IMG/VR virus record: IMGVR_UViG_3300037067_008462
DNA length: 64,000 bases
Direction: 5' to 3' (one strand)
Source: an uncultured virus (IMG/VR IMGVR_UViG_3300037067_008462)
Lineage: Duplodnaviria; Heunggongvirae; Uroviricota; Caudoviricetes
The translations under genes and the position numbers were made by a program. Within the stretch, counting starts at the first letter, position 1. The number at the start of each line of letters is the position of its first letter. This document shows positions 1-64,000 of the stretch, piece after piece. Below the pieces are notes generated by a model. That model searched no databases. It was given only the letters and a program-made list of their open reading frames with translations, and was not told the origin of the DNA.

Positions 1-197
1 TGATTACTGCTATAATATTAATAACTGTAGATTATTACTTTAATTTAAACGTTTTTGTCATGATGTTGATAGCTATAATTACTATGACAATCCTAAAGCT
101 ACTATCCTTGATATGGTATAGAAGTCGTACTATTCCTGGTTACCTCAAGAAGTATAAGGCTAAGATCAGAACTTCGGACTCCGAAAATTTAAATTAG
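1..197 (+). CDS. Partial (5'-truncated) membrane protein
   Basis: Frame 3 is open from the window edge to TAG at 195-197 (ITAIILITVDYYFNLNVFVMMLIAIITMTILKLLSLIW...), with hydrophobic segments. Confidence 0.5.
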   Translation, partial: ITAIILITVDYYFNLNVFVMMLIAIITMTILKLLSLIWYRSRTIPGYLKKYKAKIRTSDSENLN

Positions 198-199
198 AT

Positions 200-610
200 T
201 TAACGGGCCGTTTAAAATAAAACCCATCTTCTGCGGGGTACTACTTACAAAGGCAGGACTACCAGTTGGTTATGATCTGGATGATTTCAGCGAGTTAGAA
301 GCGGTAGAGATGATGATAATAAAATGCCTTAATGAACCTCAGAACATTTCTCCTAGTCGTTCGCTTAAGAAAGCGAACTCCTACGTCGAAATGTTCCTCA
401 CTTCTTTAAGGCGTAATAAGGCCGGTTTGGATACGCTACACTTTAGCAGAACCCTAAGCTACAGGACTAACTCATTATATGGAAGCCTGTAAAAATAATA
501 AAGGCTGTGAAAGAGCGACTTTCACAGCATAATACAGGGAAGCAGGAGAGGTACTCGGGTGACAAAGAAACTTCTTTGTTATCCCTATATACGTTACTGT
601 AGTATATAGT
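200..610. ncRNA. Candidate structured non-coding RNA/regulatory region
   Basis: No credible ORF; nested stems GCCTTAA 326-332/TTAAGGC 406-412, GAACATTTC 342-350/GAAATGTTC 388-396, GTTCGCTT/AAGCGAAC, plus hairpins at 504-528 and 557-584. Confidence 0.45.
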
Positions 611-880
611 ATTCAGACATACTCCTAGACAGCATAAGAGGAGAATCCATAAAGGAGTGCAATAGAGGGTTGTGAAATTTATACCTATCTTTTCTAAAAT
701 TTGATTTCTTGATTTTCATCCGAAAAATTCCCCAACCTCTTGATTTTTTTAAAAGAATATGATATGTGCGATGAGAACGAAATGAGGACGATTTGACTTT
801 GTTAGATGATCAAACTATAATAAAGCGTGATGATCGACTTTATGTAGATTATCAACCAATGACTTTATATAGGAGATAAA

Positions 881-1324
881 ATGTTTGATCATAATGTTAA
901 GTTAGAAAAGCTGAGAGATTTGGGTTTTCCTAAAGATTATTCACATCTTACTGAATATTCAATGATAGAATGGCTGAGTTCCAAAGGAACTATTTCAATT
1001 AGGAAATTTCCTTGTGTAAATTGTCCTGTTGTTCACGGATATGATATTGTTGCTCCCGATGGTTCTAAATGGCAGTTTAGGGGACAAGAACCACTTGATA
1101 CATTCGAGGAATTTTTGTATGCTATTTGTGAGCATATATTAAGACTCGAAAATACACCAGTTCCCGGAGATATAGTCAAGGTTGAGGGCTTTATTGAGCG
1201 AGGAATTGTAATCAACGTTTTAGGGGATGGCACTACCATTGTAGAACCACTAAAAGAAATTAAAGTTTCCAAAGAAGATAGAGGTCTTATTACTATCCTC
1301 GAAAAGTTGCGGACTACAAAGTAA
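881..1324 (+). CDS. Hypothetical protein
   Basis: 147-aa ORF with AGGAGA RBS and an upstream TTGACT-17-TATAAT promoter. Confidence 0.8.
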   Translation: MFDHNVKLEKLRDLGFPKDYSHLTEYSMIEWLSSKGTISIRKFPCVNCPVVHGYDIVAPDGSKWQFRGQEPLDTFEEFLYAICEHILRLENTPVPGDIVKVEGFIERGIVINVLGDGTTIVEPLKEIKVSKEDRGLITILEKLRTTK

Positions 1325-1326
1325 AC

Positions 1327-1355
1327 TTGACAAACTCTATCTCTTATGGTATTAT
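1327..1355 (+). promoter_or_regulatory. Sigma70-type promoter (representative of dozens in the window)
   Basis: TTGACA-17bp-TATTAT with TG extension; the spacer contains CTCTATCT. Confidence 0.75.
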
Positions 1356-1361
1356 AATTTC

Positions 1362-1461
1362 GCGGCCATAGACCATTCGATTTATAAGGCTCTGTTCTCA
1401 CGTGATGTGAGTTGGTATGAAGTAGCCATAGGGACGTGATAACTACCTATTCGTCCCGCCA
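1362..1461 (+). ncRNA. Candidate small structured RNA/leader ending in GCCA
   Basis: Starts at the predicted TSS; CTCAC/GTGAG and GGGACG/CGTCCC stems; possible GTAG/CTAC pseudoknot. Confidence 0.35.
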
Positions 1462-1468
1462 AATCAAT

Positions 1469-1681
1469 ATGACAAAATTAAATATATTAAACTTAGCTGA
1501 ATGTTATGGTATAGATCGTTCAGAATTCGAGATAGAGTTCATGACTCATGAGGGTAATCATTATTGGAACCTTTTTCGCCACGGAAGTTTTCTTACCTCT
1601 GTAAATACGGAGCTAAACGGAGCAGAATATAGAGATCATTGTTATATACTAATTGGATTAAGATTGGTATATTTGACATGA
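1469..1681 (+). CDS. TxLNxxNL-family small protein
   Basis: MTKLNILNLAECYG... Confidence 0.75.
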   Translation: MTKLNILNLAECYGIDRSEFEIEFMTHEGNHYWNLFRHGSFLTSVNTELNGAEYRDHCYILIGLRLVYLT

Positions 1682-1884
1682 CAAAGCAAAACCTTCTGAA
1701 TCTTGTAGAGTATTTAGGTTATGTTCTGTGTGATTATAAATGGGATTCTGAAAATAATTTAGTAATGTATGAAGGTGCGCTTTATCTTGTTAGTTTAAAG
1801 TATGCTAATGGAGCTTATAATAGAGACAAAGAAGGTTTTTTATGTGACTTAGAAATAAGACTAGATAAATATAATAATAGATGA
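1678..1884 (+). CDS. TxLNxxNL-family small protein
   Basis: MTKQNLLNLVEYLG...; ATGA overlap with the previous gene. Confidence 0.75.
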   Translation: MTKQNLLNLVEYLGYVLCDYKWDSENNLVMYEGALYLVSLKYANGAYNRDKEGFLCDLEIRLDKYNNR

Positions 1885-1906
1885 CAAAACTAATGCATAA
1901 CTACCA

Positions 1907-2125
1907 ATGACCTTTTTAAATATATTAAACTTAATAGAGTTTTTAGGACATGATCTTACATTATTTCGTTCACATTATGTGAGTGAAACTTATTCAGAAA
2001 TTCGCATAAAAAAGCTCCATGAAGAAAAATATTTAATTTCTGTTCAGTATTTTCAAAAATTAATAAAAGCACTAGGTAGAGAAGATGCCATTTATGATTT
2101 GGATAGAAGAATTACTGCTTTATAA
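1907..2125 (+). CDS. TxLNxxNL-family small protein
   Basis: MTFLNILNLIEFLG... Confidence 0.75.
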   Translation: MTFLNILNLIEFLGHDLTLFRSHYVSETYSEIRIKKLHEEKYLISVQYFQKLIKALGREDAIYDLDRRITAL

Positions 2126-2141
2126 TCAATCACTCTATTTT

Positions 2142-2459
2142 ATGCCTGTTTGTTTAGATTTGTTTTTTTTAAATGAAATACATAACAATCTAAGTGATGA
2201 TATAAGAGACTTCCTTGCCTTCAAGATAGAGTGCCAGAACAACAAATGTTGTTATTGCGGGAAAGAGTTCACTTCCGACAATAGAGCCACCATTGAACAT
2301 TTTGTTCCAAAATCAAAAGGTGGTGGTGACACTATAGATAACATTCGTGCTGCTTGTCAGTGGTGTAACAATCGCAAAGGTAACGTATCTAAAAAACAAT
2401 TTGATAGAAAGTATCCTCAATGGGCAAGAGAGGCCGATGCAAAATTGGCTAGAAAGTAG
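2142..2459 (+). CDS. HNH endonuclease
   Basis: CCYCG...TIEHFVPKSKGG...NIRAACQWCNNRKG. Confidence 0.9.
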   Translation: MPVCLDLFFLNEIHNNLSDDIRDFLAFKIECQNNKCCYCGKEFTSDNRATIEHFVPKSKGGGDTIDNIRAACQWCNNRKGNVSKKQFDRKYPQWAREADAKLARK

Positions 2460-2589
2460 CTTGACTTCTTCAAAAGAACATGCTACAATGTTAGCATCAA
2501 CTTTAAGGAGTTTAATATGGGAAAGAGAATACAAAAGAAGTTTGACGAAAACACTTGATCTTTTCTGGATTTTGTGGTACGATATAGTG

Positions 2590-2820
2590 GGCGAAGTTCT
2601 AAGAGCTAAAGATCACTAAGCGTCTTGACGGCGGGTAGGTTCCCAAAAGAGCCTTGAGATCGTTGCGATGACGATATGGTAGTAAAGTGATCATAAGGAA
2701 TGACATACCAATTCTCCTTCATTTCCTGCATAGATAATGCAGGTGGCGGGGGAGATAGGCGAAAGCCTGTCCTCCAAAGGGAGCGTTTTATGGTTTCGAA
2801 CCGGAGACGCTCCTTTTTTA
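2590..2820 (+). ncRNA. Candidate promoter-driven ncRNA with intrinsic terminator
   Basis: TTGATC-17-TACGAT promoter at 2555-2583; GATCACT/AGTGATC, CCTGCAT/ATGCAGG and ATAGGC-GAAA-GCCTGT stems; GGAGCGT..ACGCTCC followed by a T-run. Confidence 0.55.
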
Positions 2821-2918
2821 TAATGAAGGGTTGACCGTAAAAAAGAACTTTGACAAAGTATAAATTGTAAAAATTTCATATTGGGTATAATATTCTTATC
2901 TTAATAATAAAGAGTATC

Positions 2919-3368
2919 ATGCCTAAAATGAAATGTGTTTGTGAAATCTGTGGGAAAGAAATATATAGAAAACATTCTCAAATCTATAATCACATATATT
3001 GTAGTCGTAAATGTTATGGTATGTCTTGTAGAAAAATTCATTTGTGTCCTATTTGTAATAAAGAAATTTTAGGACACAAAAATTCTAAACATTGCAGTAA
3101 GACTTGTGCAAATAAGGCTAGAACCGGAATTAAATATCACACAGGAGCCTTGAATAGCAAGTATACAAAATATAAAAAACTTAAAAAACAATTAATATTA
3201 GAAAGAGGGGGTGTTTGTCAAATATGTATGCTCGATAAAGATTATCTTTTAGATGTTCATCATATTGTACCTAAAAAAAGGGGTGGAGGAGACAATTTGG
3301 ACAATTTAATGCTACTTTGTCCAAATTGTCATAGAGAGAAACATTATAGAATGAGCCATGAGGTCTAA
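2919..3368 (+). CDS. HNH endonuclease with N-terminal Zn-binding repeats
   Basis: CxxC...YCSRKC repeats; CQIC..DVHHIVPKKRGG..NLMLLCPNCHREKH. Confidence 0.9.
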   Translation: MPKMKCVCEICGKEIYRKHSQIYNHIYCSRKCYGMSCRKIHLCPICNKEILGHKNSKHCSKTCANKARTGIKYHTGALNSKYTKYKKLKKQLILERGGVCQICMLDKDYLLDVHHIVPKKRGGGDNLDNLMLLCPNCHREKHYRMSHEV

Positions 3369-3520
3369 TTGGGAGCGAGAGAGTTCTCCGTGAATTTTGG
3401 GGATTTTGAAATTTTCCGCGAAAAGTTCTTGCTTTTTTTACGGCGGCGCGGTACAATTAAAAACATCAAAGCCGGAGCCGCAAGGAACCGGATTAATCTC
3501 AAATTTTAAGGAGTAGTATT

Positions 3521-3856
3521 ATGTCAAAGATTAAGAAGAGTGTTTTGGCTCTTGAGGCTCGTCAGGCTCGTCAGGAGCTTCGTCATCAGGTAGGTCTCGC
3601 GTCTGCGGGTCGTCCTCCCTGGATGCCTAAGACCAGCAATGAAGAGAAGAGTACGGTTTCTCTCATTAAGCTGCTCGAAGAGGCTCTGAAGAAGGGTGGC
3701 GTTCTGACTACCACCGACAAGAAGGCTCTTGAGGGCGTTCTTGATCGCAAGCGGTTGGGCGTGGAGAAGTACCACGCTATCCGTGAGACCGGTAGCAAGC
3801 CCACCGATCTCAACAAGCCTGCCCCCGAGGTTGAGCCTACTGAGACCGAGGGTTAG
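3521..3856 (+). CDS. Hypothetical basic protein, probably highly expressed
   Basis: Own promoter (TTGCTT..TACAAT), AAGGAG RBS, GC-richer biased codons. Confidence 0.8.
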   Translation: MSKIKKSVLALEARQARQELRHQVGLASAGRPPWMPKTSNEEKSTVSLIKLLEEALKKGGVLTTTDKKALEGVLDRKRLGVEKYHAIRETGSKPTDLNKPAPEVEPTETEG

Positions 3857-3921
3857 ACTAGACTCCAAGGTTGCTAATGGGAGAGGACTCCAAACTCTCC
3901 CATTATTTTAAGAATAATCAT

Positions 3922-4155
3922 ATGAAACCAATCATAGTTAAGATCAAATGGTATGATTCCTTTTCTTGTAATGTAACTTGGGATAGCCCGTATAATGTTG
4001 GAGGAAAATATCTAGTTAAAACTGTAGGATATTTGGTTAAAAGAACAAAGAAATATATTTATATAGGTACTTCAATTCACGGAAAACCTATTACGGACAT
4101 CCATTGGAATTGTATTCCGGTTGGATGCATAAAATCTTTAAAGAAAGTTAAATAA
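3922..4155 (+). CDS. Hypothetical phage protein
   Basis: IVKIKWYDS...TVGYLV...IPVGCI, a pattern common in small phage proteins. Confidence 0.7.
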   Translation: MKPIIVKIKWYDSFSCNVTWDSPYNVGGKYLVKTVGYLVKRTKKYIYIGTSIHGKPITDIHWNCIPVGCIKSLKKVK

Positions 4156-4165
4156 GGAAACAACC

Positions 4166-4429
4166 ATGACTATCAAACAGCAACAACAGATGAGGACAAT
4201 CCTTAAGAATCTTTTCGGTAAGAAAGCATCAGTTGAAGTAACACCATTGTTTACAATTACTTCTTGGCATCCTCTATACGGAAACGTTAAAACACATGTT
4301 ATCATTAAAGATAAGGGTAACGGTGAATTCTTTTGTCAAAGTGATTCTTCTGATTATCATACATGGGATAAAGAAAACAATGAGAAGATTCGTCAGTTTC
4401 TATCTTTGATGGAAGATTTGATTAAATAG
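4166..4429 (+). CDS. Hypothetical protein
   Basis: ORF with AAGGA RBS. Confidence 0.7.
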   Translation: MTIKQQQQMRTILKNLFGKKASVEVTPLFTITSWHPLYGNVKTHVIIKDKGNGEFFCQSDSSDYHTWDKENNEKIRQFLSLMEDLIK

Positions 4430-4440
4430 TTAAATCATGT

Positions 4441-4517
4441 GAGGATATAACACAATTGGAGAGTGTCTTCGGTTTCTACCCGAATGTATGTGGGTTCGAA
4501 TCCTACTATCCTCGCCA
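4441..4517 (+). tRNA. tRNA-Arg(TCT)
   Basis: GAGGATA/TATCCTC acceptor stem, TTCGG/CCGAA anticodon stem with loop TT-TCT-AC, GTTCGAATC T-loop, encoded CCA. Confidence 0.9.
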
Positions 4518-4536
4518 TTTTTAAAAGGAGATTAAA

Positions 4537-5629
4537 ATGAGTGAATTTGATAACAATCTTGCTGGAAATCCAGACAAACCAGTTACAGTTTGGAATAATA
4601 GATGGAGCAGTATTTCTATTAAAATTGGTCACAGTAATGGTAATTGTCAAAGCGATTATGTTATAGAAATTAGTGATTTTAATGGTCAGAAAGTTTTGCT
4701 TTTAACCGAGAAAGAACTACATCAACTTACCAAGATGCTTGTAAATTGGTCGTTATCGTAATATCCAGATAGAGCCTTGCATTTTTCAACCGAATGTGTT
4801 ATGATTAAACCATCTTGAAGGAGACTAAAGTGATTAACTCTCTCAAACTTGCGACCAAAGCTACCAATCTGATTGTTGAATATGCTGAAAAGAATCAAGC
4901 CCTTGGTTCTGCTTACGTTAAGATGGGGGATAAGTTTTATGAGATAGAGGATGTTCGTGTAGTGGAAGGTATAGGTGGGGATAAACCCGCTATCATTCTT
5001 GATGTCTCCTCGGATTCTCTATAAGGATAATATGATGCCTATTGTAGATTATATCCTGGCCGTCTTATTGGGAACAATGTTGTTCATGATATATGAACTC
5101 TTTCTTCTCATTGTTGCAGCCTTCTATCTTCAACAGATTAAATCATTACTCGATATCAATACTGAAGTTTTCGTATCATGGGACAATAACATGAAGAAAA
5201 TTAAGTTTATCTGTGAATATGTAGAACAACCGGGAACTTCTGATCAAAAGATAGAGGAGTGTACTGAACTGATTAAATTGATTGCGGATATAAACAAAGT
5301 ATATAATAAAACTGCTAGAGAAAACCATGAGAAGGTAGATGTTATCAATAAGAAAATCGGTTATATCCTCGATGCAGTGGCGTTGAAAGTTTGGAGAGAG
5401 GAAAGTTGATATGTTTCAGTTTAAGAGGTCTGATTTTCCTACGAGAGAACATTACATTCAGGCGATTCTAGATGCAGAAGTAGATAAATCTAGTCCTCTT
5501 GCCTTGGCATGTATGGAGTTTTTGGAATCACAAACGAGATATCGAAACGGACATGGTGATATAATTTCAGGATTACAATGTCTCGATGAATTAGAGAAAC
5601 AAATTGATGATAAGTTTAAGATAGAGTGA
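4537..5629 (+). CDS. Four small hypothetical ORFs (4537-4761, 4830-5024, ~5031-5409, 5411-5629)
   Basis: Closely packed + strand ORFs with RBSs; the third has a TM segment. Confidence 0.65.
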
Positions 5630-5676
5630 ATTTTTGATTTTTGAAAACATGGAATAATTCGATCTTTGAAAATTAT

Positions 5677-5952
5677 GGGCGCGTGGGTGGCTGGTAGCTG
5701 CAACCACTCTTAGATATGAGTGCTTCAAGAGAAATCTTAAAAGTAGAACCTCTTAAATTCAGGGAAACCTTTAAAATGGTAATCCTGAGCCAAGCCTGTG
5801 TGGAAGGTGCAGAGACTTAACAGGAGGAGCCTAAGTCATAAGATAAGGCTAAGAGAAAGTCCAGCCTACAAACCGAAAGGGTAGTGAAAACTATAGTAGG
5901 AAGATAAGGTGGCCCCGTAATCACGCGGAAAGTTCGATTCTTTACGCGCCTA
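5677..5952 (+). tRNA. Intron-split non-canonical tRNA, anticodon TAT (exons 5677-5711 and 5904-5952)
   Basis: GGGCGCGT/ACGCGCCT acceptor stem, GTGGCT/AGCTGC D-stem, CCACT/GGTGG anticodon stem with spliced loop CT-T^AT-AA, 16-nt variable arm, AAAG-TTCGATT-CTTT T arm. Confidence 0.75.
5712..5903 (+). mobile_element. Group I self-splicing intron (IC3-like, tRNA anticodon-loop type), 192 nt, no ORF
   Basis: P AAATTCAGGGAAA, Q AATCCTGAGCC, R GTGCAGAGACT, S AAGAGAAAGTCC; P1 CTT^A/TGAG with U.G pair; terminal G at 5903. Confidence 0.9.
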
Positions 5953-6005
5953 TTTTTTATCTTAAATGGGTAAATAGTTGTATCTTTAAAATTTAGGATA
6001 CAGCT

Positions 6006-6530
6006 ATGGTATGTAAAAATTGCGGTAAGGCATTTTCTCTCAGGGTTCGTATAGACGGAGAAATTCATAGTTTACAAAATAGAAAATATTGTTTAGAATG
6101 TTCTCCCTACAAAAGTCACAATACTCGACAGTTAGACAGATATAAAAAATATATCAAAGAAGGTAGATTGGTCGAGAAAGAGTGTTCTCAATGTGGCGAA
6201 ATTAAACCAATTGAAGAATATTATAATAACGGTAATCGTCCTCATTCTTTTTGTAAAAAATGTTTAAATTTAAAAAGCGTAGAAAGGTTTAGGGAAAGAA
6301 AATTATGGGCTATTGACTATAAAGGGGGAGAATGTCAGATGTGCGGATATAATAAATACGCTGGCGCATTAGAATTTCATCATTTAGACCCTAACATCAA
6401 GGATTTTACGATAGATAGATATAATAAGCTTTCTAAGGATAGATTAAAAGTTGAATTAGATAAATGCATTTTGCTTTGTGCTAATTGTCATAGAGAATTG
6501 CATTATGAGTTAAAAAACCCCTCCTCTTGA
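6006..6530 (+). CDS. HNH endonuclease (free-standing, homing-type)
   Basis: KGGECQMCGY..ALEFHHLDP..KCILLCANCHRELH. Confidence 0.9.
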   Translation: MVCKNCGKAFSLRVRIDGEIHSLQNRKYCLECSPYKSHNTRQLDRYKKYIKEGRLVEKECSQCGEIKPIEEYYNNGNRPHSFCKKCLNLKSVERFRERKLWAIDYKGGECQMCGYNKYAGALEFHHLDPNIKDFTIDRYNKLSKDRLKVELDKCILLCANCHRELHYELKNPSS

Positions 6531-6598
6531 CTTTTTCATGATGATGTGCTACAATGAAAGTGTAAAGATAGAGTGTTTTAAATTAATCAGGAGAAGAT

Positions 6599-7294
6599 AT
6601 GAAGAATTTATTTAAATCAATTTTTATTATCATTGGTATTCTATTTCTAGTATCAGCTAGTGCGAATACAAAGGTTTATATTACTAAATCAGGTGATAAA
6701 TACCATAAATCTAGTTGTTCTTATTTAAGGAATTCTAAGATAGAGATTTCTCTTAAGGACGCTATTGATCAAGGATATACAGCTTGTAGTCGATGCAAGC
6801 CACCTAAGACATACAAGAAGTCCAGCGGAGAAGATGAGGGTACAGATCAATCTGAAGATATTGTTGGATACGGAGAACTTCATCTTAGAGCAACAAAAGA
6901 AGAATTAATATCTCTTGGATATTCTCAACCAGACAAAGGATTTTTACTCGTAGGAGAATGGTGGCTTAAATCTCCAACCGAATATTTGGAGATTGAAAAC
7001 GAATCTATTGAAGTAATGGTTGGTGCTTCTACCATCGGAGATAAGGTTGTTTTAATTAATATTGTTGAAAAGAACAAAGATAATTCCAAAAAGGATTATA
7101 AAATATTATCTGATTATATTCATTCTAAGTATTCTAAGTCTATTATCGAAACAGAAAAATCCAATATAATTATACTAAAGGATAAAGACGGAGATCACCT
7201 TATAGTTACCAATATTACAGGTCAATTAATTATACAATATTCAACTTCTACTGCATATGAAATTTTATACGGAGATAAGGAGAATAAGATATAA
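6599..7294 (+). CDS. Secreted/membrane protein with small Cys/His metal-binding domain
   Basis: Signal-peptide-like N-terminus; VYITKSGDKYHKSSCSYL...GYTACSRCKP. Confidence 0.7.
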   Translation: MKNLFKSIFIIIGILFLVSASANTKVYITKSGDKYHKSSCSYLRNSKIEISLKDAIDQGYTACSRCKPPKTYKKSSGEDEGTDQSEDIVGYGELHLRATKEELISLGYSQPDKGFLLVGEWWLKSPTEYLEIENESIEVMVGASTIGDKVVLINIVEKNKDNSKKDYKILSDYIHSKYSKSIIETEKSNIIILKDKDGDHLIVTNITGQLIIQYSTSTAYEILYGDKENKI

Positions 7295-7713
7295 TGCCGT
7301 GTCAGAAACAAATTACAAAAACGAAAAAGGTAGAATCCAGAAAAGAATATTTAATTTTCAAATTGGGTGGTCGTTGTTCTGTAGTGGGCTGTCCAGTAGT
7401 TTATGATGGTCATAATGCATGTATATTCGACTTTCATCATCAGATTCCCTTAGCCAATTGCGAAAAGAAGTTCGGAATTACCAATTGGGCTTTAGATAAT
7501 TACTCTATGGAAGAAATAGAGGCAGAGGTAGCTAAATGTCTCTTAGTATGTAGAAATTGTCATAACGAGATTCATTATCGCAAAGGTCGAGGTAATTGGT
7601 TTAATTTTAATAAAAAAGAAACAGAAATTGAGTCCAGAGGTAAGAAGCTTGCTTTTTTAGGTAAAAATTTAGGTAAAAAATTTAGAATTGTAGATTTTGA
7701 TGAAAGGAAGTAG
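7294..7713 (+). CDS. HNH endonuclease
   Basis: GGRC..GC..FDFHH..KCLLVCRNCHNEIH. Confidence 0.85.
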   Translation: MPCQKQITKTKKVESRKEYLIFKLGGRCSVVGCPVVYDGHNACIFDFHHQIPLANCEKKFGITNWALDNYSMEEIEAEVAKCLLVCRNCHNEIHYRKGRGNWFNFNKKETEIESRGKKLAFLGKNLGKKFRIVDFDERK

Positions 7714-7719
7714 TAGATT

Positions 7720-9148
7720 ATGGAAAAATTAGCGATTATATCAATAAGTAGTACTATTATTCTTGGAATAATAGTCTTTATTGATCTTGTATTTCTTATA
7801 CCAAAAGTACATCGATTAATGATAGCAGGTAGTACAAGCTTTTGGGTACAAAATTATCATTTGTTAGCAATATTCTTTTATCTGGCTTTTGGTCTCGGTA
7901 TCTATATAATATATAGGTTTATTTAATATGTCAGTAGTTCAAGGTTCAGGAAAACAGACTCTATCTCTTAAATTAGGAGATACTTATATTCAATATGAAG
8001 TATGGATTGAATATGACGATGGTTCTTCAAAATGTATAGATGTTTATACAAACCCTAAAGGCGCTCATGGTCAGCTTAAGAAGACATTACATAAATGTTT
8101 GTTCTCTTATTATCACGAACTAGCGTTTGTTCCTTATCCAAACAGACCTGTTTATCCTAATCCTAAACCTCTTAGAGCATACTTAAAGAAGATAGAGTGT
8201 GTTGTTACTTCCGAGACGACTATTAAAGATTGGGAATGGGATCAGGCTCACGATGGAGTTATAAAAGATTTAACTAAAAAGAATTATAGCGGAGAAAGTC
8301 ACGCTGATATGTTTGGTTTGGATATGAGTAGGATTCCTCCTAAACCTTAGATAGAGCGTTGCTTTTTTCACGATGTTGTGATATACTTAGATAAGCTTAT
8401 AAAAGGAGAAATTTATGAAAGGTTTGTTTTATGTTCTTGGTACGCTTTGTACTGTAGCAGCAATAGTTATCATTATTGCTCTGGTTATAATCAACTATCG
8501 GGCCAAGCTAGACGTGGTTTCTTATTTTGAACGCGCCCAGGTCGCCTCTGATTCTGGTGACATGTTAAAGTACCTTCAGCTAGGTAAGAAGGGTATGGAA
8601 GATCGTCATGCTACAGAGGGATATGCTGTATATGTATTCAAGACTCCCACTAACGATCTTGCACTGATCTATGGAGCCGTGAAAGACCTTGAACAGAGAT
8701 TGATTACAGTCAATGCGATGGACAAGAGTTCTGTTCAGTATCAGACCGGTATGGAAGATTGCCGAGGAATTCTGCACGATCTAATGGAGTCTGAGAGTAC
8801 TTCTCCTCATATTAACCCGGATATTCTCACTTGGCGTTTGGGTGGGGTTATGTGGTTGGTTGTTTGGCTGATGATCTCTTTAGTGTTGGGATTCCTGTTC
8901 TTCTTGGCTGGATATGCTACCGATAATTATTAAGATAGAGTAGGGAGAAATTAGAGGAAACATAGATGATCAAGAAGATTTTAGCTGTTTTAATTCTTTT
9001 AGCATTATTTCTTTCTATTCCAATCACTATAGGTATTTATGGTGGATGGTTAGCGGCGTTGGTTGTTGCGGGAGTATATGCAGGAATAGCTTTATTGACG
9101 ATAGGAGTCTTTTGGAGTTTAGATGTCCTTTTGGGGTATAGGAGATGA
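7720..9148 (+). CDS. Four ORFs, three of them membrane proteins (7720-7926, 7928-8350, 8415-8933, 8966-9148)
   Basis: ORFs with RBSs; hydrophobic TM segments in the 1st, 3rd and 4th. Confidence 0.7.
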
Positions 9149-9149
9149 T

Positions 9150-9434
9150 ATGGAAGAAATTAAATTATATAGAATAGGCGATATTGCTTATATGGAAGGA
9201 TGTCAGCATGTCGTCAAACATAGTCCTACTGGTATAGAATGGGGTTATGGTGGTTCTGGTCCCGCTGATCTTGCTCTATCCATCCTGACGTGGGCTGTAG
9301 GGGAAGGTAAGGCTCTCCAATGGTATCAGGACTTCAAGTGGGACGTGATCCTTCCCATGCCTAGAGAGGGCGGAATCATTACGAAAGACGAAGTGATTGA
9401 ATGGTGTTCACACAAGACTCTATCTATGAATTAA
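9150..9434 (+). CDS. Conserved hypothetical protein (DUF6166-like)
   Basis: HSPTGIEWGYGGSGPADLALSIL motif; family name recalled from memory. Confidence 0.75.
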   Translation: MEEIKLYRIGDIAYMEGCQHVVKHSPTGIEWGYGGSGPADLALSILTWAVGEGKALQWYQDFKWDVILPMPREGGIITKDEVIEWCSHKTLSMN

Positions 9435-9455
9435 GATAGAGTGAAGGAAATAAAG

Positions 9456-9620
9456 ATGTATCAAGAAAAAACCGTTACAGTTGTTTGCCCTGCCTGTGGT
9501 AAATCTAGACAGGTTCCAGAAGTGGATAACAGGGTTCATGAAGATTGGAAGGATGGAGGGTATTGCAGTAAAGAATGTTCCGAAACAGACAGAGGAGAAT
9601 TTCATAAAATTAAATGGTAA
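9456..9620 (+). CDS. Small Zn-finger protein (not in the ORF track)
   Basis: MYQEKTVTVVCPACG...YCSKEC, AAGGA RBS. Confidence 0.65.
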   Translation: MYQEKTVTVVCPACGKSRQVPEVDNRVHEDWKDGGYCSKECSETDRGEFHKIKW

Positions 9621-9659
9621 TCAGAATTCAGCCTCTATCTAAAGTAAAAGGATAAATTA

Positions 9660-11517
9660 ATGTTAACATGGTTAGCAAGAAAACTAGCAGCATGGTATGT
9701 TAAAAAGTATTGGGGGTCAAGATGTAAAACAATCGCAAAAGATTGCGGTGGTTGCGAAGCTTGGTTGATGTATGATTATTTGTTTACAGAGAATTGGTTC
9801 GAAGGAGAAACACAAACATTTGAACCTACTATTTATGTTCCTGTAAGTACAAAGATTGAAGACCTAGACGATGAAGAGATTATGGAGAAAGTCAAAGAGT
9901 TTATGAACGCCAATCACCCGGAATATCAAGAGATTGCAAAAGAAGTTGCAGAAGAAGATGCCCGGTATTAAAGCACTTAATGATGCACTTATAGAGGTCG
10001 AAGAAGAACTTGAATGGCAAACAACCGGTACATTAAGAAGAAAGGAGAAACCTTTGTTTTTTAAAAGAAAGAAAGTAACAGGCGATCCGTGGAGCGATTT
10101 GTACACGAAGTTACAAAAGATTGTGAGTCAATTTTCTGTACAGGTTTGTTTTGCTTGTGATGGAGATATTTTTTATAATCTAATTTCTAATTCTAGATAT
10201 ATTTATGTTCGTGGTGCAAACGGTTGGGAAAAAACAAGAGAAAATTCTGTTTCTTTTAGAGAGAGAAGTTATTTATTAGAGTCTTTAAAGTATTCAATTC
10301 TTGAGGCAGCTAAAAGCGAATCTGTTTCTAAATTAGATCTAAAAGCACTTGCTATTAAAGAGAATTTAGACGATTTAGTTAAAGAAGAAGAGATGAAAAC
10401 AAGAAAAGATTTGGTATCAGGATTAATCAATGAATTGTGTTGTTCTAAACTAGGAGCAGAAGCTTATATTGGAGCATTAAAGGAAGAAAAGATAGAGGGT
10501 TGATTTTTTCACCCGATTGCGCTATAATATAGTTATGCAGAAGAATAAGAGTTGCAATCGACGATATTATATTGAGTTCTTTGATTACCATTGTTGGGAT
10601 GAAAAGCCTCCACATGGTCAGTGGGATATCACGTGTGCTGGTTGTGATCGAGGTCAAGGTTTCGAATATAAACAGCAGGCAATTGATGAATGCTCCCGTT
10701 TAAATAAAGAATTAAGTCACGAGACAATTCAAACAGTATTTGGTGGTCATAGGTTTAGAGTAAGGAGTAGATTATGAATACAGAATTATATAGACGTTTA
10801 ACACCAGCAATAATATTTGTAATATCATGCATTTTATTTTATGCTGTTTTTGCCTTACATCCAGATACTACTGCATATCACTGGTATGGACAGGCCGGAT
10901 TGATGAGTTGTGGAGCCTTTTTTGTCACTTCTCTACTCTATCTTTGTGAAGGATATATGAAATGAAAGATAAAGAGTTTACAATTAATAGTAGAAAATGT
11001 GTATATGTATTAGGCAAAAAAGGTATGCATTTACATAAAACTATTCTCAAAAGCGACGAACTTAAAATATACGAAGAGGCTGCACAAAATCTTATTAAAT
11101 TTTTAGATAAAAATGGTTTTTCACCGATTGGAAGTGAGGCAGTTCTTGATTATACTTTAGCATTATGTGGATTCTTTCTGGATCATTCAAGAGATGAATC
11201 AGAATAACATGGTATTGGTAACACAAACAAAGAGAAAAGAAGGTTCTGCTCCGGCGATCAGGGTTTATGAGATCACTGATGAGACCTTACCTGAGACTGT
11301 TTTAACGGCGGTTGAAGACTCTTTAATAGAACTAGGCTTTATACCTCAAAGCGATGCCATAGAGAACATCATGAGGCACGTTGCAAAGATAATGAACGAT
11401 TGGGACACTTCAGAGGAAAAGACACACTTTATTCCACTGAATATAACAGATTCATGGGTACAGGTGGCTCTTAGAGCGCCGTGGCCTGTAGAGATCATGA
11501 ATCCCCCACTTAGTTAA
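9660..11517 (+). CDS. Run of six small hypothetical ORFs
   Basis: 9660-9971, ~9958-10503, 10535-10777, 10774-10965, 10962-11207, ~11194-11517; abutting or overlapping. Confidence 0.65.
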
Positions 11518-11535
11518 CTCTACTCTCCTTATATG

Positions 11536-11567
11536 AACAAGCCCCTTTCTCGGGGCTTGTTTTTTTT
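11536..11567 (+). terminator. Intrinsic terminator
   Basis: AACAAGCCCC/GGGGCTTGTT hairpin followed by a T-run. Confidence 0.85.
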
Positions 11568-11611
11568 AAAGATGTATGCTATAATTAAACCAGCATCGAA
11601 AGGAGAGTTAT

Positions 11612-12429
11612 ATGCATTGCGCGAATTGTGGTGTTAAAATTAATGAATATGATTCATATCTACCAGATATGAGTGCGTCTGAATACGGAAAGCGATATAA
11701 GAATGGAATTCTTAAGCGTTATTGTGAGAATTGTTATTATGAAGACGATCCCGTAATTACTGTAATAGATATAAAGAATAATACAAAGGTTGGGATTGGA
11801 TCACTTCGGGCTTATGGAGAAGATGACATTGATTTAAGTTATTTTAAGTTCGGCTATACTCATACCGATGCGTGGAGAGGTTATTTCTATGCCGATCTAA
11901 AAAATGATCCCAATAATCCTCTCTGCAAGTATTCTGACGGTTGGACTACTGGAATGCCCGACGAGACCACTCATTCCAAGGCTCTATTTAATGATACGAT
12001 TGAGTGGCTTAGAAAACAAGACCTACCTTTTACTATGTATTTAATCATTTCACAGACCTCTAATGTATTTTCTTTAGGAATTGATATTTTCTTAAAGAAA
12101 GATGAGATAGAGTCGTTTGAGGAATGGATGAAAGAACACGGCAAAGACCCTGAAATCTTGAAGGAATTTTAGAAGACCAAGGCTCTATCTAAATGATCGA
12201 AATTCAAATCAATCTAATACCATTTGGTATAGGAGAACCTAAGTCTCTAGGTAAGATTATAATAGGTAATGATGGAACGGGAACTGAAAACATAGGCAAC
12301 TATAATATCAAATTCTTCGATAGAGCCAATAGACAGTTTAAAACAACAAGACTAGAGAAATGGCCTCGCATGAAGAAGTCTATTTGGCAGATGATCAAGA
12401 AGATATTCGAAGAAGAAAAGATAGAGTGA
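11612..12429 (+). CDS. Two hypothetical proteins (11612-12172, 12193-12429)
   Basis: RBS-preceded ORFs; the first has CxxC pairs. Confidence 0.7.
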
Positions 12430-12472
12430 AGGTCTTGCATTTTTTCAGAAGATGTGCTATAATTATAATATA

Positions 12473-12550
12473 GGGCGGGTAGCCCAATTGCCAGAGGCCG
12501 TAGACTTAAAATCTATCAAGGTGTGAGTTGGAATCTCACCCCGCCCACCA
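12473..12550 (+). tRNA. tRNA-Leu(TAA), short variable loop, swapped D/T tertiary pair
   Basis: GGGCGGG/CCCGCCC acceptor stem, GTAGA-CTTAAAA-TCTAT anticodon arm, T-loop TTGGAAT, ACCA end; promoter directly upstream. Confidence 0.88.
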
Positions 12551-12569
12551 AATTTTGAAGGATAGCAAA

Positions 12570-15410
12570 ATGCATTGTCTTTATCAGCAAGGTTATAACA
12601 ACTGGACTGTATATTTAGAAGAGCAATATCCGCAACCTTCTAAATATCGGTTTCGTATTAATATAGTTAGTCGTGCTCATGCTACAGATGACGAATGGTG
12701 GTGTGATACATTTGATGATGCAATTGATGGTTTAATTAAATTAACTAAGGAACATTTTAACGAAGATTTAGATAGAGCAGAGTTACGTAAGCAGTTAATA
12801 GAACGATATAGGATTGCTACACAGTCATGCATCGAAGTAGGAAAATTGATGACAGAATACCTAAAAGAAATCGAAAAAGAGAAATGAATGTATCCAAAAC
12901 TTCGAAAATATCATCATTTTTGTAAAAAGCTTTTAAAGAAGATAGAGGAAAGTCTTTGTATTTGCGAAGAATACGGAGAACAATCTACTTCAGGTAATAT
13001 GTCATGGCAAGATAGACTTTTGCTTATCAAAGCGGAACTTGAAGAATGGACACTTCCTTCGGCAAAGAGAACTACAATTAAAATTTCAATTCCAGGATAT
13101 TCTTCTTATGCAATCAAAAAGGAGAAATGAAGTGAAGATCAATGAAGACTATCGAGTTAATTGGTATATGGTTGTTGTTCTATTGACCCTCCTTATTGTT
13201 TTAGCTATTTATCTTCCTACATTTGTGAGGAATTATTAAGATGTCTGAGATAGAGCGTTGCGCTAATTGTTGGAGCGAAATACACAATGGCGATACCGTC
13301 TATGAAATGACTATGGATGATATGTATCACGAAATACGTTACTATTGTGAATCTTGTATAAAGAAGACGGAATATAACAGATGTTCGTGTGATAAATGTA
13401 AGAAGGAGAAATAAATGTATCTTTCTGAGGTTTCTGAGAAAATCGAAAACGAAGATTACAAGAATAAGATGGTGTATCCATCAAGACGCCAGCTTGGGCC
13501 AACCGAAGATACTAGTGCAGCAAAAGAACAGGCTAGAAAAGAATTAGATTTAAAAAGAAGAGAGTATGCACAAGAGAATTATAGGTTAGAGAAACAATTT
13601 AGAAATGATCTCGTAGCTGCATTAGGAGATCAATATGACTTACATGAAGATGCGGCTCAGGCAGTCTATGACTATGCCTGGGATCAAGGACATTCTAGTG
13701 GTTACTCTGAAGTGGTAACTTACACAATCATCATAATGGAGATGGTTGAGAAGATTCTTAAATCTTATGGAGTTATGTAGAGATGTTTGATTATTTTGGT
13801 GAAGAGATAGAATTGAAGGAAAAGATTTATGATGTTTCTGAAAAGAACATTTGGTCGTTCCGTCAGAATAATCCTGAGTTGGTTATTCAAGATGCTGCTA
13901 AATACCTTGCTCTATCTTCTCAGGATCAAGAGACTCTAAGAACAATTCTTCTAGCAAGAGGTATTAATAAGTGGTTAAAGGTACGTAGAGATATCATTGC
14001 TTATAAGGGATTGGTTAAGATTAGGATTAAAGAACTAATTGAAGAAATCAAAATAGAGAAGGCCAAGCTTCAAGGCGACAGGACCACTCCTCACCATAAG
14101 CTAATCTCCTTAAGGAGCGAACTGAAGGCTCTAGAAGATGTGAGGCGTAATCTTCGCCAGATGTGTCATTCAGAACGTATGGTGATCTGGCCTCACTCTG
14201 TTCGTAGGGATACATTGAAGAAGATGAATACTATTAAAGTAGGACAATTGATTAATTAAATGGGAAAGACTCTTAGATATAATCAAGATCATAAAGTTAG
14301 TTCTCAGATGAGAAAGAGAGCTAAAGAAGATGCTTTGAGAGCTAGACGTGCTAGAAAGAAGAAAGAGAGATTAGAGTTTTGGAGAGAATATGGCAAGGAA
14401 GTTTGAAAAAACAATTTATAAAACTGAGCTTCTTGGGATGCGAATTGATTGCAAATGTCCTAAATGTGGAGCGAATCTAAAGAATGTTGAGGTTGAACTA
14501 AGCCCTTATCGACACGAAAATACTTATATTGATGACTATGGGATATCAAGACGGCCCCTTAAGAATCTTGATTTATTTAGCGATGAATGCGAAATCTGTG
14601 GAACAGAAAGCTATGTAAGCGTAAACGTAAGATGTAAAATTTGTAGTCATCCTTTTGAAGTTATTCTGTATAATTCATTAATGTAGGTGGGTGATATTAT
14701 GGCAAGAAAATTAGTTTATGAATCCTTCGAGGAAGACAAGATAGAATCTCTATCTCTTAATCCATATGTTTATGAGATCGAAGGTCTTCATAATGATTGG
14801 CATTTCAAGGTTGAGATAAGATTCAGAGGAAAGGGTTGGGTTGTTTGTAAGGCTGGATATTCTTTAACCCCATGTTCTTTAAGTAAAAGCGAGAAATTAT
14901 TTATTCTTGAAAGTATGCCAAGCGACATGACTGATGAAGATTATCAAGATGTACGCTTTGATTCAAAAGAAGAAGCTCTATCTTTCTTTAAGGAGTGTCT
15001 TAAAGAAATTCTATCTCTACCAGAAACAAATTATAGAGTTATGACATTCAAACAAGAACTTGGTTTATATCATTTCGAGAAAGAAAATGAATAAAATTAT
15101 AGCAGCAGAAGCACATGCTTTATTAGAAGGATGGAGCCAAGATTACCAACATCTATCTTACATTAAAGAACACAAGAACACAGCCCGTTTATTAGAAATT
15201 GGATTATTAGATTTATCCAATATTTTTTACTTTATCAATAGTTATCCCTGGTATGTAATCTGGTTAGTAGATAAAGTTGCTGATATAAAAAAGATTCCTA
15301 TGGATGATCCATCAGAAGAGATTCAAGGGAGGGTTGGTCCTTTGATTACGTGGATTACTCGGTGGTATAATGATCATCGAGAGGAGTTAGAAATAACAGA
15401 GAAAAAATGA
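12570..15410 (+). CDS. Run of small hypothetical ORFs
   Basis: 12570-12887, 12888-13130, 13415-13780, 13783-14259, 14260-14406 (basic, not in track), 14390-14686 (Zn ribbon), ~14699-15094, ~15087-15410. Confidence 0.65.
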
Positions 15411-15637
15411 CCCGATTAAATCTACTTAATTTGTTAGAATTATTTCCTCTGGTGGAAGGGAGATATATAATTCATTCACTGGACAGAGATTTTGAGATAG
15501 TCTTTATGCCTCCACAGATTAAGTATTTTCTTTCAAATACTTCAGTTTATATTGCTTCATGGGATTGTGATCTAAAAAAAATTTATAATATAATTAGTGA
15601 CTGGACCGAGGAACTTGGTCTTAAAATCAAATATTAA
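15407..15637 (+). CDS. TxLNxxNL-family small protein
   Basis: MTRLNLLNLLELF... Confidence 0.75.
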   Translation: MTRLNLLNLLELFPLVEGRYIIHSLDRDFEIVFMPPQIKYFLSNTSVYIASWDCDLKKIYNIISDWTEELGLKIKY

Positions 15638-15910
15638 AGTTGATATTTAAAAGGAGTCCAATAGAAGCGCAATAGAGGAGTTTTGTTCTGATTCCTACCA
15701 ATACTACCAATAAATATTACTAATATCTATACCTATATTGGTTTAGGTTAAATTCTTATTAAAATGTTGTTTTTTTCAGAGAGATATGATATGTGCGGTA
15801 TTCCCCTCTTCAATACTCAGAGCGCACCCTTGCTTGGTTAAATCTAAGTTAAATCGTTGCATTCTTCAACAGAATGTGTTATGATTGTGGTATTCTAGAA
15901 GGAGATCAAA

Positions 15911-17761
15911 GTGGACGCAAACGAAATTACAAAGATTGTTGAAGGTTTGAGTCGCTTGGCATATGCCGGGATTGATTCGGAATATGTAGAAGCTTTCTCT
16001 GCTATTGCTAACACTCACAGAGCATTCTCTAGTCATCTCTTGGCATTTGCTTATACCGTGATTTTCTCTTTCGCCAACATGAAATATTCAGATGAACGGA
16101 ACGAGCATATCGTCAATGAATGCCGCAAGATTTATGAGTTTATTAGTAATTCTCTTGAGTATAAGAACCTAGAATTTCCTGAGTTCTTTGTAATGAAGGG
16201 ATATTTCGAAGAACATCTTAAAAAAAACGATCTCAAAGACAAATTCTAGGCCGCTTGCATTTTTCAAAAGAACGTGCTACAATTGGTGCGAAACCACGAA
16301 AAGGAGCTATTATGGGAATTTCAGAGAAAGTTTTCCGTCAAGCTATGGACACTTGCCCTCGCATTCATGAATTCTTCGATTCTATTGAATATAATTTTGT
16401 AGAAGAAAGCGGAAACATTGAAGGCTCTATCTACTGTCATGAGCAATTTAGAATCGAAGCAGTAGATGATCTAGTTATCTTCAAAGGCGGTACAAAGCTT
16501 CGTCTAGACGCAGAAATGCTTATTCGTCTAGGTGAGTTTTGTAGCATGATTAAACATTTCATGCAACTAGAAGAGGAAGAAGTTAAAGACCCATCATTCG
16601 AAACAGAGGATGAAAAAGTTGTTAATATTATTCTGAATCTATCAAGCGGATTGGAACCGATAAATCTTTCTAAGCAAGAATGTAAATTGCTAGAAAAGAA
16701 ATATGGGTCAGATTGGTTTGAAAAGATTGGATATGACGAGACTACACATAAGAAACCTGATTGGAGTGATTAAATGCAAGTTTCTTATGGAGATAGTTAT
16801 TGTATTCCAGGACAAGAGATAGAGGAGAATACGAATGAATGAATTCTCTATGAAAGATAGAGACCTCGCAGACCTTCCTCAAGGTGCAGTACATGTAATT
16901 GAAGATATCTATTACATTCCAACATGGAGTAAATTACTTCAAGAATGTCTTCCTTGTGATATTGATAATGTGGTTCGTCTATATGCAATTGATCAGGGGT
17001 GGATTATTGGTCATACGGCTATGACAATCGCTAATGATTTAGGATTGAGTACTCAGATTCCTGGGAGATATGTTTATTATTCTGATGGCCCTGCTTGTGT
17101 AATCAAGATTGATAATACAGAGATAGAGTTTATTCATAAGGCTTTTGCCGTTTTAAATAAAGATCATACTACCGCCTTTATTGTTACATGTTTAATTTAT
17201 TTTTATAATGATAGTGTTAAAGATCATAAAGCTATAATTAATGATTGGTTTTCAGAATATGATAGTGCTTCTGATTTAAGTTATCAAGAATTTTTAGAAC
17301 TGGTAAAACCATATCCTGAAATTTATCAGAATGCTCTATTGTTGGATTAAATCTAAGTAAAACTCTTGCTTTCTTCAAAAGAACGTGGTATACTTAGAAC
17401 ATCATCAAAGGAGAGAGACATGGTAACTGTAATTAGGAAAGGGCGCTCAGACAAGCTTGGATGCGATCTCTGGTTGTTTGCCACCAAGAGGAACGGAAAC
17501 ACTTGCTCTATCTATCTAGGCCAAGAGGCTAAGGTAATGGCAAGGATTCTTGGTTGGGATTATACCGATCCTCGCTCAGAATTCGGAAGGATTGCTACCT
17601 ATCTTCACCTTCCTAAGAAGCCTAGGACTGAGAAGAGCGGAGAGAAGTGCATGAAGAAGCTCATGAGGGGATATGCTTATGAGATTCTAGATGCGCTTGG
17701 AATGACCGAGGACGATCTGTGGAAGGTAGAGCCTTGGGAGCTTCACGTGGGGGGCGGATAA
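15911..17761 (+). CDS. Four hypothetical early proteins (15911-16249, 16312-16773, 16835-17350, 17420-17761)
   Basis: Strong AGGAG RBSs; three have their own promoters. Confidence 0.7.
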
Positions 17762-17762
17762 G

Positions 17763-18008
17763 ATGATTAGAAATACAGTTTTAAATAAAATTAGAAACAT
17801 TGTTCGCTTCAATAAAGAGAAGGCTGAAGTTGATCTCTTTCTATGGTGCATGTTGGATGGACTAATTAAAAAGAATCATCGGTTTGATATCTTTCATAAT
17901 GGAAAATATATGTTGATAATGCTTGATTATTTTCGTCGTTTTCCTTTTCCAGATTGGGTTCTTCGTGTTTTAGCTGATTATAAATTCGGTAAAGGAAATT
18001 GGAAATGA
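17763..18008 (+). CDS. Divergent TxLNxxNL-family small protein
   Basis: MIRNTVLNKIRNIV... Confidence 0.6.
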   Translation: MIRNTVLNKIRNIVRFNKEKAEVDLFLWCMLDGLIKKNHRFDIFHNGKYMLIMLDYFRRFPFPDWVLRVLADYKFGKGNWK

Positions 18009-19047
18009 AATATCCACCACTTGAGGTCAAAGATAGTGAACCATTCCCTGATTTGGAATTAGTAATTGTTACAAATTATTCATGTCCTAAGTGCGGCTAC
18101 AATACGCAGCTTAGAATGGACATCGTACCACTTGATGTACTTGAGCGCAAATATCTAAACGAGAGAAGAGGAGATAAGCATTTCTCTACTTTGTTTAATC
18201 AAGGTGTAGGCGGTGGGGTATGTGATTGTGGAACGGATTTAGATCATACAACTACAATCGAACCAGCAACTATGATTGATCTAGCACGTTTATATGCTAA
18301 TGTTTCCTCTATCTCGTATCACAATGGAACATTCAATCATTATGTTTATACTAAATGGATTAAACATGATTGTAAAATTCTAACAAGCGAAGAGCCTCTT
18401 GCAATTCCTTCTTTAGAAGAGATGTATCATTGTTTAGATGAACATTATAGGAAAGAAAGAGGAGAGTTAACCCTTATGCATGAGGGTGCAATGAAACAAC
18501 TTAAAGCGATTCTGGAAAAATGGGAAGGATTTAACCCCTAAATCTATTGCATTTTTCAAAAGAACGTGTTATGATTAGAACATCATCAAAGGAGAGAAAA
18601 ATGTACAATGAAATAGGCAGAGTGGCAACCACGGTTCGTCAGGATGCAGACTGTATTTCAGTAGTTTATCATTCTACTGAAGTATTTTATTACAACAAGA
18701 TTAATGATTCAATCACGCTTAATACTGGTGGATGGAATACTCCCACCACCAAGCGTAGAATCAACCAAGCTCTTTTTCACTTTGGATTTAGAGGATACTA
18801 TGTATTCCAGAAGAATTACCAATGGTATCTTTCTACACCAGATAAAGATATTCCATTCAATACTTCTATCACTTTAAACGTATAAGGAGACAAGATGAAA
18901 TCCAAGAAGACTCGCCAGGACGAAGCATTAGAACGTCAGGCAGCATACAACACCAGAACACCAGCGGAACAGCTTGCTTTAACCAAGCAGAGGAGAGGGA
19001 ATAGCGGGAAGGAGCAGGAACGGCTCAAGAAGCGAATCAAGCCATAG
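18005..19047 (+). CDS. Three hypothetical ORFs (18005-18541, 18601-18885, 18895-19047)
   Basis: RBS-preceded ORFs; the last (MKSKKTRQDEALERQAAY...) is not in the track. Confidence 0.65.
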
Positions 19048-19095
19048 GCTCTATCTCTTGACTTCTTTAAAAGAACGTGGTATGATATACCTATC

Positions 19096-19263
19096 ATGAA
19101 GAAGAAGAAAAGAAACAAGAAGATAGAGTGGTTGGATTTGCTGTTGCATACATCCAATCCCATTCATCTTGAGCATTTGAAGCGCCACGGTGCGGGTACG
19201 GGTTCGCATAAGAGCAAGAAGGATTATGATCGCAAGAATAAGGATTATAAAGAGGATTATTAA
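19096..19263 (+). CDS. Small basic protein (probably leaderless)
   Basis: MKKKKRNKKIEW...HGAGTGSHKSKKDYDRK; ATG 9 nt after the TATGAT -10 box. Confidence 0.6.
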   Translation: MKKKKRNKKIEWLDLLLHTSNPIHLEHLKRHGAGTGSHKSKKDYDRKNKDYKEDY

Positions 19264-19415
19264 ATGAAAAAGAAAAATAAACCATCTGTTTTTGATTGCG
19301 ATACAATGTATGAACAGACATTGCTTGATCGCATCATTACTTGGTTTCTCTTTGGACTTGTGTTTTGTGGTATGGCATCGATTGTTGGCATAGTAATTTG
19401 GGTGATGGTGGTTAA

Positions 19416-19926
19416 ATGAAACGCTTACCAATTGATTACACTTTTATCGAGAATAATTCGATAAATAAAATTGCATCATTTCCACAATTTATTTGGCAAT
19501 GGAAATGGCGTTGGTGTATTACGTTGGCAAAGCAACTTGATTGCATCATTTTCTTTCTTTCATTTGGTTTAATTGAATCATATTTTGCTATAGATCAAAT
19601 GACGGCATATATGAGAGATAATAAGAATTGTCCTAAAAGAAAGAAGAGGTTGGCGAAGGAGAAATATAATGTATAGAATATCTTCCAGTGTGAAGACTTG
19701 GAGCTATAACGTCTTTCTTTCGTTTATGCTCTCAGGTGTTGCTTGTATGAGTAGCTCTTTAATTCATGTTAATATTTTAATTATGATTATTTTAGCCTTC
19801 TTGTTTTTAGCAATGGGGTTGTTTTCTTTGTTTACGTTAATTAAAACTAGTTATTCAGATGGTTATATGGATTGCATTACAACTATTCAAGAGGCCATGC
19901 AAAAGAAAGAGAAAGATACCGCTTGA
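19416..19926 (+). CDS. Two small membrane proteins (19416-19676, 19669-19926)
   Basis: Hydrophobic segments; overlapping ORFs. Confidence 0.6.
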
Positions 19927-19960
19927 CTTTTTCAAAAGAAAGTGCTATAATTGATCTATC

Positions 19961-20266
19961 ATGAAGCTTTACCTAGACGATGTGAGACCTATTCCTACGG
20001 GATGGGTGGGTGTGCGTACCTACGAGGAAGCAATTCATGTTATCGACAATGCAGACATTGGCTCTATCTCTGAAATATCTTTAGATCATGATCTAGGAAC
20101 AGAGAAAGATGGAGCAGATGTATTACAGTATTTAATAGATAACAATATTGTACCTGATATTGTTTATCTTCACACCATGAATCCTCTTGCAAAATTAGAA
20201 ATGCAAAGGATGTTAGAACGGCATAGGTCTAGATTAGAGAAGTTTAAAATAGATCAGGAGAGATGA
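19961..20266 (+). CDS. Receiver-like domain protein (cyclic-phosphate processing receiver-like)
   Basis: LYLDDVR...ISLDHDLG...G.DVL...HTMNP motif. Confidence 0.8.
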   Translation: MKLYLDDVRPIPTGWVGVRTYEEAIHVIDNADIGSISEISLDHDLGTEKDGADVLQYLIDNNIVPDIVYLHTMNPLAKLEMQRMLERHRSRLEKFKIDQER

Positions 20267-20267
20267 A

Positions 20268-20777
20268 ATGCAGGAACCATTGTTCAAAATTGGAGACGAA
20301 ATTCTGAACCTTGACGAATCAGATGATTTCGAGTCTGCTTCGGGAGATTGCGGAATTATCATAGATATTGTTAAAAAGTTTGAGGAAGGTATTAAACTAC
20401 CTAAAACTGAATGTGGATTTTATTATCTTGTTGAAGAGAATCATTTGTCTCCAAGATACGATGGAAACTGTAAAGTTATTGGTTATTTTAGACGCAAGAA
20501 AAGGATTTATCCTAATGTATGGGATGGAGAATACGGAATTAGATTGTTAAAAGATGTTCCAATCAAAGAATTACGCGAAAGGGGTCATTCTTACGTAAGA
20601 GATGCTTTAACTTGTTACGTATCTATAAGCCAGGAATTTAGGAGTTCTGGTGAGTTATTCAGTGTAGCGGTGGAAGAATGTAGAAATAAGAATGAAAAGA
20701 TGTATCAGAAATTATGGAGTGAGGAAACGGCGCGGATAAAAAGGAATATAGACGAAGCAGATAAAATAGTACGATGA
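20268..20777 (+). CDS. Hypothetical protein
   Basis: 169-aa ORF with AGGAG RBS. Confidence 0.7.
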   Translation: MQEPLFKIGDEILNLDESDDFESASGDCGIIIDIVKKFEEGIKLPKTECGFYYLVEENHLSPRYDGNCKVIGYFRRKKRIYPNVWDGEYGIRLLKDVPIKELRERGHSYVRDALTCYVSISQEFRSSGELFSVAVEECRNKNEKMYQKLWSEETARIKRNIDEADKIVR

Positions 20778-20821
20778 TTCTCTCTCTTGACATTTTCAAG
20801 GGTGAGTGGTATAATTATGAT

Positions 20822-21140
20822 AGTTGGTAAGCGAGAAGAAACATCAGTCCTCCGAGTTTGTATCGGACGCTACCCTAGATGTAAAGGACAAGGGTACCAA
20901 CATAACATCGCCAGAGTCCTTGGCGATATAGGACGATAAATATAAGGACAACTGTAACACAGTGTACTCAAGACGACATTCGACGCTTTATGATGAGAAT
21001 GGAAGTCGCCCCGACAAGGAGATTCTAGATAACTTGAATCGGGGTTCTTTAGCTATTAAACTTGGCAGTTGGGTGGTAAAACTGTTCCAGTGAGTAGATG
21101 AACTACTCCCTTCTGCGGTGGGGCGGATTAAACCGCATAT
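20822..21140 (+). ncRNA. Candidate ~320-nt structured ncRNA
   Basis: Perfect TTGACA-17-TATAAT at 20787-20815; stems GTTGGTA/TACCAAC, TCCGA/TCGGA, TACCCT/AGGGTA, ATCGCCA/TGGCGAT, CCCCGA/TCGGGG; no ORF. Confidence 0.6.
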
Positions 21141-21166
21141 ATTTAAATTAGAAGGAGTTTTGTATT

Positions 21167-21725
21167 ATGGCAGACGAACCTCTGATAAATAATAATGTGC
21201 ATTTGCCAGAAGAACCAGCGAAGAAGACCTGCGATCATTGTCAGAGAAGCATGTATGTAACCTGCTTCCCTCTTCGCAAGAGTTCACCGGATGGGAGAAG
21301 TGATACTTGCAAGGGTTGTACTGACGAGACTCACAAGTATGCAACAACGGTTAACTTTAAGCATCTAACAGAGATCAACAACACTCTATCTAATCATAGA
21401 CTTCTAACTCCTACAGAAAGCAATGCTGTAAAGAAGTTTATCAATCTTCTAAAGTTAACAGGAAAGGGTGGAGACATGAATAAGATTGCGCTCCTGGCTG
21501 GCCTCCGTCCAGGTGGAGATAAAAAGGAGTAACATGTTCCCTAGAAATAGATTGAATAGACTTAAGTATATAGATAAGAGATTGCTCCCTTTAGCATTAG
21601 AATCATCTCTAAGAAAAGGACATCTCGCAAGAATAAAGAATGATTTGTTTAGACAATCTATTTTGAATGTTTATTATTATTGGCCCAAACAAGGACTCTA
21701 TCTAATTAGCCCAACAACCAGTTGA
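21167..21725 (+). CDS. Zn-finger protein (21167-21532) and small hypothetical protein (~21534-21725)
   Basis: KTCDHC...DGRSDTCKGC in the first ORF. Confidence 0.65.
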
Positions 21726-21880
21726 TGAAAGCGAAAGCAAGTAATAATAACGGCACTGGTATAAGCAAGCCGTTAAAGAGAAGGTGATAGAATGATTTCG
21801 TTGGGACTATTAAATAGTGAATGTCATTTTATCATTGTGTGTTCTCCATGCCGCTTGAGGACGACTAGGGCGGCGTTTGT

Positions 21881-21953
21881 GGGCCGGTAGCTGAGTGGTT
21901 CGCAGCATCGGACCTTTAATCCGACGACGTAGGTTCGATTCCTACCCGGCCCA
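21881..21953 (+). tRNA. tRNA-Lys(TTT) with C at position 33, no encoded CCA
   Basis: GGGCCGG/CCGGCCC acceptor stem, TCGGA-CCTTTAA-TCCGA anticodon arm, GTAGG-TTCGATT-CCTAC T arm. Confidence 0.88.
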
Positions 21954-21981
21954 TTTAATCTTAAAAAAAGACTCTATCTAA

Positions 21982-22170
21982 ATGACAACATTGAATGTAC
22001 TAAATAGACTTGCAGCCTTTAAAATAGAGGCTAAAGTTATAAATAATTATGCCTCAAACGGGCCACCGGGTGCATACATTGTCATTTCGGACACTAGTTG
22101 GTTTCATTATGACAGTTTTGCTGATCAAATGGAAGAAGATTTAGACGCACATCTACTTAGATTCGATTGA
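21982..22170 (+). CDS. TxLNxxNL-family small protein
   Basis: MTTLNVLNRLAAF... Confidence 0.7.
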   Translation: MTTLNVLNRLAAFKIEAKVINNYASNGPPGAYIVISDTSWFHYDSFADQMEEDLDAHLLRFD

Positions 22171-22199
22171 TTTATTTAGAAGCATGTGCTATCATTGAA

Positions 22200-22362
22200 A
22201 TGCTTGCAAGATCGGAGTAGAGATTTCAGGTTCGAGACCTGTTAGCCTGGGAAGGTTTAGTTTAACTGGCCTCGCTCTGGTGTACAACATCGAGTAACAA
22301 AACGCTACTCTATGAGGGCAGGAGGGATTGGTAACTAGAGCCATTTCCCTCTTGCTTTTTTT
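22200..22362 (+). ncRNA. Candidate ncRNA with tRNA-like T-loop, followed by a terminator
   Basis: Promoter upstream; GAGTAG/CTACTC closing stem, CAGG-TTCGAGA-CCTG T-arm, GCAGGAGGG..CCCTCTTGC followed by a T-run. Confidence 0.5.
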
Positions 22363-22386
22363 ATAAGAACGTGCTACAATTGAATT

Positions 22387-22809
22387 ATGCTAGATAAATT
22401 AAAGAAAGGGTTACTCCTTTTGGAGCAATATAAGAGGGTTTATCCTGAATGTCATTGGATCGAAGATCATTCTTTGGTCCCCGGTGAAGCCTTTTATGAG
22501 CGTTGTAATGACGAAATAAACATTCATACGCCCCCTGTAACGAGCCTTGATGCTCTTATAGGTGCCTTTCATGAAATAGGACATCACATTGATTTTATTT
22601 TAACTTACGGAAGCAGGTTCACTAATTGTCCCAAAGAGGTTTGGATACAATTTGCTCAAACATATATTAGACAATATAATAACAGAGAAGCAAGGGTGAC
22701 AAGAGAAATTATTGCATGGGATTTTGCAATCAAAGCTCTTGGCAATCTTTGGGACGATCAATGCGAGGCTACAATGTGGAAGTGCTTGAAAACATATGAT
22801 CATGATTAG
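22387..22809 (+). CDS. Putative HExxH zinc metallopeptidase
   Basis: FHEIGH plus downstream E..AW motif; leaderless-type start. Confidence 0.75.
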   Translation: MLDKLKKGLLLLEQYKRVYPECHWIEDHSLVPGEAFYERCNDEINIHTPPVTSLDALIGAFHEIGHHIDFILTYGSRFTNCPKEVWIQFAQTYIRQYNNREARVTREIIAWDFAIKALGNLWDDQCEATMWKCLKTYDHD

Positions 22810-22848
22810 CTTGACTTCTTTAGAAGAACATGCTACAATCTTCTTATC

Positions 22849-23403
22849 ATGAAAGTTCACAATACAACCGAATGGCCCACAGAAGTGCTGATCCCCATCC
22901 TGGAAGCAGCGGCTACCATTGCTGGCTGTGATCTAGATAAGATTTGGTTTGTATGTAAGCGGGGACGTAAGCGTTATCAAAATGAAAATATAAGCGGATA
23001 TGTTCAATCAAATATAATTGATTGTCACCGTCAAATTAATTTTACAGCGCATTTGATCTTACCTTCTTTGAAAGGATTATATTATAATTATTGTCATACC
23101 GATAAAGATCGTGTTAGTTATATTGGTGCAAGATTTGCTATTAATGTATTTCGTGCTGCTACTCATGAGGCTAAACATGTAAGTGATAATCAGAAAATCT
23201 CATTAGGAGAAAAGATAGAGTTTGCGGAAAAAATGGAATATCGCCGCACTAGTTGGAAACTTAGGCCAGAAGAACAGAGAGCGATTGCAGTTGAAACAGA
23301 AGCGATGGAAGTTCATTATCCTATTCATAAAGATAAAATCAAAGCTTTGGCTACCATTTGTGCAACAAATTTATGGAAAGTTATTCAGCGATTGAAGGGT
23401 TAA
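22849..23403 (+). CDS. Putative HExxH zinc metallopeptidase
   Basis: THEAKH plus downstream PEE.RA motif. Confidence 0.65.
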   Translation: MKVHNTTEWPTEVLIPILEAAATIAGCDLDKIWFVCKRGRKRYQNENISGYVQSNIIDCHRQINFTAHLILPSLKGLYYNYCHTDKDRVSYIGARFAINVFRAATHEAKHVSDNQKISLGEKIEFAEKMEYRRTSWKLRPEEQRAIAVETEAMEVHYPIHKDKIKALATICATNLWKVIQRLKG

Positions 23404-23467
23404 GGCTATTGCATTTTTCAAATGAATATGCTATAATATTAATCATCAAAACAAAGGAGTCTGAAGA

Positions 23468-23722
23468 GTGATGGAAAGTTATCTGATTGGAAATAAGGTT
23501 ATCGCTTATGTTGGCGGTGGTTGTCTTGGCGGAATCTACCCCTATAGTCCTGAGACTTTGGATAAGATTCTTAAAGATAGAGATGATTGGATGTGGGATG
23601 ATGATATCATTCCTAATGCCGAGGCTTTTAAGGCATTGGCAGAAGAGGGAGAGGCTCATATCGAGGCTGGCGGTGGGGATGATGATCTGTATGTATGGGA
23701 GATCGAATCCTACGAGGATTAA
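23468..23722 (+). CDS. Acidic hypothetical protein
   Basis: Own promoter and AAGGAG RBS. Confidence 0.7.
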   Translation: MMESYLIGNKVIAYVGGGCLGGIYPYSPETLDKILKDRDDWMWDDDIIPNAEAFKALAEEGEAHIEAGGGDDDLYVWEIESYED

Positions 23723-23786
23723 ACCCTCTATCTTAAATTCAGGTTAAACTCTTGCTCTTTTTAAACGAACCTGTTATACTAAATAA

Positions 23787-24037
23787 TGTTGAAAGCGCAC
23801 TTTCAAAACGTCAGAGGACGCTCTGATAAGAGGTAGAGCGGAGTAGGGATTACAACCATCGGTTAACCGTCCCCGCGTTGAACCTCTACCTTGATGGTAT
23901 ATAGATTGAAATAGCCGAAAGAGGCCAGTAACGAGCCATCCGTTACTGTAGGAAATATATTTTGTTAGAAATGACTGGATTCGTCCAGATTGGCTCCCCT
24001 GTTGGTAAGCGCAACTTTCAGGGGAGCCTCCATTTTT
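23787..24037 (+). ncRNA. Candidate ~250-nt structured ncRNA with terminator
   Basis: TTGCTC-17-TATACT promoter; TTGAAAG/CTTTCAA, TCAGAG/CTCTGA, AGGTAGAG/CTCTACCT, CAGTAACG/CGTTACTG, CTGGA/TCCAG stems; GGCTCCCCT/AGGGGAGCC followed by Ts. Confidence 0.6.
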
Positions 24038-24122
24038 CTCAAATTTAATCTTCGCACTCTATCTTTTTTCAAAAGAACCTGCTATACTTAATTCATCCTA
24101 AAACTCTAAAGGAGAAACAAAT

Positions 24123-24494
24123 ATGACTAGCATTACAACCCTTCTCGCTAAAGTATATACTATTCTTAGCAAGAGACCACAACCCGTCAAAGAGAAGCAT
24201 GATATTCTGTTCTTCGAAAGCGTGGAAGCTCGGTTCGACTTCCTGGCCCTTAAAGCCCTAGAGGTTATGATGGAATGGGAGTGGGGAGAGAAGAGGGGGC
24301 ACCCGCAGCGCGAGAAGCGCATTTATCAGCGAGTACTCTCACACGTTAAAGCTGTTAATGGGGAGACCTTCACTGTTCGTGGGTACGAGTGCCATTATCA
24401 AACCTATTATCGTGCTGCCTCTAACACCTTCGAATGGCTGGCTAATGTGGCAGGATACACAAACAAGTCTCTCGTAATTCGCAATCTCGATTAG
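24123..24494 (+). CDS. Hypothetical protein
   Basis: Promoter, AAGGAGA RBS, followed by a terminator-like hairpin. Confidence 0.75.
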   Translation: MTSITTLLAKVYTILSKRPQPVKEKHDILFFESVEARFDFLALKALEVMMEWEWGEKRGHPQREKRIYQRVLSHVKAVNGETFTVRGYECHYQTYYRAASNTFEWLANVAGYTNKSLVIRNLD

Positions 24495-24571
24495 AGGTTT
24501 TAGGCTCAACCCCCGGAGAAATTCGGGGGTTGAACATTTTAGATGTCTATGGTATAATATTAGGTAGATAC

Positions 24572-25266
24572 ATGAGAGATTATACAAAGCTGAATGTGGA
24601 GAATATTTTAAGTTTAATTAAATTGAAAAAGGGAAGATTCAAGGTAAGTGAAGTTATAATTAAACCACTTAATTATATAGTAGTTGAAGTAATTCCTCAA
24701 GGAAAGAGGATTGTGACGTTTCGAGATAGTGACGGGGAATATTGGGGTTTGAAAATATTATATGGTTACATATTAGATAAATTAGATTATGAGAAGATTG
24801 AGTATGAAGTATAATACGGTACTCAATATAGAGAATATAGTAAGTGTTTTTAAACCAGAAAAAGGAAAATTTAAAATAAAACAGGATGGTATGTTTATAT
24901 CTGTCTATTTAGTACTTCCTTCTAAATGGGAGCATTGGATCATGACAATTAGAGATGAAGATAAATATTGGGATCAAACTACTCTTTTTTATCATATATC
25001 TTTTAAATTATATGAAGTATAATACACTACTAAATCTCCAAAATATCGCAAGCTTATTTGAGTTAAAAAAATTCAAATTTGAAATACGAATTAGTCCTGA
25101 TATCAATGTTAGTCCTGATATCAATGAAGCTTTTCATTTCTTAACTGTACATGTTAGTAATCGTTGGATTATGACAATCACAGATAAAGATGAGATGTGG
25201 ACACATCATGTAATTTTTGACCACTTAACTAAAAGGTTAGATGAACTTGGATATGAATATAACTAA
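24572..25266 (+). CDS. Three tandem TxLNxxNL-family proteins (24572-24814, 24804-25022, 25012-25266)
   Basis: YTKLNVENIL, NTVLNIENIV, NTLLNLQNIA; shared T[FI]xDxD..W motif. Confidence 0.75.
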
Positions 25267-25687
25267 AAAAGAATTAACAAAAAAAATAGAGTCTGGAATG
25301 AATTTGAGTCAGATTTCTAGGATGTATAAAATATCCTATGATATAATCTACAGACTATGCATTAAATATAAGATAGAAACTATAGCTCAAAAGAACAAAA
25401 AACTCTATTTTATAGGTAAAAAGATATGCAATATATGTAAGAAGACCAAGTTACTTAAAGAATTCTCGGTGAACGAAAGAAAAGAAAACGGAACACCACG
25501 ATATCATTCTATCTGTAAGACATGCAAGGCTAAGATTAATAATTTTCAATACACATATAATAAAAAATATATAGAGAAACAGAAAAAATGGAGAGAAGAT
25601 AACAAAAAACTTTGTGCGGGTTATATGAAAAAATCTTATCAGAAGTATAGACTAAAGAAGGAATTAGAGAAAAGATCAAATACATGA
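25241..25687 (+). CDS. HTH + Zn-finger protein (homing-endonuclease-associated type, no nuclease motif seen)
   Basis: MNLSQISRMYKIS HTH-like segment; KICNIC...SICKTC. Confidence 0.6.
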   Translation: MNLDMNITKKELTKKIESGMNLSQISRMYKISYDIIYRLCIKYKIETIAQKNKKLYFIGKKICNICKKTKLLKEFSVNERKENGTPRYHSICKTCKAKINNFQYTYNKKYIEKQKKWREDNKKLCAGYMKKSYQKYRLKKELEKRSNT

Positions 25688-26132
25688 GGAAACAGAATGT
25701 TCAAAATTTGATTGATTTCATTCCATTAGAATCAGGAAAAATAGTCCTCGAAGACAGAGAAGATATAAATTATTTTGATATTAGTTATTTCTCTTCTAAC
25801 GGACGGAAAACACGTGTTGGTACACTGAGAGACGGTGATCAATGGTGGGAAAGAAAATCAGTGGTTAATCTTATTTTGGGTGAATTAGAGAAGTATGGAA
25901 TAGAATAATGACAAGACAGAATATGCAAAACATCGTTGATTTTCTCAAATTAGAAGCAGGTGAACTATATCTTGAAGATGCAAGTGCAGGATATTTTAAT
26001 GTTAAATATACATCAAAAGGAAGACTATATTTTATAAGTACAATATCTAATATAAATGATTTTTGGACAAGAGAAATTATGCTTCGTTTACTTTGGTACA
26101 CAGAGGCAGGAAAACAAATATATTTATGGTAA
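25684..26132 (+). CDS. Two TxLNxxNL-family proteins (25684-25908, 25908-26132)
   Basis: MRKQNVQNLIDF, MTRQNMQNIVDF; clear mutual similarity. Confidence 0.75.
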
Positions 26133-26444
26133 TGAAAGAGATCATAATAGCATTATATAAAGAAATTGCTAGAGATAGAGTCTTGAAGGTTCGGGCCGAC
26201 AAGAAGAAGAAAGCACGGCTGGACTTCCTGATTGGTTTGAATAGCGAAATCTTGAATACTCTTAGAGAGGGAGTCAAAACAAAAAGTTAAATGGTTCCTC
26301 TAAATTATATCAATTTATGGATGATCATACAAAGATGGAGGATGTAGCATATTGTTATCAAGTTAGATATTTTGTATGTATTTCTTTACGATCACGTCAT
26401 CGTGTAGCTTTACTGTATAAGAGAATAAAAAAGACTCTATCTAA

Positions 26445-26810
26445 ATGAAAGTAAGATATCTCACTCCTCTTAATATAAAGAATAGATTAGAAGCATTAAT
26501 GAATATAAGTTTAACAATTATGTGGATTCCTGAGAGTGAAATCTACAGAATCACATCTAAACATTCTATAAATATAAGAGAGGAACAGTGGAGATTTAAT
26601 TACGATGAGACAGTAGAAAATATTCTTGAGTTCTTTACATTAATGAGGCGTTGGTAGATGACTGTAATTAATTATCTAAATCTATATTGTGCAGCAGGAG
26701 GAAAAGAAGAAGATATAATCTTCGTAGAAACACATATAAAGGCCGAAGAGATATGGGGAGCAGGAGCATATCCTGTAAAAATTGGATTGGTTATACTGTT
26801 GATAACATGA
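26445..26810 (+). CDS. Two TxLNxxNL-family proteins (26445-26657, 26658-26810)
   Basis: LTPLNIKNRL, MTVINYLNLY. Confidence 0.6.
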
Positions 26811-26999
26811 ACGATATGTATGTTAGAGGATATAATCAATTAAGAAATGACAGATAGATTATAAAATTAATGATAATTTTTGTCTTGATTTTATATCATA
26901 TCGTGTTGACGGTTCTAATATTTGGAGTAAAGAGTACAAAGAATTAAAAGAGCGAGAATATAAAATTAGATTTAAAGAGTAATTGAACTTGATCTATAA

Positions 27000-27600
27000 T
27001 AGATACCGGGGGTGATATATATGGGGATTATAATTAATTAGGGGCCAAATAACAAAGGCTCTATCTAGATGACAGAGAAACTCTAATAATATATATATAC
27101 AAATACAATAACAGAAGACAAGACAAGAACAAGAAGACAAGAAGAAGATATATATATGCCTCCGGTCACAGCATTTTGTGTTGCGATGCCTTTTCTGCTT
27201 TGTTTTTGTTAACGGGTTGTTAACAAATGCTTGGTTCTGTTAACAAAATGTATCGTTTTTCTTCCATTATGTAAAGCAGACTTGACATTCTGTGTTGCAG
27301 GAGGGATTGAAAGTAGTTGACTATGAAGATTTGGATGGTTAGATGATAGCCCTACTTCAATTCATTATATTTACATCATCCTATATATATCCCTTAATCC
27401 ATTTTCATAACTAAAGAAATGAAATAGAACGCAATAGAGACCCCTTTCCTTATATCCTATATATATCCTAAATATCATATAAAGATAGAGTGGTGGAATA
27501 TGAAATCTCGGTTAAACCCCTTGTTTTTTTCACCCAAGTATGATATGAACGAAATGACGGTAGTTATACATTGATGAAATCTTCGATAATACAGTAGAAT
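27000..27600. other. Gene-free low-complexity region (candidate origin or genome end)
   Basis: (AT)n runs, AGAAGAC/ACAAG tandem repeats, three TGTTAAC copies, G-runs. Confidence 0.4.
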
Positions 27601-27673
27601 TGTAACCGGCGCGGTGGGCTTGCGTTTTTCAAAAGAACATGCTATAATGATGGTATCCTATAGGAGGATTGTC

Positions 27674-27856
27674 ATGAAAGAACTATATGTCCTAGAAACT
27701 CATACCGATGGTCAGGATGGGTCTAAATTGAGAGGAGTTTTCTCTACTCCAAGGAAAGCTCAGGCTTATGTAGATAAGCTTTGCGGTTCAGATCATCCAG
27801 ATTATCCTGATGAAGTTAGTATCCATCTTGTAAAGATGGATGAGGGAATCGAGTAA
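27674..27856 (+). CDS. Small hypothetical protein
   Basis: AGGAGG RBS; GVFSTPRKA motif. Confidence 0.75.
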   Translation: MKELYVLETHTDGQDGSKLRGVFSTPRKAQAYVDKLCGSDHPDYPDEVSIHLVKMDEGIE

Positions 27857-27897
27857 AACCGCTTGACTTTTTCAACCGAACGCGGTATAATTAAATC

Positions 27898-28063
27898 GTG
27901 ATAGGCCGGTTGGCTAGGGTCTAGTCCGGGGCTGGGAACACCCCCCACAATACGGCGTCGATTGAACCCTAATCTAATGATTAGTCACTTGGCTCTCCCG
28001 CTCCTGGGTGCTTACTCAAGAGTTAAATCACATAGCGCGGTGATTGGGAGAGCTATTTTTTTT
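27898..28063 (+). ncRNA. Candidate ncRNA with terminator
   Basis: TTGACT-17-TATAAT promoter; CCGG..CTAG/CTAG..CCGG stem; GGCTCTCCC/GGGAGAGCT followed by T8. Confidence 0.55.
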
Positions 28064-28131
28064 AGAAGTGTTGCATTTTTCAAATGAAGATGCTATACTT
28101 GAAACATCCTAAATCCAAAGGAGATAGAGCG

Positions 28132-28320
28132 ATGTTCGAGAACTGCGATATCAAGTACGATAGCAAGAAAGAAGAGATCACGATTGTGATTTCCACGAAG
28201 GTTCCGGGCCGTCCGAGTGCCACCGGTAAGACGCTGGTGCTGGCCTCGACCTTGGGCAACCAGCCCATTCCAGGGCGTCCTGAGATCGTTCTGGGCCTGA
28301 ACTGCTACACCAAGCGGTAG
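28132..28320 (+). CDS. Conserved small protein
   Basis: SATGKTLVLASTLGN...LGLNCY; promoter, RBS and terminator; high GC3. Confidence 0.8.
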   Translation: MFENCDIKYDSKKEEITIVISTKVPGRPSATGKTLVLASTLGNQPIPGRPEIVLGLNCYTKR

Positions 28321-28620
28321 CATCAACGAGGAAGCATAGGGGGCAGGGCCGAAATCCTGCCCTCTATCTCTTAAACAGCTAATTAGTTACGATATGTTAT
28401 GTGAAATTCATAGTCAGCGTGATTACTATAACAAAGGCATAAGTAATAATGCCGGGGAGAATCCCATGCGCTAGAATCATTGTATTGATATATATATAAA
28501 GATCGAATCTCCGGGTGAAAGTCCCGGAGTTCTTGTTTTTTTTAGATGGTTATGATAGGTGAGAGATGGGCTAGAGATAGAGGCTTGCTTTCTTCAAAAG
28601 AAGGTGCTATAATGAGAAGC

Positions 28621-29588
28621 ATGAGAAAGTTCTGGATCATCAAATCGAATGAGAGAGACGGTAACGTTCCCCCTGAATATAAGATCGTGGAGAACGGGAA
28701 GAAGCCTAAGCATTTGCCGTTTTCTGATCCTTATTGCGGCCCGTTTGATACCAAGCAGCAGGCGCAGAGATCATTAGCTCTACTTCTTGATATGGTCTGG
28801 ACTTCCGCCGATGGTACGAGGTTCGATCCGTAAAGGAGATTAAGATGCACTATCACGTCTATCTGAAAGAAAGCAGCAGGCTAATTCACTACTCCGGTGA
28901 GGCACCGGAATCTATGCGGGAAGCCGTGATTGCGGCCCTGGCGATGATGAACCATAACATTAGTCAGCCGGTAGCATGGTATGTCCTGGCGCTGCCCTAC
29001 GATCATTACAAGCTTGGTCGCAAAGTGCCCTCCTATTCCGATATCGCACGGTATGGGGTATCTGAGTATTCAGACCTGAACTCATTCAACCTCTATCTTG
29101 ATCATCCAAGACCTTAAATTAAATTTATATCAAACTCTTGATTTCTTCAAAAGAACACGGTATAATAGTATTGATAGTAAAAGGAGGCCACAATGGGTAC
29201 CTTTATCCTTCAGCATAACAAAGGACGTAACACCGATGAACCGGTGGCTTACATCGAGCTTACGCCAAAGGGCTATCATCTTATGCCGATGTCGAGCCTT
29301 CGTGGGCCTGATTACAATTCTTCTAGCTTCTTTCCGACAATGGAAGAAGCTATTCAAGCGATTTCCGGCCCTCCTGAGCTTCCGGTGTATTACTGGAAAT
29401 GTGGCAGGACAGAGCAGGCTAAATGTCTCCTACTTACTCAGGAATCAGAGATAGAGCCTCTGCATTGTGTCCGCATCGGTGAGGACGAGGACGAGGTTTT
29501 TTTTGCTGCCAAGGAGGACTTGAGCAAGACTCCCTGGGAAGGTCTGAATATCTTGAATGAGGACTATTTGGGAAAAGGAACGCAATAG
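28621..29588 (+). CDS. Three hypothetical early proteins (28621-28833, 28845-29117, 29193-29588)
   Basis: GC-richer ORFs with promoters or RBSs. Confidence 0.7.
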
Positions 29589-29764
29589 AGAGCAATCGAG
29601 GTAGAGGTAGGGGTTTCATGATCCTGTTTCACGCAAGGTTAAATCTTGATTAAACTCTTGATTTTATCAGTCAGGTATGATACGGACGACACCCGGCACC
29701 CATCCTCCACTCTATCTCTCGTCCAGTGCTTGATTTTATTAAACAACTTTGCTATACTATTATC

Positions 29765-29863
29765 ATGTTCGCAAACGAACCCTCGACAGGTTGGCTCTGG
29801 TGGCTATTTATAGCCGCCTTCATTCTTGGCCTCTATTTTCTGTCAAGATTAAAGGAGAGATAA
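29765..29863 (+). CDS. Leaderless 32-aa single-TM peptide
   Basis: MFANEPSTGWLWWLFIAAFILGLYFLSRLKER; ATG about 6 nt after TATACT. Confidence 0.6.
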   Translation: MFANEPSTGWLWWLFIAAFILGLYFLSRLKER

Positions 29864-29864
29864 C

Positions 29865-30949
29865 ATGTACAAGATCATCCGTTTCTACTTCGATGACAAT
29901 CGTAAGAATCGGGTTATCGAGCGTGGATTGACGCTTGAGCAGGCTCAGGCTCACTGTAACGATAAGGAGACAAGCTCATCCACTTGTACCAAGCCGGACG
30001 CCTTGGCGCGGACTAAGGCATACGGCCCCTGGTTTGACGGCTACGAGAAAGAGTAACGCTTGCTTTTGTTAAACAAGTTTGCTATAATTAAATCATCCTA
30101 CAAACGAGGTATGAAATGGGTTTGGAGTTCAGGATTAACGAGGGAAGTGCCTCTCGAATTCAGAGGACATATTGCGCTGTCTGTGCTACCACTAGGAAGC
30201 ACGGAGACATTGAGAAGCTGACATTCTCTGACCTTTCGCGTGACGGTGCGGTGATGGTCGGCAAGATCAAATCCGTAACCATCGAGGGTCGGGACGATTT
30301 CAGCCATGAATTTGTCGGGCAATCTGTTCTCTTTAAGATCGAGGACAGGCGGAACGGGCGACACTAGGTAACAAGCTTGTGAATGATTGCCCAGGTGAAA
30401 CTCCTGGGCTGGACTTTTTTAAAAGAATATGATATGATCAAGGCTCTATCTGAATTGCTTGACATTTTCATAAACATCTACTATAATTGATCTATCCTGA
30501 GAGATGAGGAGTGAAACAATGAATCCGTGGTGGATACCGATAGTTGTTGTTGGGTTAGCAATGCTATATTTTCTTTTAATGGGAATGTTACGGAGCAAGA
30601 AATAACCCAACCTCTATCTTTTTTCAAAGTAGTATGCTATAATAAGATCATCTTAAAAGAGAGGTTTGAAATGGGTTGCTATGTTACTCCTCAAAGCGAC
30701 AAATTAATCTGGTTAAACACGCATGGCCTGAATCTGCCTGGACCATTGCCTTTAAGAGAACTTCCTTCCGATTGTTCTCTGGTTTGTTTGGTAGATAACG
30801 GGCCGTTTACAGCAGCGGCAATCTGTCTGAATGAGAGGGACTACGCGGAGTTCACCGATGCGCGGGACAATCGCCCTAAGCGGTGGTATATCTGCGAGAA
30901 TTCCGATCTGGCTAAGGTCTCGAATCTCATGGAATATCTTAAGTTCTAG
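29865..30949 (+). CDS. Three hypothetical early proteins (29865-30056, 30116-30367, 30671-30949)
   Basis: GC-richer ORFs with RBSs and promoters. Confidence 0.7.
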
Positions 30950-31253
30950 CCTAGAAAGAATGTTTCAAGCCCCCGGTGAAAGCCGGGGTTGCATTTATTA
31001 TATGATTATGATAGGAACAATGTGGCGGGACAACCACTGACACTCTATCTTAAAACCCTTGACGTTTTCAAATTTATGTGGTATCATATAAAGCGTTGGA
31101 AGCCCAACATTGATAATTAAAGGTGAAGAGTTATGGGGGTGGGGATGGTACCAAGATAAAACCTAGAAGATTTGTATAGAACCTTGAAAATTGAACCAAT
31201 GTGAAGATTTTTCCATTCTTTTTGGGTAAAAATTTTTTGAAACTCAAATTGAA

Positions 31254-32306
31254 ATGGTGAAGTCAACTATGATAGAAACAAAGAAATGCAATAAATGTAA
31301 TCGTATTCTTCCTATAACTGAGTTTTATAAACAGATTAGAAAAGATAGAGCTAAAGTTGAATATAGACCCAGATGTAAAGAATGTGAAAAGGAACCAAAT
31401 AGACAATACCAGAGAAAAAGATTTGGGTGGCAAAAGAATCAACCAAGATGGACTTCAGAAGAAGATAACATTCTAAGGGAATTTTATTATATCATTCCTA
31501 ATGAAGATTTATTAATTAAGCTCCCTAATAGAAATTGGGATTCTATCTTATCTAGAGTTTCAATGTTAAATATTAATATAGTGAATCAGTTAATGAACAC
31601 ATCTCTTTTTGATAAAAAGAGGTTAGAAGTTTGTTATGAAAATTATTCCAAAAAAACAATTAATGCAAGATTATCTAATATAGAATTTTCATCATCTGAA
31701 GAATATATAGAAAAAGTCAAAAAATTAATTTTTGAGTTATCTGAACCTTTTGTTAATCCTGTTGTTTGTGTTATATGTTTAAAGGAAAAGGTACCACCAA
31801 ATATTACTGTTGGATTAAACGTATGTAAACAGTGTACAAATGATAGATTGTGGAGTAGTGAAGAAATTGAAATTTTGAAAAATAATAATGAAATAGCCCC
31901 TTTAGATCTATTAACGTTAATTCCTAGTAGAACATGGCCTCAAATTCGAAGTAAGGCGGGAGAACTAGGATTAGAGATCGGTTATTTAAAAAGTAACACA
32001 CCTGTTTACAATAAGAAAAAAAGACAAAATTATTATATCAAAGAATATATATTAGATTATTTATCTAATCATCCTTGTACTGATTGCGGAAGTGCCGACA
32101 TTAGAGTATTAGAATTCGATCATCTTCCTCAATTTAAAAAAAGTTTTAATATTGGTGAAAAAGTTACCAATGGAGATTTTAACGAAGATTTTGAGCTAGA
32201 ATTAAAAAAATGCGAAGTCGTATGTTCTAACTGTCATAAAATTAGACATGCTAAAAGATCAAATAATTATCGTCAACGATTCTATGAAAAAAAACAACAA
32301 GCTTGA
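31254..32306 (+). CDS. HNH endonuclease with Zn finger and Myb/SANT-like repeats
   Basis: WTSEED/WSSEEI repeats; PCTDCG..VLEFDH..KCEVVCSNCHKIRH. Confidence 0.85.
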   Translation: MVKSTMIETKKCNKCNRILPITEFYKQIRKDRAKVEYRPRCKECEKEPNRQYQRKRFGWQKNQPRWTSEEDNILREFYYIIPNEDLLIKLPNRNWDSILSRVSMLNINIVNQLMNTSLFDKKRLEVCYENYSKKTINARLSNIEFSSSEEYIEKVKKLIFELSEPFVNPVVCVICLKEKVPPNITVGLNVCKQCTNDRLWSSEEIEILKNNNEIAPLDLLTLIPSRTWPQIRSKAGELGLEIGYLKSNTPVYNKKKRQNYYIKEYILDYLSNHPCTDCGSADIRVLEFDHLPQFKKSFNIGEKVTNGDFNEDFELELKKCEVVCSNCHKIRHAKRSNNYRQRFYEKKQQA

Positions 32307-32331
32307 CTTTTTTAAAAACGTGTGCTATGAT

Positions 32332-32490
32332 TGATGGTAGATAGAGTTAGTGGCTCTGTCATGTATTTTGAATCCAAATTTGAAAGAGTCTTATCAACAT
32401 GACAATTAACACATCTGATGGGCATAACGACCATTCAGCGAATCAGGTACGCCAACATCTATAAGAAGTTGGTAGTAGAACTACCCATCA
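32332..32490 (+). ncRNA. Candidate ~160-nt ncRNA/leader
   Basis: Promoter at 32303-32331; 5' TGATGG(T)AG pairs with 3' CTAC-CCATCA; internal TGTCATG/CATGACA, CTGATGG/CCATTCAG, CCAAC/GTTGG. Confidence 0.5.
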
Positions 32491-32529
32491 TTGAGAAACG
32501 TTTAGTTAAATTTCTAGGAGGAAGATAGA

Positions 32530-33850
32530 ATGTTTGGATTTATAGTCATTACACTTCTGGTTATTATTGGTATCTTGTCTTATAGGAATTATAAGAAAGA
32601 ACCAGAATATGAAGTATTTAGTGTTAGAGAATTATTAAGTAATAAGACTGCACAGCCAGTTCTATATTGGTATCGTCCAGCATCTGTTGCTACGAATTAT
32701 TGGAAGGCAATGGGTTGCCCAAATCCAGATGATGTGGAAAATATTCATGACCTTGAATTATGTTTTTGTTATGGTCATAAATTTGGTATTCAGGTTGGAG
32801 ATAGTATTGTCCCAGTCTATTTTACCAACCTTAAGAAATCAAAGATTGATGCATTTATTGATAGTAATGCCTTAAAAGCAATAGAAGAAAAGATAAAAGA
32901 ATTGAAAGAAGGAGACAAAGATGAGTAGTTATACAACAGGACTTAGTGGAAAGTTTTGGTCAGATGAGAGAGAAAGCGTGGTCTATTTTGACATGCTAAT
33001 TATATTCAAATCTGGATATGAGACTCCAGATGGTAATTTAAGGGCTTATGCTCACATTGATTGTTCTCTAGAACCATTCAAATGGAATGAGAATGGAGAA
33101 CAATTAAACACTAATATTGAATTATCATATGTAGAGAAATTAAAATTCAACTTCTTAAAGTGTGAATTAATTGAAACTAATTATCCACAACTCAACGATT
33201 ACAATCATTTTATAAGTGAATGGGGATTTAATCCATTTCAAACATTTTTGCGTCATGAGTTAGTGGAAGAGGAACTTAAGAAGCGCAACTTAAAGCAAGG
33301 ACAACTATCTGAATAAGAGATAGACAAACTGTGTAGCGAAATAGACCAAAGAATTGTACAAGATATGGAGAAGTATCAATGAAATACGAAGTAGAAATTG
33401 AAGACGTAAATAGTAATCCAGTAACTATTATTTTAGGTTATGATTATAATGGTGAACAACTATGTGTTCCAATTAAATTGAGGGCTGATGAATATGAAAA
33501 ATTCATCACAGACTCTATCTATAGAGAGAAGTTAATGAGAAAGGCTATAGATACATTGGTTTTAAGATTAAAAGAGAATAGATTAATTGCAATAAAAGAA
33601 TTAGAAAAAATTGCAATAAAAGAATTAGAACAACTTGGTGTCAATAAAGAAACCATTGATGAATTGATTTCCAGATATATTGGAGAAGATAATGGATAAT
33701 AAAATAGACAATACTTTAGAAGAACTAAAAGAAATGGTTAAAACATTAGAAGGCATGACAGGCGAAGAAATTCGCGCATGTTTTATTTCTAATTGGTACA
33801 GCGTAGATTATCAGAAGGCTCTTGAAATAGAAAAGGAAATTAAAGGATAG
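32530..33850 (+). CDS. Four hypothetical ORFs (32530-32928, 32921-33316, 33379-33699, 33692-33850)
   Basis: RBS-preceded, overlapping ORFs. Confidence 0.7.
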
Positions 33851-33856
33851 AGTCTG

Positions 33857-34082
33857 ATGGAACTAAACCTAAAAAACTTTCTTGAAGTCTACGGATTCAA
33901 GGATCTATTTTTTCAACAGTCAAACAGTATCGGGTATGTTCTAGTTCTTCATTTGACGATTATATTGTAAGATTGGATGAAGATTGGAATTCCTAACAGG
34001 AGAAATTGGAGTAAGAAAAATAGTAGACGTTATTAATTATATTTATAATAGAGAAGCCAAAGTATATGGACTCACCAAATGA
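33857..34082 (+). pseudogene. Frameshifted TxLNxxNL-family member
   Basis: MELNLKNFLEVYG start; GVRKIVDVINYI in another frame matches GVEKIVDTINYI of the next gene. Confidence 0.65.
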
Positions 34083-35664
34083 CTTTATTAAATTTCTCTA
34101 ACATATTTTGTACCTTCTTTCCTATGGATACGAAAGTATACATAGATAAAGATAGAGTGATGTGTAGTCATCCTACTTTTTTGGAAGATGGACACTTTAT
34201 GTCTGTGCATAGTTTGGAATTATATAATGAGGAAGCGGGAGTAGAGAAAATCGTGGATACCATTAATTATATTTTTCTATCTTATGATGAACGAAGAAAA
34301 TATGGAATTAAAGAATAACCCTTTTGAATCTTTCTAATATAGTTCAAACATTTTTATTAGATGCAACGGTGTTTGTTGATAGTGATCAAAAAGTAATATT
34401 AAAATGTCCATCTTTTAAAGAGCATATGAATGATACACAATGGTTTTATACGAACGTAGATGCAGTATATACTCTAAAGGGAATAGAAGGAATACAAGAG
34501 GTTGTAGATACAATAAATTATACTTTAGAAACCTATATAAAATGACAGAATTAAATCTTCAAAACCTAATAGACGTAATACACCCTAATGAGGGTTTTAT
34601 AATAAATGTTGTGCCGGACTCTTATTATGGTAAACATTCAATGGCTATTCTACATCCTCGTTATCCAAACTGGTCTTTCACAATAAACCTTCATGCGCCA
34701 TGTGACGTTGTGGACGGTGAAGAATTCCTACGACGATTCGAATATTCTTTGTATTATTTTGGTGTGAAATGAAACAAACAGTAGCATATCTCAATCTACA
34801 CAACATAGCCTCTTTTTGTTTGGACAAGTTTTGGATAGAAGAGAAAGAATATGATTTTGTGTTGAGTTCGTCAGAATTGTATATAATCATTACAATTTCT
34901 AAATATGGAATATTTGATCGAGACGAACTTATAAATTCATTATTAATGCACATAAGGTGCTGGTAATGCAACCATTAAGAACATGGTTAAATGTTTATAA
35001 TCTAGTTTCAGTATATATGACACCAGAAATGTTTACCTTAATAGAGCATGGAAATTATTTTAGGTTACATTCTCCTCTCCTTACTTGTATCGTAGAGATT
35101 GGAAAGTATTATGGTGATCCCGAAACTACCATAGATACCATTTTAACAAACGCGAGGATATAAACCAACCATTCTATCTTGACTTTTTCGCCACGTTGTG
35201 ATATAATAAGAACATGGAAGAATCTAACGAAGAATATGTCGGAACTAGAACATTATTAAATGTTTCAAACATTGCAAGCATATATCTAAAAAAATATACA
35301 ATAGAATATGTGAGAATGACAGATACTACGAGTTTCTTTTGTCTGAAATCAGAAGAATTCGATGACTCAAAATTAATTATGAATCTAGCGTTTGAAAACA
35401 TAGATCCACAACAAACATTACAAGTAATATCAATAAAACTTAAAGAGGAATTGAATGTATAAAATAGGTAAAACATCTCTAATAAGTAAAACATCTCTAA
35501 ATGTAAGAAATCTCGCTGAATTTATCTTGGGAGACGATTTTGAATTAGAGGGTTATTTTTTAAGTTCTCATCAATTAGATGCTCGTCTTACATTAAGTTC
35601 GATTAATGGTAATCTTGAAGAAAGTACATATTTTATCTGCTCTCATCTATTGAGAGGAAGATAA
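34079..35664 (+). CDS. Seven tandem TxLNxxNL-family proteins
   Basis: 34079-34318, ~34315/34324-34545, 34542-34772, 34769-34966, 34966-35163, 35214-35462, 35455-35664; all have LNxxN[IL] near the N-terminus. Confidence 0.75.
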
Positions 35665-36101
35665 TGAAAACAGTTATAAAAGAAGTCTATTATTGTGATT
35701 ATTGCAATAAAAGATATCTATCTAAATATTTTGCGAGTAAACATGAAAAACATTGCACTCTTAATCCTACAAGAGAGTGCAAAATGTGTAAGATGGGATC
35801 TACTTATCATTATGAAGAATATGTAAAAAGATTAACTAATTTATTAAACGCAGAAGAAAAAGAAGTTGATTTTATTTCAGAAGATCATATTGAAAACTTT
35901 AAGAAGGTTTGGACTGAAATTTCTGATGAATTAGGTGGATGTCCTGCTTGTTGTTTGGCGGTCTTAAGACAAACATGTTTTGGTTTAGCTACTCATTTGG
36001 AATGGTCGGGAATTTGGGGCTACAAGGATGAGTGTAATAAATGGTGGAATGAAGTAAACGAAGAGAGAAAACAAGAACTTAGCTGGATAAGCTATGAGTG
36101 A
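35664..36101 (+). CDS. Cys-rich/Zn-finger protein
   Basis: YYCDYCNK...HEKHC..NP; CPAC. Confidence 0.75.
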   Translation: MKTVIKEVYYCDYCNKRYLSKYFASKHEKHCTLNPTRECKMCKMGSTYHYEEYVKRLTNLLNAEEKEVDFISEDHIENFKKVWTEISDELGGCPACCLAVLRQTCFGLATHLEWSGIWGYKDECNKWWNEVNEERKQELSWISYE

Positions 36102-36118
36102 GCTAGGAAGGGTAATGT

Positions 36119-36503
36119 ATGATTATGACTCAACAAAATCTCTGGAACATAATCGACGCTCTAGATAAAAGAGAGAGGGTAGTGTCGGTCAGGTTTTTTG
36201 GACTTGATGCATTTGAGATTCAATTTAATACCCCTAATAATCCAACTTTAGCTTTTGGTAGAGATAATTCTGTAGAAATTGTAGCTCAAGCGATATTTGA
36301 TGCATAAATTAACAGTTTTAAATATTCAAAACAAGATAGAGTGTTGGAGTGGGAAGAGGATAAAGATAGAGATAGATGATGATAAAGATGTTGCTCTTCT
36401 GTATGGAAATTTTGGACCTTTACCTTTCTGCTATCTTCCGTTAGAAGTTCCATTGAAGGTCTTAGAAAGAGATGATTGGATTACATCTATGATTTGGGTT
36501 TAA
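36119..36503 (+). CDS. Two TxLNxxNL-family proteins (36119-36307, 36300-36503)
   Basis: MTQQNLWNII, LTVLNIQNKI. Confidence 0.7.
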
Positions 36504-36751
36504 TAAAATTCTCATCAACAACGTTCTATATTATTACTGTTAAATTTAGGTTAAGGACCAGCTTATTGAAAATTTTGTGCTATAGTAAACGTGCTTGAGG
36601 TTGTCTTTTTGAAGTCGTAGCAGAATTTGTCGAAGCAGGTGGTTATGTTCTCTGTCAGCACAGGAGAACTTTAGAATCAATCTTCTTTCTTAGGTCTAAT
36701 ATCTTCGACTGAAGCTTGATTGAACACAGGCTAAAAGGAGGTTAAATTAAC

Positions 36752-37282
36752 ATGCACCAAATAATTGATAATTGGTGTACTCCTAAATGGTATAATAAGA
36801 TCTTTTATTTTGATGGTAGTAAATCAATTGATTTTATAGACCATAACTGTATGGAGCTTCCTAGATGGAGAGAAGTTATAGATATCAATATTAAAGAAAG
36901 TCTTCATATAAATAAGTATGGTGAGGTTTCCAGCGCATCCAATTGTTTGATAGGAACACTGAAAAATTCTCATCTACTTAAAACCAAATTTATCAACATG
37001 TCCGATGTAATGTATAAGATGTCGGATAATCAGAAAGAATTTATAGATAAAAATTCTCCTTTATTAATGGATGACTCTCCCCTTTATGTTGTGTGGCAAA
37101 CAACCTTTAAAGGTAACATGTTTGATTTTAGACAACCCTCTAATACTCTTCAGGTTATGGCGACCACTCAATTTCTCGTAGATCACTTTAGAGATCACAA
37201 CGCTCTATCTTTAATACTAAGTTACGGTATTATTCAAAATTGGGATTCAGGATTTACAACCATTTATGATGTAGATTTATGA
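36752..37282 (+). CDS. Hypothetical protein
   Basis: AGGAGG RBS, 176 aa. Confidence 0.75.
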   Translation: MHQIIDNWCTPKWYNKIFYFDGSKSIDFIDHNCMELPRWREVIDINIKESLHINKYGEVSSASNCLIGTLKNSHLLKTKFINMSDVMYKMSDNQKEFIDKNSPLLMDDSPLYVVWQTTFKGNMFDFRQPSNTLQVMATTQFLVDHFRDHNALSLILSYGIIQNWDSGFTTIYDVDL

Positions 37283-37303
37283 AATGTTGGGAATAGTTAA
37301 TGT

Positions 37304-39274
37304 ATGAAACTTATTAAAGCAATCTTTAACGCACTGAATCCTGGTACACCTAACCTCATGGAGGCGGGAGGGAAACCGCTTTCCAACGTAAAACATTTGT
37401 TCAAAGTGGAACCAACTCCCACAGAGATTCATCAAGTTAATAGGCCGAATCCACGTCTTTCTGAAAATTTTGTAGATATTAATGGTGACGAAGGAGATCC
37501 TCAAACCGTTTTGGTTCCGGTTAGCGAAGATTTTGCTATTGAAAGCGATGATCTACAAAAACCCGGAGTTAGTGATGCTGTAAACAGTTTAAACGGAATA
37601 ATAAGAGGTATGCCAGATGAGGAGATGGTATATGGAATTAAACAAGCCTATGCGATGGCTACAAAAGATAAGCATGTTCATGAGCATGGAAAAATGTGGT
37701 ATTCTACTGTTAGAGATGTCGCGCACAGCATGGCTAATCGTTATTTAGTAGATGCCAATGGGAACCCTGATCCTCTTGGACCAATGAAGGTCGCGGGACT
37801 TTTCGCCGCATTCTCTCCTAGAGTCAGTTGGGGTCATAATATTAAAAAAGTAGAGATGTTTTTAAAGAAATATGTTGCAGGAAAAAGAGGTAGTGAACTA
37901 TCCGCCCCAGGACTCGAAAACGCAAATAAGGCCGCTCGGGACATTATCAATGCCACTTCTTATGTAGGAATAAAACATAGATTGGGCGGACAAAAGATTA
38001 ATGCATTTTTTAGAAACATTATGGGCGAAAGATCTAAGAACCCCAATAGACAACCGGTTACTATCGATACTCATGCTTTAGCTATTGCTTTTGGTTGGAA
38101 AGGTCTAACCCCCAATGGAATAAGTATTAGTAGACAATTATATAAGCGTGTTGCAAATGCATATAGTCAAGCGGCCCAAGAACTTAATATTCCCGTAGAT
38201 GAATTACAGGCAATCACTTGGGTAGCTAGACGAAACGGTTTAAAAGCTGGCTCTCCAAGTTTATCTAAAGAAGCTAGGACAATAGAAAGTTTATATAAAA
38301 AATATGTTGGAGAGAATCATCCATACATTCAACTCAGCCAAAGACATTACACCGGCCCATTGTTTGCTCACTTTGAAGCGTTTGGTAAAGCTATAGATGC
38401 ATTAGATGATTGGGTTCTTGAAAGTGATTCAACAAGAAGAGCGAAACTTCTTTATATCTTAAACAATCCGGAGTATCATTTAAATAGATACTTTATAGGA
38501 CAAATAGATAAAAGGATGAGCGAAACATTTCAGAAAAGCACTATCCCTAATAGTATTGGAGGAGTAACACTTTCTGAATTAGATAGACAAGATCTCTTGG
38601 AGAAATTAAAAACCTTCACGTTCTTTAAAGCTATTACAGAAACAACAACGGACCCTACGGATTCTCAGTTGATAGATTCTGTTCCAGAAGAAAGCTTTGA
38701 TCCTCAAGCATATGTTCAAAATCTTCTTTCTAAACAGTATGCTTTAATCTCTCCCGAAAAACATGATTCCCAACTCTATCTTGACAATGATCAACCAAGA
38801 CTTAATCAACAAGATATAAACAATCGAAATGCTCACAAAGAAATGATTTTAGACTTAAATAAGTTTGCAGAAAAGTACGGTCCAGATGCCTTCGAGGTTA
38901 TTCCTGTCGAAGGTTCTTGGGGACACATTCCAGAGAATTCGTATCTCGTTAGAAAAAATCAAATGAACAATACAGACTTTTTAGATCTGTTAAACAGAAT
39001 TAATAAGAGAAGTTATTTAATCACAAACAATGAAATGCCACGTGAAGATTTCATACAGATGAACCATTATCTAGCTAAAAAAAGCAAACAAGATTCTGTA
39101 ATTTTTGGAAAAGGTAACGATCAGATTTTAGTAGAATACGGTTTAGAAGGAAAACCTAAAGTAACCACAGGGGCTGGTTTTCAGATTTTCACTCAAAAAC
39201 CTGATACGGATTACACAAAGATCAACACGCCTCGCGGTCCTATATATTTTACATTAAATTTTGATTGGAGATAA
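37304..39274 (+). CDS. Multidomain protein: HhH-glycosylase-like (DUF7178-like) domain plus DUF3293-like domain
   Basis: WY..AAFSP..W..N..K..F..N..VTIDTH..Y..A..QAITW; C-terminal ISP..N..G.W...ENSY..KQDSV; family names recalled from memory. Confidence 0.6.
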   Translation: MKLIKAIFNALNPGTPNLMEAGGKPLSNVKHLFKVEPTPTEIHQVNRPNPRLSENFVDINGDEGDPQTVLVPVSEDFAIESDDLQKPGVSDAVNSLNGIIRGMPDEEMVYGIKQAYAMATKDKHVHEHGKMWYSTVRDVAHSMANRYLVDANGNPDPLGPMKVAGLFAAFSPRVSWGHNIKKVEMFLKKYVAGKRGSELSAPGLENANKAARDIINATSYVGIKHRLGGQKINAFFRNIMGERSKNPNRQPVTIDTHALAIAFGWKGLTPNGISISRQLYKRVANAYSQAAQELNIPVDELQAITWVARRNGLKAGSPSLSKEARTIESLYKKYVGENHPYIQLSQRHYTGPLFAHFEAFGKAIDALDDWVLESDSTRRAKLLYILNNPEYHLNRYFIGQIDKRMSETFQKSTIPNSIGGVTLSELDRQDLLEKLKTFTFFKAITETTTDPTDSQLIDSVPEESFDPQAYVQNLLSKQYALISPEKHDSQLYLDNDQPRLNQQDINNRNAHKEMILDLNKFAEKYGPDAFEVIPVEGSWGHIPENSYLVRKNQMNNTDFLDLLNRINKRSYLITNNEMPREDFIQMNHYLAKKSKQDSVIFGKGNDQILVEYGLEGKPKVTTGAGFQIFTQKPDTDYTKINTPRGPIYFTLNFDWR

Positions 39275-39862
39275 AATGTTTAAAAAAGATGCACTCAAAG
39301 AATTTAAGAAGAATATCGAAGCAACAAAGAAACATATCGAGAACTCCTCGGTTGAGGAAATTTTGCAGGATTTTATGTTAAATAATTCTATTTGTTTAAC
39401 ATTAATATTCAAAACTCTTGTTGCTATAAGTGAAGGAAAAGGAACAGAGGAAGAACTGGCTGACTTAGCAGACTCTATTTATCTTATAAATGTTTTCAGT
39501 ATTTGTACAGAAGAAAAACTTCTTGGTAGAAAAATTGATATCTCTAAAGTAACAGATTCAGTTTTAGACTTATCCGGTCTTTTAGAATCAGATATAGATA
39601 TTGCAAAATCATGAATGTTACTGTTAAACTAAAACATGATCCACTAAGAAGTGAAGGATTAATGTACAGTTACGTATGGGAAGATGAACCGTGGATTGTT
39701 GAAGCTATCAAAGCCGAACCACTCAATCTACATGAATCAGGATACTACTACACTATTTATCGTTACAAAGATATAGTTAGGAAAGGTAGACTTGGGAGTA
39801 TCTCTCAAGTAGAATCAGTCACAACTAGAATAATCAATGGGTTGCTTAATTTTTTCAAGTAG
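39261..39862 (+). CDS. Two hypothetical proteins (~39276-39614, 39611-39862)
   Basis: Abutting ORFs. Confidence 0.65.
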
Positions 39863-39883
39863 AAATAAAAAGGAGAATTTTGG

Positions 39884-40243
39884 ATGCGTAAGATAGCGGT
39901 TGTTGGTTCTAGAAGTTTTGATGATTATTTTTTCTTTTATCAAAGATTATCAGAATATATTGGAGACGACGAAGTTGTTTTAATTAGCGGAGGAGCAGCA
40001 GGAGCCGATCAATTTGCAGAAATCTATGCTCATGACGTAGGTTTATCTATACTTATTCATTTTCCAAAATGGGTTGTAGATAATAAATATAAAAGAAACG
40101 CTGGATTCATTAGAAACAAACAAATTGTAGATGATGCCACAGAAATGATTGCCTTTTGGAACGGCAAGTCACAAGGAACCAAAAGCTCTATCTCTTTAGC
40201 TCAAAAGAAAGGCATTCCTGTTACAATAGTAAATATAAAATGA
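39884..40243 (+). CDS. SLOG-family (YspA/DUF2493-like) protein
   Basis: IAVVGSR..ISGGAAGAD..AGFIRN..AFWNGKSQGT. Confidence 0.88.
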   Translation: MRKIAVVGSRSFDDYFFFYQRLSEYIGDDEVVLISGGAAGADQFAEIYAHDVGLSILIHFPKWVVDNKYKRNAGFIRNKQIVDDATEMIAFWNGKSQGTKSSISLAQKKGIPVTIVNIK

Positions 40244-40648
40244 CTAGACTTAATGCTAAAAATCTGATCGATGCTTGGGGTTGTCGTCCAACACCAGAAG
40301 AAATCAAAGATGATGTATCTAAAGATTATCAAACATATGCAATATCTATTACTCTATGTATAATTGATTTCGAAATATCTTATATACTTGAAAACAATCA
40401 CTTAGGACAAACACCTTCTCCTAAAGGATATATCCCTAGAAATGTATATTAAATTCACAAAACTTAATGCATTAAATATTCTTCAGAGTGGGATGTGGGA
40501 CGGATGGATGATACATACAGTGCTAACATTTTATCCTCCTTATATGGCGAAAGTAATACTTGATGTTTATGAAGAAATAATGAGTGATCCAAGCGGAGCG
40601 TGTCCTTCTATGGTTAAAAGCAAAGAAATCCCCACTCTATCTTCTTGA
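40240..40648 (+). CDS. Two TxLNxxNL-family proteins (40240-40452, 40442-40648)
   Basis: MTRLNAKNLI, FTKLNALNIL. Confidence 0.7.
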
Positions 40649-40679
40649 CATTTTTAACGCCTTGTGGTAGAATTTAATT

Positions 40680-40827
40680 GGTGTTAGGGTTGAAATTGAT
40701 GGTTATGGTGGAGTACCGCATTCGTGGACGATTACCTGCGGAAACCGCTATCGAGGCAGACTGGCCCGATAACAATCTATGACTTGGCGACGTTGACAGG
40801 AACATCGAAATACCACCCCCTAACACC
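40680..40827 (+). ncRNA. Candidate ~150-nt ncRNA
   Basis: TTGACA-17-TAGAAT promoter; perfect 10-bp terminal stem GGTGTTAGGG/CCCTAACACC followed by a T-rich tail. Confidence 0.65.
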
Positions 40828-40838
40828 TTCTTTTTATT

Positions 40839-41468
40839 ATGAAAAAATTTAATTATAGAAACACAGTTGAATTTTATTTTAATATGCCAATCATAGATGT
40901 GGTAGAAGATGATGTTGCTTTCACTTTTGATTTTCAGTTAGAGGATCTTAATTGGGTTTATATTCTAACAGAACGTTATGATAGCAGAGAAGAACTGTTG
41001 GCTCAATTAGAACAGGATTGGGAATGACAGAATTAAATGTAAAAAATCTTATAGAGAGTGTCTTCGGAAAAATTGAGCGGATTATAGAAGACGAATATAA
41101 CATTACTTATTATATTCAAGTTAACTCTAATGTTCGTCTTAGACCTGACCATAATTCAGTAAATATCTATAAAGATGTTTGGCTTAATAACGAAAAACAT
41201 CGTAAACGTGACGAATTGCACGATCAATTAATACAAGATTGGTTTTAGTATGACACATCTAAACATTACAAATCTTATAGAATCTATTTTCGGGAAGATT
41301 ATTTCTATTGATCATATAGCTAATACTGATATTATAATTTATGAAATTCATAACGATTATATACGACGCAATTCTAGATATGTACATGTTAATGAAAGTC
41401 TTTGGGTTAACAAAAGTGATATGAAGCGTGATGGTTTATATGGCATATTAATAAGTCAATGGTTTTAG
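40839..41468 (+). CDS. Three TxLNxxNL-family proteins (40839-41027, 41024-41248, 41250-41468)
   Basis: MKKFNYRNTV, MTELNVKNLI, MTHLNITNLI; shared C-terminal R..L...L...W. Confidence 0.75.
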
Positions 41469-41481
41469 GAGTCATTATAAC

Positions 41482-41916
41482 ATGAAATATTTATGGTATT
41501 TTATTGTAATTATCCTTTTAGGATGCGAGAAACAATTAGTTAACGTTGAAGAAATTAATACTCCTTATAACGGACGTTATGTTAAATATGTGCATTATAT
41601 AGACATGGAAAGTTCTTATGAATACACATACCATTATGATCCCGCCTCAGAAGAATATGTTTATGGACCAGAATGGAGAACTTATCCGGTAGACAAACAA
41701 AGACCGGCTTATATGATTAGTACTGGAAATGGAGAATTGGAGATTAAGATAGAGGAGTTCAATAAGCTTCTAGATAAAAAAGGTAGAGTGATTTTGCTAT
41801 ACAGAAAGAGTGTAGGAGTAGAGAGCGGTAAAGTTTATAGCTATCAACTATCCGGAATTAAAGAATTTGTTATTATCAAACCGGAAGATTTCGGATACGT
41901 AGATTCGCAGTTTTAA
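41482..41916 (+). CDS. Putative lipoprotein
   Basis: Hydrophobic N-terminus with LLGC lipobox. Confidence 0.65.
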   Translation: MKYLWYFIVIILLGCEKQLVNVEEINTPYNGRYVKYVHYIDMESSYEYTYHYDPASEEYVYGPEWRTYPVDKQRPAYMISTGNGELEIKIEEFNKLLDKKGRVILLYRKSVGVESGKVYSYQLSGIKEFVIIKPEDFGYVDSQF

Positions 41917-41929
41917 TATAGGAGTTTTT

Positions 41930-42553
41930 ATGCGTATTTTTTCTTTTGTTGTTTTATTTGTAATCCTTGCAACAACGTGTGCAATGGCAATGAATCCTTA
42001 TCTCAAGGAAAACGCTTTTGAAAGGACGGCTTCTGTTACTATTGATGATAGTGATAGCGTATATGATGTAATGGGAACGGCTGTCTATGTAGCTGCTCAA
42101 GAGGGAAACGGTTATTGGTTAACTGCTGCTCATGTAGTTAATTCTCTTGAAACTTTTTATATTGATAAAGTTAAAGTAGAAATAGTAGATAGAGGTTGTG
42201 ATTTCTGTTGCGATATTCCTGACGAAGTGGATTGGGCGTTATTAAGAACACCAAACTACACTCCATATGACGATACACCCCTAGATTATGGACTCTATCT
42301 TAATGAACCACTTTTTTATGTCAATATGAATGACCGTATTAATAACAATAAGAATACGGTAACAAAAATCAGAGTTAAAGAATTTTATGATAACGATGTT
42401 GTTGTTACTACCACTACACCACAACACGGAAACAGTGGGAGCGGTGTTTTCAATTTTGAAGGAGAATTAGTAGGTCTCGTAATTGGAAAAGTCTTAGGTT
42501 CTCATAACACTATCATTCTTAGAGTTTATCCTAGAATGTTTCAAGAATGGTAA
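41930..42553 (+). CDS. Secreted trypsin-like serine protease
   Basis: Signal peptide; LTAAHV, DWALL, GNSGSG catalytic triad motifs. Confidence 0.88.
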   Translation: MRIFSFVVLFVILATTCAMAMNPYLKENAFERTASVTIDDSDSVYDVMGTAVYVAAQEGNGYWLTAAHVVNSLETFYIDKVKVEIVDRGCDFCCDIPDEVDWALLRTPNYTPYDDTPLDYGLYLNEPLFYVNMNDRINNNKNTVTKIRVKEFYDNDVVVTTTTPQHGNSGSGVFNFEGELVGLVIGKVLGSHNTIILRVYPRMFQEW

Positions 42554-42806
42554 AGTTTTGATTAAACGCTTGACTTTTTTCTTAAGTTGTACTACACTTG
42601 ACTTGTAATTGAAAATCGCTAAATCCGAACGATTACCCCCGAGCATAGTCGTTCAGTATTAATTTTGGCTTTTGGTCGGCCCAAGACAAAAAGCTCTTGC
42701 GATTTTTATCGGGTGCTGTTATAATTGAACATGTCGCAGCACTGGTTGATCTTTTTGATTACAGTAATGTTACGATTAAAGGATAAAAAACTAAAAAGGA
42801 TTAAAG

Positions 42807-44281
42807 ATGAGTAGTTCAACAAGACAGAGACTTGCAATCGAAAACGTTCCTGTTGAAATTAATGGTACGAAGGGAACCGAAAACATTCTTCTTGAGTTTA
42901 ATACTCTTGGAGATGACGAGAATAGAGAACTGATTAAACGTGCCTGTCTTTACTTTGGAGGAAATGGCCGTTGGACCAGTGGTATTAGCGAGATTGGTTT
43001 TAATAACAATCAAGTTTTTCTCAAGTGTGTTTTTGATGGTAGTTCTTCAGATCCATTGGGCGAAGGAAAAAACAAGGATGCATTCTCTGTCCACGAATTA
43101 ATCAAGTACATTCGGGAAGGCGTCGTTAACTCTAGGAACCCCAAGGCGAGTGTTGCTCCTACAAAATCCATTCTTAAAAGAATTGTTGTAGGATGGAACA
43201 TTGAAGAGTCTGGTTGGCTTCTACAAAATATTAAGTGGGTGGATTTTGATGATCCTAAGATTATCGGAAAAAAGTAACTCAGAAGAAAGCAATAGCGAAG
43301 AAATTCCAGAAGTTGTTCAAGACGGATCTCGGTTTGTTGTTATTGGCCCAGATGGACAGAAATTGGAAGTTAAAGAAGAAGGTGACTTCTTACTTGTTCC
43401 CTTTAAGAGTGGGACAATTAAGATAAAAAAACCCAAGACTCAACAGGAAAAGCTGAAAGAATGGGATAATAGAGAGCTTCCTGTCCCCACCATTAATATT
43501 GTAGATTTATAAGGAGTTGTATTATGAAACTTTATGATCCTAAGAAGTTGCGAAAGATGCTGCTGGATAATATCCAAAGTCGTAAGGCTGCAATTTTTCA
43601 TCTCAATAGAGAGATTAAGCAATTAGTCCCCTTTAAGCGTATTGGACCACATGGTATTGGTTATGTTGAAGACATTTATAATGTAACTGATACCGTTTGC
43701 GTGGTCCGTGTACCCGGAGGTTATGCTGTCGGCGTTCATCTTCAGAGTCCACGTGACACGTATGATCGACGCTACGGAAACGACCATGCTTTCGAAGAAG
43801 CTATGGAAAACAACCTTTATATATCACCCGTTGATCTTAAGGGTTTATCTGGAAGAATTTTGGATGCCCTTAAAGAACAAACTCCAAAGTTCAGTCTAAA
43901 CAACTATACCTTGAGTGGCAAAAACGGTCATACCATAGATGAATCTATGGAGTGGTTTCAGAATATTTGTCAGCGTTTACAGCTAAAAAATAGAGGATAA
44001 AAATGGTACAAGTTATTATACCAAATTTCAGAGAAGAAGATGTTATGGCTTTTAGCTTTAATCTTCCTTCAGACTGGAATTTTAGAGCCGTTAAAGAATA
44101 CATTGTTGAATTTGGACAAAGAACACCGTTTGGTTTTATTGATAGAACTGTAACAGGTGCTTCTCAATCTTCGGTTTCAGTCATTACGCTTGAAAGATAC
44201 TATCCAGAATTTATAAAGATAGCGGGAGAGTTAATGATTGAAATCCAAAAACAAATTGATAAGGGCGAGTTTAACAAATAA
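42807..44281 (+). CDS. Four hypothetical proteins (42807-43277, ~43249-43512, 43524-44000, 44003-44281)
   Basis: Consecutive ORFs with RBSs. Confidence 0.7.
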
Positions 44282-44283
44282 TT

Positions 44284-44943
44284 ATGAAAGATAGAATTAT
44301 TCTTGTACTCGGAAAGGCTGGTGTTGGAAAGACCACTTTTGCAAAAGTAGGGGAACATTTTTATAATTATTATCATGTCGAGATGGCCGAAAATTTAACT
44401 TATCTTGAGGCTTTTCTTTATAAGCTTTTCTTGAGAAAAGATCATCAATTTCAACCGTTACAATTTAATGATGCAAAAGTATTCTATCCTAATATTAAGG
44501 AAGAAGGTCTTGAGTTTATTAAAGATGCAATGTTTGAATGGTACAAAAACAATTCCATTGAAACACATAACGGAAAACCAAGAAACGCTCTTCAGTATCT
44601 AGGAACCGAAATTATGAGAAAGAATTTTGGTGACGATATTCATATTATACCAATTGTAAACAACATTATCAGATCTTCTTCTAAAAACATTGTTGTTGGT
44701 AGTATTAGATTTAAAAATGAGATTGAAAAGTTATCAGTTTTAGCTCACAGAGTTTCTATAGCGGTTGTGGAGAGAAAAATCGAACTGACAGAAAACCTAG
44801 ATTCTCATGTCAGTGAACAAGAATGGCAGACTTGGATAGAAGAAAATCCTGATTCACATAGATCCGTTCTTAATTTCAGCACTCTATCTTTGTTTTTAGG
44901 TAATGCTGCTAGATTTTATGAATCATTAGAAGGACAACAATAA
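44284..44943 (+). CDS. Deoxynucleoside monophosphate kinase (phage-type)
   Basis: P-loop GKAGVGKT; PRNALQYLGTE; IRFKNE; HVSE. Confidence 0.85.
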   Translation: MKDRIILVLGKAGVGKTTFAKVGEHFYNYYHVEMAENLTYLEAFLYKLFLRKDHQFQPLQFNDAKVFYPNIKEEGLEFIKDAMFEWYKNNSIETHNGKPRNALQYLGTEIMRKNFGDDIHIIPIVNNIIRSSSKNIVVGSIRFKNEIEKLSVLAHRVSIAVVERKIELTENLDSHVSEQEWQTWIEENPDSHRSVLNFSTLSLFLGNAARFYESLEGQQ

Positions 44944-45176
44944 TGCAACTGAAATGTGTTGATCTTGCCGGTAAACCTTACCGTTCTCTCAAAGTAGAAC
45001 ATCTTGGTTACGAATATCAAGTAACAGCATACAATCACGAAGACCATACATCCATTACCATGTCTTTCAATAGAGATCAGATAATGGATTTCTTAATCAT
45101 GCTTACTCAAACAATGCCTCTCTCCGATACCTTTACGGCCAAAGAAGACGGAGAAGAAGAGGATATGGAACTATAA
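44943..45176 (+). CDS. Hypothetical protein
   Basis: TAATG-coupled ORF. Confidence 0.65.
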   Translation: MQLKCVDLAGKPYRSLKVEHLGYEYQVTAYNHEDHTSITMSFNRDQIMDFLIMLTQTMPLSDTFTAKEDGEEEDMEL

Positions 45177-45202
45177 CGTAGCTATTCGATCCTTGTTATA
45201 TT

Positions 45203-45227
45203 GGCCCCGAAAGGGGCCGTTTTTTTT
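45203..45227 (+). terminator. Intrinsic terminator
   Basis: GGCCCC-GAAA-GGGGCC followed by T8. Confidence 0.9.
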
Positions 45228-45242
45228 GGGTAAAATCCATTT

Positions 45243-46223
45243 ATGCAAAAAAAATGTTTGTTAGTTGGATCTATTGGTTCGCTCAAAGCCTTGTGTACTG
45301 TGGCAGGATTATTTTATGCATTAAAAGAATATGAGTTCGATATTGCCGGAATGGTTGGGGTTTCCGGTGGTTCTATAGCTTTACCTCTTCTTTCAAAAAA
45401 CATTAGCAAAAACGAATTTATTAAAGCGATAACTTCTGTTAATGGTAAACGAATTAAAGATCAAGACATCTCACAACAAGCTATCGATTGGATTAGAAAG
45501 ACTATCGGATTACCTAGAAATGTCGATCTTCCATTTACAGGCTTATTAAGAGGTAATGGTCTTAGATTTGAATTAGCAAAAATATATAAACAATTTGATT
45601 GTGAGACTTTTGAAAAAGGTATAATTCCTTTTTCAGTCGTAGCAACAAAAATTGCAGCAGACAAATCTCTTAATGGCTTAATTATTAATAACCCTAATAC
45701 AACTTTCTTTTTAGCTATGCAACCACCTGATGTAGGAGAGAATGAAAATAAGATTTCTAAGATAGAGTGTGTGTTTAATAAAGGGAGAGTATTAGAACCA
45801 ATTAGAGGATCAACCGCTATTCCTTTAGTATTCCGTCCTGAGATTATTGATGATGAAATCTATGTGGACGGAGGATGTGTTAATGCTATTCCAGTATTGC
45901 CTGCTATTATAAGATATGGATATGAAGATGTGTTTGTTGCAGACGCCACAACCGATATCATAGAAGAACCTTTGTATGCTGAAGATATCAATTCAGCTAT
46001 TGATGTAGGTATTGCTACTATTTATGCTATGCTACGTAGCAACACTTTAGATAAACTTAAATTAGCCCAACAAGCTCTATCTTGTTATACGAAAAGAATC
46101 ATTCGTATAAAATCTCCATGTAAGATTTCAATGACGGATACGAAGAGAGCAGGAGAAGAGATTGAAAAAGCATATGACTATTCTATAAAAGAAATCTCAA
46201 AATATTTCGATGTGAAAAAATGA
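45243..46223 (+). CDS. Patatin-like phospholipase
   Basis: GVSGG nucleophile elbow, STAIP, DGG motif. Confidence 0.88.
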   Translation: MQKKCLLVGSIGSLKALCTVAGLFYALKEYEFDIAGMVGVSGGSIALPLLSKNISKNEFIKAITSVNGKRIKDQDISQQAIDWIRKTIGLPRNVDLPFTGLLRGNGLRFELAKIYKQFDCETFEKGIIPFSVVATKIAADKSLNGLIINNPNTTFFLAMQPPDVGENENKISKIECVFNKGRVLEPIRGSTAIPLVFRPEIIDDEIYVDGGCVNAIPVLPAIIRYGYEDVFVADATTDIIEEPLYAEDINSAIDVGIATIYAMLRSNTLDKLKLAQQALSCYTKRIIRIKSPCKISMTDTKRAGEEIEKAYDYSIKEISKYFDVKK

Positions 46224-46612
46224 ACGGAATCAATATATTTCAATCACTTAGTGAGTTAGTCAAGCTTTTTGGTTTAGATACAGCTATTGCGGTTGTTGCG
46301 TTTGGTTTTATGGTAATAATGGTTTGGAATTATTTTAACTATATTAAGGGACAAACAGCTAAAGAACATAAATCACAAGAGGAAGGATACAGAGCTTGTC
46401 AAAACGTTAACTCCAAAGAACACGAAGAAATTATTGATATTTTGGATAAGATGAGTGTAAACATTTTTGAAATTAATACCAGCTTTAAAACTGCCATTAA
46501 TATACTGATAAAGAAAGAACTAAATGGAAATGAAGACAATGGACCAACAAAAAATAAAAAAGATAAAGGACAGAGTACTTCAGACATCGATTCAAACGAA
46601 GGAAACGAGTGA
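46220..46612 (+). CDS. Single-TM membrane protein (possible holin)
   Basis: One TM helix followed by a charged tail. Confidence 0.45.
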   Translation: MNGINIFQSLSELVKLFGLDTAIAVVAFGFMVIMVWNYFNYIKGQTAKEHKSQEEGYRACQNVNSKEHEEIIDILDKMSVNIFEINTSFKTAINILIKKELNGNEDNGPTKNKKDKGQSTSDIDSNEGNE

Positions 46613-46665
46613 AGAACTTGCAATATTGGAATCGATAGCAAAGAAGAAAGTCGAGAAAGAAAAGA

Positions 46666-47139
46666 ATGATAAAGGCGAAACAAATAGTTAATGGAGTGAT
46701 TGGGATTGATCCCTCTCTCCGTGGAACAGGTTTTGCTTTCGGTTTAAAAGAATCTGAATACAATGTAATCCATTTTTCTAAAGGAAGTGATCCAGCCCTT
46801 GATTTGTGTCAGATTAGCGACCAGATGGAAAAGATTATAGTTGAAAATAATATAAAATATTCTTTTAAAGAAGGATATTGTTACAACTATATTAATGCAG
46901 GAATGACACGCATTATGGAAGTAGGAGGAATTCTAAAAAGACTATTTGTAATCCATAACGTTCAATATATCGATGTAGCGGCGTTAACGGTTAAAAAGGT
47001 TCTCACGGGAATCGGCAAGGGTAAAAAGGAGGGAGTCCAGCGAGTTGTAAATAGTCTCTTACATACCACCATAGAAGACGACAACATTACAGATGCTATC
47101 GGCCTCTATCTTGTAGGGCAAGGCTACCTTATGCTTTAG
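46666..47139 (+). CDS. ruvC: RuvC-like Holliday junction resolvase
   Basis: IGIDPSLRGTG, KEG, KKVLTGIGKGKK, DDNITDAI acidic motifs. Confidence 0.85.
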   Translation: MIKAKQIVNGVIGIDPSLRGTGFAFGLKESEYNVIHFSKGSDPALDLCQISDQMEKIIVENNIKYSFKEGYCYNYINAGMTRIMEVGGILKRLFVIHNVQYIDVAALTVKKVLTGIGKGKKEGVQRVVNSLLHTTIEDDNITDAIGLYLVGQGYLML

Positions 47140-47229
47140 AAAAAAACAATAAAGAATTTGGAATTAGAGTTCCAGACTTCAATAAAGATATCGAAGAATA
47201 TATCAACGACATACTAGAGAGGAATTAAA

Positions 47230-48043
47230 GTGGGTTGTTGTGGCAAGAAAAATTCTCAAGCAAACAATTATGTAGAGATTAACGGTGATGTTTATTTTGT
47301 AGGGATCAACGTTCTTTCATCTTTTCTTCAACAATTGGCTCCTCGTTATCAAGAAGATTATCCATATATTTTTGCAGTTTTTAATAAAGATACTGGTGCT
47401 AGAGTTGAAGGCGAATTAATGTTTAAAAAAGGTTTGGCATTTTTAAATGGTCGCCGCTTATTCTAGCATTTTTAAAAAGGAATAAAATATGTGTCCGGCT
47501 GGATTTCGAAACGATGCTGACTTTGATAAACCTTCCAGCTTCGCTGTATTACCGCTCCGTCAATATAAGTATATCATGACAAGAGACATGGGAAGATCAC
47601 AACAATACCGTGTAATCCCCTCTTTCGTATATGCTCAAACCGGAAGTGATTTCGGAACCATCGCTTTTCCCGGTACTCTATTTTCTTATTATCTAAACAA
47701 AGAATATGTAGTAAAGGGTTTCGAGATGAGATTCGATTATTGTCACGGTAAAACTATCATCTACAAAAAGGGATTCACAAGGCATCAACCTTACTCTTAT
47801 TCAAAACATCTTCAACCTTATACGGAAACAAGGGAAGTCACCGGTAACGGTGAAATTATGTATTCTTTTGATTATAAAACTATTGGAACCGTAAGTGTTG
47901 CAACAGATAATTATGAAATTATGTATAAGACTCTATCTTTAAGTCGAGCAGATCTCACGAGTATAGAATTTGAAAAAAGATTTTATAACTATTCCGGAGA
48001 TTTGTCTTGGCATCTTCCCGATATGGGATGTAATATTCGATAA
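47230..48043 (+). CDS. Two hypothetical proteins (47230-47466, 47489-48043)
   Basis: ORFs with RBSs. Confidence 0.65.
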
Positions 48044-48055
48044 AAGGCTCTATCT

Positions 48056-49642
48056 ATGAGTTTATGTGTTAGAAGACCAACCGGTTCCCAATCTGTTAGT
48101 AATCCTCGTCGTTCCAAAGAGAGTAAAGGAACCACGCAAATACGTAACCTAACTGGACAAAATCCAACTGTTCCGCCGATTGCTCCTCCTCCACCATATC
48201 ATCCGCCCTGGCATCCAGTTAATCCGATTCGTTGGAATCTTCCACCCATAATGTATGATCCAGACATCATCGCTCATACTTTAGATTTTGAAAAAAGATT
48301 AATTAGTTGGACTATTACCTATTCTCCTGAATCCAATATTTCAGGTGTTTCTAATACCACAACTACTGCCAACAATTTGATTTCAGGTAATCAAGTTAAA
48401 AAATGTCCTCCTCTTGTAGATGAACCGATTTTAACCCTCGGCTATCAATTTCCCTATACGTCACCTAAAAAGGTCACTAAAACTTTAACAGTTAGTTGTG
48501 ATGATGATCCTGAAGCTTTTGCATCTTTTATTCATCCAGGAGAAAGCGGTCTTGATCTTTTAACTGCTCCTCGAAATTATTCTGGAAAATTTGCAGAAGA
48601 TTTCTTTATGGATCGTTTTATCGATAACAATGCTTCTAATGTAACTCTTCCTCCGGGTTACGGTTGTATTACTAGTGTGCTTTTGTGTTTGGAATCTACC
48701 AAAGGAGCCATTCTCCGGGCTGTAACTATTACACCTGAAGTCATCCAATACAACTTAGATATTAATGGACTCCCTGCCACGTTACAGTCAGCTAGGGGAG
48801 GACCAGGAGGAGGAGATGATAATGTTATTTTAGATCAAACCGCTCCTCCATTTAACTTTAACTCTATTCCTCCGGCCCTTGAAGAGAGCTTGGGAGCTTT
48901 GGCTGATTCTGTAGATAGAGCAGTTAGAAAAGCTCCACAAGAACCCAAGAAACAACCTTCTTTGCCTCCCGGTGATGGAGATGCAACTAATGACGAAGAG
49001 GCACCTGTTTGTGGATTTACACCAGATGTTAGCTTTCAAGATATTATGAGTTTGTTAATGTTCAATTATTCTTTCTTCTCTGAAAAGATTATAGATCTAT
49101 TATTTATGCGACTTTGGGCGATTTGTGAATTTGTATTTTGGGTATTTTGGAACATCATTCCTCTTTGTAAGGCGGAATGGGATTTGGTTTTAGGATTAAT
49201 AAAGAAAATATTTAGTATTGATTTTGAAGTTAAAGATGGAGCTTGTATTCCTCCTTTCTTGTTGAACTTAGCTCAATTAACAATCGACAAAATTCTTGTT
49301 CCGGCCACTTGTTGTAATTTAAAAGAGTTGTTAAGATTACTGCTTTTAGGACCAGCCGGATTGCTCTTTATTGCTCCATTATTTCAAGGCTGTGTGGTGT
49401 ATTGGCTTGTTTGTTTCTTAAGATTTATAAGAAACTTGTTTGCTTATATTCTTTTGTTTGCGGCCAACTTCATTTTATGGGCGATTACTTATGGCGCAAA
49501 GATAATCTGTGGCTTAATTAGTGGAAAAGGAAAGGATATGTTTGCGTCACCAACCTCTTCAGAAACGAAGTCGGCCCTCAAGGATGAAATTGCACAAATG
49601 GAAAAACTTCAACAAAAAACCAAAAATTCTGCTGGAATATAA
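48056..49642 (+). CDS. Pro-rich protein with long hydrophobic Cys-rich C-terminus
   Basis: 528-aa ORF; possibly structural or membrane-associated. Confidence 0.7.
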   Translation: MSLCVRRPTGSQSVSNPRRSKESKGTTQIRNLTGQNPTVPPIAPPPPYHPPWHPVNPIRWNLPPIMYDPDIIAHTLDFEKRLISWTITYSPESNISGVSNTTTTANNLISGNQVKKCPPLVDEPILTLGYQFPYTSPKKVTKTLTVSCDDDPEAFASFIHPGESGLDLLTAPRNYSGKFAEDFFMDRFIDNNASNVTLPPGYGCITSVLLCLESTKGAILRAVTITPEVIQYNLDINGLPATLQSARGGPGGGDDNVILDQTAPPFNFNSIPPALEESLGALADSVDRAVRKAPQEPKKQPSLPPGDGDATNDEEAPVCGFTPDVSFQDIMSLLMFNYSFFSEKIIDLLFMRLWAICEFVFWVFWNIIPLCKAEWDLVLGLIKKIFSIDFEVKDGACIPPFLLNLAQLTIDKILVPATCCNLKELLRLLLLGPAGLLFIAPLFQGCVVYWLVCFLRFIRNLFAYILLFAANFILWAITYGAKIICGLISGKGKDMFASPTSSETKSALKDEIAQMEKLQQKTKNSAGI

Positions 49643-49658
49643 GGGGTACAATTAAGAT

Positions 49659-50888
49659 GTGTTAAAGTTTTTCGATTCGTTACAACAATTTTTTAAAGCT
49701 AACGCAGAACGTTTTTATACCGGAGCAACGTATCTTAATAGCAACGAACACGCTCCTTTTGGAAGCCTTAGTTTTGATGAATTAGACAATAACCTTAAAG
49801 TAACAAAAGGTCTAATGAATATTCTGGTCTCTAAGGGTATTGCAACGGGAGATTCAGTTAGAGGATATAAGCTTCTTGATCCTAATAATATCAGAGACAC
49901 TCTAACCGAAATCTCTAAAGATCCGAGATACAATAATGTCATTAATGATTGGATGTATAATATTTCTGATAAGTATGCTCCACTAATAGGTGTAATTAGA
50001 GAGGTAGTGAAGAGAAATAGAGACATCGATCAGAAACCCGCAAAACTTCACGCTTTAGGTAAAGAACTCAGTAAGACGGACTTTGCTGGACAACCAGACC
50101 CTAATGCAACCTTGACACATTTTTTCGCATTTAGTCCTGATCCTCAACAGCGCGGCGCAGGTCTCCTATATAGAGATCCAGATGAAATTACAAACGCTAT
50201 TTCTGTTCATAGTCCTAATATTAGAGCGTTAGGGGCAAGTGATCCTCATAGTCTCTTAGGACAAAAGGCCGTGAAATACGCCAACAGTCCAGAACAATCT
50301 AACCTATTTAATACATCTATGGATCTAATTTCGATCATAACGGAACCATCACCAACATCATCATTTGATTCTCCGGGAGCAAAAATGGCACGTAACGCTA
50401 TAGGCGCAATGGGAGCAAGTACTGGACATCGGGCCGGAACATTAGGAAAGGCGGTCCAAACTCCTCGCGCTTTAATGTTCAGAATAGAAGAACTTTTTAA
50501 TTTGTTTCCAGATAGAGCGGTGGATTTGTGTTATGATTTTATCAAAGATGAACCGGAACTAAAAGAAACACTAAAGTTCTCGAAAGCCGACCTTCGTTCT
50601 TTGAAGCGTACCATAACTTCACTTTATCTTATGAAGAAAGGAAAAGTTTCTGCTCAAGAACTAAGAAAAAGTTATTCAGTAATAGATAGAACACCAATAG
50701 ATCCTAATATTCTACCTCATGATGATCGTAAACGTAAGAGAACAGAATCAGGCCGTCCTTTAGATGAACCTATATCGTCTTCATATGCCGAAGAAGTTGT
50801 TACGCAATATCCTGATTCTGAGTTTATAGATATCTTGATGCTTAGGGTTGCTTTAGATAATTATGTCGAGGAAAGGAGAGCGCAGTAA
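49659..50888 (+). CDS. Hypothetical protein (possible internal virion protein)
   Basis: 409 aa; N-terminal FFKA motif shared with other head-region proteins. Confidence 0.65.
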   Translation: MLKFFDSLQQFFKANAERFYTGATYLNSNEHAPFGSLSFDELDNNLKVTKGLMNILVSKGIATGDSVRGYKLLDPNNIRDTLTEISKDPRYNNVINDWMYNISDKYAPLIGVIREVVKRNRDIDQKPAKLHALGKELSKTDFAGQPDPNATLTHFFAFSPDPQQRGAGLLYRDPDEITNAISVHSPNIRALGASDPHSLLGQKAVKYANSPEQSNLFNTSMDLISIITEPSPTSSFDSPGAKMARNAIGAMGASTGHRAGTLGKAVQTPRALMFRIEELFNLFPDRAVDLCYDFIKDEPELKETLKFSKADLRSLKRTITSLYLMKKGKVSAQELRKSYSVIDRTPIDPNILPHDDRKRKRTESGRPLDEPISSSYAEEVVTQYPDSEFIDILMLRVALDNYVEERRAQ

Positions 50889-51265
50889 TGCACATCCTCA
50901 TTCTCAGAAAATGTCAATATTCTGATCGCTATCGTTCGGTAGACAATCTTTTTCAAGGAGAATACACTCTATCTCAATTGTTCGATTTATTTCCGGAATC
51001 ATTTTTTTTAGTTATCAATGAAGTGATGGATTATCATAACAACCGAGTTGTAGGTGTAAATAGATTAAAAGATCTACTTCTTATCGATGATGACAATCAA
51101 ATGCATTGCCAGCATTGCGGAACCAAGAATATCGTTACTCGTAAATATTGTCGTAATTGCGGTTATGAAAATAAATACTATGATGTTACTAAATATCTAT
51201 CACCTGATTTTACTAAAGCTGCCGATCTAAGAGACTTTATAGACAGTTTTTGGTCTAAGAGGTAA
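50888..51265 (+). CDS. Zn-ribbon protein
   Basis: CQHCG...YCRNCG. Confidence 0.7.
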   Translation: MHILILRKCQYSDRYRSVDNLFQGEYTLSQLFDLFPESFFLVINEVMDYHNNRVVGVNRLKDLLLIDDDNQMHCQHCGTKNIVTRKYCRNCGYENKYYDVTKYLSPDFTKAADLRDFIDSFWSKR

Positions 51266-51272
51266 TATTTGT

Positions 51273-52037
51273 ATGGAATATAAAGTATGTCCAAAGTGCA
51301 AAAGGGAGCTTTCATTATCTAATTTCTCCAAAGATAAGTATAAATCTAATGGATACAAGTCTAGATGCAAAGAATGTTTGTCTGAATTTTACTACGAAGA
51401 TAAAATTAATAATAATGAAAAATATCTTAATTATGCCCGTGTATATCGAAACCGTCATCCAGAAAAAATTAAAAATTATTATAAGAATAATAAAGAAAAG
51501 CTTAGTCAAAAACATAAAGAATATTATATAGAAAATAAAGAAAAAATCAGAAAACAATATTATATCTATTATCATAAGCGTGGAGGAAAAGATGTTATAA
51601 AATTAAATTATATAAAAAATAAAAATTATATAGCAGAGAGAGAAAAAAAAAGAAGACATACGGAAGAATTTAGAACTAAAGATAGATTATATCATAAAAT
51701 GTACAGAAATACTGATAAAGGTAAAGTTGTTCTTTTAAACAGGGACCACAGAAGAAGAGTAAACATTAATAATACACCAAAAGAAATATTGATATCAAAT
51801 TATGATCTTTTAAGAATTAAAAACGTTTACACACATTGTCCTTATTGTGGTATAGAGATGACGGAAGATTTAAGATATAAAGGAACATCTAATTATAAGA
51901 CATTAGAGCATATTATCCCTATAAATAAAGGTGGAAGCCATACTGTTGAAAACGTTATATTCTGTTGCTTGAGATGTAATTGCTCAAAACAAGATAAATT
52001 ATTGGATGAATGGCGTAACCTCAAAGACAAAAAGTAA
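51273..52037 (+). CDS. HNH endonuclease
   Basis: CPYCG..TLEHIIPINKGG.H..NVIFCCLRCNCSK; N-terminal CxxC. Confidence 0.9.
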   Translation: MEYKVCPKCKRELSLSNFSKDKYKSNGYKSRCKECLSEFYYEDKINNNEKYLNYARVYRNRHPEKIKNYYKNNKEKLSQKHKEYYIENKEKIRKQYYIYYHKRGGKDVIKLNYIKNKNYIAEREKKRRHTEEFRTKDRLYHKMYRNTDKGKVVLLNRDHRRRVNINNTPKEILISNYDLLRIKNVYTHCPYCGIEMTEDLRYKGTSNYKTLEHIIPINKGGSHTVENVIFCCLRCNCSKQDKLLDEWRNLKDKK

Positions 52038-55000
52038 TGCCTACAGGACTAGTTAAAAATGCAGCAGACGAAACCAAATGGAAAAGAGCCAAACGTGCTG
52101 CACAAAAATCTACGGGCAAAAAATCATGGGCTTTAGTTAATTATATTTATCAAAAGATGAAGAAGGGTGTTAGCGATAACATTGAAAACGATAATGCGGT
52201 TGCCTGGACCGCAACAGGACGTTTAGCTAAAATCTTTAAACCAGAAAAACTAAACGATTATGTTGAAAGTCAAACCAGAGGAGATATTGTTGGAGTCAGT
52301 GATAACCCTGTAAGATTGCATCCACTGATTCGTGATAAAATTATTCAATATCTTTCTCAGGCCAAAAATGTTCAAGGAAACATAATTCGTAAAAAGCCGG
52401 AAATCTTCAAGGTTCCTCACGGCACTCTATCTCAAAACACCTTATCTAAAAGTGTTCCAATATCTTATATAATTAAACAGATTAATCAAGAAGGTGGAAT
52501 CGATAGATTAATTAAGTTAGGAAAACTAAAACATTACAATCAAGGACGTTATAGAGATGTTTATGAATGGACAAATAGAAGAGGAGAGGCCGATCCAGAT
52601 AAAGTAATTAAGATTGAACGTCGCCCTCAAGGTGCTAATGAAAACGAATTCTCAACATGGAAAAAATTACAAGAAATAGAACGAACCGAACTTGTTCCAA
52701 AAATATATCAACGTTTTCAAACCCCAAAAGGTGAAGATGTTATTATAGCTAAAAAGGCTGAACCGTTTACATTAAAAACAATGCCGTCAGAATCAAACGC
52801 TCTATTTCGCCGTCTCTTACCGAGGGATAATAAAAGATCTAATTTCGGAATAATGAAGCACGGTAGAGTTGTTAAGTTAGATACATCTCACGATTGGGCT
52901 GATACCATTAACAAAGGTACCCCGATTAAGCACATCATAAGGATGATTGAAAAAAGGGGAATCGGAGGGTTAATAGAAAACGGAACATTAGAAGAATTGG
53001 GTTCTGGATATTCTAGAAATGCATACGGATACAAAGGAAATCCAGATGTTGTTATTAAACATGAACCTAATCCTTGGCCCGTAAGTAGCAATAGAAGAGA
53101 AGGAATGGTTTATGATGCCCTAAAAAGAATAGGAAAAACACATTTGGTACCAAAGATTTATGCCAACATTCAGCTTCCCGAAAGACAAGGTGATGTTTTA
53201 ATTACCAAAAGAGCAAAACCATTTAAATACAGCAGATCAAAAGAATTAACTTCTTTGATGGATGATCCGAATCATTTATCTACTTACAAAGAAATCAAAA
53301 AATTGATGCCATTTGATAATAAAGATGCTAATTTCGGAACTATGGGAGAGGGAAACAAAAAAAGACTTGTAAAATTAGATACGGGCGACGATCCGGCTCA
53401 TCTAATCAAACAACCCTCTATTTTTAAAGCAGTTCCTATTGCTCATATTATAAGGATGATAAATAAGGAAGGAATTAGTAATCTTATTAATAATGGAACT
53501 TTAGAAGAAATTGGATCTGGGGGTTCTCGATATGTTTTTAAACATAAAGGCAATCCACATGTTGTAATCAAACATGAACCAGAAGGAAATGCTTTTAGTA
53601 GCAATGCTTACGAAACTGCTATTTTTAAAAAATTACAACAACTGGGATCTGAATCAAGTTTTGTTCCAAAGGTTTATACAAATCAATCTATTCCAAAAGA
53701 TAAAGGTGGAGGAACAGTTCTAATCGCAAAAAGAGCTATTCCTTATTATGATCAATATCATTCCTGGACATATAGCGATCCGGAAGAACAAGCAGAAGAT
53801 GATCGTTTTTCTTATGAAGTAGACAAAATAAAAAATCTTCTTCCCGCTGATACAAGTCCTCAAAATTTTGGAATTATGGGTCAAGATAAACATAGACGTG
53901 TGGTTAAATTAGATACAGGAAATGATCGTCTTGACGAGCTTAACACAAAAGTAAAATTTAAAGAACTTAAGAAAAGAAAAGAAGAATTTCGCTCTATCTT
54001 TAAAGCTGTTCCATACAAACATATATTAAGAATGTTGGCAAAATACGGTATAGAAGGAATGCGAGACAAAGGGTGGAAAATCGATTCGTTAGTGGGAGGG
54101 AGTTATAGGAAGGTTTTTGATTTAAAGATTCCGGGAAAAGAAGCTCCAAACGTTGTTATTAAAATGCCTAGAAATCCAGAAGATCCTACAGATTGGGAAG
54201 CAAACGAAGAAGAAGCTAAAGCTTGGAAAATGTTGAAGCCAAAAGAAGAACAATATCTAATGGCTCCCGTTAGAGGACATGAGGCTCCCTTTTTATTAAT
54301 GGATAAAGTTATCCCTTTATCTAAATTAGTAAACGTGCAATCAAAAATATTAAGAAGAGACCCTAAATATTATAAAGATTACAAAAAGATTCTAGAACGT
54401 CAACCTGACGACTCTGCTTATAGAAATTTGGGAGTAAGAAAAACCAAAGGGGAAACCAAACAACTTGTTATGTTGGATGCAAATCTTTTTCCAACACAAT
54501 ATGAATGGTTTCAAAACAAACAAGACATCCTCAAGGCTCTATCTAATAAGACAGTCAAAGAATCAGGAGATAAAATAAATATAGATTGGAAGAAATATTC
54601 AATCAAACAGTTAAAAGAAGGAATGGAGATAGAGGCAGAGCATGGCTCAACCGATCCCCAAACCGATGTCACACATGATGATCCGGTTTTGACTGCTAAG
54701 ATTGCATTAGCCCATATAAAAGAGTCACCTGAATATTATAAAGAATTAAAAAAGATGGAGAAAACATTAGAAAAAGCTAAAGGTTTTGCTCCTACTGGTG
54801 ATCCTAAAGATTTATTTGCCGGTAACAAGGGGAGAATCTTAAGCCAAAATTATACAGGAGATGATCGTTGGAATCCTAATAGTATGTATGAGATAAATAA
54901 GCCTGGACTACCTGGGCGTTATACAGAAACAGAAGAACCAGACTCTATCTCTAAATCCATCAATGATATAAGTCGTACACAAAATCTATTCGAAGGAAAA

Positions 55001-57391
55001 TCTCCTTTAAACGAAACAGTAATCAAAAGAAAACAAGAGCATTATAGTCAAAAACAACCTAACATAGATTCTTCAGATTGGCCCATTTATCATCATCTAA
55101 AAAATGAATCAGATCTTTGGCAATTAGCACACAACGATTTTCATAATTTTGGTGGAATAAACGTTAGACCTAACGAAATAAAAGCAGGAATGAATGAAAT
55201 CCTTTATCTTACACATGCTCCCCATTTGGTAAACTCAAATTTCGAACCAAGACCTGTTTCAATAATTATGAATCCGAATACAATAAAAAAGAAATCCGTT
55301 TGGATTCCCAAAGATAGTTACGAATACATAGAAGATCCGTTAGATTTTTCTAATAAATCAAAATTCAATAAAGAATCATTAAGACAAGATATGTATGGTG
55401 GTCCATTAAGAAAAGAACATCTACAGAGAATAGCCCAACGTTATCCAGATAAATTGAATCTATGGGCCACAAATGATCCAGAAAACAATCCTATCGAATG
55501 GTCAGATATAGACGAAGGACACATAACAAAAGATTTGAACACTAATGATGTGCTTGGTGTTATTCATAGGGTTCATCGTGGCAATGCCAGTCAAGGTGGT
55601 GTTGCTCAAATGAGAACCTCCGCAAAGCTTCTTTCTCGGAGAGGAATTCCATATTACATTATTAATGGTAGTTTTCTATCTGATAGATTAAGAAAAGAAG
55701 ATGTTGAAGATTTAGAGAGTTTGGGAGCAACATTTGTTAACGAAAAAGACGCTCACCAAATCGCTCGACAATTAACGAAACAATCAATAGGAAAATTGCA
55801 AAAAGCCGTTCCCGATCCTCTTTCTTCTACTCCTGTTGAGGAAATAGATACATCTGCTGAACATTTAGATCCTGAATTCAGAGAGATGATTTTAGAATTA
55901 ATAGATAGAGCGAAGAGAGAATTAGGATTGGATGTTTATATTCGTGAAGGATTTAGAAGTCGTAATAGACAACAATGGTTGAATGATCTCGTTAATGCTG
56001 TTGGATATGGATATGCTCCAAGCATTTATCTTGAAAATGGTCAGGTTGATTTGAGAGACATTGAATTTCCTCATGGTGCTGGACTTGCAGCGGATTTAGG
56101 AATTCGTAATCTTCCTGATGAACGAGAAGCACACCATACTCTTCACGCTCTATTTTATTCATTATTTAAGGATAAAGTTAATCCAGAAACACTCAAAGAT
56201 GATGAGAATCACTATGAAGCTTCAAAAGAATTCATTCAACAGAAGGAAAGAGATTTGAGTAACTCAAATGAATATACAAAGTTTGCATCTCGTTTCGAGA
56301 AAGCAAAAGTAGGAAGAAAAGGAAGATCGTTAGAAGAAACAGACTGGCCGTATTATGCGTTAGAACCCTGGAAGATTAATAAATATCCCAATACACCAGA
56401 AACTAAAAGCAAGATATGGAGAACGAACGCAGATAGATTAATGAGACATTTGTTAGAAAACAAATTTTCTCCTGAACAAATTGAAAAGATGTTTGGTGAA
56501 AAGAACGTTCATCAATCCTATAGGGATGCTTGGAAACAAGGATGGGGCGTGGATCTGAAATTGAATCAGAATAAAACAGGAGATTGGGAATATTCTTTCT
56601 CTCATCCAGCCAAAGGATTGAAACAAACATTTGGAGATGAACCTGAAAAACCGTCTGAAGGATTAGAGGCTTATGATTTTGATCTATCCAATCCTCCCAC
56701 CAATCCCGAAGCTCTATCTCACGAAGAACCTAACGCTAAAAAATATACAGATTATATTAATGAAACAATACAGATGATTGATAAACCCAAATTCAAAGGT
56801 TTCATGGGAGATGTTGAGCAGGCAGCAAGAACCTATGCTAAACCTCTGACTGATTTAGCAGGAGTAATAGGAGGAACCGCTAGTTACTTAAAGGATAAGA
56901 TGGGAATAGAAAGTACTCCACAAAATCAATCCGTTCTTGAAGAACCACAAGAGGAAACACCAAAGATTTCAAACCGATTTGATCCTACCGGTAATCAAAT
57001 AGAAAACAAAATAAGTCGTCAAATCGAAGAAAGCGAAAAAAGAGTTAAAGGTTACGAAGCTGCTCCTGGACTGCAAGTTCGTAAAAAAATTAATAAAATA
57101 GTTCCTCCAACCAAGACAAGAGGCGTTACTGAAAACGTAATAAATAAAAGAGAAAAAGAATTCGAGAAACGTTCGCCCGAAATGCTTTCGCGGATACAAG
57201 AGACAGCGGGTTTGATGCATAAAAAGAACGAAGCGAAAAAAGAAATTGTTTCAGCTATGAATGAAGAAATTGATCCTTCAAAGATACAGAAGGACGTTGA
57301 AGATCTTGCTGCTGGAAAGAAAGATCAAATAGGAATAGGTAAGGCTGCGTCTATTCGTTTTCTTTATAAAGCTCTTTATCGGGAAGATTAG
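52037..57391 (+). CDS. 1784-aa multidomain protein: four protein-kinase-like domains, a DUF5661-like domain, an unknown (ART-like?) domain and an M15-like peptidase
   Basis: Four repeats of GxxRxx[YF]..VIK..N..E..DxxxxN[FL]G..LD; GMEIEAEH...IALAH..E...YY; EGFRS..Q..PHGAGLAAD..NHYE. Confidence 0.8.
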   Translation: MPTGLVKNAADETKWKRAKRAAQKSTGKKSWALVNYIYQKMKKGVSDNIENDNAVAWTATGRLAKIFKPEKLNDYVESQTRGDIVGVSDNPVRLHPLIRDKIIQYLSQAKNVQGNIIRKKPEIFKVPHGTLSQNTLSKSVPISYIIKQINQEGGIDRLIKLGKLKHYNQGRYRDVYEWTNRRGEADPDKVIKIERRPQGANENEFSTWKKLQEIERTELVPKIYQRFQTPKGEDVIIAKKAEPFTLKTMPSESNALFRRLLPRDNKRSNFGIMKHGRVVKLDTSHDWADTINKGTPIKHIIRMIEKRGIGGLIENGTLEELGSGYSRNAYGYKGNPDVVIKHEPNPWPVSSNRREGMVYDALKRIGKTHLVPKIYANIQLPERQGDVLITKRAKPFKYSRSKELTSLMDDPNHLSTYKEIKKLMPFDNKDANFGTMGEGNKKRLVKLDTGDDPAHLIKQPSIFKAVPIAHIIRMINKEGISNLINNGTLEEIGSGGSRYVFKHKGNPHVVIKHEPEGNAFSSNAYETAIFKKLQQLGSESSFVPKVYTNQSIPKDKGGGTVLIAKRAIPYYDQYHSWTYSDPEEQAEDDRFSYEVDKIKNLLPADTSPQNFGIMGQDKHRRVVKLDTGNDRLDELNTKVKFKELKKRKEEFRSIFKAVPYKHILRMLAKYGIEGMRDKGWKIDSLVGGSYRKVFDLKIPGKEAPNVVIKMPRNPEDPTDWEANEEEAKAWKMLKPKEEQYLMAPVRGHEAPFLLMDKVIPLSKLVNVQSKILRRDPKYYKDYKKILERQPDDSAYRNLGVRKTKGETKQLVMLDANLFPTQYEWFQNKQDILKALSNKTVKESGDKINIDWKKYSIKQLKEGMEIEAEHGSTDPQTDVTHDDPVLTAKIALAHIKESPEYYKELKKMEKTLEKAKGFAPTGDPKDLFAGNKGRILSQNYTGDDRWNPNSMYEINKPGLPGRYTETEEPDSISKSINDISRTQNLFEGKSPLNETVIKRKQEHYSQKQPNIDSSDWPIYHHLKNESDLWQLAHNDFHNFGGINVRPNEIKAGMNEILYLTHAPHLVNSNFEPRPVSIIMNPNTIKKKSVWIPKDSYEYIEDPLDFSNKSKFNKESLRQDMYGGPLRKEHLQRIAQRYPDKLNLWATNDPENNPIEWSDIDEGHITKDLNTNDVLGVIHRVHRGNASQGGVAQMRTSAKLLSRRGIPYYIINGSFLSDRLRKEDVEDLESLGATFVNEKDAHQIARQLTKQSIGKLQKAVPDPLSSTPVEEIDTSAEHLDPEFREMILELIDRAKRELGLDVYIREGFRSRNRQQWLNDLVNAVGYGYAPSIYLENGQVDLRDIEFPHGAGLAADLGIRNLPDEREAHHTLHALFYSLFKDKVNPETLKDDENHYEASKEFIQQKERDLSNSNEYTKFASRFEKAKVGRKGRSLEETDWPYYALEPWKINKYPNTPETKSKIWRTNADRLMRHLLENKFSPEQIEKMFGEKNVHQSYRDAWKQGWGVDLKLNQNKTGDWEYSFSHPAKGLKQTFGDEPEKPSEGLEAYDFDLSNPPTNPEALSHEEPNAKKYTDYINETIQMIDKPKFKGFMGDVEQAARTYAKPLTDLAGVIGGTASYLKDKMGIESTPQNQSVLEEPQEETPKISNRFDPTGNQIENKISRQIEESEKRVKGYEAAPGLQVRKKINKIVPPTKTRGVTENVINKREKEFEKRSPEMLSRIQETAGLMHKKNEAKKEIVSAMNEEIDPSKIQKDVEDLAAGKKDQIGIGKAASIRFLYKALYRED

Positions 57392-58782
57392 AATACGGTT
57401 ATTCGATTATCGCTTATATGACCAACCGATAACATCAATGAACTAATAACATCATCTTTTGTTCCTCTATAAATATAGTTGTGTGATGTGGTTTCTTCAA
57501 TCCGATAGTTCGCTAACTCTTCTCTGATGCAACTTAAATCCCATAGAGCAATTTCTTCGTTAGCCAGTTTCATTTGAAGTTTTTCAATTAATTCAAATTT
57601 GTTAGAGTTTGTGAATTTGTGTCCATATATACAAAGACCGGTCACTCCGTATAGCTCCCTCATTCTTCGCTCTATCTCTTTTGGAATCCCGCTCCCTTCT
57701 CCTGTAGCATCTATATATATTTTAAGAATCCTTTGTTTATTCCAAAGACTATAAATAAACTTACAGATTCTTTCTATATTTAGATCATCACCCAGATGGT
57801 TCCATCGATCAAAACCAACCATTTTAAGATCATTAGTGAAGGCCGTACAAACATTAAAGTCGTACAGTCTTGCATAGTCTATTCCAATAGTTAGGTTCTC
57901 TGCCGGAGAAGGTATATAAAAATTCTTAGGGAAAAAAATGTCATTTGTAAAAGCGAAAACTTCACCCGAAACTGCATCAAACTCGCCCTCCCATTCTCGT
58001 TTAAAAAACGCCATACGGTAAGGTGTACCAATTTCTTCGGCTTCTTTCTTTTTTTCGTAATATTCGTTATGATCACTGAACGGATTATCTAATATATGAA
58101 GTTTAATAGCTTTTAATCTTGGTCTTTCATTAGTGGGATCTTCTTGGAACTTTGTTTCTGCATATTGATAACTTTCTTTAAACCAATTATCTCCACGTGG
58201 GCTTGAGATAGCTAATAGTCGTCCCATATGTTTTTTACGGTTAAGCGCAGGGCGTACTTGATAAAATGCACTGTCAGAAAGCATTGCGGCTTCATCAATT
58301 ACTACTAAATCGGCACTCATACCTACTAATGCATCCGGGTCGTTACCCGAAAGAACAACAAGTTCAGAACCTCTGCTGCCTACATTAGTTTTAATCGACA
58401 TATTCTGAACATTAAAGCTTCTACTTACTAGTTTCGATTTCAATAGTTCACTTTGAGAAAAACAATGCCAGATATTTTCGAATACATATTTACAGTGTTT
58501 ATATTGTTCTGCAACAACGAAAACTCTTCTGTTTGGCATTAATAATTCTTCTATCGCTCGAATTGCAGCTACATATGTTTTACCACTACCTCTAGAGGCA
58601 CATACATAAATTTCTTTCGCTGGACACATCAGGATTTCCATTTGTTTTGGAAATGGAAAAACATCTTCTCCTAAACTTTCCCATAAGGCTAGTCTGTTAT
58701 ATCCCAACCCTAATCCAACATCTCTATCTGTTAACGGTTTTTTATTTAAATATTGTAGGTAATAATCCTTATTCATCGTCAT
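57388..58782 (-). CDS. terL: Terminase large subunit
   Basis: Walker A SRGSGKT, Walker B VVIDEAA, ISSP motif III, RNase H-like GIDYAR..D, IDATG.G, DDVI. Confidence 0.93.
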   Translation of the reverse strand: MTMNKDYYLQYLNKKPLTDRDVGLGLGYNRLALWESLGEDVFPFPKQMEILMCPAKEIYVCASRGSGKTYVAAIRAIEELLMPNRRVFVVAEQYKHCKYVFENIWHCFSQSELLKSKLVSRSFNVQNMSIKTNVGSRGSELVVLSGNDPDALVGMSADLVVIDEAAMLSDSAFYQVRPALNRKKHMGRLLAISSPRGDNWFKESYQYAETKFQEDPTNERPRLKAIKLHILDNPFSDHNEYYEKKKEAEEIGTPYRMAFFKREWEGEFDAVSGEVFAFTNDIFFPKNFYIPSPAENLTIGIDYARLYDFNVCTAFTNDLKMVGFDRWNHLGDDLNIERICKFIYSLWNKQRILKIYIDATGEGSGIPKEIERRMRELYGVTGLCIYGHKFTNSNKFELIEKLQMKLANEEIALWDLSCIREELANYRIEETTSHNYIYRGTKDDVISSLMLSVGHISDNRITVF

Positions 58783-59482
58783 GAATTATATCTCCCAAAT
58801 TATCTATAAACTTATCTTCAGCTTCTTGATCTTCTTGAGTCTCTTCAATTATTTCTTCGTCAATAACCCCTTCCATATCATTTTCATTTAAATTTCTATA
58901 TTTCTTAATTAGATCTTCGTTAAAACTATCCTCATACTGAAGTTTTTGTCCCTTATCTCTTTTAATGAGGATTGTTTTGTCGTTTTTGTATCCATAAAGT
59001 TCAGACTGTCTTTCTTGAGCTTTTAATATGATTTGAAATCCTTTAATGAGTATGTTATGAAATTTCTCGATATCAAGATCGGCTATCTGAGTTTCTTCCC
59101 AATTTAACTGAGCGGGTTGAAGACCACTATTTAATTTTCTTACGGTTTCATTCCGAGTTCTTGATAACTTCTCCATCTCGGTCCAAAGTGTTTGTTCAAC
59201 TGCTTCGGATTTTTTTACCAAGATATGTCTTTGATCTACGTAGGCTTTAATATCGGCAGCAGACTTATCAATCCAAGCATTTGCCGCACGAATATAACCT
59301 AGAACCTTATTTCTACTCCAAAAGATCCCCGTCTCAGCTAATGCGTTTTTAATGTCAAGAACATCAGTAAATCCTTTACTCATAAGCTGAATCACTAAAT
59401 GAACATTGTTCATTATTTCTTCATTAGAAGGATTGCGATTTATCTTGTTTTTTACTGGTTCAATATTTGTTTCATTGTCCAT
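58769..59482 (-). CDS. Putative terminase small subunit
   Basis: Directly upstream of and overlapping terL; HTH-like N-terminus, helical body. Confidence 0.55.
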   Translation of the reverse strand: MDNETNIEPVKNKINRNPSNEEIMNNVHLVIQLMSKGFTDVLDIKNALAETGIFWSRNKVLGYIRAANAWIDKSAADIKAYVDQRHILVKKSEAVEQTLWTEMEKLSRTRNETVRKLNSGLQPAQLNWEETQIADLDIEKFHNILIKGFQIILKAQERQSELYGYKNDKTILIKRDKGQKLQYEDSFNEDLIKKYRNLNENDMEGVIDEEIIEETQEDQEAEDKFIDNLGDIIHDDE

Positions 59483-59543
59483 GACAATAGTTTAACCAAA
59501 AATTTGGATATATTAATTAGGACTACAATTATTTGGAGTAAAC

Positions 59544-61679
59544 TTGGCTAGATTCAATTTGTGGCAGATCTTTGATCTGGACTTTTGGAACAGAAAAAGA
59601 GAGCGAGAAGCAACCCGTATGGTTCGTCCTCCCGCTCGTTTGGTTAGTGTTGAATCCGAATATAGACCTTGGGATCGTGGAAAAGGACAGGAGATCCGTA
59701 GTGAGGTCTATTGGCAAATTCCATTCGTTCAGCAAAAGGCTCTATATCAAAGAAACGCTTGGGTTAAAAAATGTATAGACCACATGAGCGCCAATGCCGC
59801 TGGTTTAAAGTGGCAGATTTCAGTCGAAGAAGATCACCTTGAAAGTTTAGAGACAGATCCTCGATTGAAGATTGCATTAGAAATGGCGAAGCAATTTTTC
59901 AAACGTCCTAACACATTAAAAACAACTTTTTCAGAAATTATAAAAATGACAATTCGTGATTTAAAAATCATGGATGCTGCTGTTTGGGAAAAGATTAGAG
60001 ATACGAAAGGAAGGTTGGTAGGTATCAAGCCCTTCGATGCCGCCACGGTACGTATCGATATAGATGAACACGGAAAAATTCTACATTATTTTCAAGAACT
60101 AAAAGGAAGCAATCTTTACGGTTTATATGCTGGATCTCGACATCCATATTTACGAGAAGATGAACGCAATGAAGACGGTTTAATTCAATTTAAACCAGAT
60201 GATATTATTTATATCATGTTAAATCCGAGATCGGAAAGTCCTTACGGATCAAGTCCGATCTCTGCTCTAATCGAAGCCATTTATGCTGATTTGGCTACCG
60301 ATACAAACTTAGGAACGTTCCTTTTAACAGGAGGAATTAATCTAGGATTCTTGACTATCGGACAAGAACTAAATCCGGAAACCGTAGAAAGAATACGTTA
60401 TAAGTTCCGTGAATCGTTAGCTCCCGGAGAAAGATATAACTTCCCAATTATTTCTGCCACAGAAGATATCAAATGGAATAACATGCAGATGTCTAACCAA
60501 GAAGCTCAGATGGCAGAATTACAAGCAGAGCTTCGTAACAAAATTTTGGCAGTTCTATCTGTACCACCGAACGAACTTGGTCTGGTAGGAAACACTCGCG
60601 GTCAAGTTTATAGTCAGCAGGATGTATTCTGGGGCAACGCAATCATCCCCACAATGTTAACCATTGCGGAAAAAATCACCAATGAAATTCTTAGAGAATT
60701 CGATGAACGCCTCGTCTTTGAGTTTCTTCCTCCAAAAGAATATCAATATGAATCATTAATTGCAAGAATTGTTACATTAGAAAAAGAAGGTCTGATCGAC
60801 AGAAGAACTAAATATAAGTGGCTCGGACTTCCTATTCCGGAAGCTCTAACTTACGTTGAAGAAAAAAAGGAAATGGAGTTAGAACAAATGCGAATGGGTA
60901 TCGAAGCGCAACGTTTAGAATTGGAAGTTCAAAAACGTAACTTCGATGTCATACTGCAACAGCCCAGAGTTCAATACGATCAATCTGTAGCTCAAACCGT
61001 TCTACTTCAAGAACAAGCTGGACAATCTCAAGCCTCTCAAGCCTTACAAGAAAAACAAATGGCTCTTGAGGATAAACAACTTGAACTTCAGAAACAACAG
61101 TTACAACAGCAGGGTGACCTAGCAAACAAAGATTTCAAGATTCAACAAATTCAATTGGCAATGCAGTTAAGACAATTATCTCAAGAATATGAAATGATGA
61201 AGAACCAAGGAGCCGCACCACCACCGGTTCAAAACAATGAAATTATTAATGGTTTGATTTCTGGAAAATTGGACATATCTCAATTGTCAGATATGATTCA
61301 AAACGGACAGGTTGATTCCGAACAACTTCAACAAATTTCTGCTGCCAGCAAAGTAGCCAAAACTCTATCTCTTGCTAAATCAATAAAAGCTATAAACGGT
61401 ACAGTTCCACAATCAGCTACAGACGGAATAGAGTTTCAAAATAGTTTCGACCAACAAGAAAAGATAGAGTCGAAAGATCTCATGAATACTTCCACTCCCT
61501 CCGAAGCTCTATCCTCCGGAATTCCCGATACCATAAAATTAGGAAAAACAGATGGTGGAAAAGGATTCGTTTCTAATAAAATAAGAAGTATTTTAGGAAT
61601 GTTAAACAAACATGACGTAGGAATCGAGAACCCTCAACAAACAGAACAAAGATCCGTTGAGGGAATTCGACCCGTATAG
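59544..61679 (+). CDS. Portal protein with Q-rich C-terminal extension
   Basis: WVKKCID...PN....F, EKIRD..G, YGSSPI, VPPNELG motifs; TTG start with GGAG RBS. Confidence 0.9.
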   Translation: MARFNLWQIFDLDFWNRKREREATRMVRPPARLVSVESEYRPWDRGKGQEIRSEVYWQIPFVQQKALYQRNAWVKKCIDHMSANAAGLKWQISVEEDHLESLETDPRLKIALEMAKQFFKRPNTLKTTFSEIIKMTIRDLKIMDAAVWEKIRDTKGRLVGIKPFDAATVRIDIDEHGKILHYFQELKGSNLYGLYAGSRHPYLREDERNEDGLIQFKPDDIIYIMLNPRSESPYGSSPISALIEAIYADLATDTNLGTFLLTGGINLGFLTIGQELNPETVERIRYKFRESLAPGERYNFPIISATEDIKWNNMQMSNQEAQMAELQAELRNKILAVLSVPPNELGLVGNTRGQVYSQQDVFWGNAIIPTMLTIAEKITNEILREFDERLVFEFLPPKEYQYESLIARIVTLEKEGLIDRRTKYKWLGLPIPEALTYVEEKKEMELEQMRMGIEAQRLELEVQKRNFDVILQQPRVQYDQSVAQTVLLQEQAGQSQASQALQEKQMALEDKQLELQKQQLQQQGDLANKDFKIQQIQLAMQLRQLSQEYEMMKNQGAAPPPVQNNEIINGLISGKLDISQLSDMIQNGQVDSEQLQQISAASKVAKTLSLAKSIKAINGTVPQSATDGIEFQNSFDQQEKIESKDLMNTSTPSEALSSGIPDTIKLGKTDGGKGFVSNKIRSILGMLNKHDVGIENPQQTEQRSVEGIRPV

Positions 61680-61688
61680 GAGAAAAAC

Positions 61689-61862
61689 ATGGCCGATGAT
61701 TTTGACGCAAGATGGTGGAGACCAGATCTCCCTCCGGGTTGTACTAAGTACACAGTATTTAGATACCCCCTTGAGTTTGCAATGTCGATAGAAGAAGGAA
61801 CTGCTCTACCTTTAATGGGAGACCCTGAAAACGTTTCAAAGATAGATCCAGAGAATTCTTGA
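61689..61862 (+). CDS. Small hypothetical protein (not in the ORF track)
   Basis: AGGAG RBS; MADDFDARWWRPDLPP... Confidence 0.6.
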   Translation: MADDFDARWWRPDLPPGCTKYTVFRYPLEFAMSIEEGTALPLMGDPENVSKIDPENS

Positions 61863-61895
61863 TTTTAAATTTCATAAATTGGTTAGAATAATGAT

Positions 61896-62453
61896 ATGCT
61901 AAAAGACCGAGAAATATTGGATCATTTGCAAAATGCGAAGCATCCCAAATTCCATCGTTTTCTACATTTAATTAAAGAGACACGAGAACAAATGGGTGCG
62001 GATTCTTTTGATTATGAACAAGTTGTTCTAAAACTTGCTAGATTTTTAGCTGACATTTCAGATTGGAACGAAGCCAGTTGGCCCCCGGAAGAACTATTTC
62101 ATTATTTCGAAGGACATCACAAACCAGATATCGATAAGGCTACAGATTTTCTTGTAAAATATTTAAAAATGAATGATAAAGAAGATCGTAATAGTACTCA
62201 AATTATTAATGATACTTTAAATTATACAAATCCAAGTAAACCCGGTATGGCTGATGGATTCAGTGAAACGTCTAATAATGAGTGGAACGAAGGTCCAATG
62301 AACATTCATTATGATTTTGCGAGTTATGCAAATCGTCCGGATTCAACCATCTTTTTAGAAAATCGTCCTTGGGGTAATGATCCTGAGATGATCGAGCGAC
62401 TTCGCAAAAATGAATATTTTAATATGATTTTAAATCGTAAGGAACAAAAATGA
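61896..62453 (+). CDS. Hypothetical head-region protein
   Basis: 185-aa ORF after the portal. Confidence 0.7.
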   Translation: MLKDREILDHLQNAKHPKFHRFLHLIKETREQMGADSFDYEQVVLKLARFLADISDWNEASWPPEELFHYFEGHHKPDIDKATDFLVKYLKMNDKEDRNSTQIINDTLNYTNPSKPGMADGFSETSNNEWNEGPMNIHYDFASYANRPDSTIFLENRPWGNDPEMIERLRKNEYFNMILNRKEQK

Positions 62454-64000
62454 CCACTTTAATCAATAACCTTGTAAAATCTTTGGTTGCTGATTTTGTC
62501 GAAGACGCCACAGCATATGGTTATGAATTTGAACCAGAAGATACGGCGGTTGTTGCAAGTCTAGTCATTGATACTTTAGATAGAGTTCGGAAATCTGCTA
62601 ATGTTCCTGACGAGCAACTCGCAAGTTTTGTGGAACAAAATGATCGACTAATCAGGGCTGAAGCACTCAACTCTTTAGATGGCTGGTATGAAGGCCAGAT
62701 GATTGAGAAGTCAATGAGTGAACTTAGTTACCATCCTGAACATGTTCGCGCTCACAAGATAGAGGACGAAGATGGGAAAGTGTGGGATGAAGGTTTCGTA
62801 AAGGGACGCTTCACTGATCTACCTGAAGAACTTCGTAGTCACTTGTTAGACTATCACGGTGAGAGCAAAGTTTATCACGTTCACCTGGATAGTGGAAACA
62901 GTCCGATGATCTTCGGTAGAGACGCAGAGGTTCACTCGATGAATCCAGCGGAACTAAAGAAATCTCAAATGCATGAGATCATACATAGATTAGATGAACG
63001 TGCTTTTCGTGAGATTAATGGTCTCGAAAGCACATCCGCTGAAGATTGGGAATTAGAGTTTTATCAAGAATTTAATAAAGCTGAAATTTATCCAAACATG
63101 ATTTGGGCTGACGGTGTTGTTATCGCTCCTGAGTTAGCCGGTCACCTTAATGACTTTCATGGTTCTTATCCGAATGGTGAATTAAAGTATGTACCGCATC
63201 CACTAGAAGTTACGATGATCGGACCAAGCGAAGTCTTTTCTCAACTATCAGAAATGCAAAAGGCTCTATCTGATCGTGTCCCCGAGATTAAAGAAACAAC
63301 TGTAGTAGATGAATTAAGAACTCTATTTACAGTACCAGATGAAACAATTCAAAGACCTAAAGTAGAAAATATATACAAAGCGTTGGGCCTGCGCCCTTTT
63401 CACAAAGCGGGAGTAGAAACAGAGGATGAAGCAAATCTAGGGGGAGATTATAGCGAACCGGAAGCTCCTCCCGCTGAACCAACTGAAAAAATGCCTTACG
63501 TTAACTCCCAGGAATCCGGTTTGCCGGAAGAGGAACTTGCTCTTCCGCAAGCCAAACCGCAAGGTTCAACAAACATGACGACTGTTGCGGATAATTACCA
63601 AAACGATCCCAACATTAGAAACTATGTTCTTGAACACTTCATGAATGAATTCATTAATCAAGTTAAACAAGAAAGACCTGAAGTTAGGGGAGCTTTCGAT
63701 ATAACGGTTCCCGAAAAGAAACAGATAGTTAGCAAGCTCATGCAGTTAAACCAGATAATTACCGGAAACAAAGGTAACAGTACCGCCGTACAAGCCGGTA
63801 TGAATGCTTCTGTAGAAGAATATATCAGAGAATCTTTGATCAATTACGCCTCAATGAATTTCGGTGAAGAAGCCGGTGATTCACTTCGTTTGTTAAGTCA
63901 AAACGGAGACTTCCTTTCCTTGATGGCTAACGTTATCGGAAATGGAACTTTACCTGTAGGTCAAGAAGGAAAAGAAGATCAGCCTTGGCCTGGAAAGAAA
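62450..64000 (+). CDS. Large acidic head-region protein, 3'-truncated by the window (not in the ORF track)
   Basis: MTTLINNLVKSLVAD... appears open to the window edge; many hydrophobic-x-K[AS] motifs. Confidence 0.75.
   Translation, partial: MTTLINNLVKSLVADFVEDATAYGYEFEPEDTAVVASLVIDTLDRVRKSANVPDEQLASFVEQNDRLIRAEALNSLDGWYEGQMIEKSMSELSYHPEHVRAHKIEDEDGKVWDEGFVKGRFTDLPEELRSHLLDYHGESKVYHVHLDSGNSPMIFGRDAEVHSMNPAELKKSQMHEIIHRLDERAFREINGLESTSAEDWELEFYQEFNKAEIYPNMIWADGVVIAPELAGHLNDFHGSYPNGELKYVPHPLEVTMIGPSEVFSQLSEMQKALSDRVPEIKETTVVDELRTLFTVPDETIQRPKVENIYKALGLRPFHKAGVETEDEANLGGDYSEPEAPPAEPTEKMPYVNSQESGLPEEELALPQAKPQGSTNMTTVADNYQNDPNIRNYVLEHFMNEFINQVKQERPEVRGAFDITVPEKKQIVSKLMQLNQIITGNKGNSTAVQAGMNASVEEYIRESLINYASMNFGEEAGDSLRLLSQNGDFLSLMANVIGNGTLPVGQEGKEDQPWPGKK

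Follow-up and report, generated by a model that had tools for sequence, protein, structure and literature searches.

Why does a single octamer, AGATAGAG, recur throughout the DNA of an uncultured phage, within genes as well as between them? The window analyzed here, i.e., the whole stretch to which all our counts refer, covers 64 kb of a phage that is 134 kb in full and holds 123 ORF calls. The initial annotation had put the word at about 90 exact copies, roughly one per 700 bp, in both orientations, in varied frames, and also in intergenic DNA. Our count agrees, with 93 exact copies between positions 1276 and 63271 (one per 688 bp, or 1453 per Mb), 45 of them on the + strand and 48, read as CTCTATCT, on the − strand. 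The copies, 8 bp each, start at the following positions:

+ strand, AGATAGAG: 1276, 1530, 2224, 4767, 4942, 5249, 5619, 6566, 6738, 8190, 8349, 8933, 9434, 10490, 12105, 12419, 12770, 12940, 13248, 16817, 16855, 17121, 19121, 23213, 23575, 26173, 27483, 28122, 28575, 29449, 31343, 32339, 34150, 36334, 36364, 41747, 42187, 45760, 48913, 50510, 54627, 55903, 61462, 62578, 62757
− strand, CTCTATCT: 1335, 7959, 9418, 9633, 10936, 12183, 13910, 14748, 14976, 16425, 17506, 18307, 19049, 20062, 21384, 21696, 21972, 23726, 24057, 26435, 27059, 28362, 29091, 29710, 30444, 30612, 31043, 33513, 37203, 38774, 40186, 40635, 42293, 44882, 46075, 47104, 47931, 48048, 50967, 52425, 53992, 54537, 54943, 56712, 57670, 58722, 61363, 63264

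The base-composition expectation had been set at 2 to 3 copies for a GC content of ~33%. The actual GC content is higher (35.7%), but the expectation stays low, at 3.4 to 6.1 copies under Markov models of orders 1–3. Dinucleotide shuffles of the window gave a mean of 3.74 copies (SD, 1.95; maximum, 9), none of 100 shuffles reached 93, and the enrichment over chance is ~25-fold (19- to 25-fold across estimates). Only Markov models of orders 5 and 6 approach the observed number (36.9 and 78.8 expected), because such models incorporate sub-words of AGATAGAG itself. The initial annotation had also raised the prospect that the enrichment would disappear under a Markov or codon-aware null model. It survives not only orders 1–3 but also both codon-aware treatments of the 123 ORF calls, in which 71 copies were observed against 7.83 ± 2.36 (maximum, 14) in 200 synonymous-codon shuffles and 3.10 ± 1.96 (maximum, 11) in 200 codon permutations. 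The word is present in 71 of the 151 peptide contexts able to encode it, i.e., at nearly half of the sites that the proteins permit, which to our knowledge is among the strongest cases of short-word selection in a virus.

AGATAGAG is the commonest 8-mer in the window, and the second and third, AAGATAGA (55 copies) and ACTCTATC (42 copies), are overlapping shifts of it that share 7 nt, while the top unrelated 8-mer has 31 copies. Once AGATAGAG was masked, no other comparable word was left in the window. Its sequence is also strict, in that no one-mismatch variant (24 in all) exceeds about 2.6- to 4-fold enrichment; recognition is all-or-none, as is usual for the sites of enzymes but not for those of transcription factors. 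A literature search for either AGATAGAG or CTCTATCT as a motif returned only two matches, both unrelated. The general proposal of a genome-wide signal in the DNA holds, i.e., AGATAGAG is read by a protein and is not a coding or compositional by-product, but two of the options listed with it, stoperator-like sites and one-strand nicking, are not favored by the data below.

Inside ORFs lie 71 of the 93 copies (76%), with 19 in intergenic DNA, where the density is 1.7 times that of ORFs, and 3 at ORF edges. Nearly all window genes are on the + strand, while the word runs both ways; the ORF copies are divided into 34 sense and 37 antisense, and every stop-free frame is used in either orientation. 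Spacing is Poisson-like (CV, 0.87), and it appears that density, not exact placement, matters. The stoperators of Cluster A mycobacteriophages are 13 bp long, mostly intergenic, and oriented with transcription. AGATAGAG resembles them as an asymmetric word with many copies across a phage genome, some at promoters, but differs in being 8 bp long, largely within ORFs, and in either orientation. A stoperator or repressor-operator array was rejected on these grounds, i.e., the predominance of ORF copies and an orientation independent of transcription.

Some copies stand in particular arrangements with each other or with start codons:

9418..9441: CTCTATCT at 9418 and AGATAGAG at 9434, the closest opposite-orientation pair, with 16 bp between starts
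1276/1335 and 54537/54627: further close opposite-orientation pairs
12183..12195, − strand: CTCTATCT-AA-ATG, in which the copy fills the gap from a weak AAGG/AAAGA Shine-Dalgarno sequence to the start codon
21972, 26435, 27059 (AG spacer), 48048 (no spacer): the same arrangement of Shine-Dalgarno sequence, CTCTATCT, and start codon

On its 3' side, the word has a degenerate, asymmetric flank preference (+1 not A, +2 C/G, +5 G/T with p 7e-10, and +6 not C), which holds in the 65 copies wholly within ORFs. There is also a weak polarity along the window, with 19 + and 6 − among the first 25 copies and 26 + and 42 − among the other 68 (permutation p 0.047; Mann-Whitney p 0.018). Such a shift could be expected if AGATAGAG were a replication signal, e.g., one at which a primase acts or a primosome loads to begin lagging-strand synthesis, with the orientation trend marking fork direction, and the spacing of ~0.7 kb overall and ~1.4 kb per strand falls within the range of Okazaki fragments. 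However, the trend in orientation is slight (68% and 62%), and known primase sites are 3–5 nt rather than strict octamers, so a replication signal seems very doubtful to us. The replication genes lie outside the 64-kb window.

Judged by its sequence, the window comes from a novel large phage that is distantly Herelleviridae-like. The features used in placing it and in following the word through its relatives are as follows:

57388..58782, − strand: large terminase gene, which was used to find relatives and shows that the window is phage
59544..61679, + strand: portal gene, with ~24% identity to Bacillus Herelleviridae portals, 58% to L003, and 50% to L002
57670..57677, − strand: terminase copy encoding E-I-E-R; five relatives have E-V, and the V-to-I change creates the word
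58722..58729, − strand: terminase copy in the invariant peptide T-D-R-D, where the word arises by codon choice

A megablast of positions 45–58 kb of the window against GenBank phages found no near relative, and terminase scans gave best matches of at most 32% identity among viral contigs and no match among genome contigs. A 1784-aa protein had one weak match, and comparison of a patatin-like protein of the window with a protein atlas gave no hint of the host. The window also encodes a RuvC-like resolvase and a small DprA/SLOG-like ORF. No recombinase or RecBCD-inhibitor family was recognized among the 123 ORFs, which represent 64 of 134 kb and most of which match no family.

The enrichment of AGATAGAG arose independently in the lineage of the window. 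Its syntenic relative L003 has 1 copy in the 18.2 kb analyzed, and a second, L002, has 4 in 21.4 kb. When window copies were aligned to orthologous codons, L003 had the word at 0 of 16 sites and L002 at 1 of 10, namely the copy at 58722, which is the only window copy with an orthologous counterpart. L003 has an abundant word of its own, TAGAGCC (15 copies versus 1.2 expected), which lies at non-homologous positions and has the core TAGAG in common with AGATAGAG; no abundant word was found in the 21.4 kb of L002. A scan of viral contigs for two AGATAGAG copies within 30 nt gave at least 114 stretches, with no true case among the matches listed. The densest loci among these were rejected as tandem AGATAG arrays or as purine-skewed contigs in which a reversed control word was equally common.

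The relatives and the strand distribution both bear on an enzymatic target. AGATAGAG could be the site of a phage DNA-modifying or nicking enzyme, perhaps an HNH protein that marks or nicks the DNA for packaging, recombination, or defense evasion. A strict non-palindromic octamer resembles an enzyme site, and the window has seven ORFs with HNH-endonuclease matches and one dNMP kinase-like protein. (In six HNH ORFs, ~3.6 kb together, we counted by hand 2 copies versus ~5 expected, a difference that is not significant.) Nick-associated motifs are ~13-fold enriched in the phage tf/Rembedalsseter group, where, according to the published account (PMC11780129), the motif WACTRTGAC is on one strand only (13/13), has ~13 copies per genome, and is conserved across 61 related phages. 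Like this motif and those of T5-type nicked genomes, AGATAGAG is a short non-palindromic word, more than 10-fold enriched, in and between genes; unlike the tf/Rembedalsseter motif, it uses both strands (45:48), occurs 93 times in 64 kb, and is not abundant in syntenic relatives. Since opposite copies can be only 16–59 bp apart, nicks would make double-strand breaks. A one-strand nick motif of the tf or T5 type was rejected on the use of both strands and the near-absence of the word at orthologous sites. Neither a methyltransferase nor a base-modification enzyme family was recognized in the 64-kb window, and there is no evident reason why a modification target should be enriched 25-fold. All in all, we regard a modification or nicking site as quite improbable.

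The initial annotation had placed many copies near −35 boxes. This is true of a subset but is not general. The window has about 31 near-identical early promoters, and we scored 35 early-promoter-like sites against AGATAGAG. At 10 of the 35, a copy starts 9–26 nt upstream of the −35 hexamer, and five of these share one register; about 0.9–1.6 copies would be expected in this 18-nt zone, making the concentration ~11-fold. Orientation and spacing relative to the promoters are not fixed. The cases, together with a copy inside a promoter spacer, are as follows:

4767..4805, + strand: copy 4767 followed by CC and the early promoter TTGCAT-N17-TATGAT, an arrangement that typifies the composite AGATAGAG-SS-TTG
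8349, 10490, 28575 (+ strand) and 40635 (− strand): same register, the word ending 2 nt before the −35 hexamer
19049..19086, − strand: copy 19049, 1 nt upstream of the −35 of the promoter TTGACT-N17-TATGAT
12419 (+ strand) and 30444, 31043, 23726 (− strand): promoter-upstream copies starting 15–26 nt before the −35 hexamer
1327..1355, + strand: promoter TTGACA-N17-TATTAT with copy 1335 (− orientation) in its spacer

The four + oriented promoter cases can be explained by the NNTTG flank that AGATAGAG itself prefers. No −10 box accompanies any of the 10 AGATAGAGNNTTG copies away from promoters. These copies, and the use of both orientations where genes are nearly all on the + strand, led us to reject a phage promoter element of the T4 late-promoter type.

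The promoter subset is what might be seen if the phage encoded a protein that binds AGATAGAG specifically in duplex DNA and co-evolves with its sites, which we consider possible, if on the unlikely side. Such a protein might coat the genome, be of the nucleoid type, or regulate the ~31 early promoters by tuning them or shutting them off. Apart from the upstream copies with their shared register and the copy at 1335, the higher intergenic density points in this direction, as does the lack of an enriched genome among sampled bacteria (see below). Because protein and sites would co-evolve, sister lineages would carry different words, and the L003 word with its common core TAGAG is what would be expected for orthologous readers of drifted specificity. 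However, the 71 ORF copies are randomly spread, promoter orientation and spacing vary, the + oriented promoter cases follow a flank preference that is also seen at the 10 non-promoter copies without a −10 box, and unenriched one-mismatch variants are unusual for binding sites. No DNA-binding family was recognized in the 64-kb window, and we know of no phage with binding sites every 0.7 kb inside genes.

Our best explanation, which we hold tentatively and with rather less than even confidence, is that AGATAGAG serves as a Chi-like word for a helicase-nuclease that processes DNA ends. Chi-abundant phages have been described by Zheng et al. 2025 (PMC12315714), according to whom Chi is the most frequent octamer of P1 (50 copies per 94.8 kb) and of the lambdoid phage LLS (23 per ~43 kb), the runner-up octamers of both overlap Chi by 7 nt, the orientation is 20:3 in LLS and 32:0 in the Pseudomonas phage MD8, and lambdoid relatives are either Chi-rich or Chi-free. 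Our own count of Chi in P1 gave 31 forward and 19 reverse copies, with 0 and 1 for control words. AGATAGAG is like the Chi of these phages in magnitude and type of signal: a strict octamer tops the 8-mers (93 copies) at tens of times over expectation, within genes; its runner-ups overlap it; relatives have many or none, as in the heterogeneity of L003 and L002; and the dual orientation is compatible with that of P1. The placement, too, looks density-driven (Poisson-like spacing, all stop-free frames, 71/151 opportunities), and the strictness of recognition is in keeping with a Chi-like word, as the weak polarity along the window may be. The asymmetric 3' flank preference resembles that of E. 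coli Chi, whose activity depends on nt 4–7 of the 3' flank according to a further report (PMC5041463).

Several features do not fit. AGATAGAG is not among the Chi sequences described. At one per 0.69 kb versus ~1.9 kb in the Chi-abundant phages as there described, it is ~2.7 times as dense as Chi is in P1 or LLS, its balanced orientation is unlike that of LLS and MD8, and the phage is large and distantly Herelleviridae-like, unlike temperate phages of the lambdoid or P1 type. The ~11-fold concentration just upstream of early −35 hexamers is another difference and is not predicted by Chi. Moreover, Chi sequences described so far are G-rich, whereas AGATAGAG is A/T-rich. Of the options listed earlier, a Chi-like mark is the candidate with the best fit to known cases (P1, LLS, and MD8).

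If the word is the Chi of the host, bacterial genomes rich in AGATAGAG might be expected. We searched 810 distinct genomes (5 + 5 named centres, 400 drawn evenly from a Bacillota-type phylum, and 400 likewise from a Pseudomonadota-type phylum), which represent ~0.4% of the species in the collection; Bacteroidota, Campylobacterota, and Patescibacteria are outside the sample. No clear enrichment was seen in these 810 genomes from two phyla. The largest ratios of AGATAGAG to a control word were 3.5 (G802, 42 vs 12), 2.9 (G584, 131 vs 45), and 2.8 (G429, 230 vs 83), and the top density was ~104 per Mb (G553, with 228 copies of the control) versus 1453 per Mb in the window.

This search also bears on molecular drive, by which AGATAGAG would spread through biased uptake or biased gene conversion rather than through any benefit. 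The DUS of Neisseria and the USS of Pasteurellaceae are words of bacterial chromosomes tied to competence, and the cyanobacterial HIP1 is palindromic and of unknown function. Like these, AGATAGAG is a strict short word at ~1 per kb, in both orientations and in genes, where it overrides codon preference, and this is the signature of uptake sequences. Unlike them, it is found in a phage, and no AGATAGAG-rich bacterium, nor any genome in which the word is common, was found in the sample. We know of no uptake route that could drive a word in a virulent-looking phage, and molecular drive is the explanation to which we give the least credence.

The data show that AGATAGAG is enriched and strict, that it is used regardless of frame and strand, that it has a 3' flank preference, and that it originated separately in this lineage. 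For the Chi-like word, we infer a helicase-nuclease as the reader, the host's Chi as its identity, and a benefit to the phage. Selection has placed the strict, orientation-independent AGATAGAG throughout the phage genome. Its likeliest reader would be a helicase-nuclease tracking from a broken or free DNA end, above all a host enzyme of the RecBCD/AddAB type; an analogue encoded by the phage is less likely. Such a helicase-nuclease would degrade DNA until it met the word in the right orientation and would then promote recombination. With a copy every ~0.7 kb and both orientations present, an end could be rescued wherever it arose as a terminally redundant or permuted genome replicates, and it may be channelled into recombination-dependent replication.

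A variant that we find unlikely is a private, evolvable, Chi-like code of self and non-self, in which AGATAGAG would be a "self" mark belonging to the phage, and its reader an enzyme or coating protein that the phage encodes. For example, a nuclease-helicase might destroy host DNA but be inactivated on meeting the phage's octamer. Sister lineages would come to differ in the specificity of this reader, with AGATAGAG in the window, TAGAGCC in L003, and no word in L002, and each lineage would rewrite its genes accordingly. A phage-encoded reader would represent a new kind of viral self-recognition, and the sister words sharing TAGAG would be a natural experiment on the evolution of specificity. 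If AGATAGAG is instead the host's Chi, the phage sequence alone would reveal a recombination hotspot of an uncultured bacterium, and the loading of Chi in place of own recombinases would extend from temperate coliphages to large environmental phages. Phages and hosts in metagenomes might then be linked through genomes that share the same skewed word.

The assembled contigs of four public runs (X1–X4) were compared with positions 44001–64000, and the fitting pieces are identical to the window, with zero divergence between strains. These contigs place the phage in groundwater and landfill metagenomes from three studies.

The octamer AGATAGAG occurs 93 times in the 64-kb window (45 copies on the + strand and 48 on the - strand), whereas dinucleotide shuffles predict 3.74 ± 1.95 copies. 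At 1453 per Mb, it tops all 8-mers of the window; those ranked next are overlapping shifts of the same word, and masking it left no word of comparable abundance in the window. The initial annotation had claimed such an extreme over-representation, to be given up if the enrichment disappeared under a Markov or codon-aware null model. It persists under both, since the ORFs hold 71 copies, whereas shuffling synonymous codons gene by gene gives 7.8 ± 2.4 and permuting codons gives 3.1 ± 2.0, and Markov models of order 1-3 predict only 3-6 copies. The Markov expectation nears the observed count only at orders 5-6, which include sub-words of AGATAGAG. In addition, 71 of the 151 peptide contexts able to encode AGATAGAG through codon choice alone carry it. 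The over-representation is thus solid.

Non-coding DNA (13.5% of the window) hosts 19 copies, and 3 further copies lie at ORF edges. Within ORFs, sense copies occupy the two frames that avoid the internal TAG of the word (20 and 14 copies), and antisense copies use all three frames (6, 20, and 11). The use of two orientations and of different gene frames, also described in the initial annotation, is therefore borne out, and AGATAGAG is a feature of the DNA rather than of a peptide or mRNA. The word is strict, with none of its 24 one-mismatch variants above ~2.6- to 4-fold of expectation and most at expectation. The spacing of copies resembles a Poisson process (mean gap 674, CV 0.87, range 16-2641). 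The flanks hold weaker information, chiefly on the 3' side (-1 purine, +1 not A, +2 C/G, +6 not C), and position +5 is G/T in 74 of the 93 copies (p 7e-10). These preferences also hold among the 65 copies with flanks entirely inside ORFs; 14 copies take the extended form AGATAGAGNNTTG. Orientation is balanced overall yet drifts, from 19+/6- in the first 25 copies to 26+/42- in the remainder (permutation p 0.047, Mann-Whitney p 0.018). On orientation, AGATAGAG also fails as a promoter element and as a stoperator, the latter having been an option in the initial annotation.

Early promoters form a family of ~31 near-identical + strand sites between 2461 and 42725 (e.g., 16255, 18547, 19923, and 27620), with the extended -10 consensus TTGACT/TTGCAT-TTTTCAAAAGAAC-(G)TG-C-TATAAT. 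Nearly all small clusters of early genes are preceded by one such promoter, an arrangement that resembles host-takeover regions in SPO1-type phages. The proximity to -35 boxes noticed previously holds for a subset of copies: at 10 of 35 pattern-matching sites, AGATAGAG starts 9-26 nt ahead of the -35 hexamer (~1 copy would be expected in this 18-nt zone from overall density); 5 of these 10 copies end exactly 2 nt before the hexamer, and the cases in - orientation follow no fixed register. In the four cases with a + oriented copy, the sequence is AGATAGAG-SS-TTG, and the TTG of the -35 hexamer thus also serves as the preferred 3' flank; all ten non-promoter AGATAGAGNNTTG copies lack a -10 box. 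Five further copies in - orientation (12183, 21972, 26435, 27059, and 48048) fill the space that separates a weak ribosome-binding site from the start codon, arranged as (A)AGG/AAAGA-CTCTATCT-(AA)-ATG, where random placement would yield ~0.4 cases. Such placements may reflect either regulation or simply the fact that intergenic regions this tight offer few positions free of constraint. A phage-encoded protein binding duplex AGATAGAG would account for the promoter-proximal excess, as well as for the drifting word of a sister phage; it fits poorly with the 76% of copies found at random places within ORFs and with the all-or-none specificity, and we hold it to be possible but doubtful.

The window (35.7% G+C) is packed with short ORFs, nearly all on the + strand, and carries three tRNAs. 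Its recognizable features are as follows.

Features of the window (L002 and L003 are related metagenomic contigs)
2085-2459, 2919-3368, 6006-6530, 7294-7713, 21167-21532 (Lar-like zinc ribbon), 31254-32306, and 51273-52037: seven HNH/endonuclease VII-type ORFs
5700-5884, + strand: group I intron (Rfam RF00028, 67 bits, full model length)
19961-20266: stand-alone cREC_REC ("cyclic-phosphate processing receiver") domain protein
44284-44943: dNMP-kinase-like protein
45243-46223: patatin-like phospholipase, 50% identical to its L003 counterpart
46666-47139: RuvC-like resolvase
52037-57391: 1784-aa ORF, with DUF5661 as the sole family recognised
57388-58782, - strand: large terminase
59544-61679: portal
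Also encoded in the window: trypsin-like protease

The cREC_REC protein and the phospholipase are possible defence or counter-defence genes. The number of HNH/endonuclease VII-type ORFs is unusually large for 64 kb; that at 6006-6530, homing-endonuclease-like, lies downstream of the intron, and six of them (~3.6 kb) hold 2 octamer copies versus ~5 expected, which is not significant. These many HNH genes and the enzyme-like strictness of the word would suit a nick or modification site. We nevertheless consider this quite unlikely, as the nick motifs described in PMC11780129 are one-strand and conserved among relatives, whereas window copies in opposite orientation come as near as 16 bp.

A 134,284-bp contig carries the window terminase's own cluster, no GenBank phage shows DNA-level similarity to the window, and the portal shares ~24% identity with portals from Bacillus Herelleviridae. 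The window is thus roughly one half of a large, novel phage. Two contigs, L003 (terminase 54%, portal 58% identical) and L002 (51% and 50%), are true relatives and have the gene order of window positions 45-64 kb. In the 1784-aa ORF, conservation with both is limited to short central parts (43-54% identity over ~170 aa). AGATAGAG is not abundant in either, with 1 copy in 18.2 kb of L003 and 4 in 21.4 kb of L002. L003 has its own abundant word in both orientations, TAGAGCC (15 versus 1.2 expected; TAGAGC, 28 versus 6.0), which has the core TAGAG in common with AGATAGAG and lies at non-homologous positions; the 21.4 kb of L002 yielded none. Codons orthologous to window copies contain AGATAGAG in 0 of 16 cases (L003) and 1 of 10 (L002). 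In the terminase, one window copy is made by codon choice over the invariant peptide TDRD, and another arises from a V-to-I change. These non-shared words, non-orthologous positions, and terminase cases indicate that each lineage wrote its own word independently and recently. That AGATAGAG is a phage-owned self-mark seems unlikely to us; if true, it would be categorically new.

We infer the mechanism behind this abundance from the properties of the word, since one that is strict, dense, genome-wide, and in either orientation points to a reader that travels along DNA; such an enzyme would need to meet AGATAGAG soon from any starting point. As Chi is the best-documented phage case of such a word, we tentatively rank first, at somewhat less than an even chance, a Chi-like word that would be read by a host RecBCD/AddAB-type enzyme or, less likely, a phage analogue. 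Among the phages discussed in PMC12315714, Chi is the commonest octamer of both P1 (50 copies in 94.8 kb) and LLS (23 in ~43 kb); MD8 has 32 copies of the Pseudomonas Chi; and lambdoid phages are Chi-rich without recombination modules and Chi-free with them. E. coli Chi is likewise described as 3'-flank dependent (PMC5041463). We counted a 31:19 strand split for P1 Chi, so mixed orientation is no bar to a Chi-like reading. Against it count the density of AGATAGAG, 2.7-fold above that of Chi in P1 or LLS, and its A/T-rich composition, which Chi sequences are not known to have. Nor does Chi predict the promoter-proximal excess. We regard a priming signal as very improbable, and the spread of AGATAGAG by an uptake-like drive as more improbable still.

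We compared AGATAGAG with its reversed control word in 810 distinct bacterial genomes gathered via a 16S primer (10 named centres plus even draws of 400 each from two phyla, one that includes Clostridium and Bacillus and one that includes a gammaproteobacterium). In this small sample of two phyla, none of the 810 showed clear enrichment. The largest word-to-control ratios were 3.5 (42 versus 12), 2.9, and 2.8, and the top density was ~104 per Mb, in a genome with almost as many copies of the control word, versus 1453 per Mb in the window. Our literature search found no mention of AGATAGAG as a motif, and no other phage with its abundance was among the matches listed in a viral-contig scan. Other phages are known to be filled with an octamer that serves recombination or processing, and we take the window phage to be a further variant.

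Public runs place the phage in groundwater and landfill metagenomes from three studies. In contigs of two runs (X1 and X2), the RuvC-like gene has one additional T close to its 3' end, following position 47128; this is either a length variant or a homopolymer assembly error. In each of the four runs, summed contig depth rises 5- to 8-fold at 51338-52004, and numerous loose ends fall at 51514-51629. The stretch is A-rich, lies within the HNH ORF at 51273-52037, and also belongs to other organisms or to repeats of the same metagenomes.
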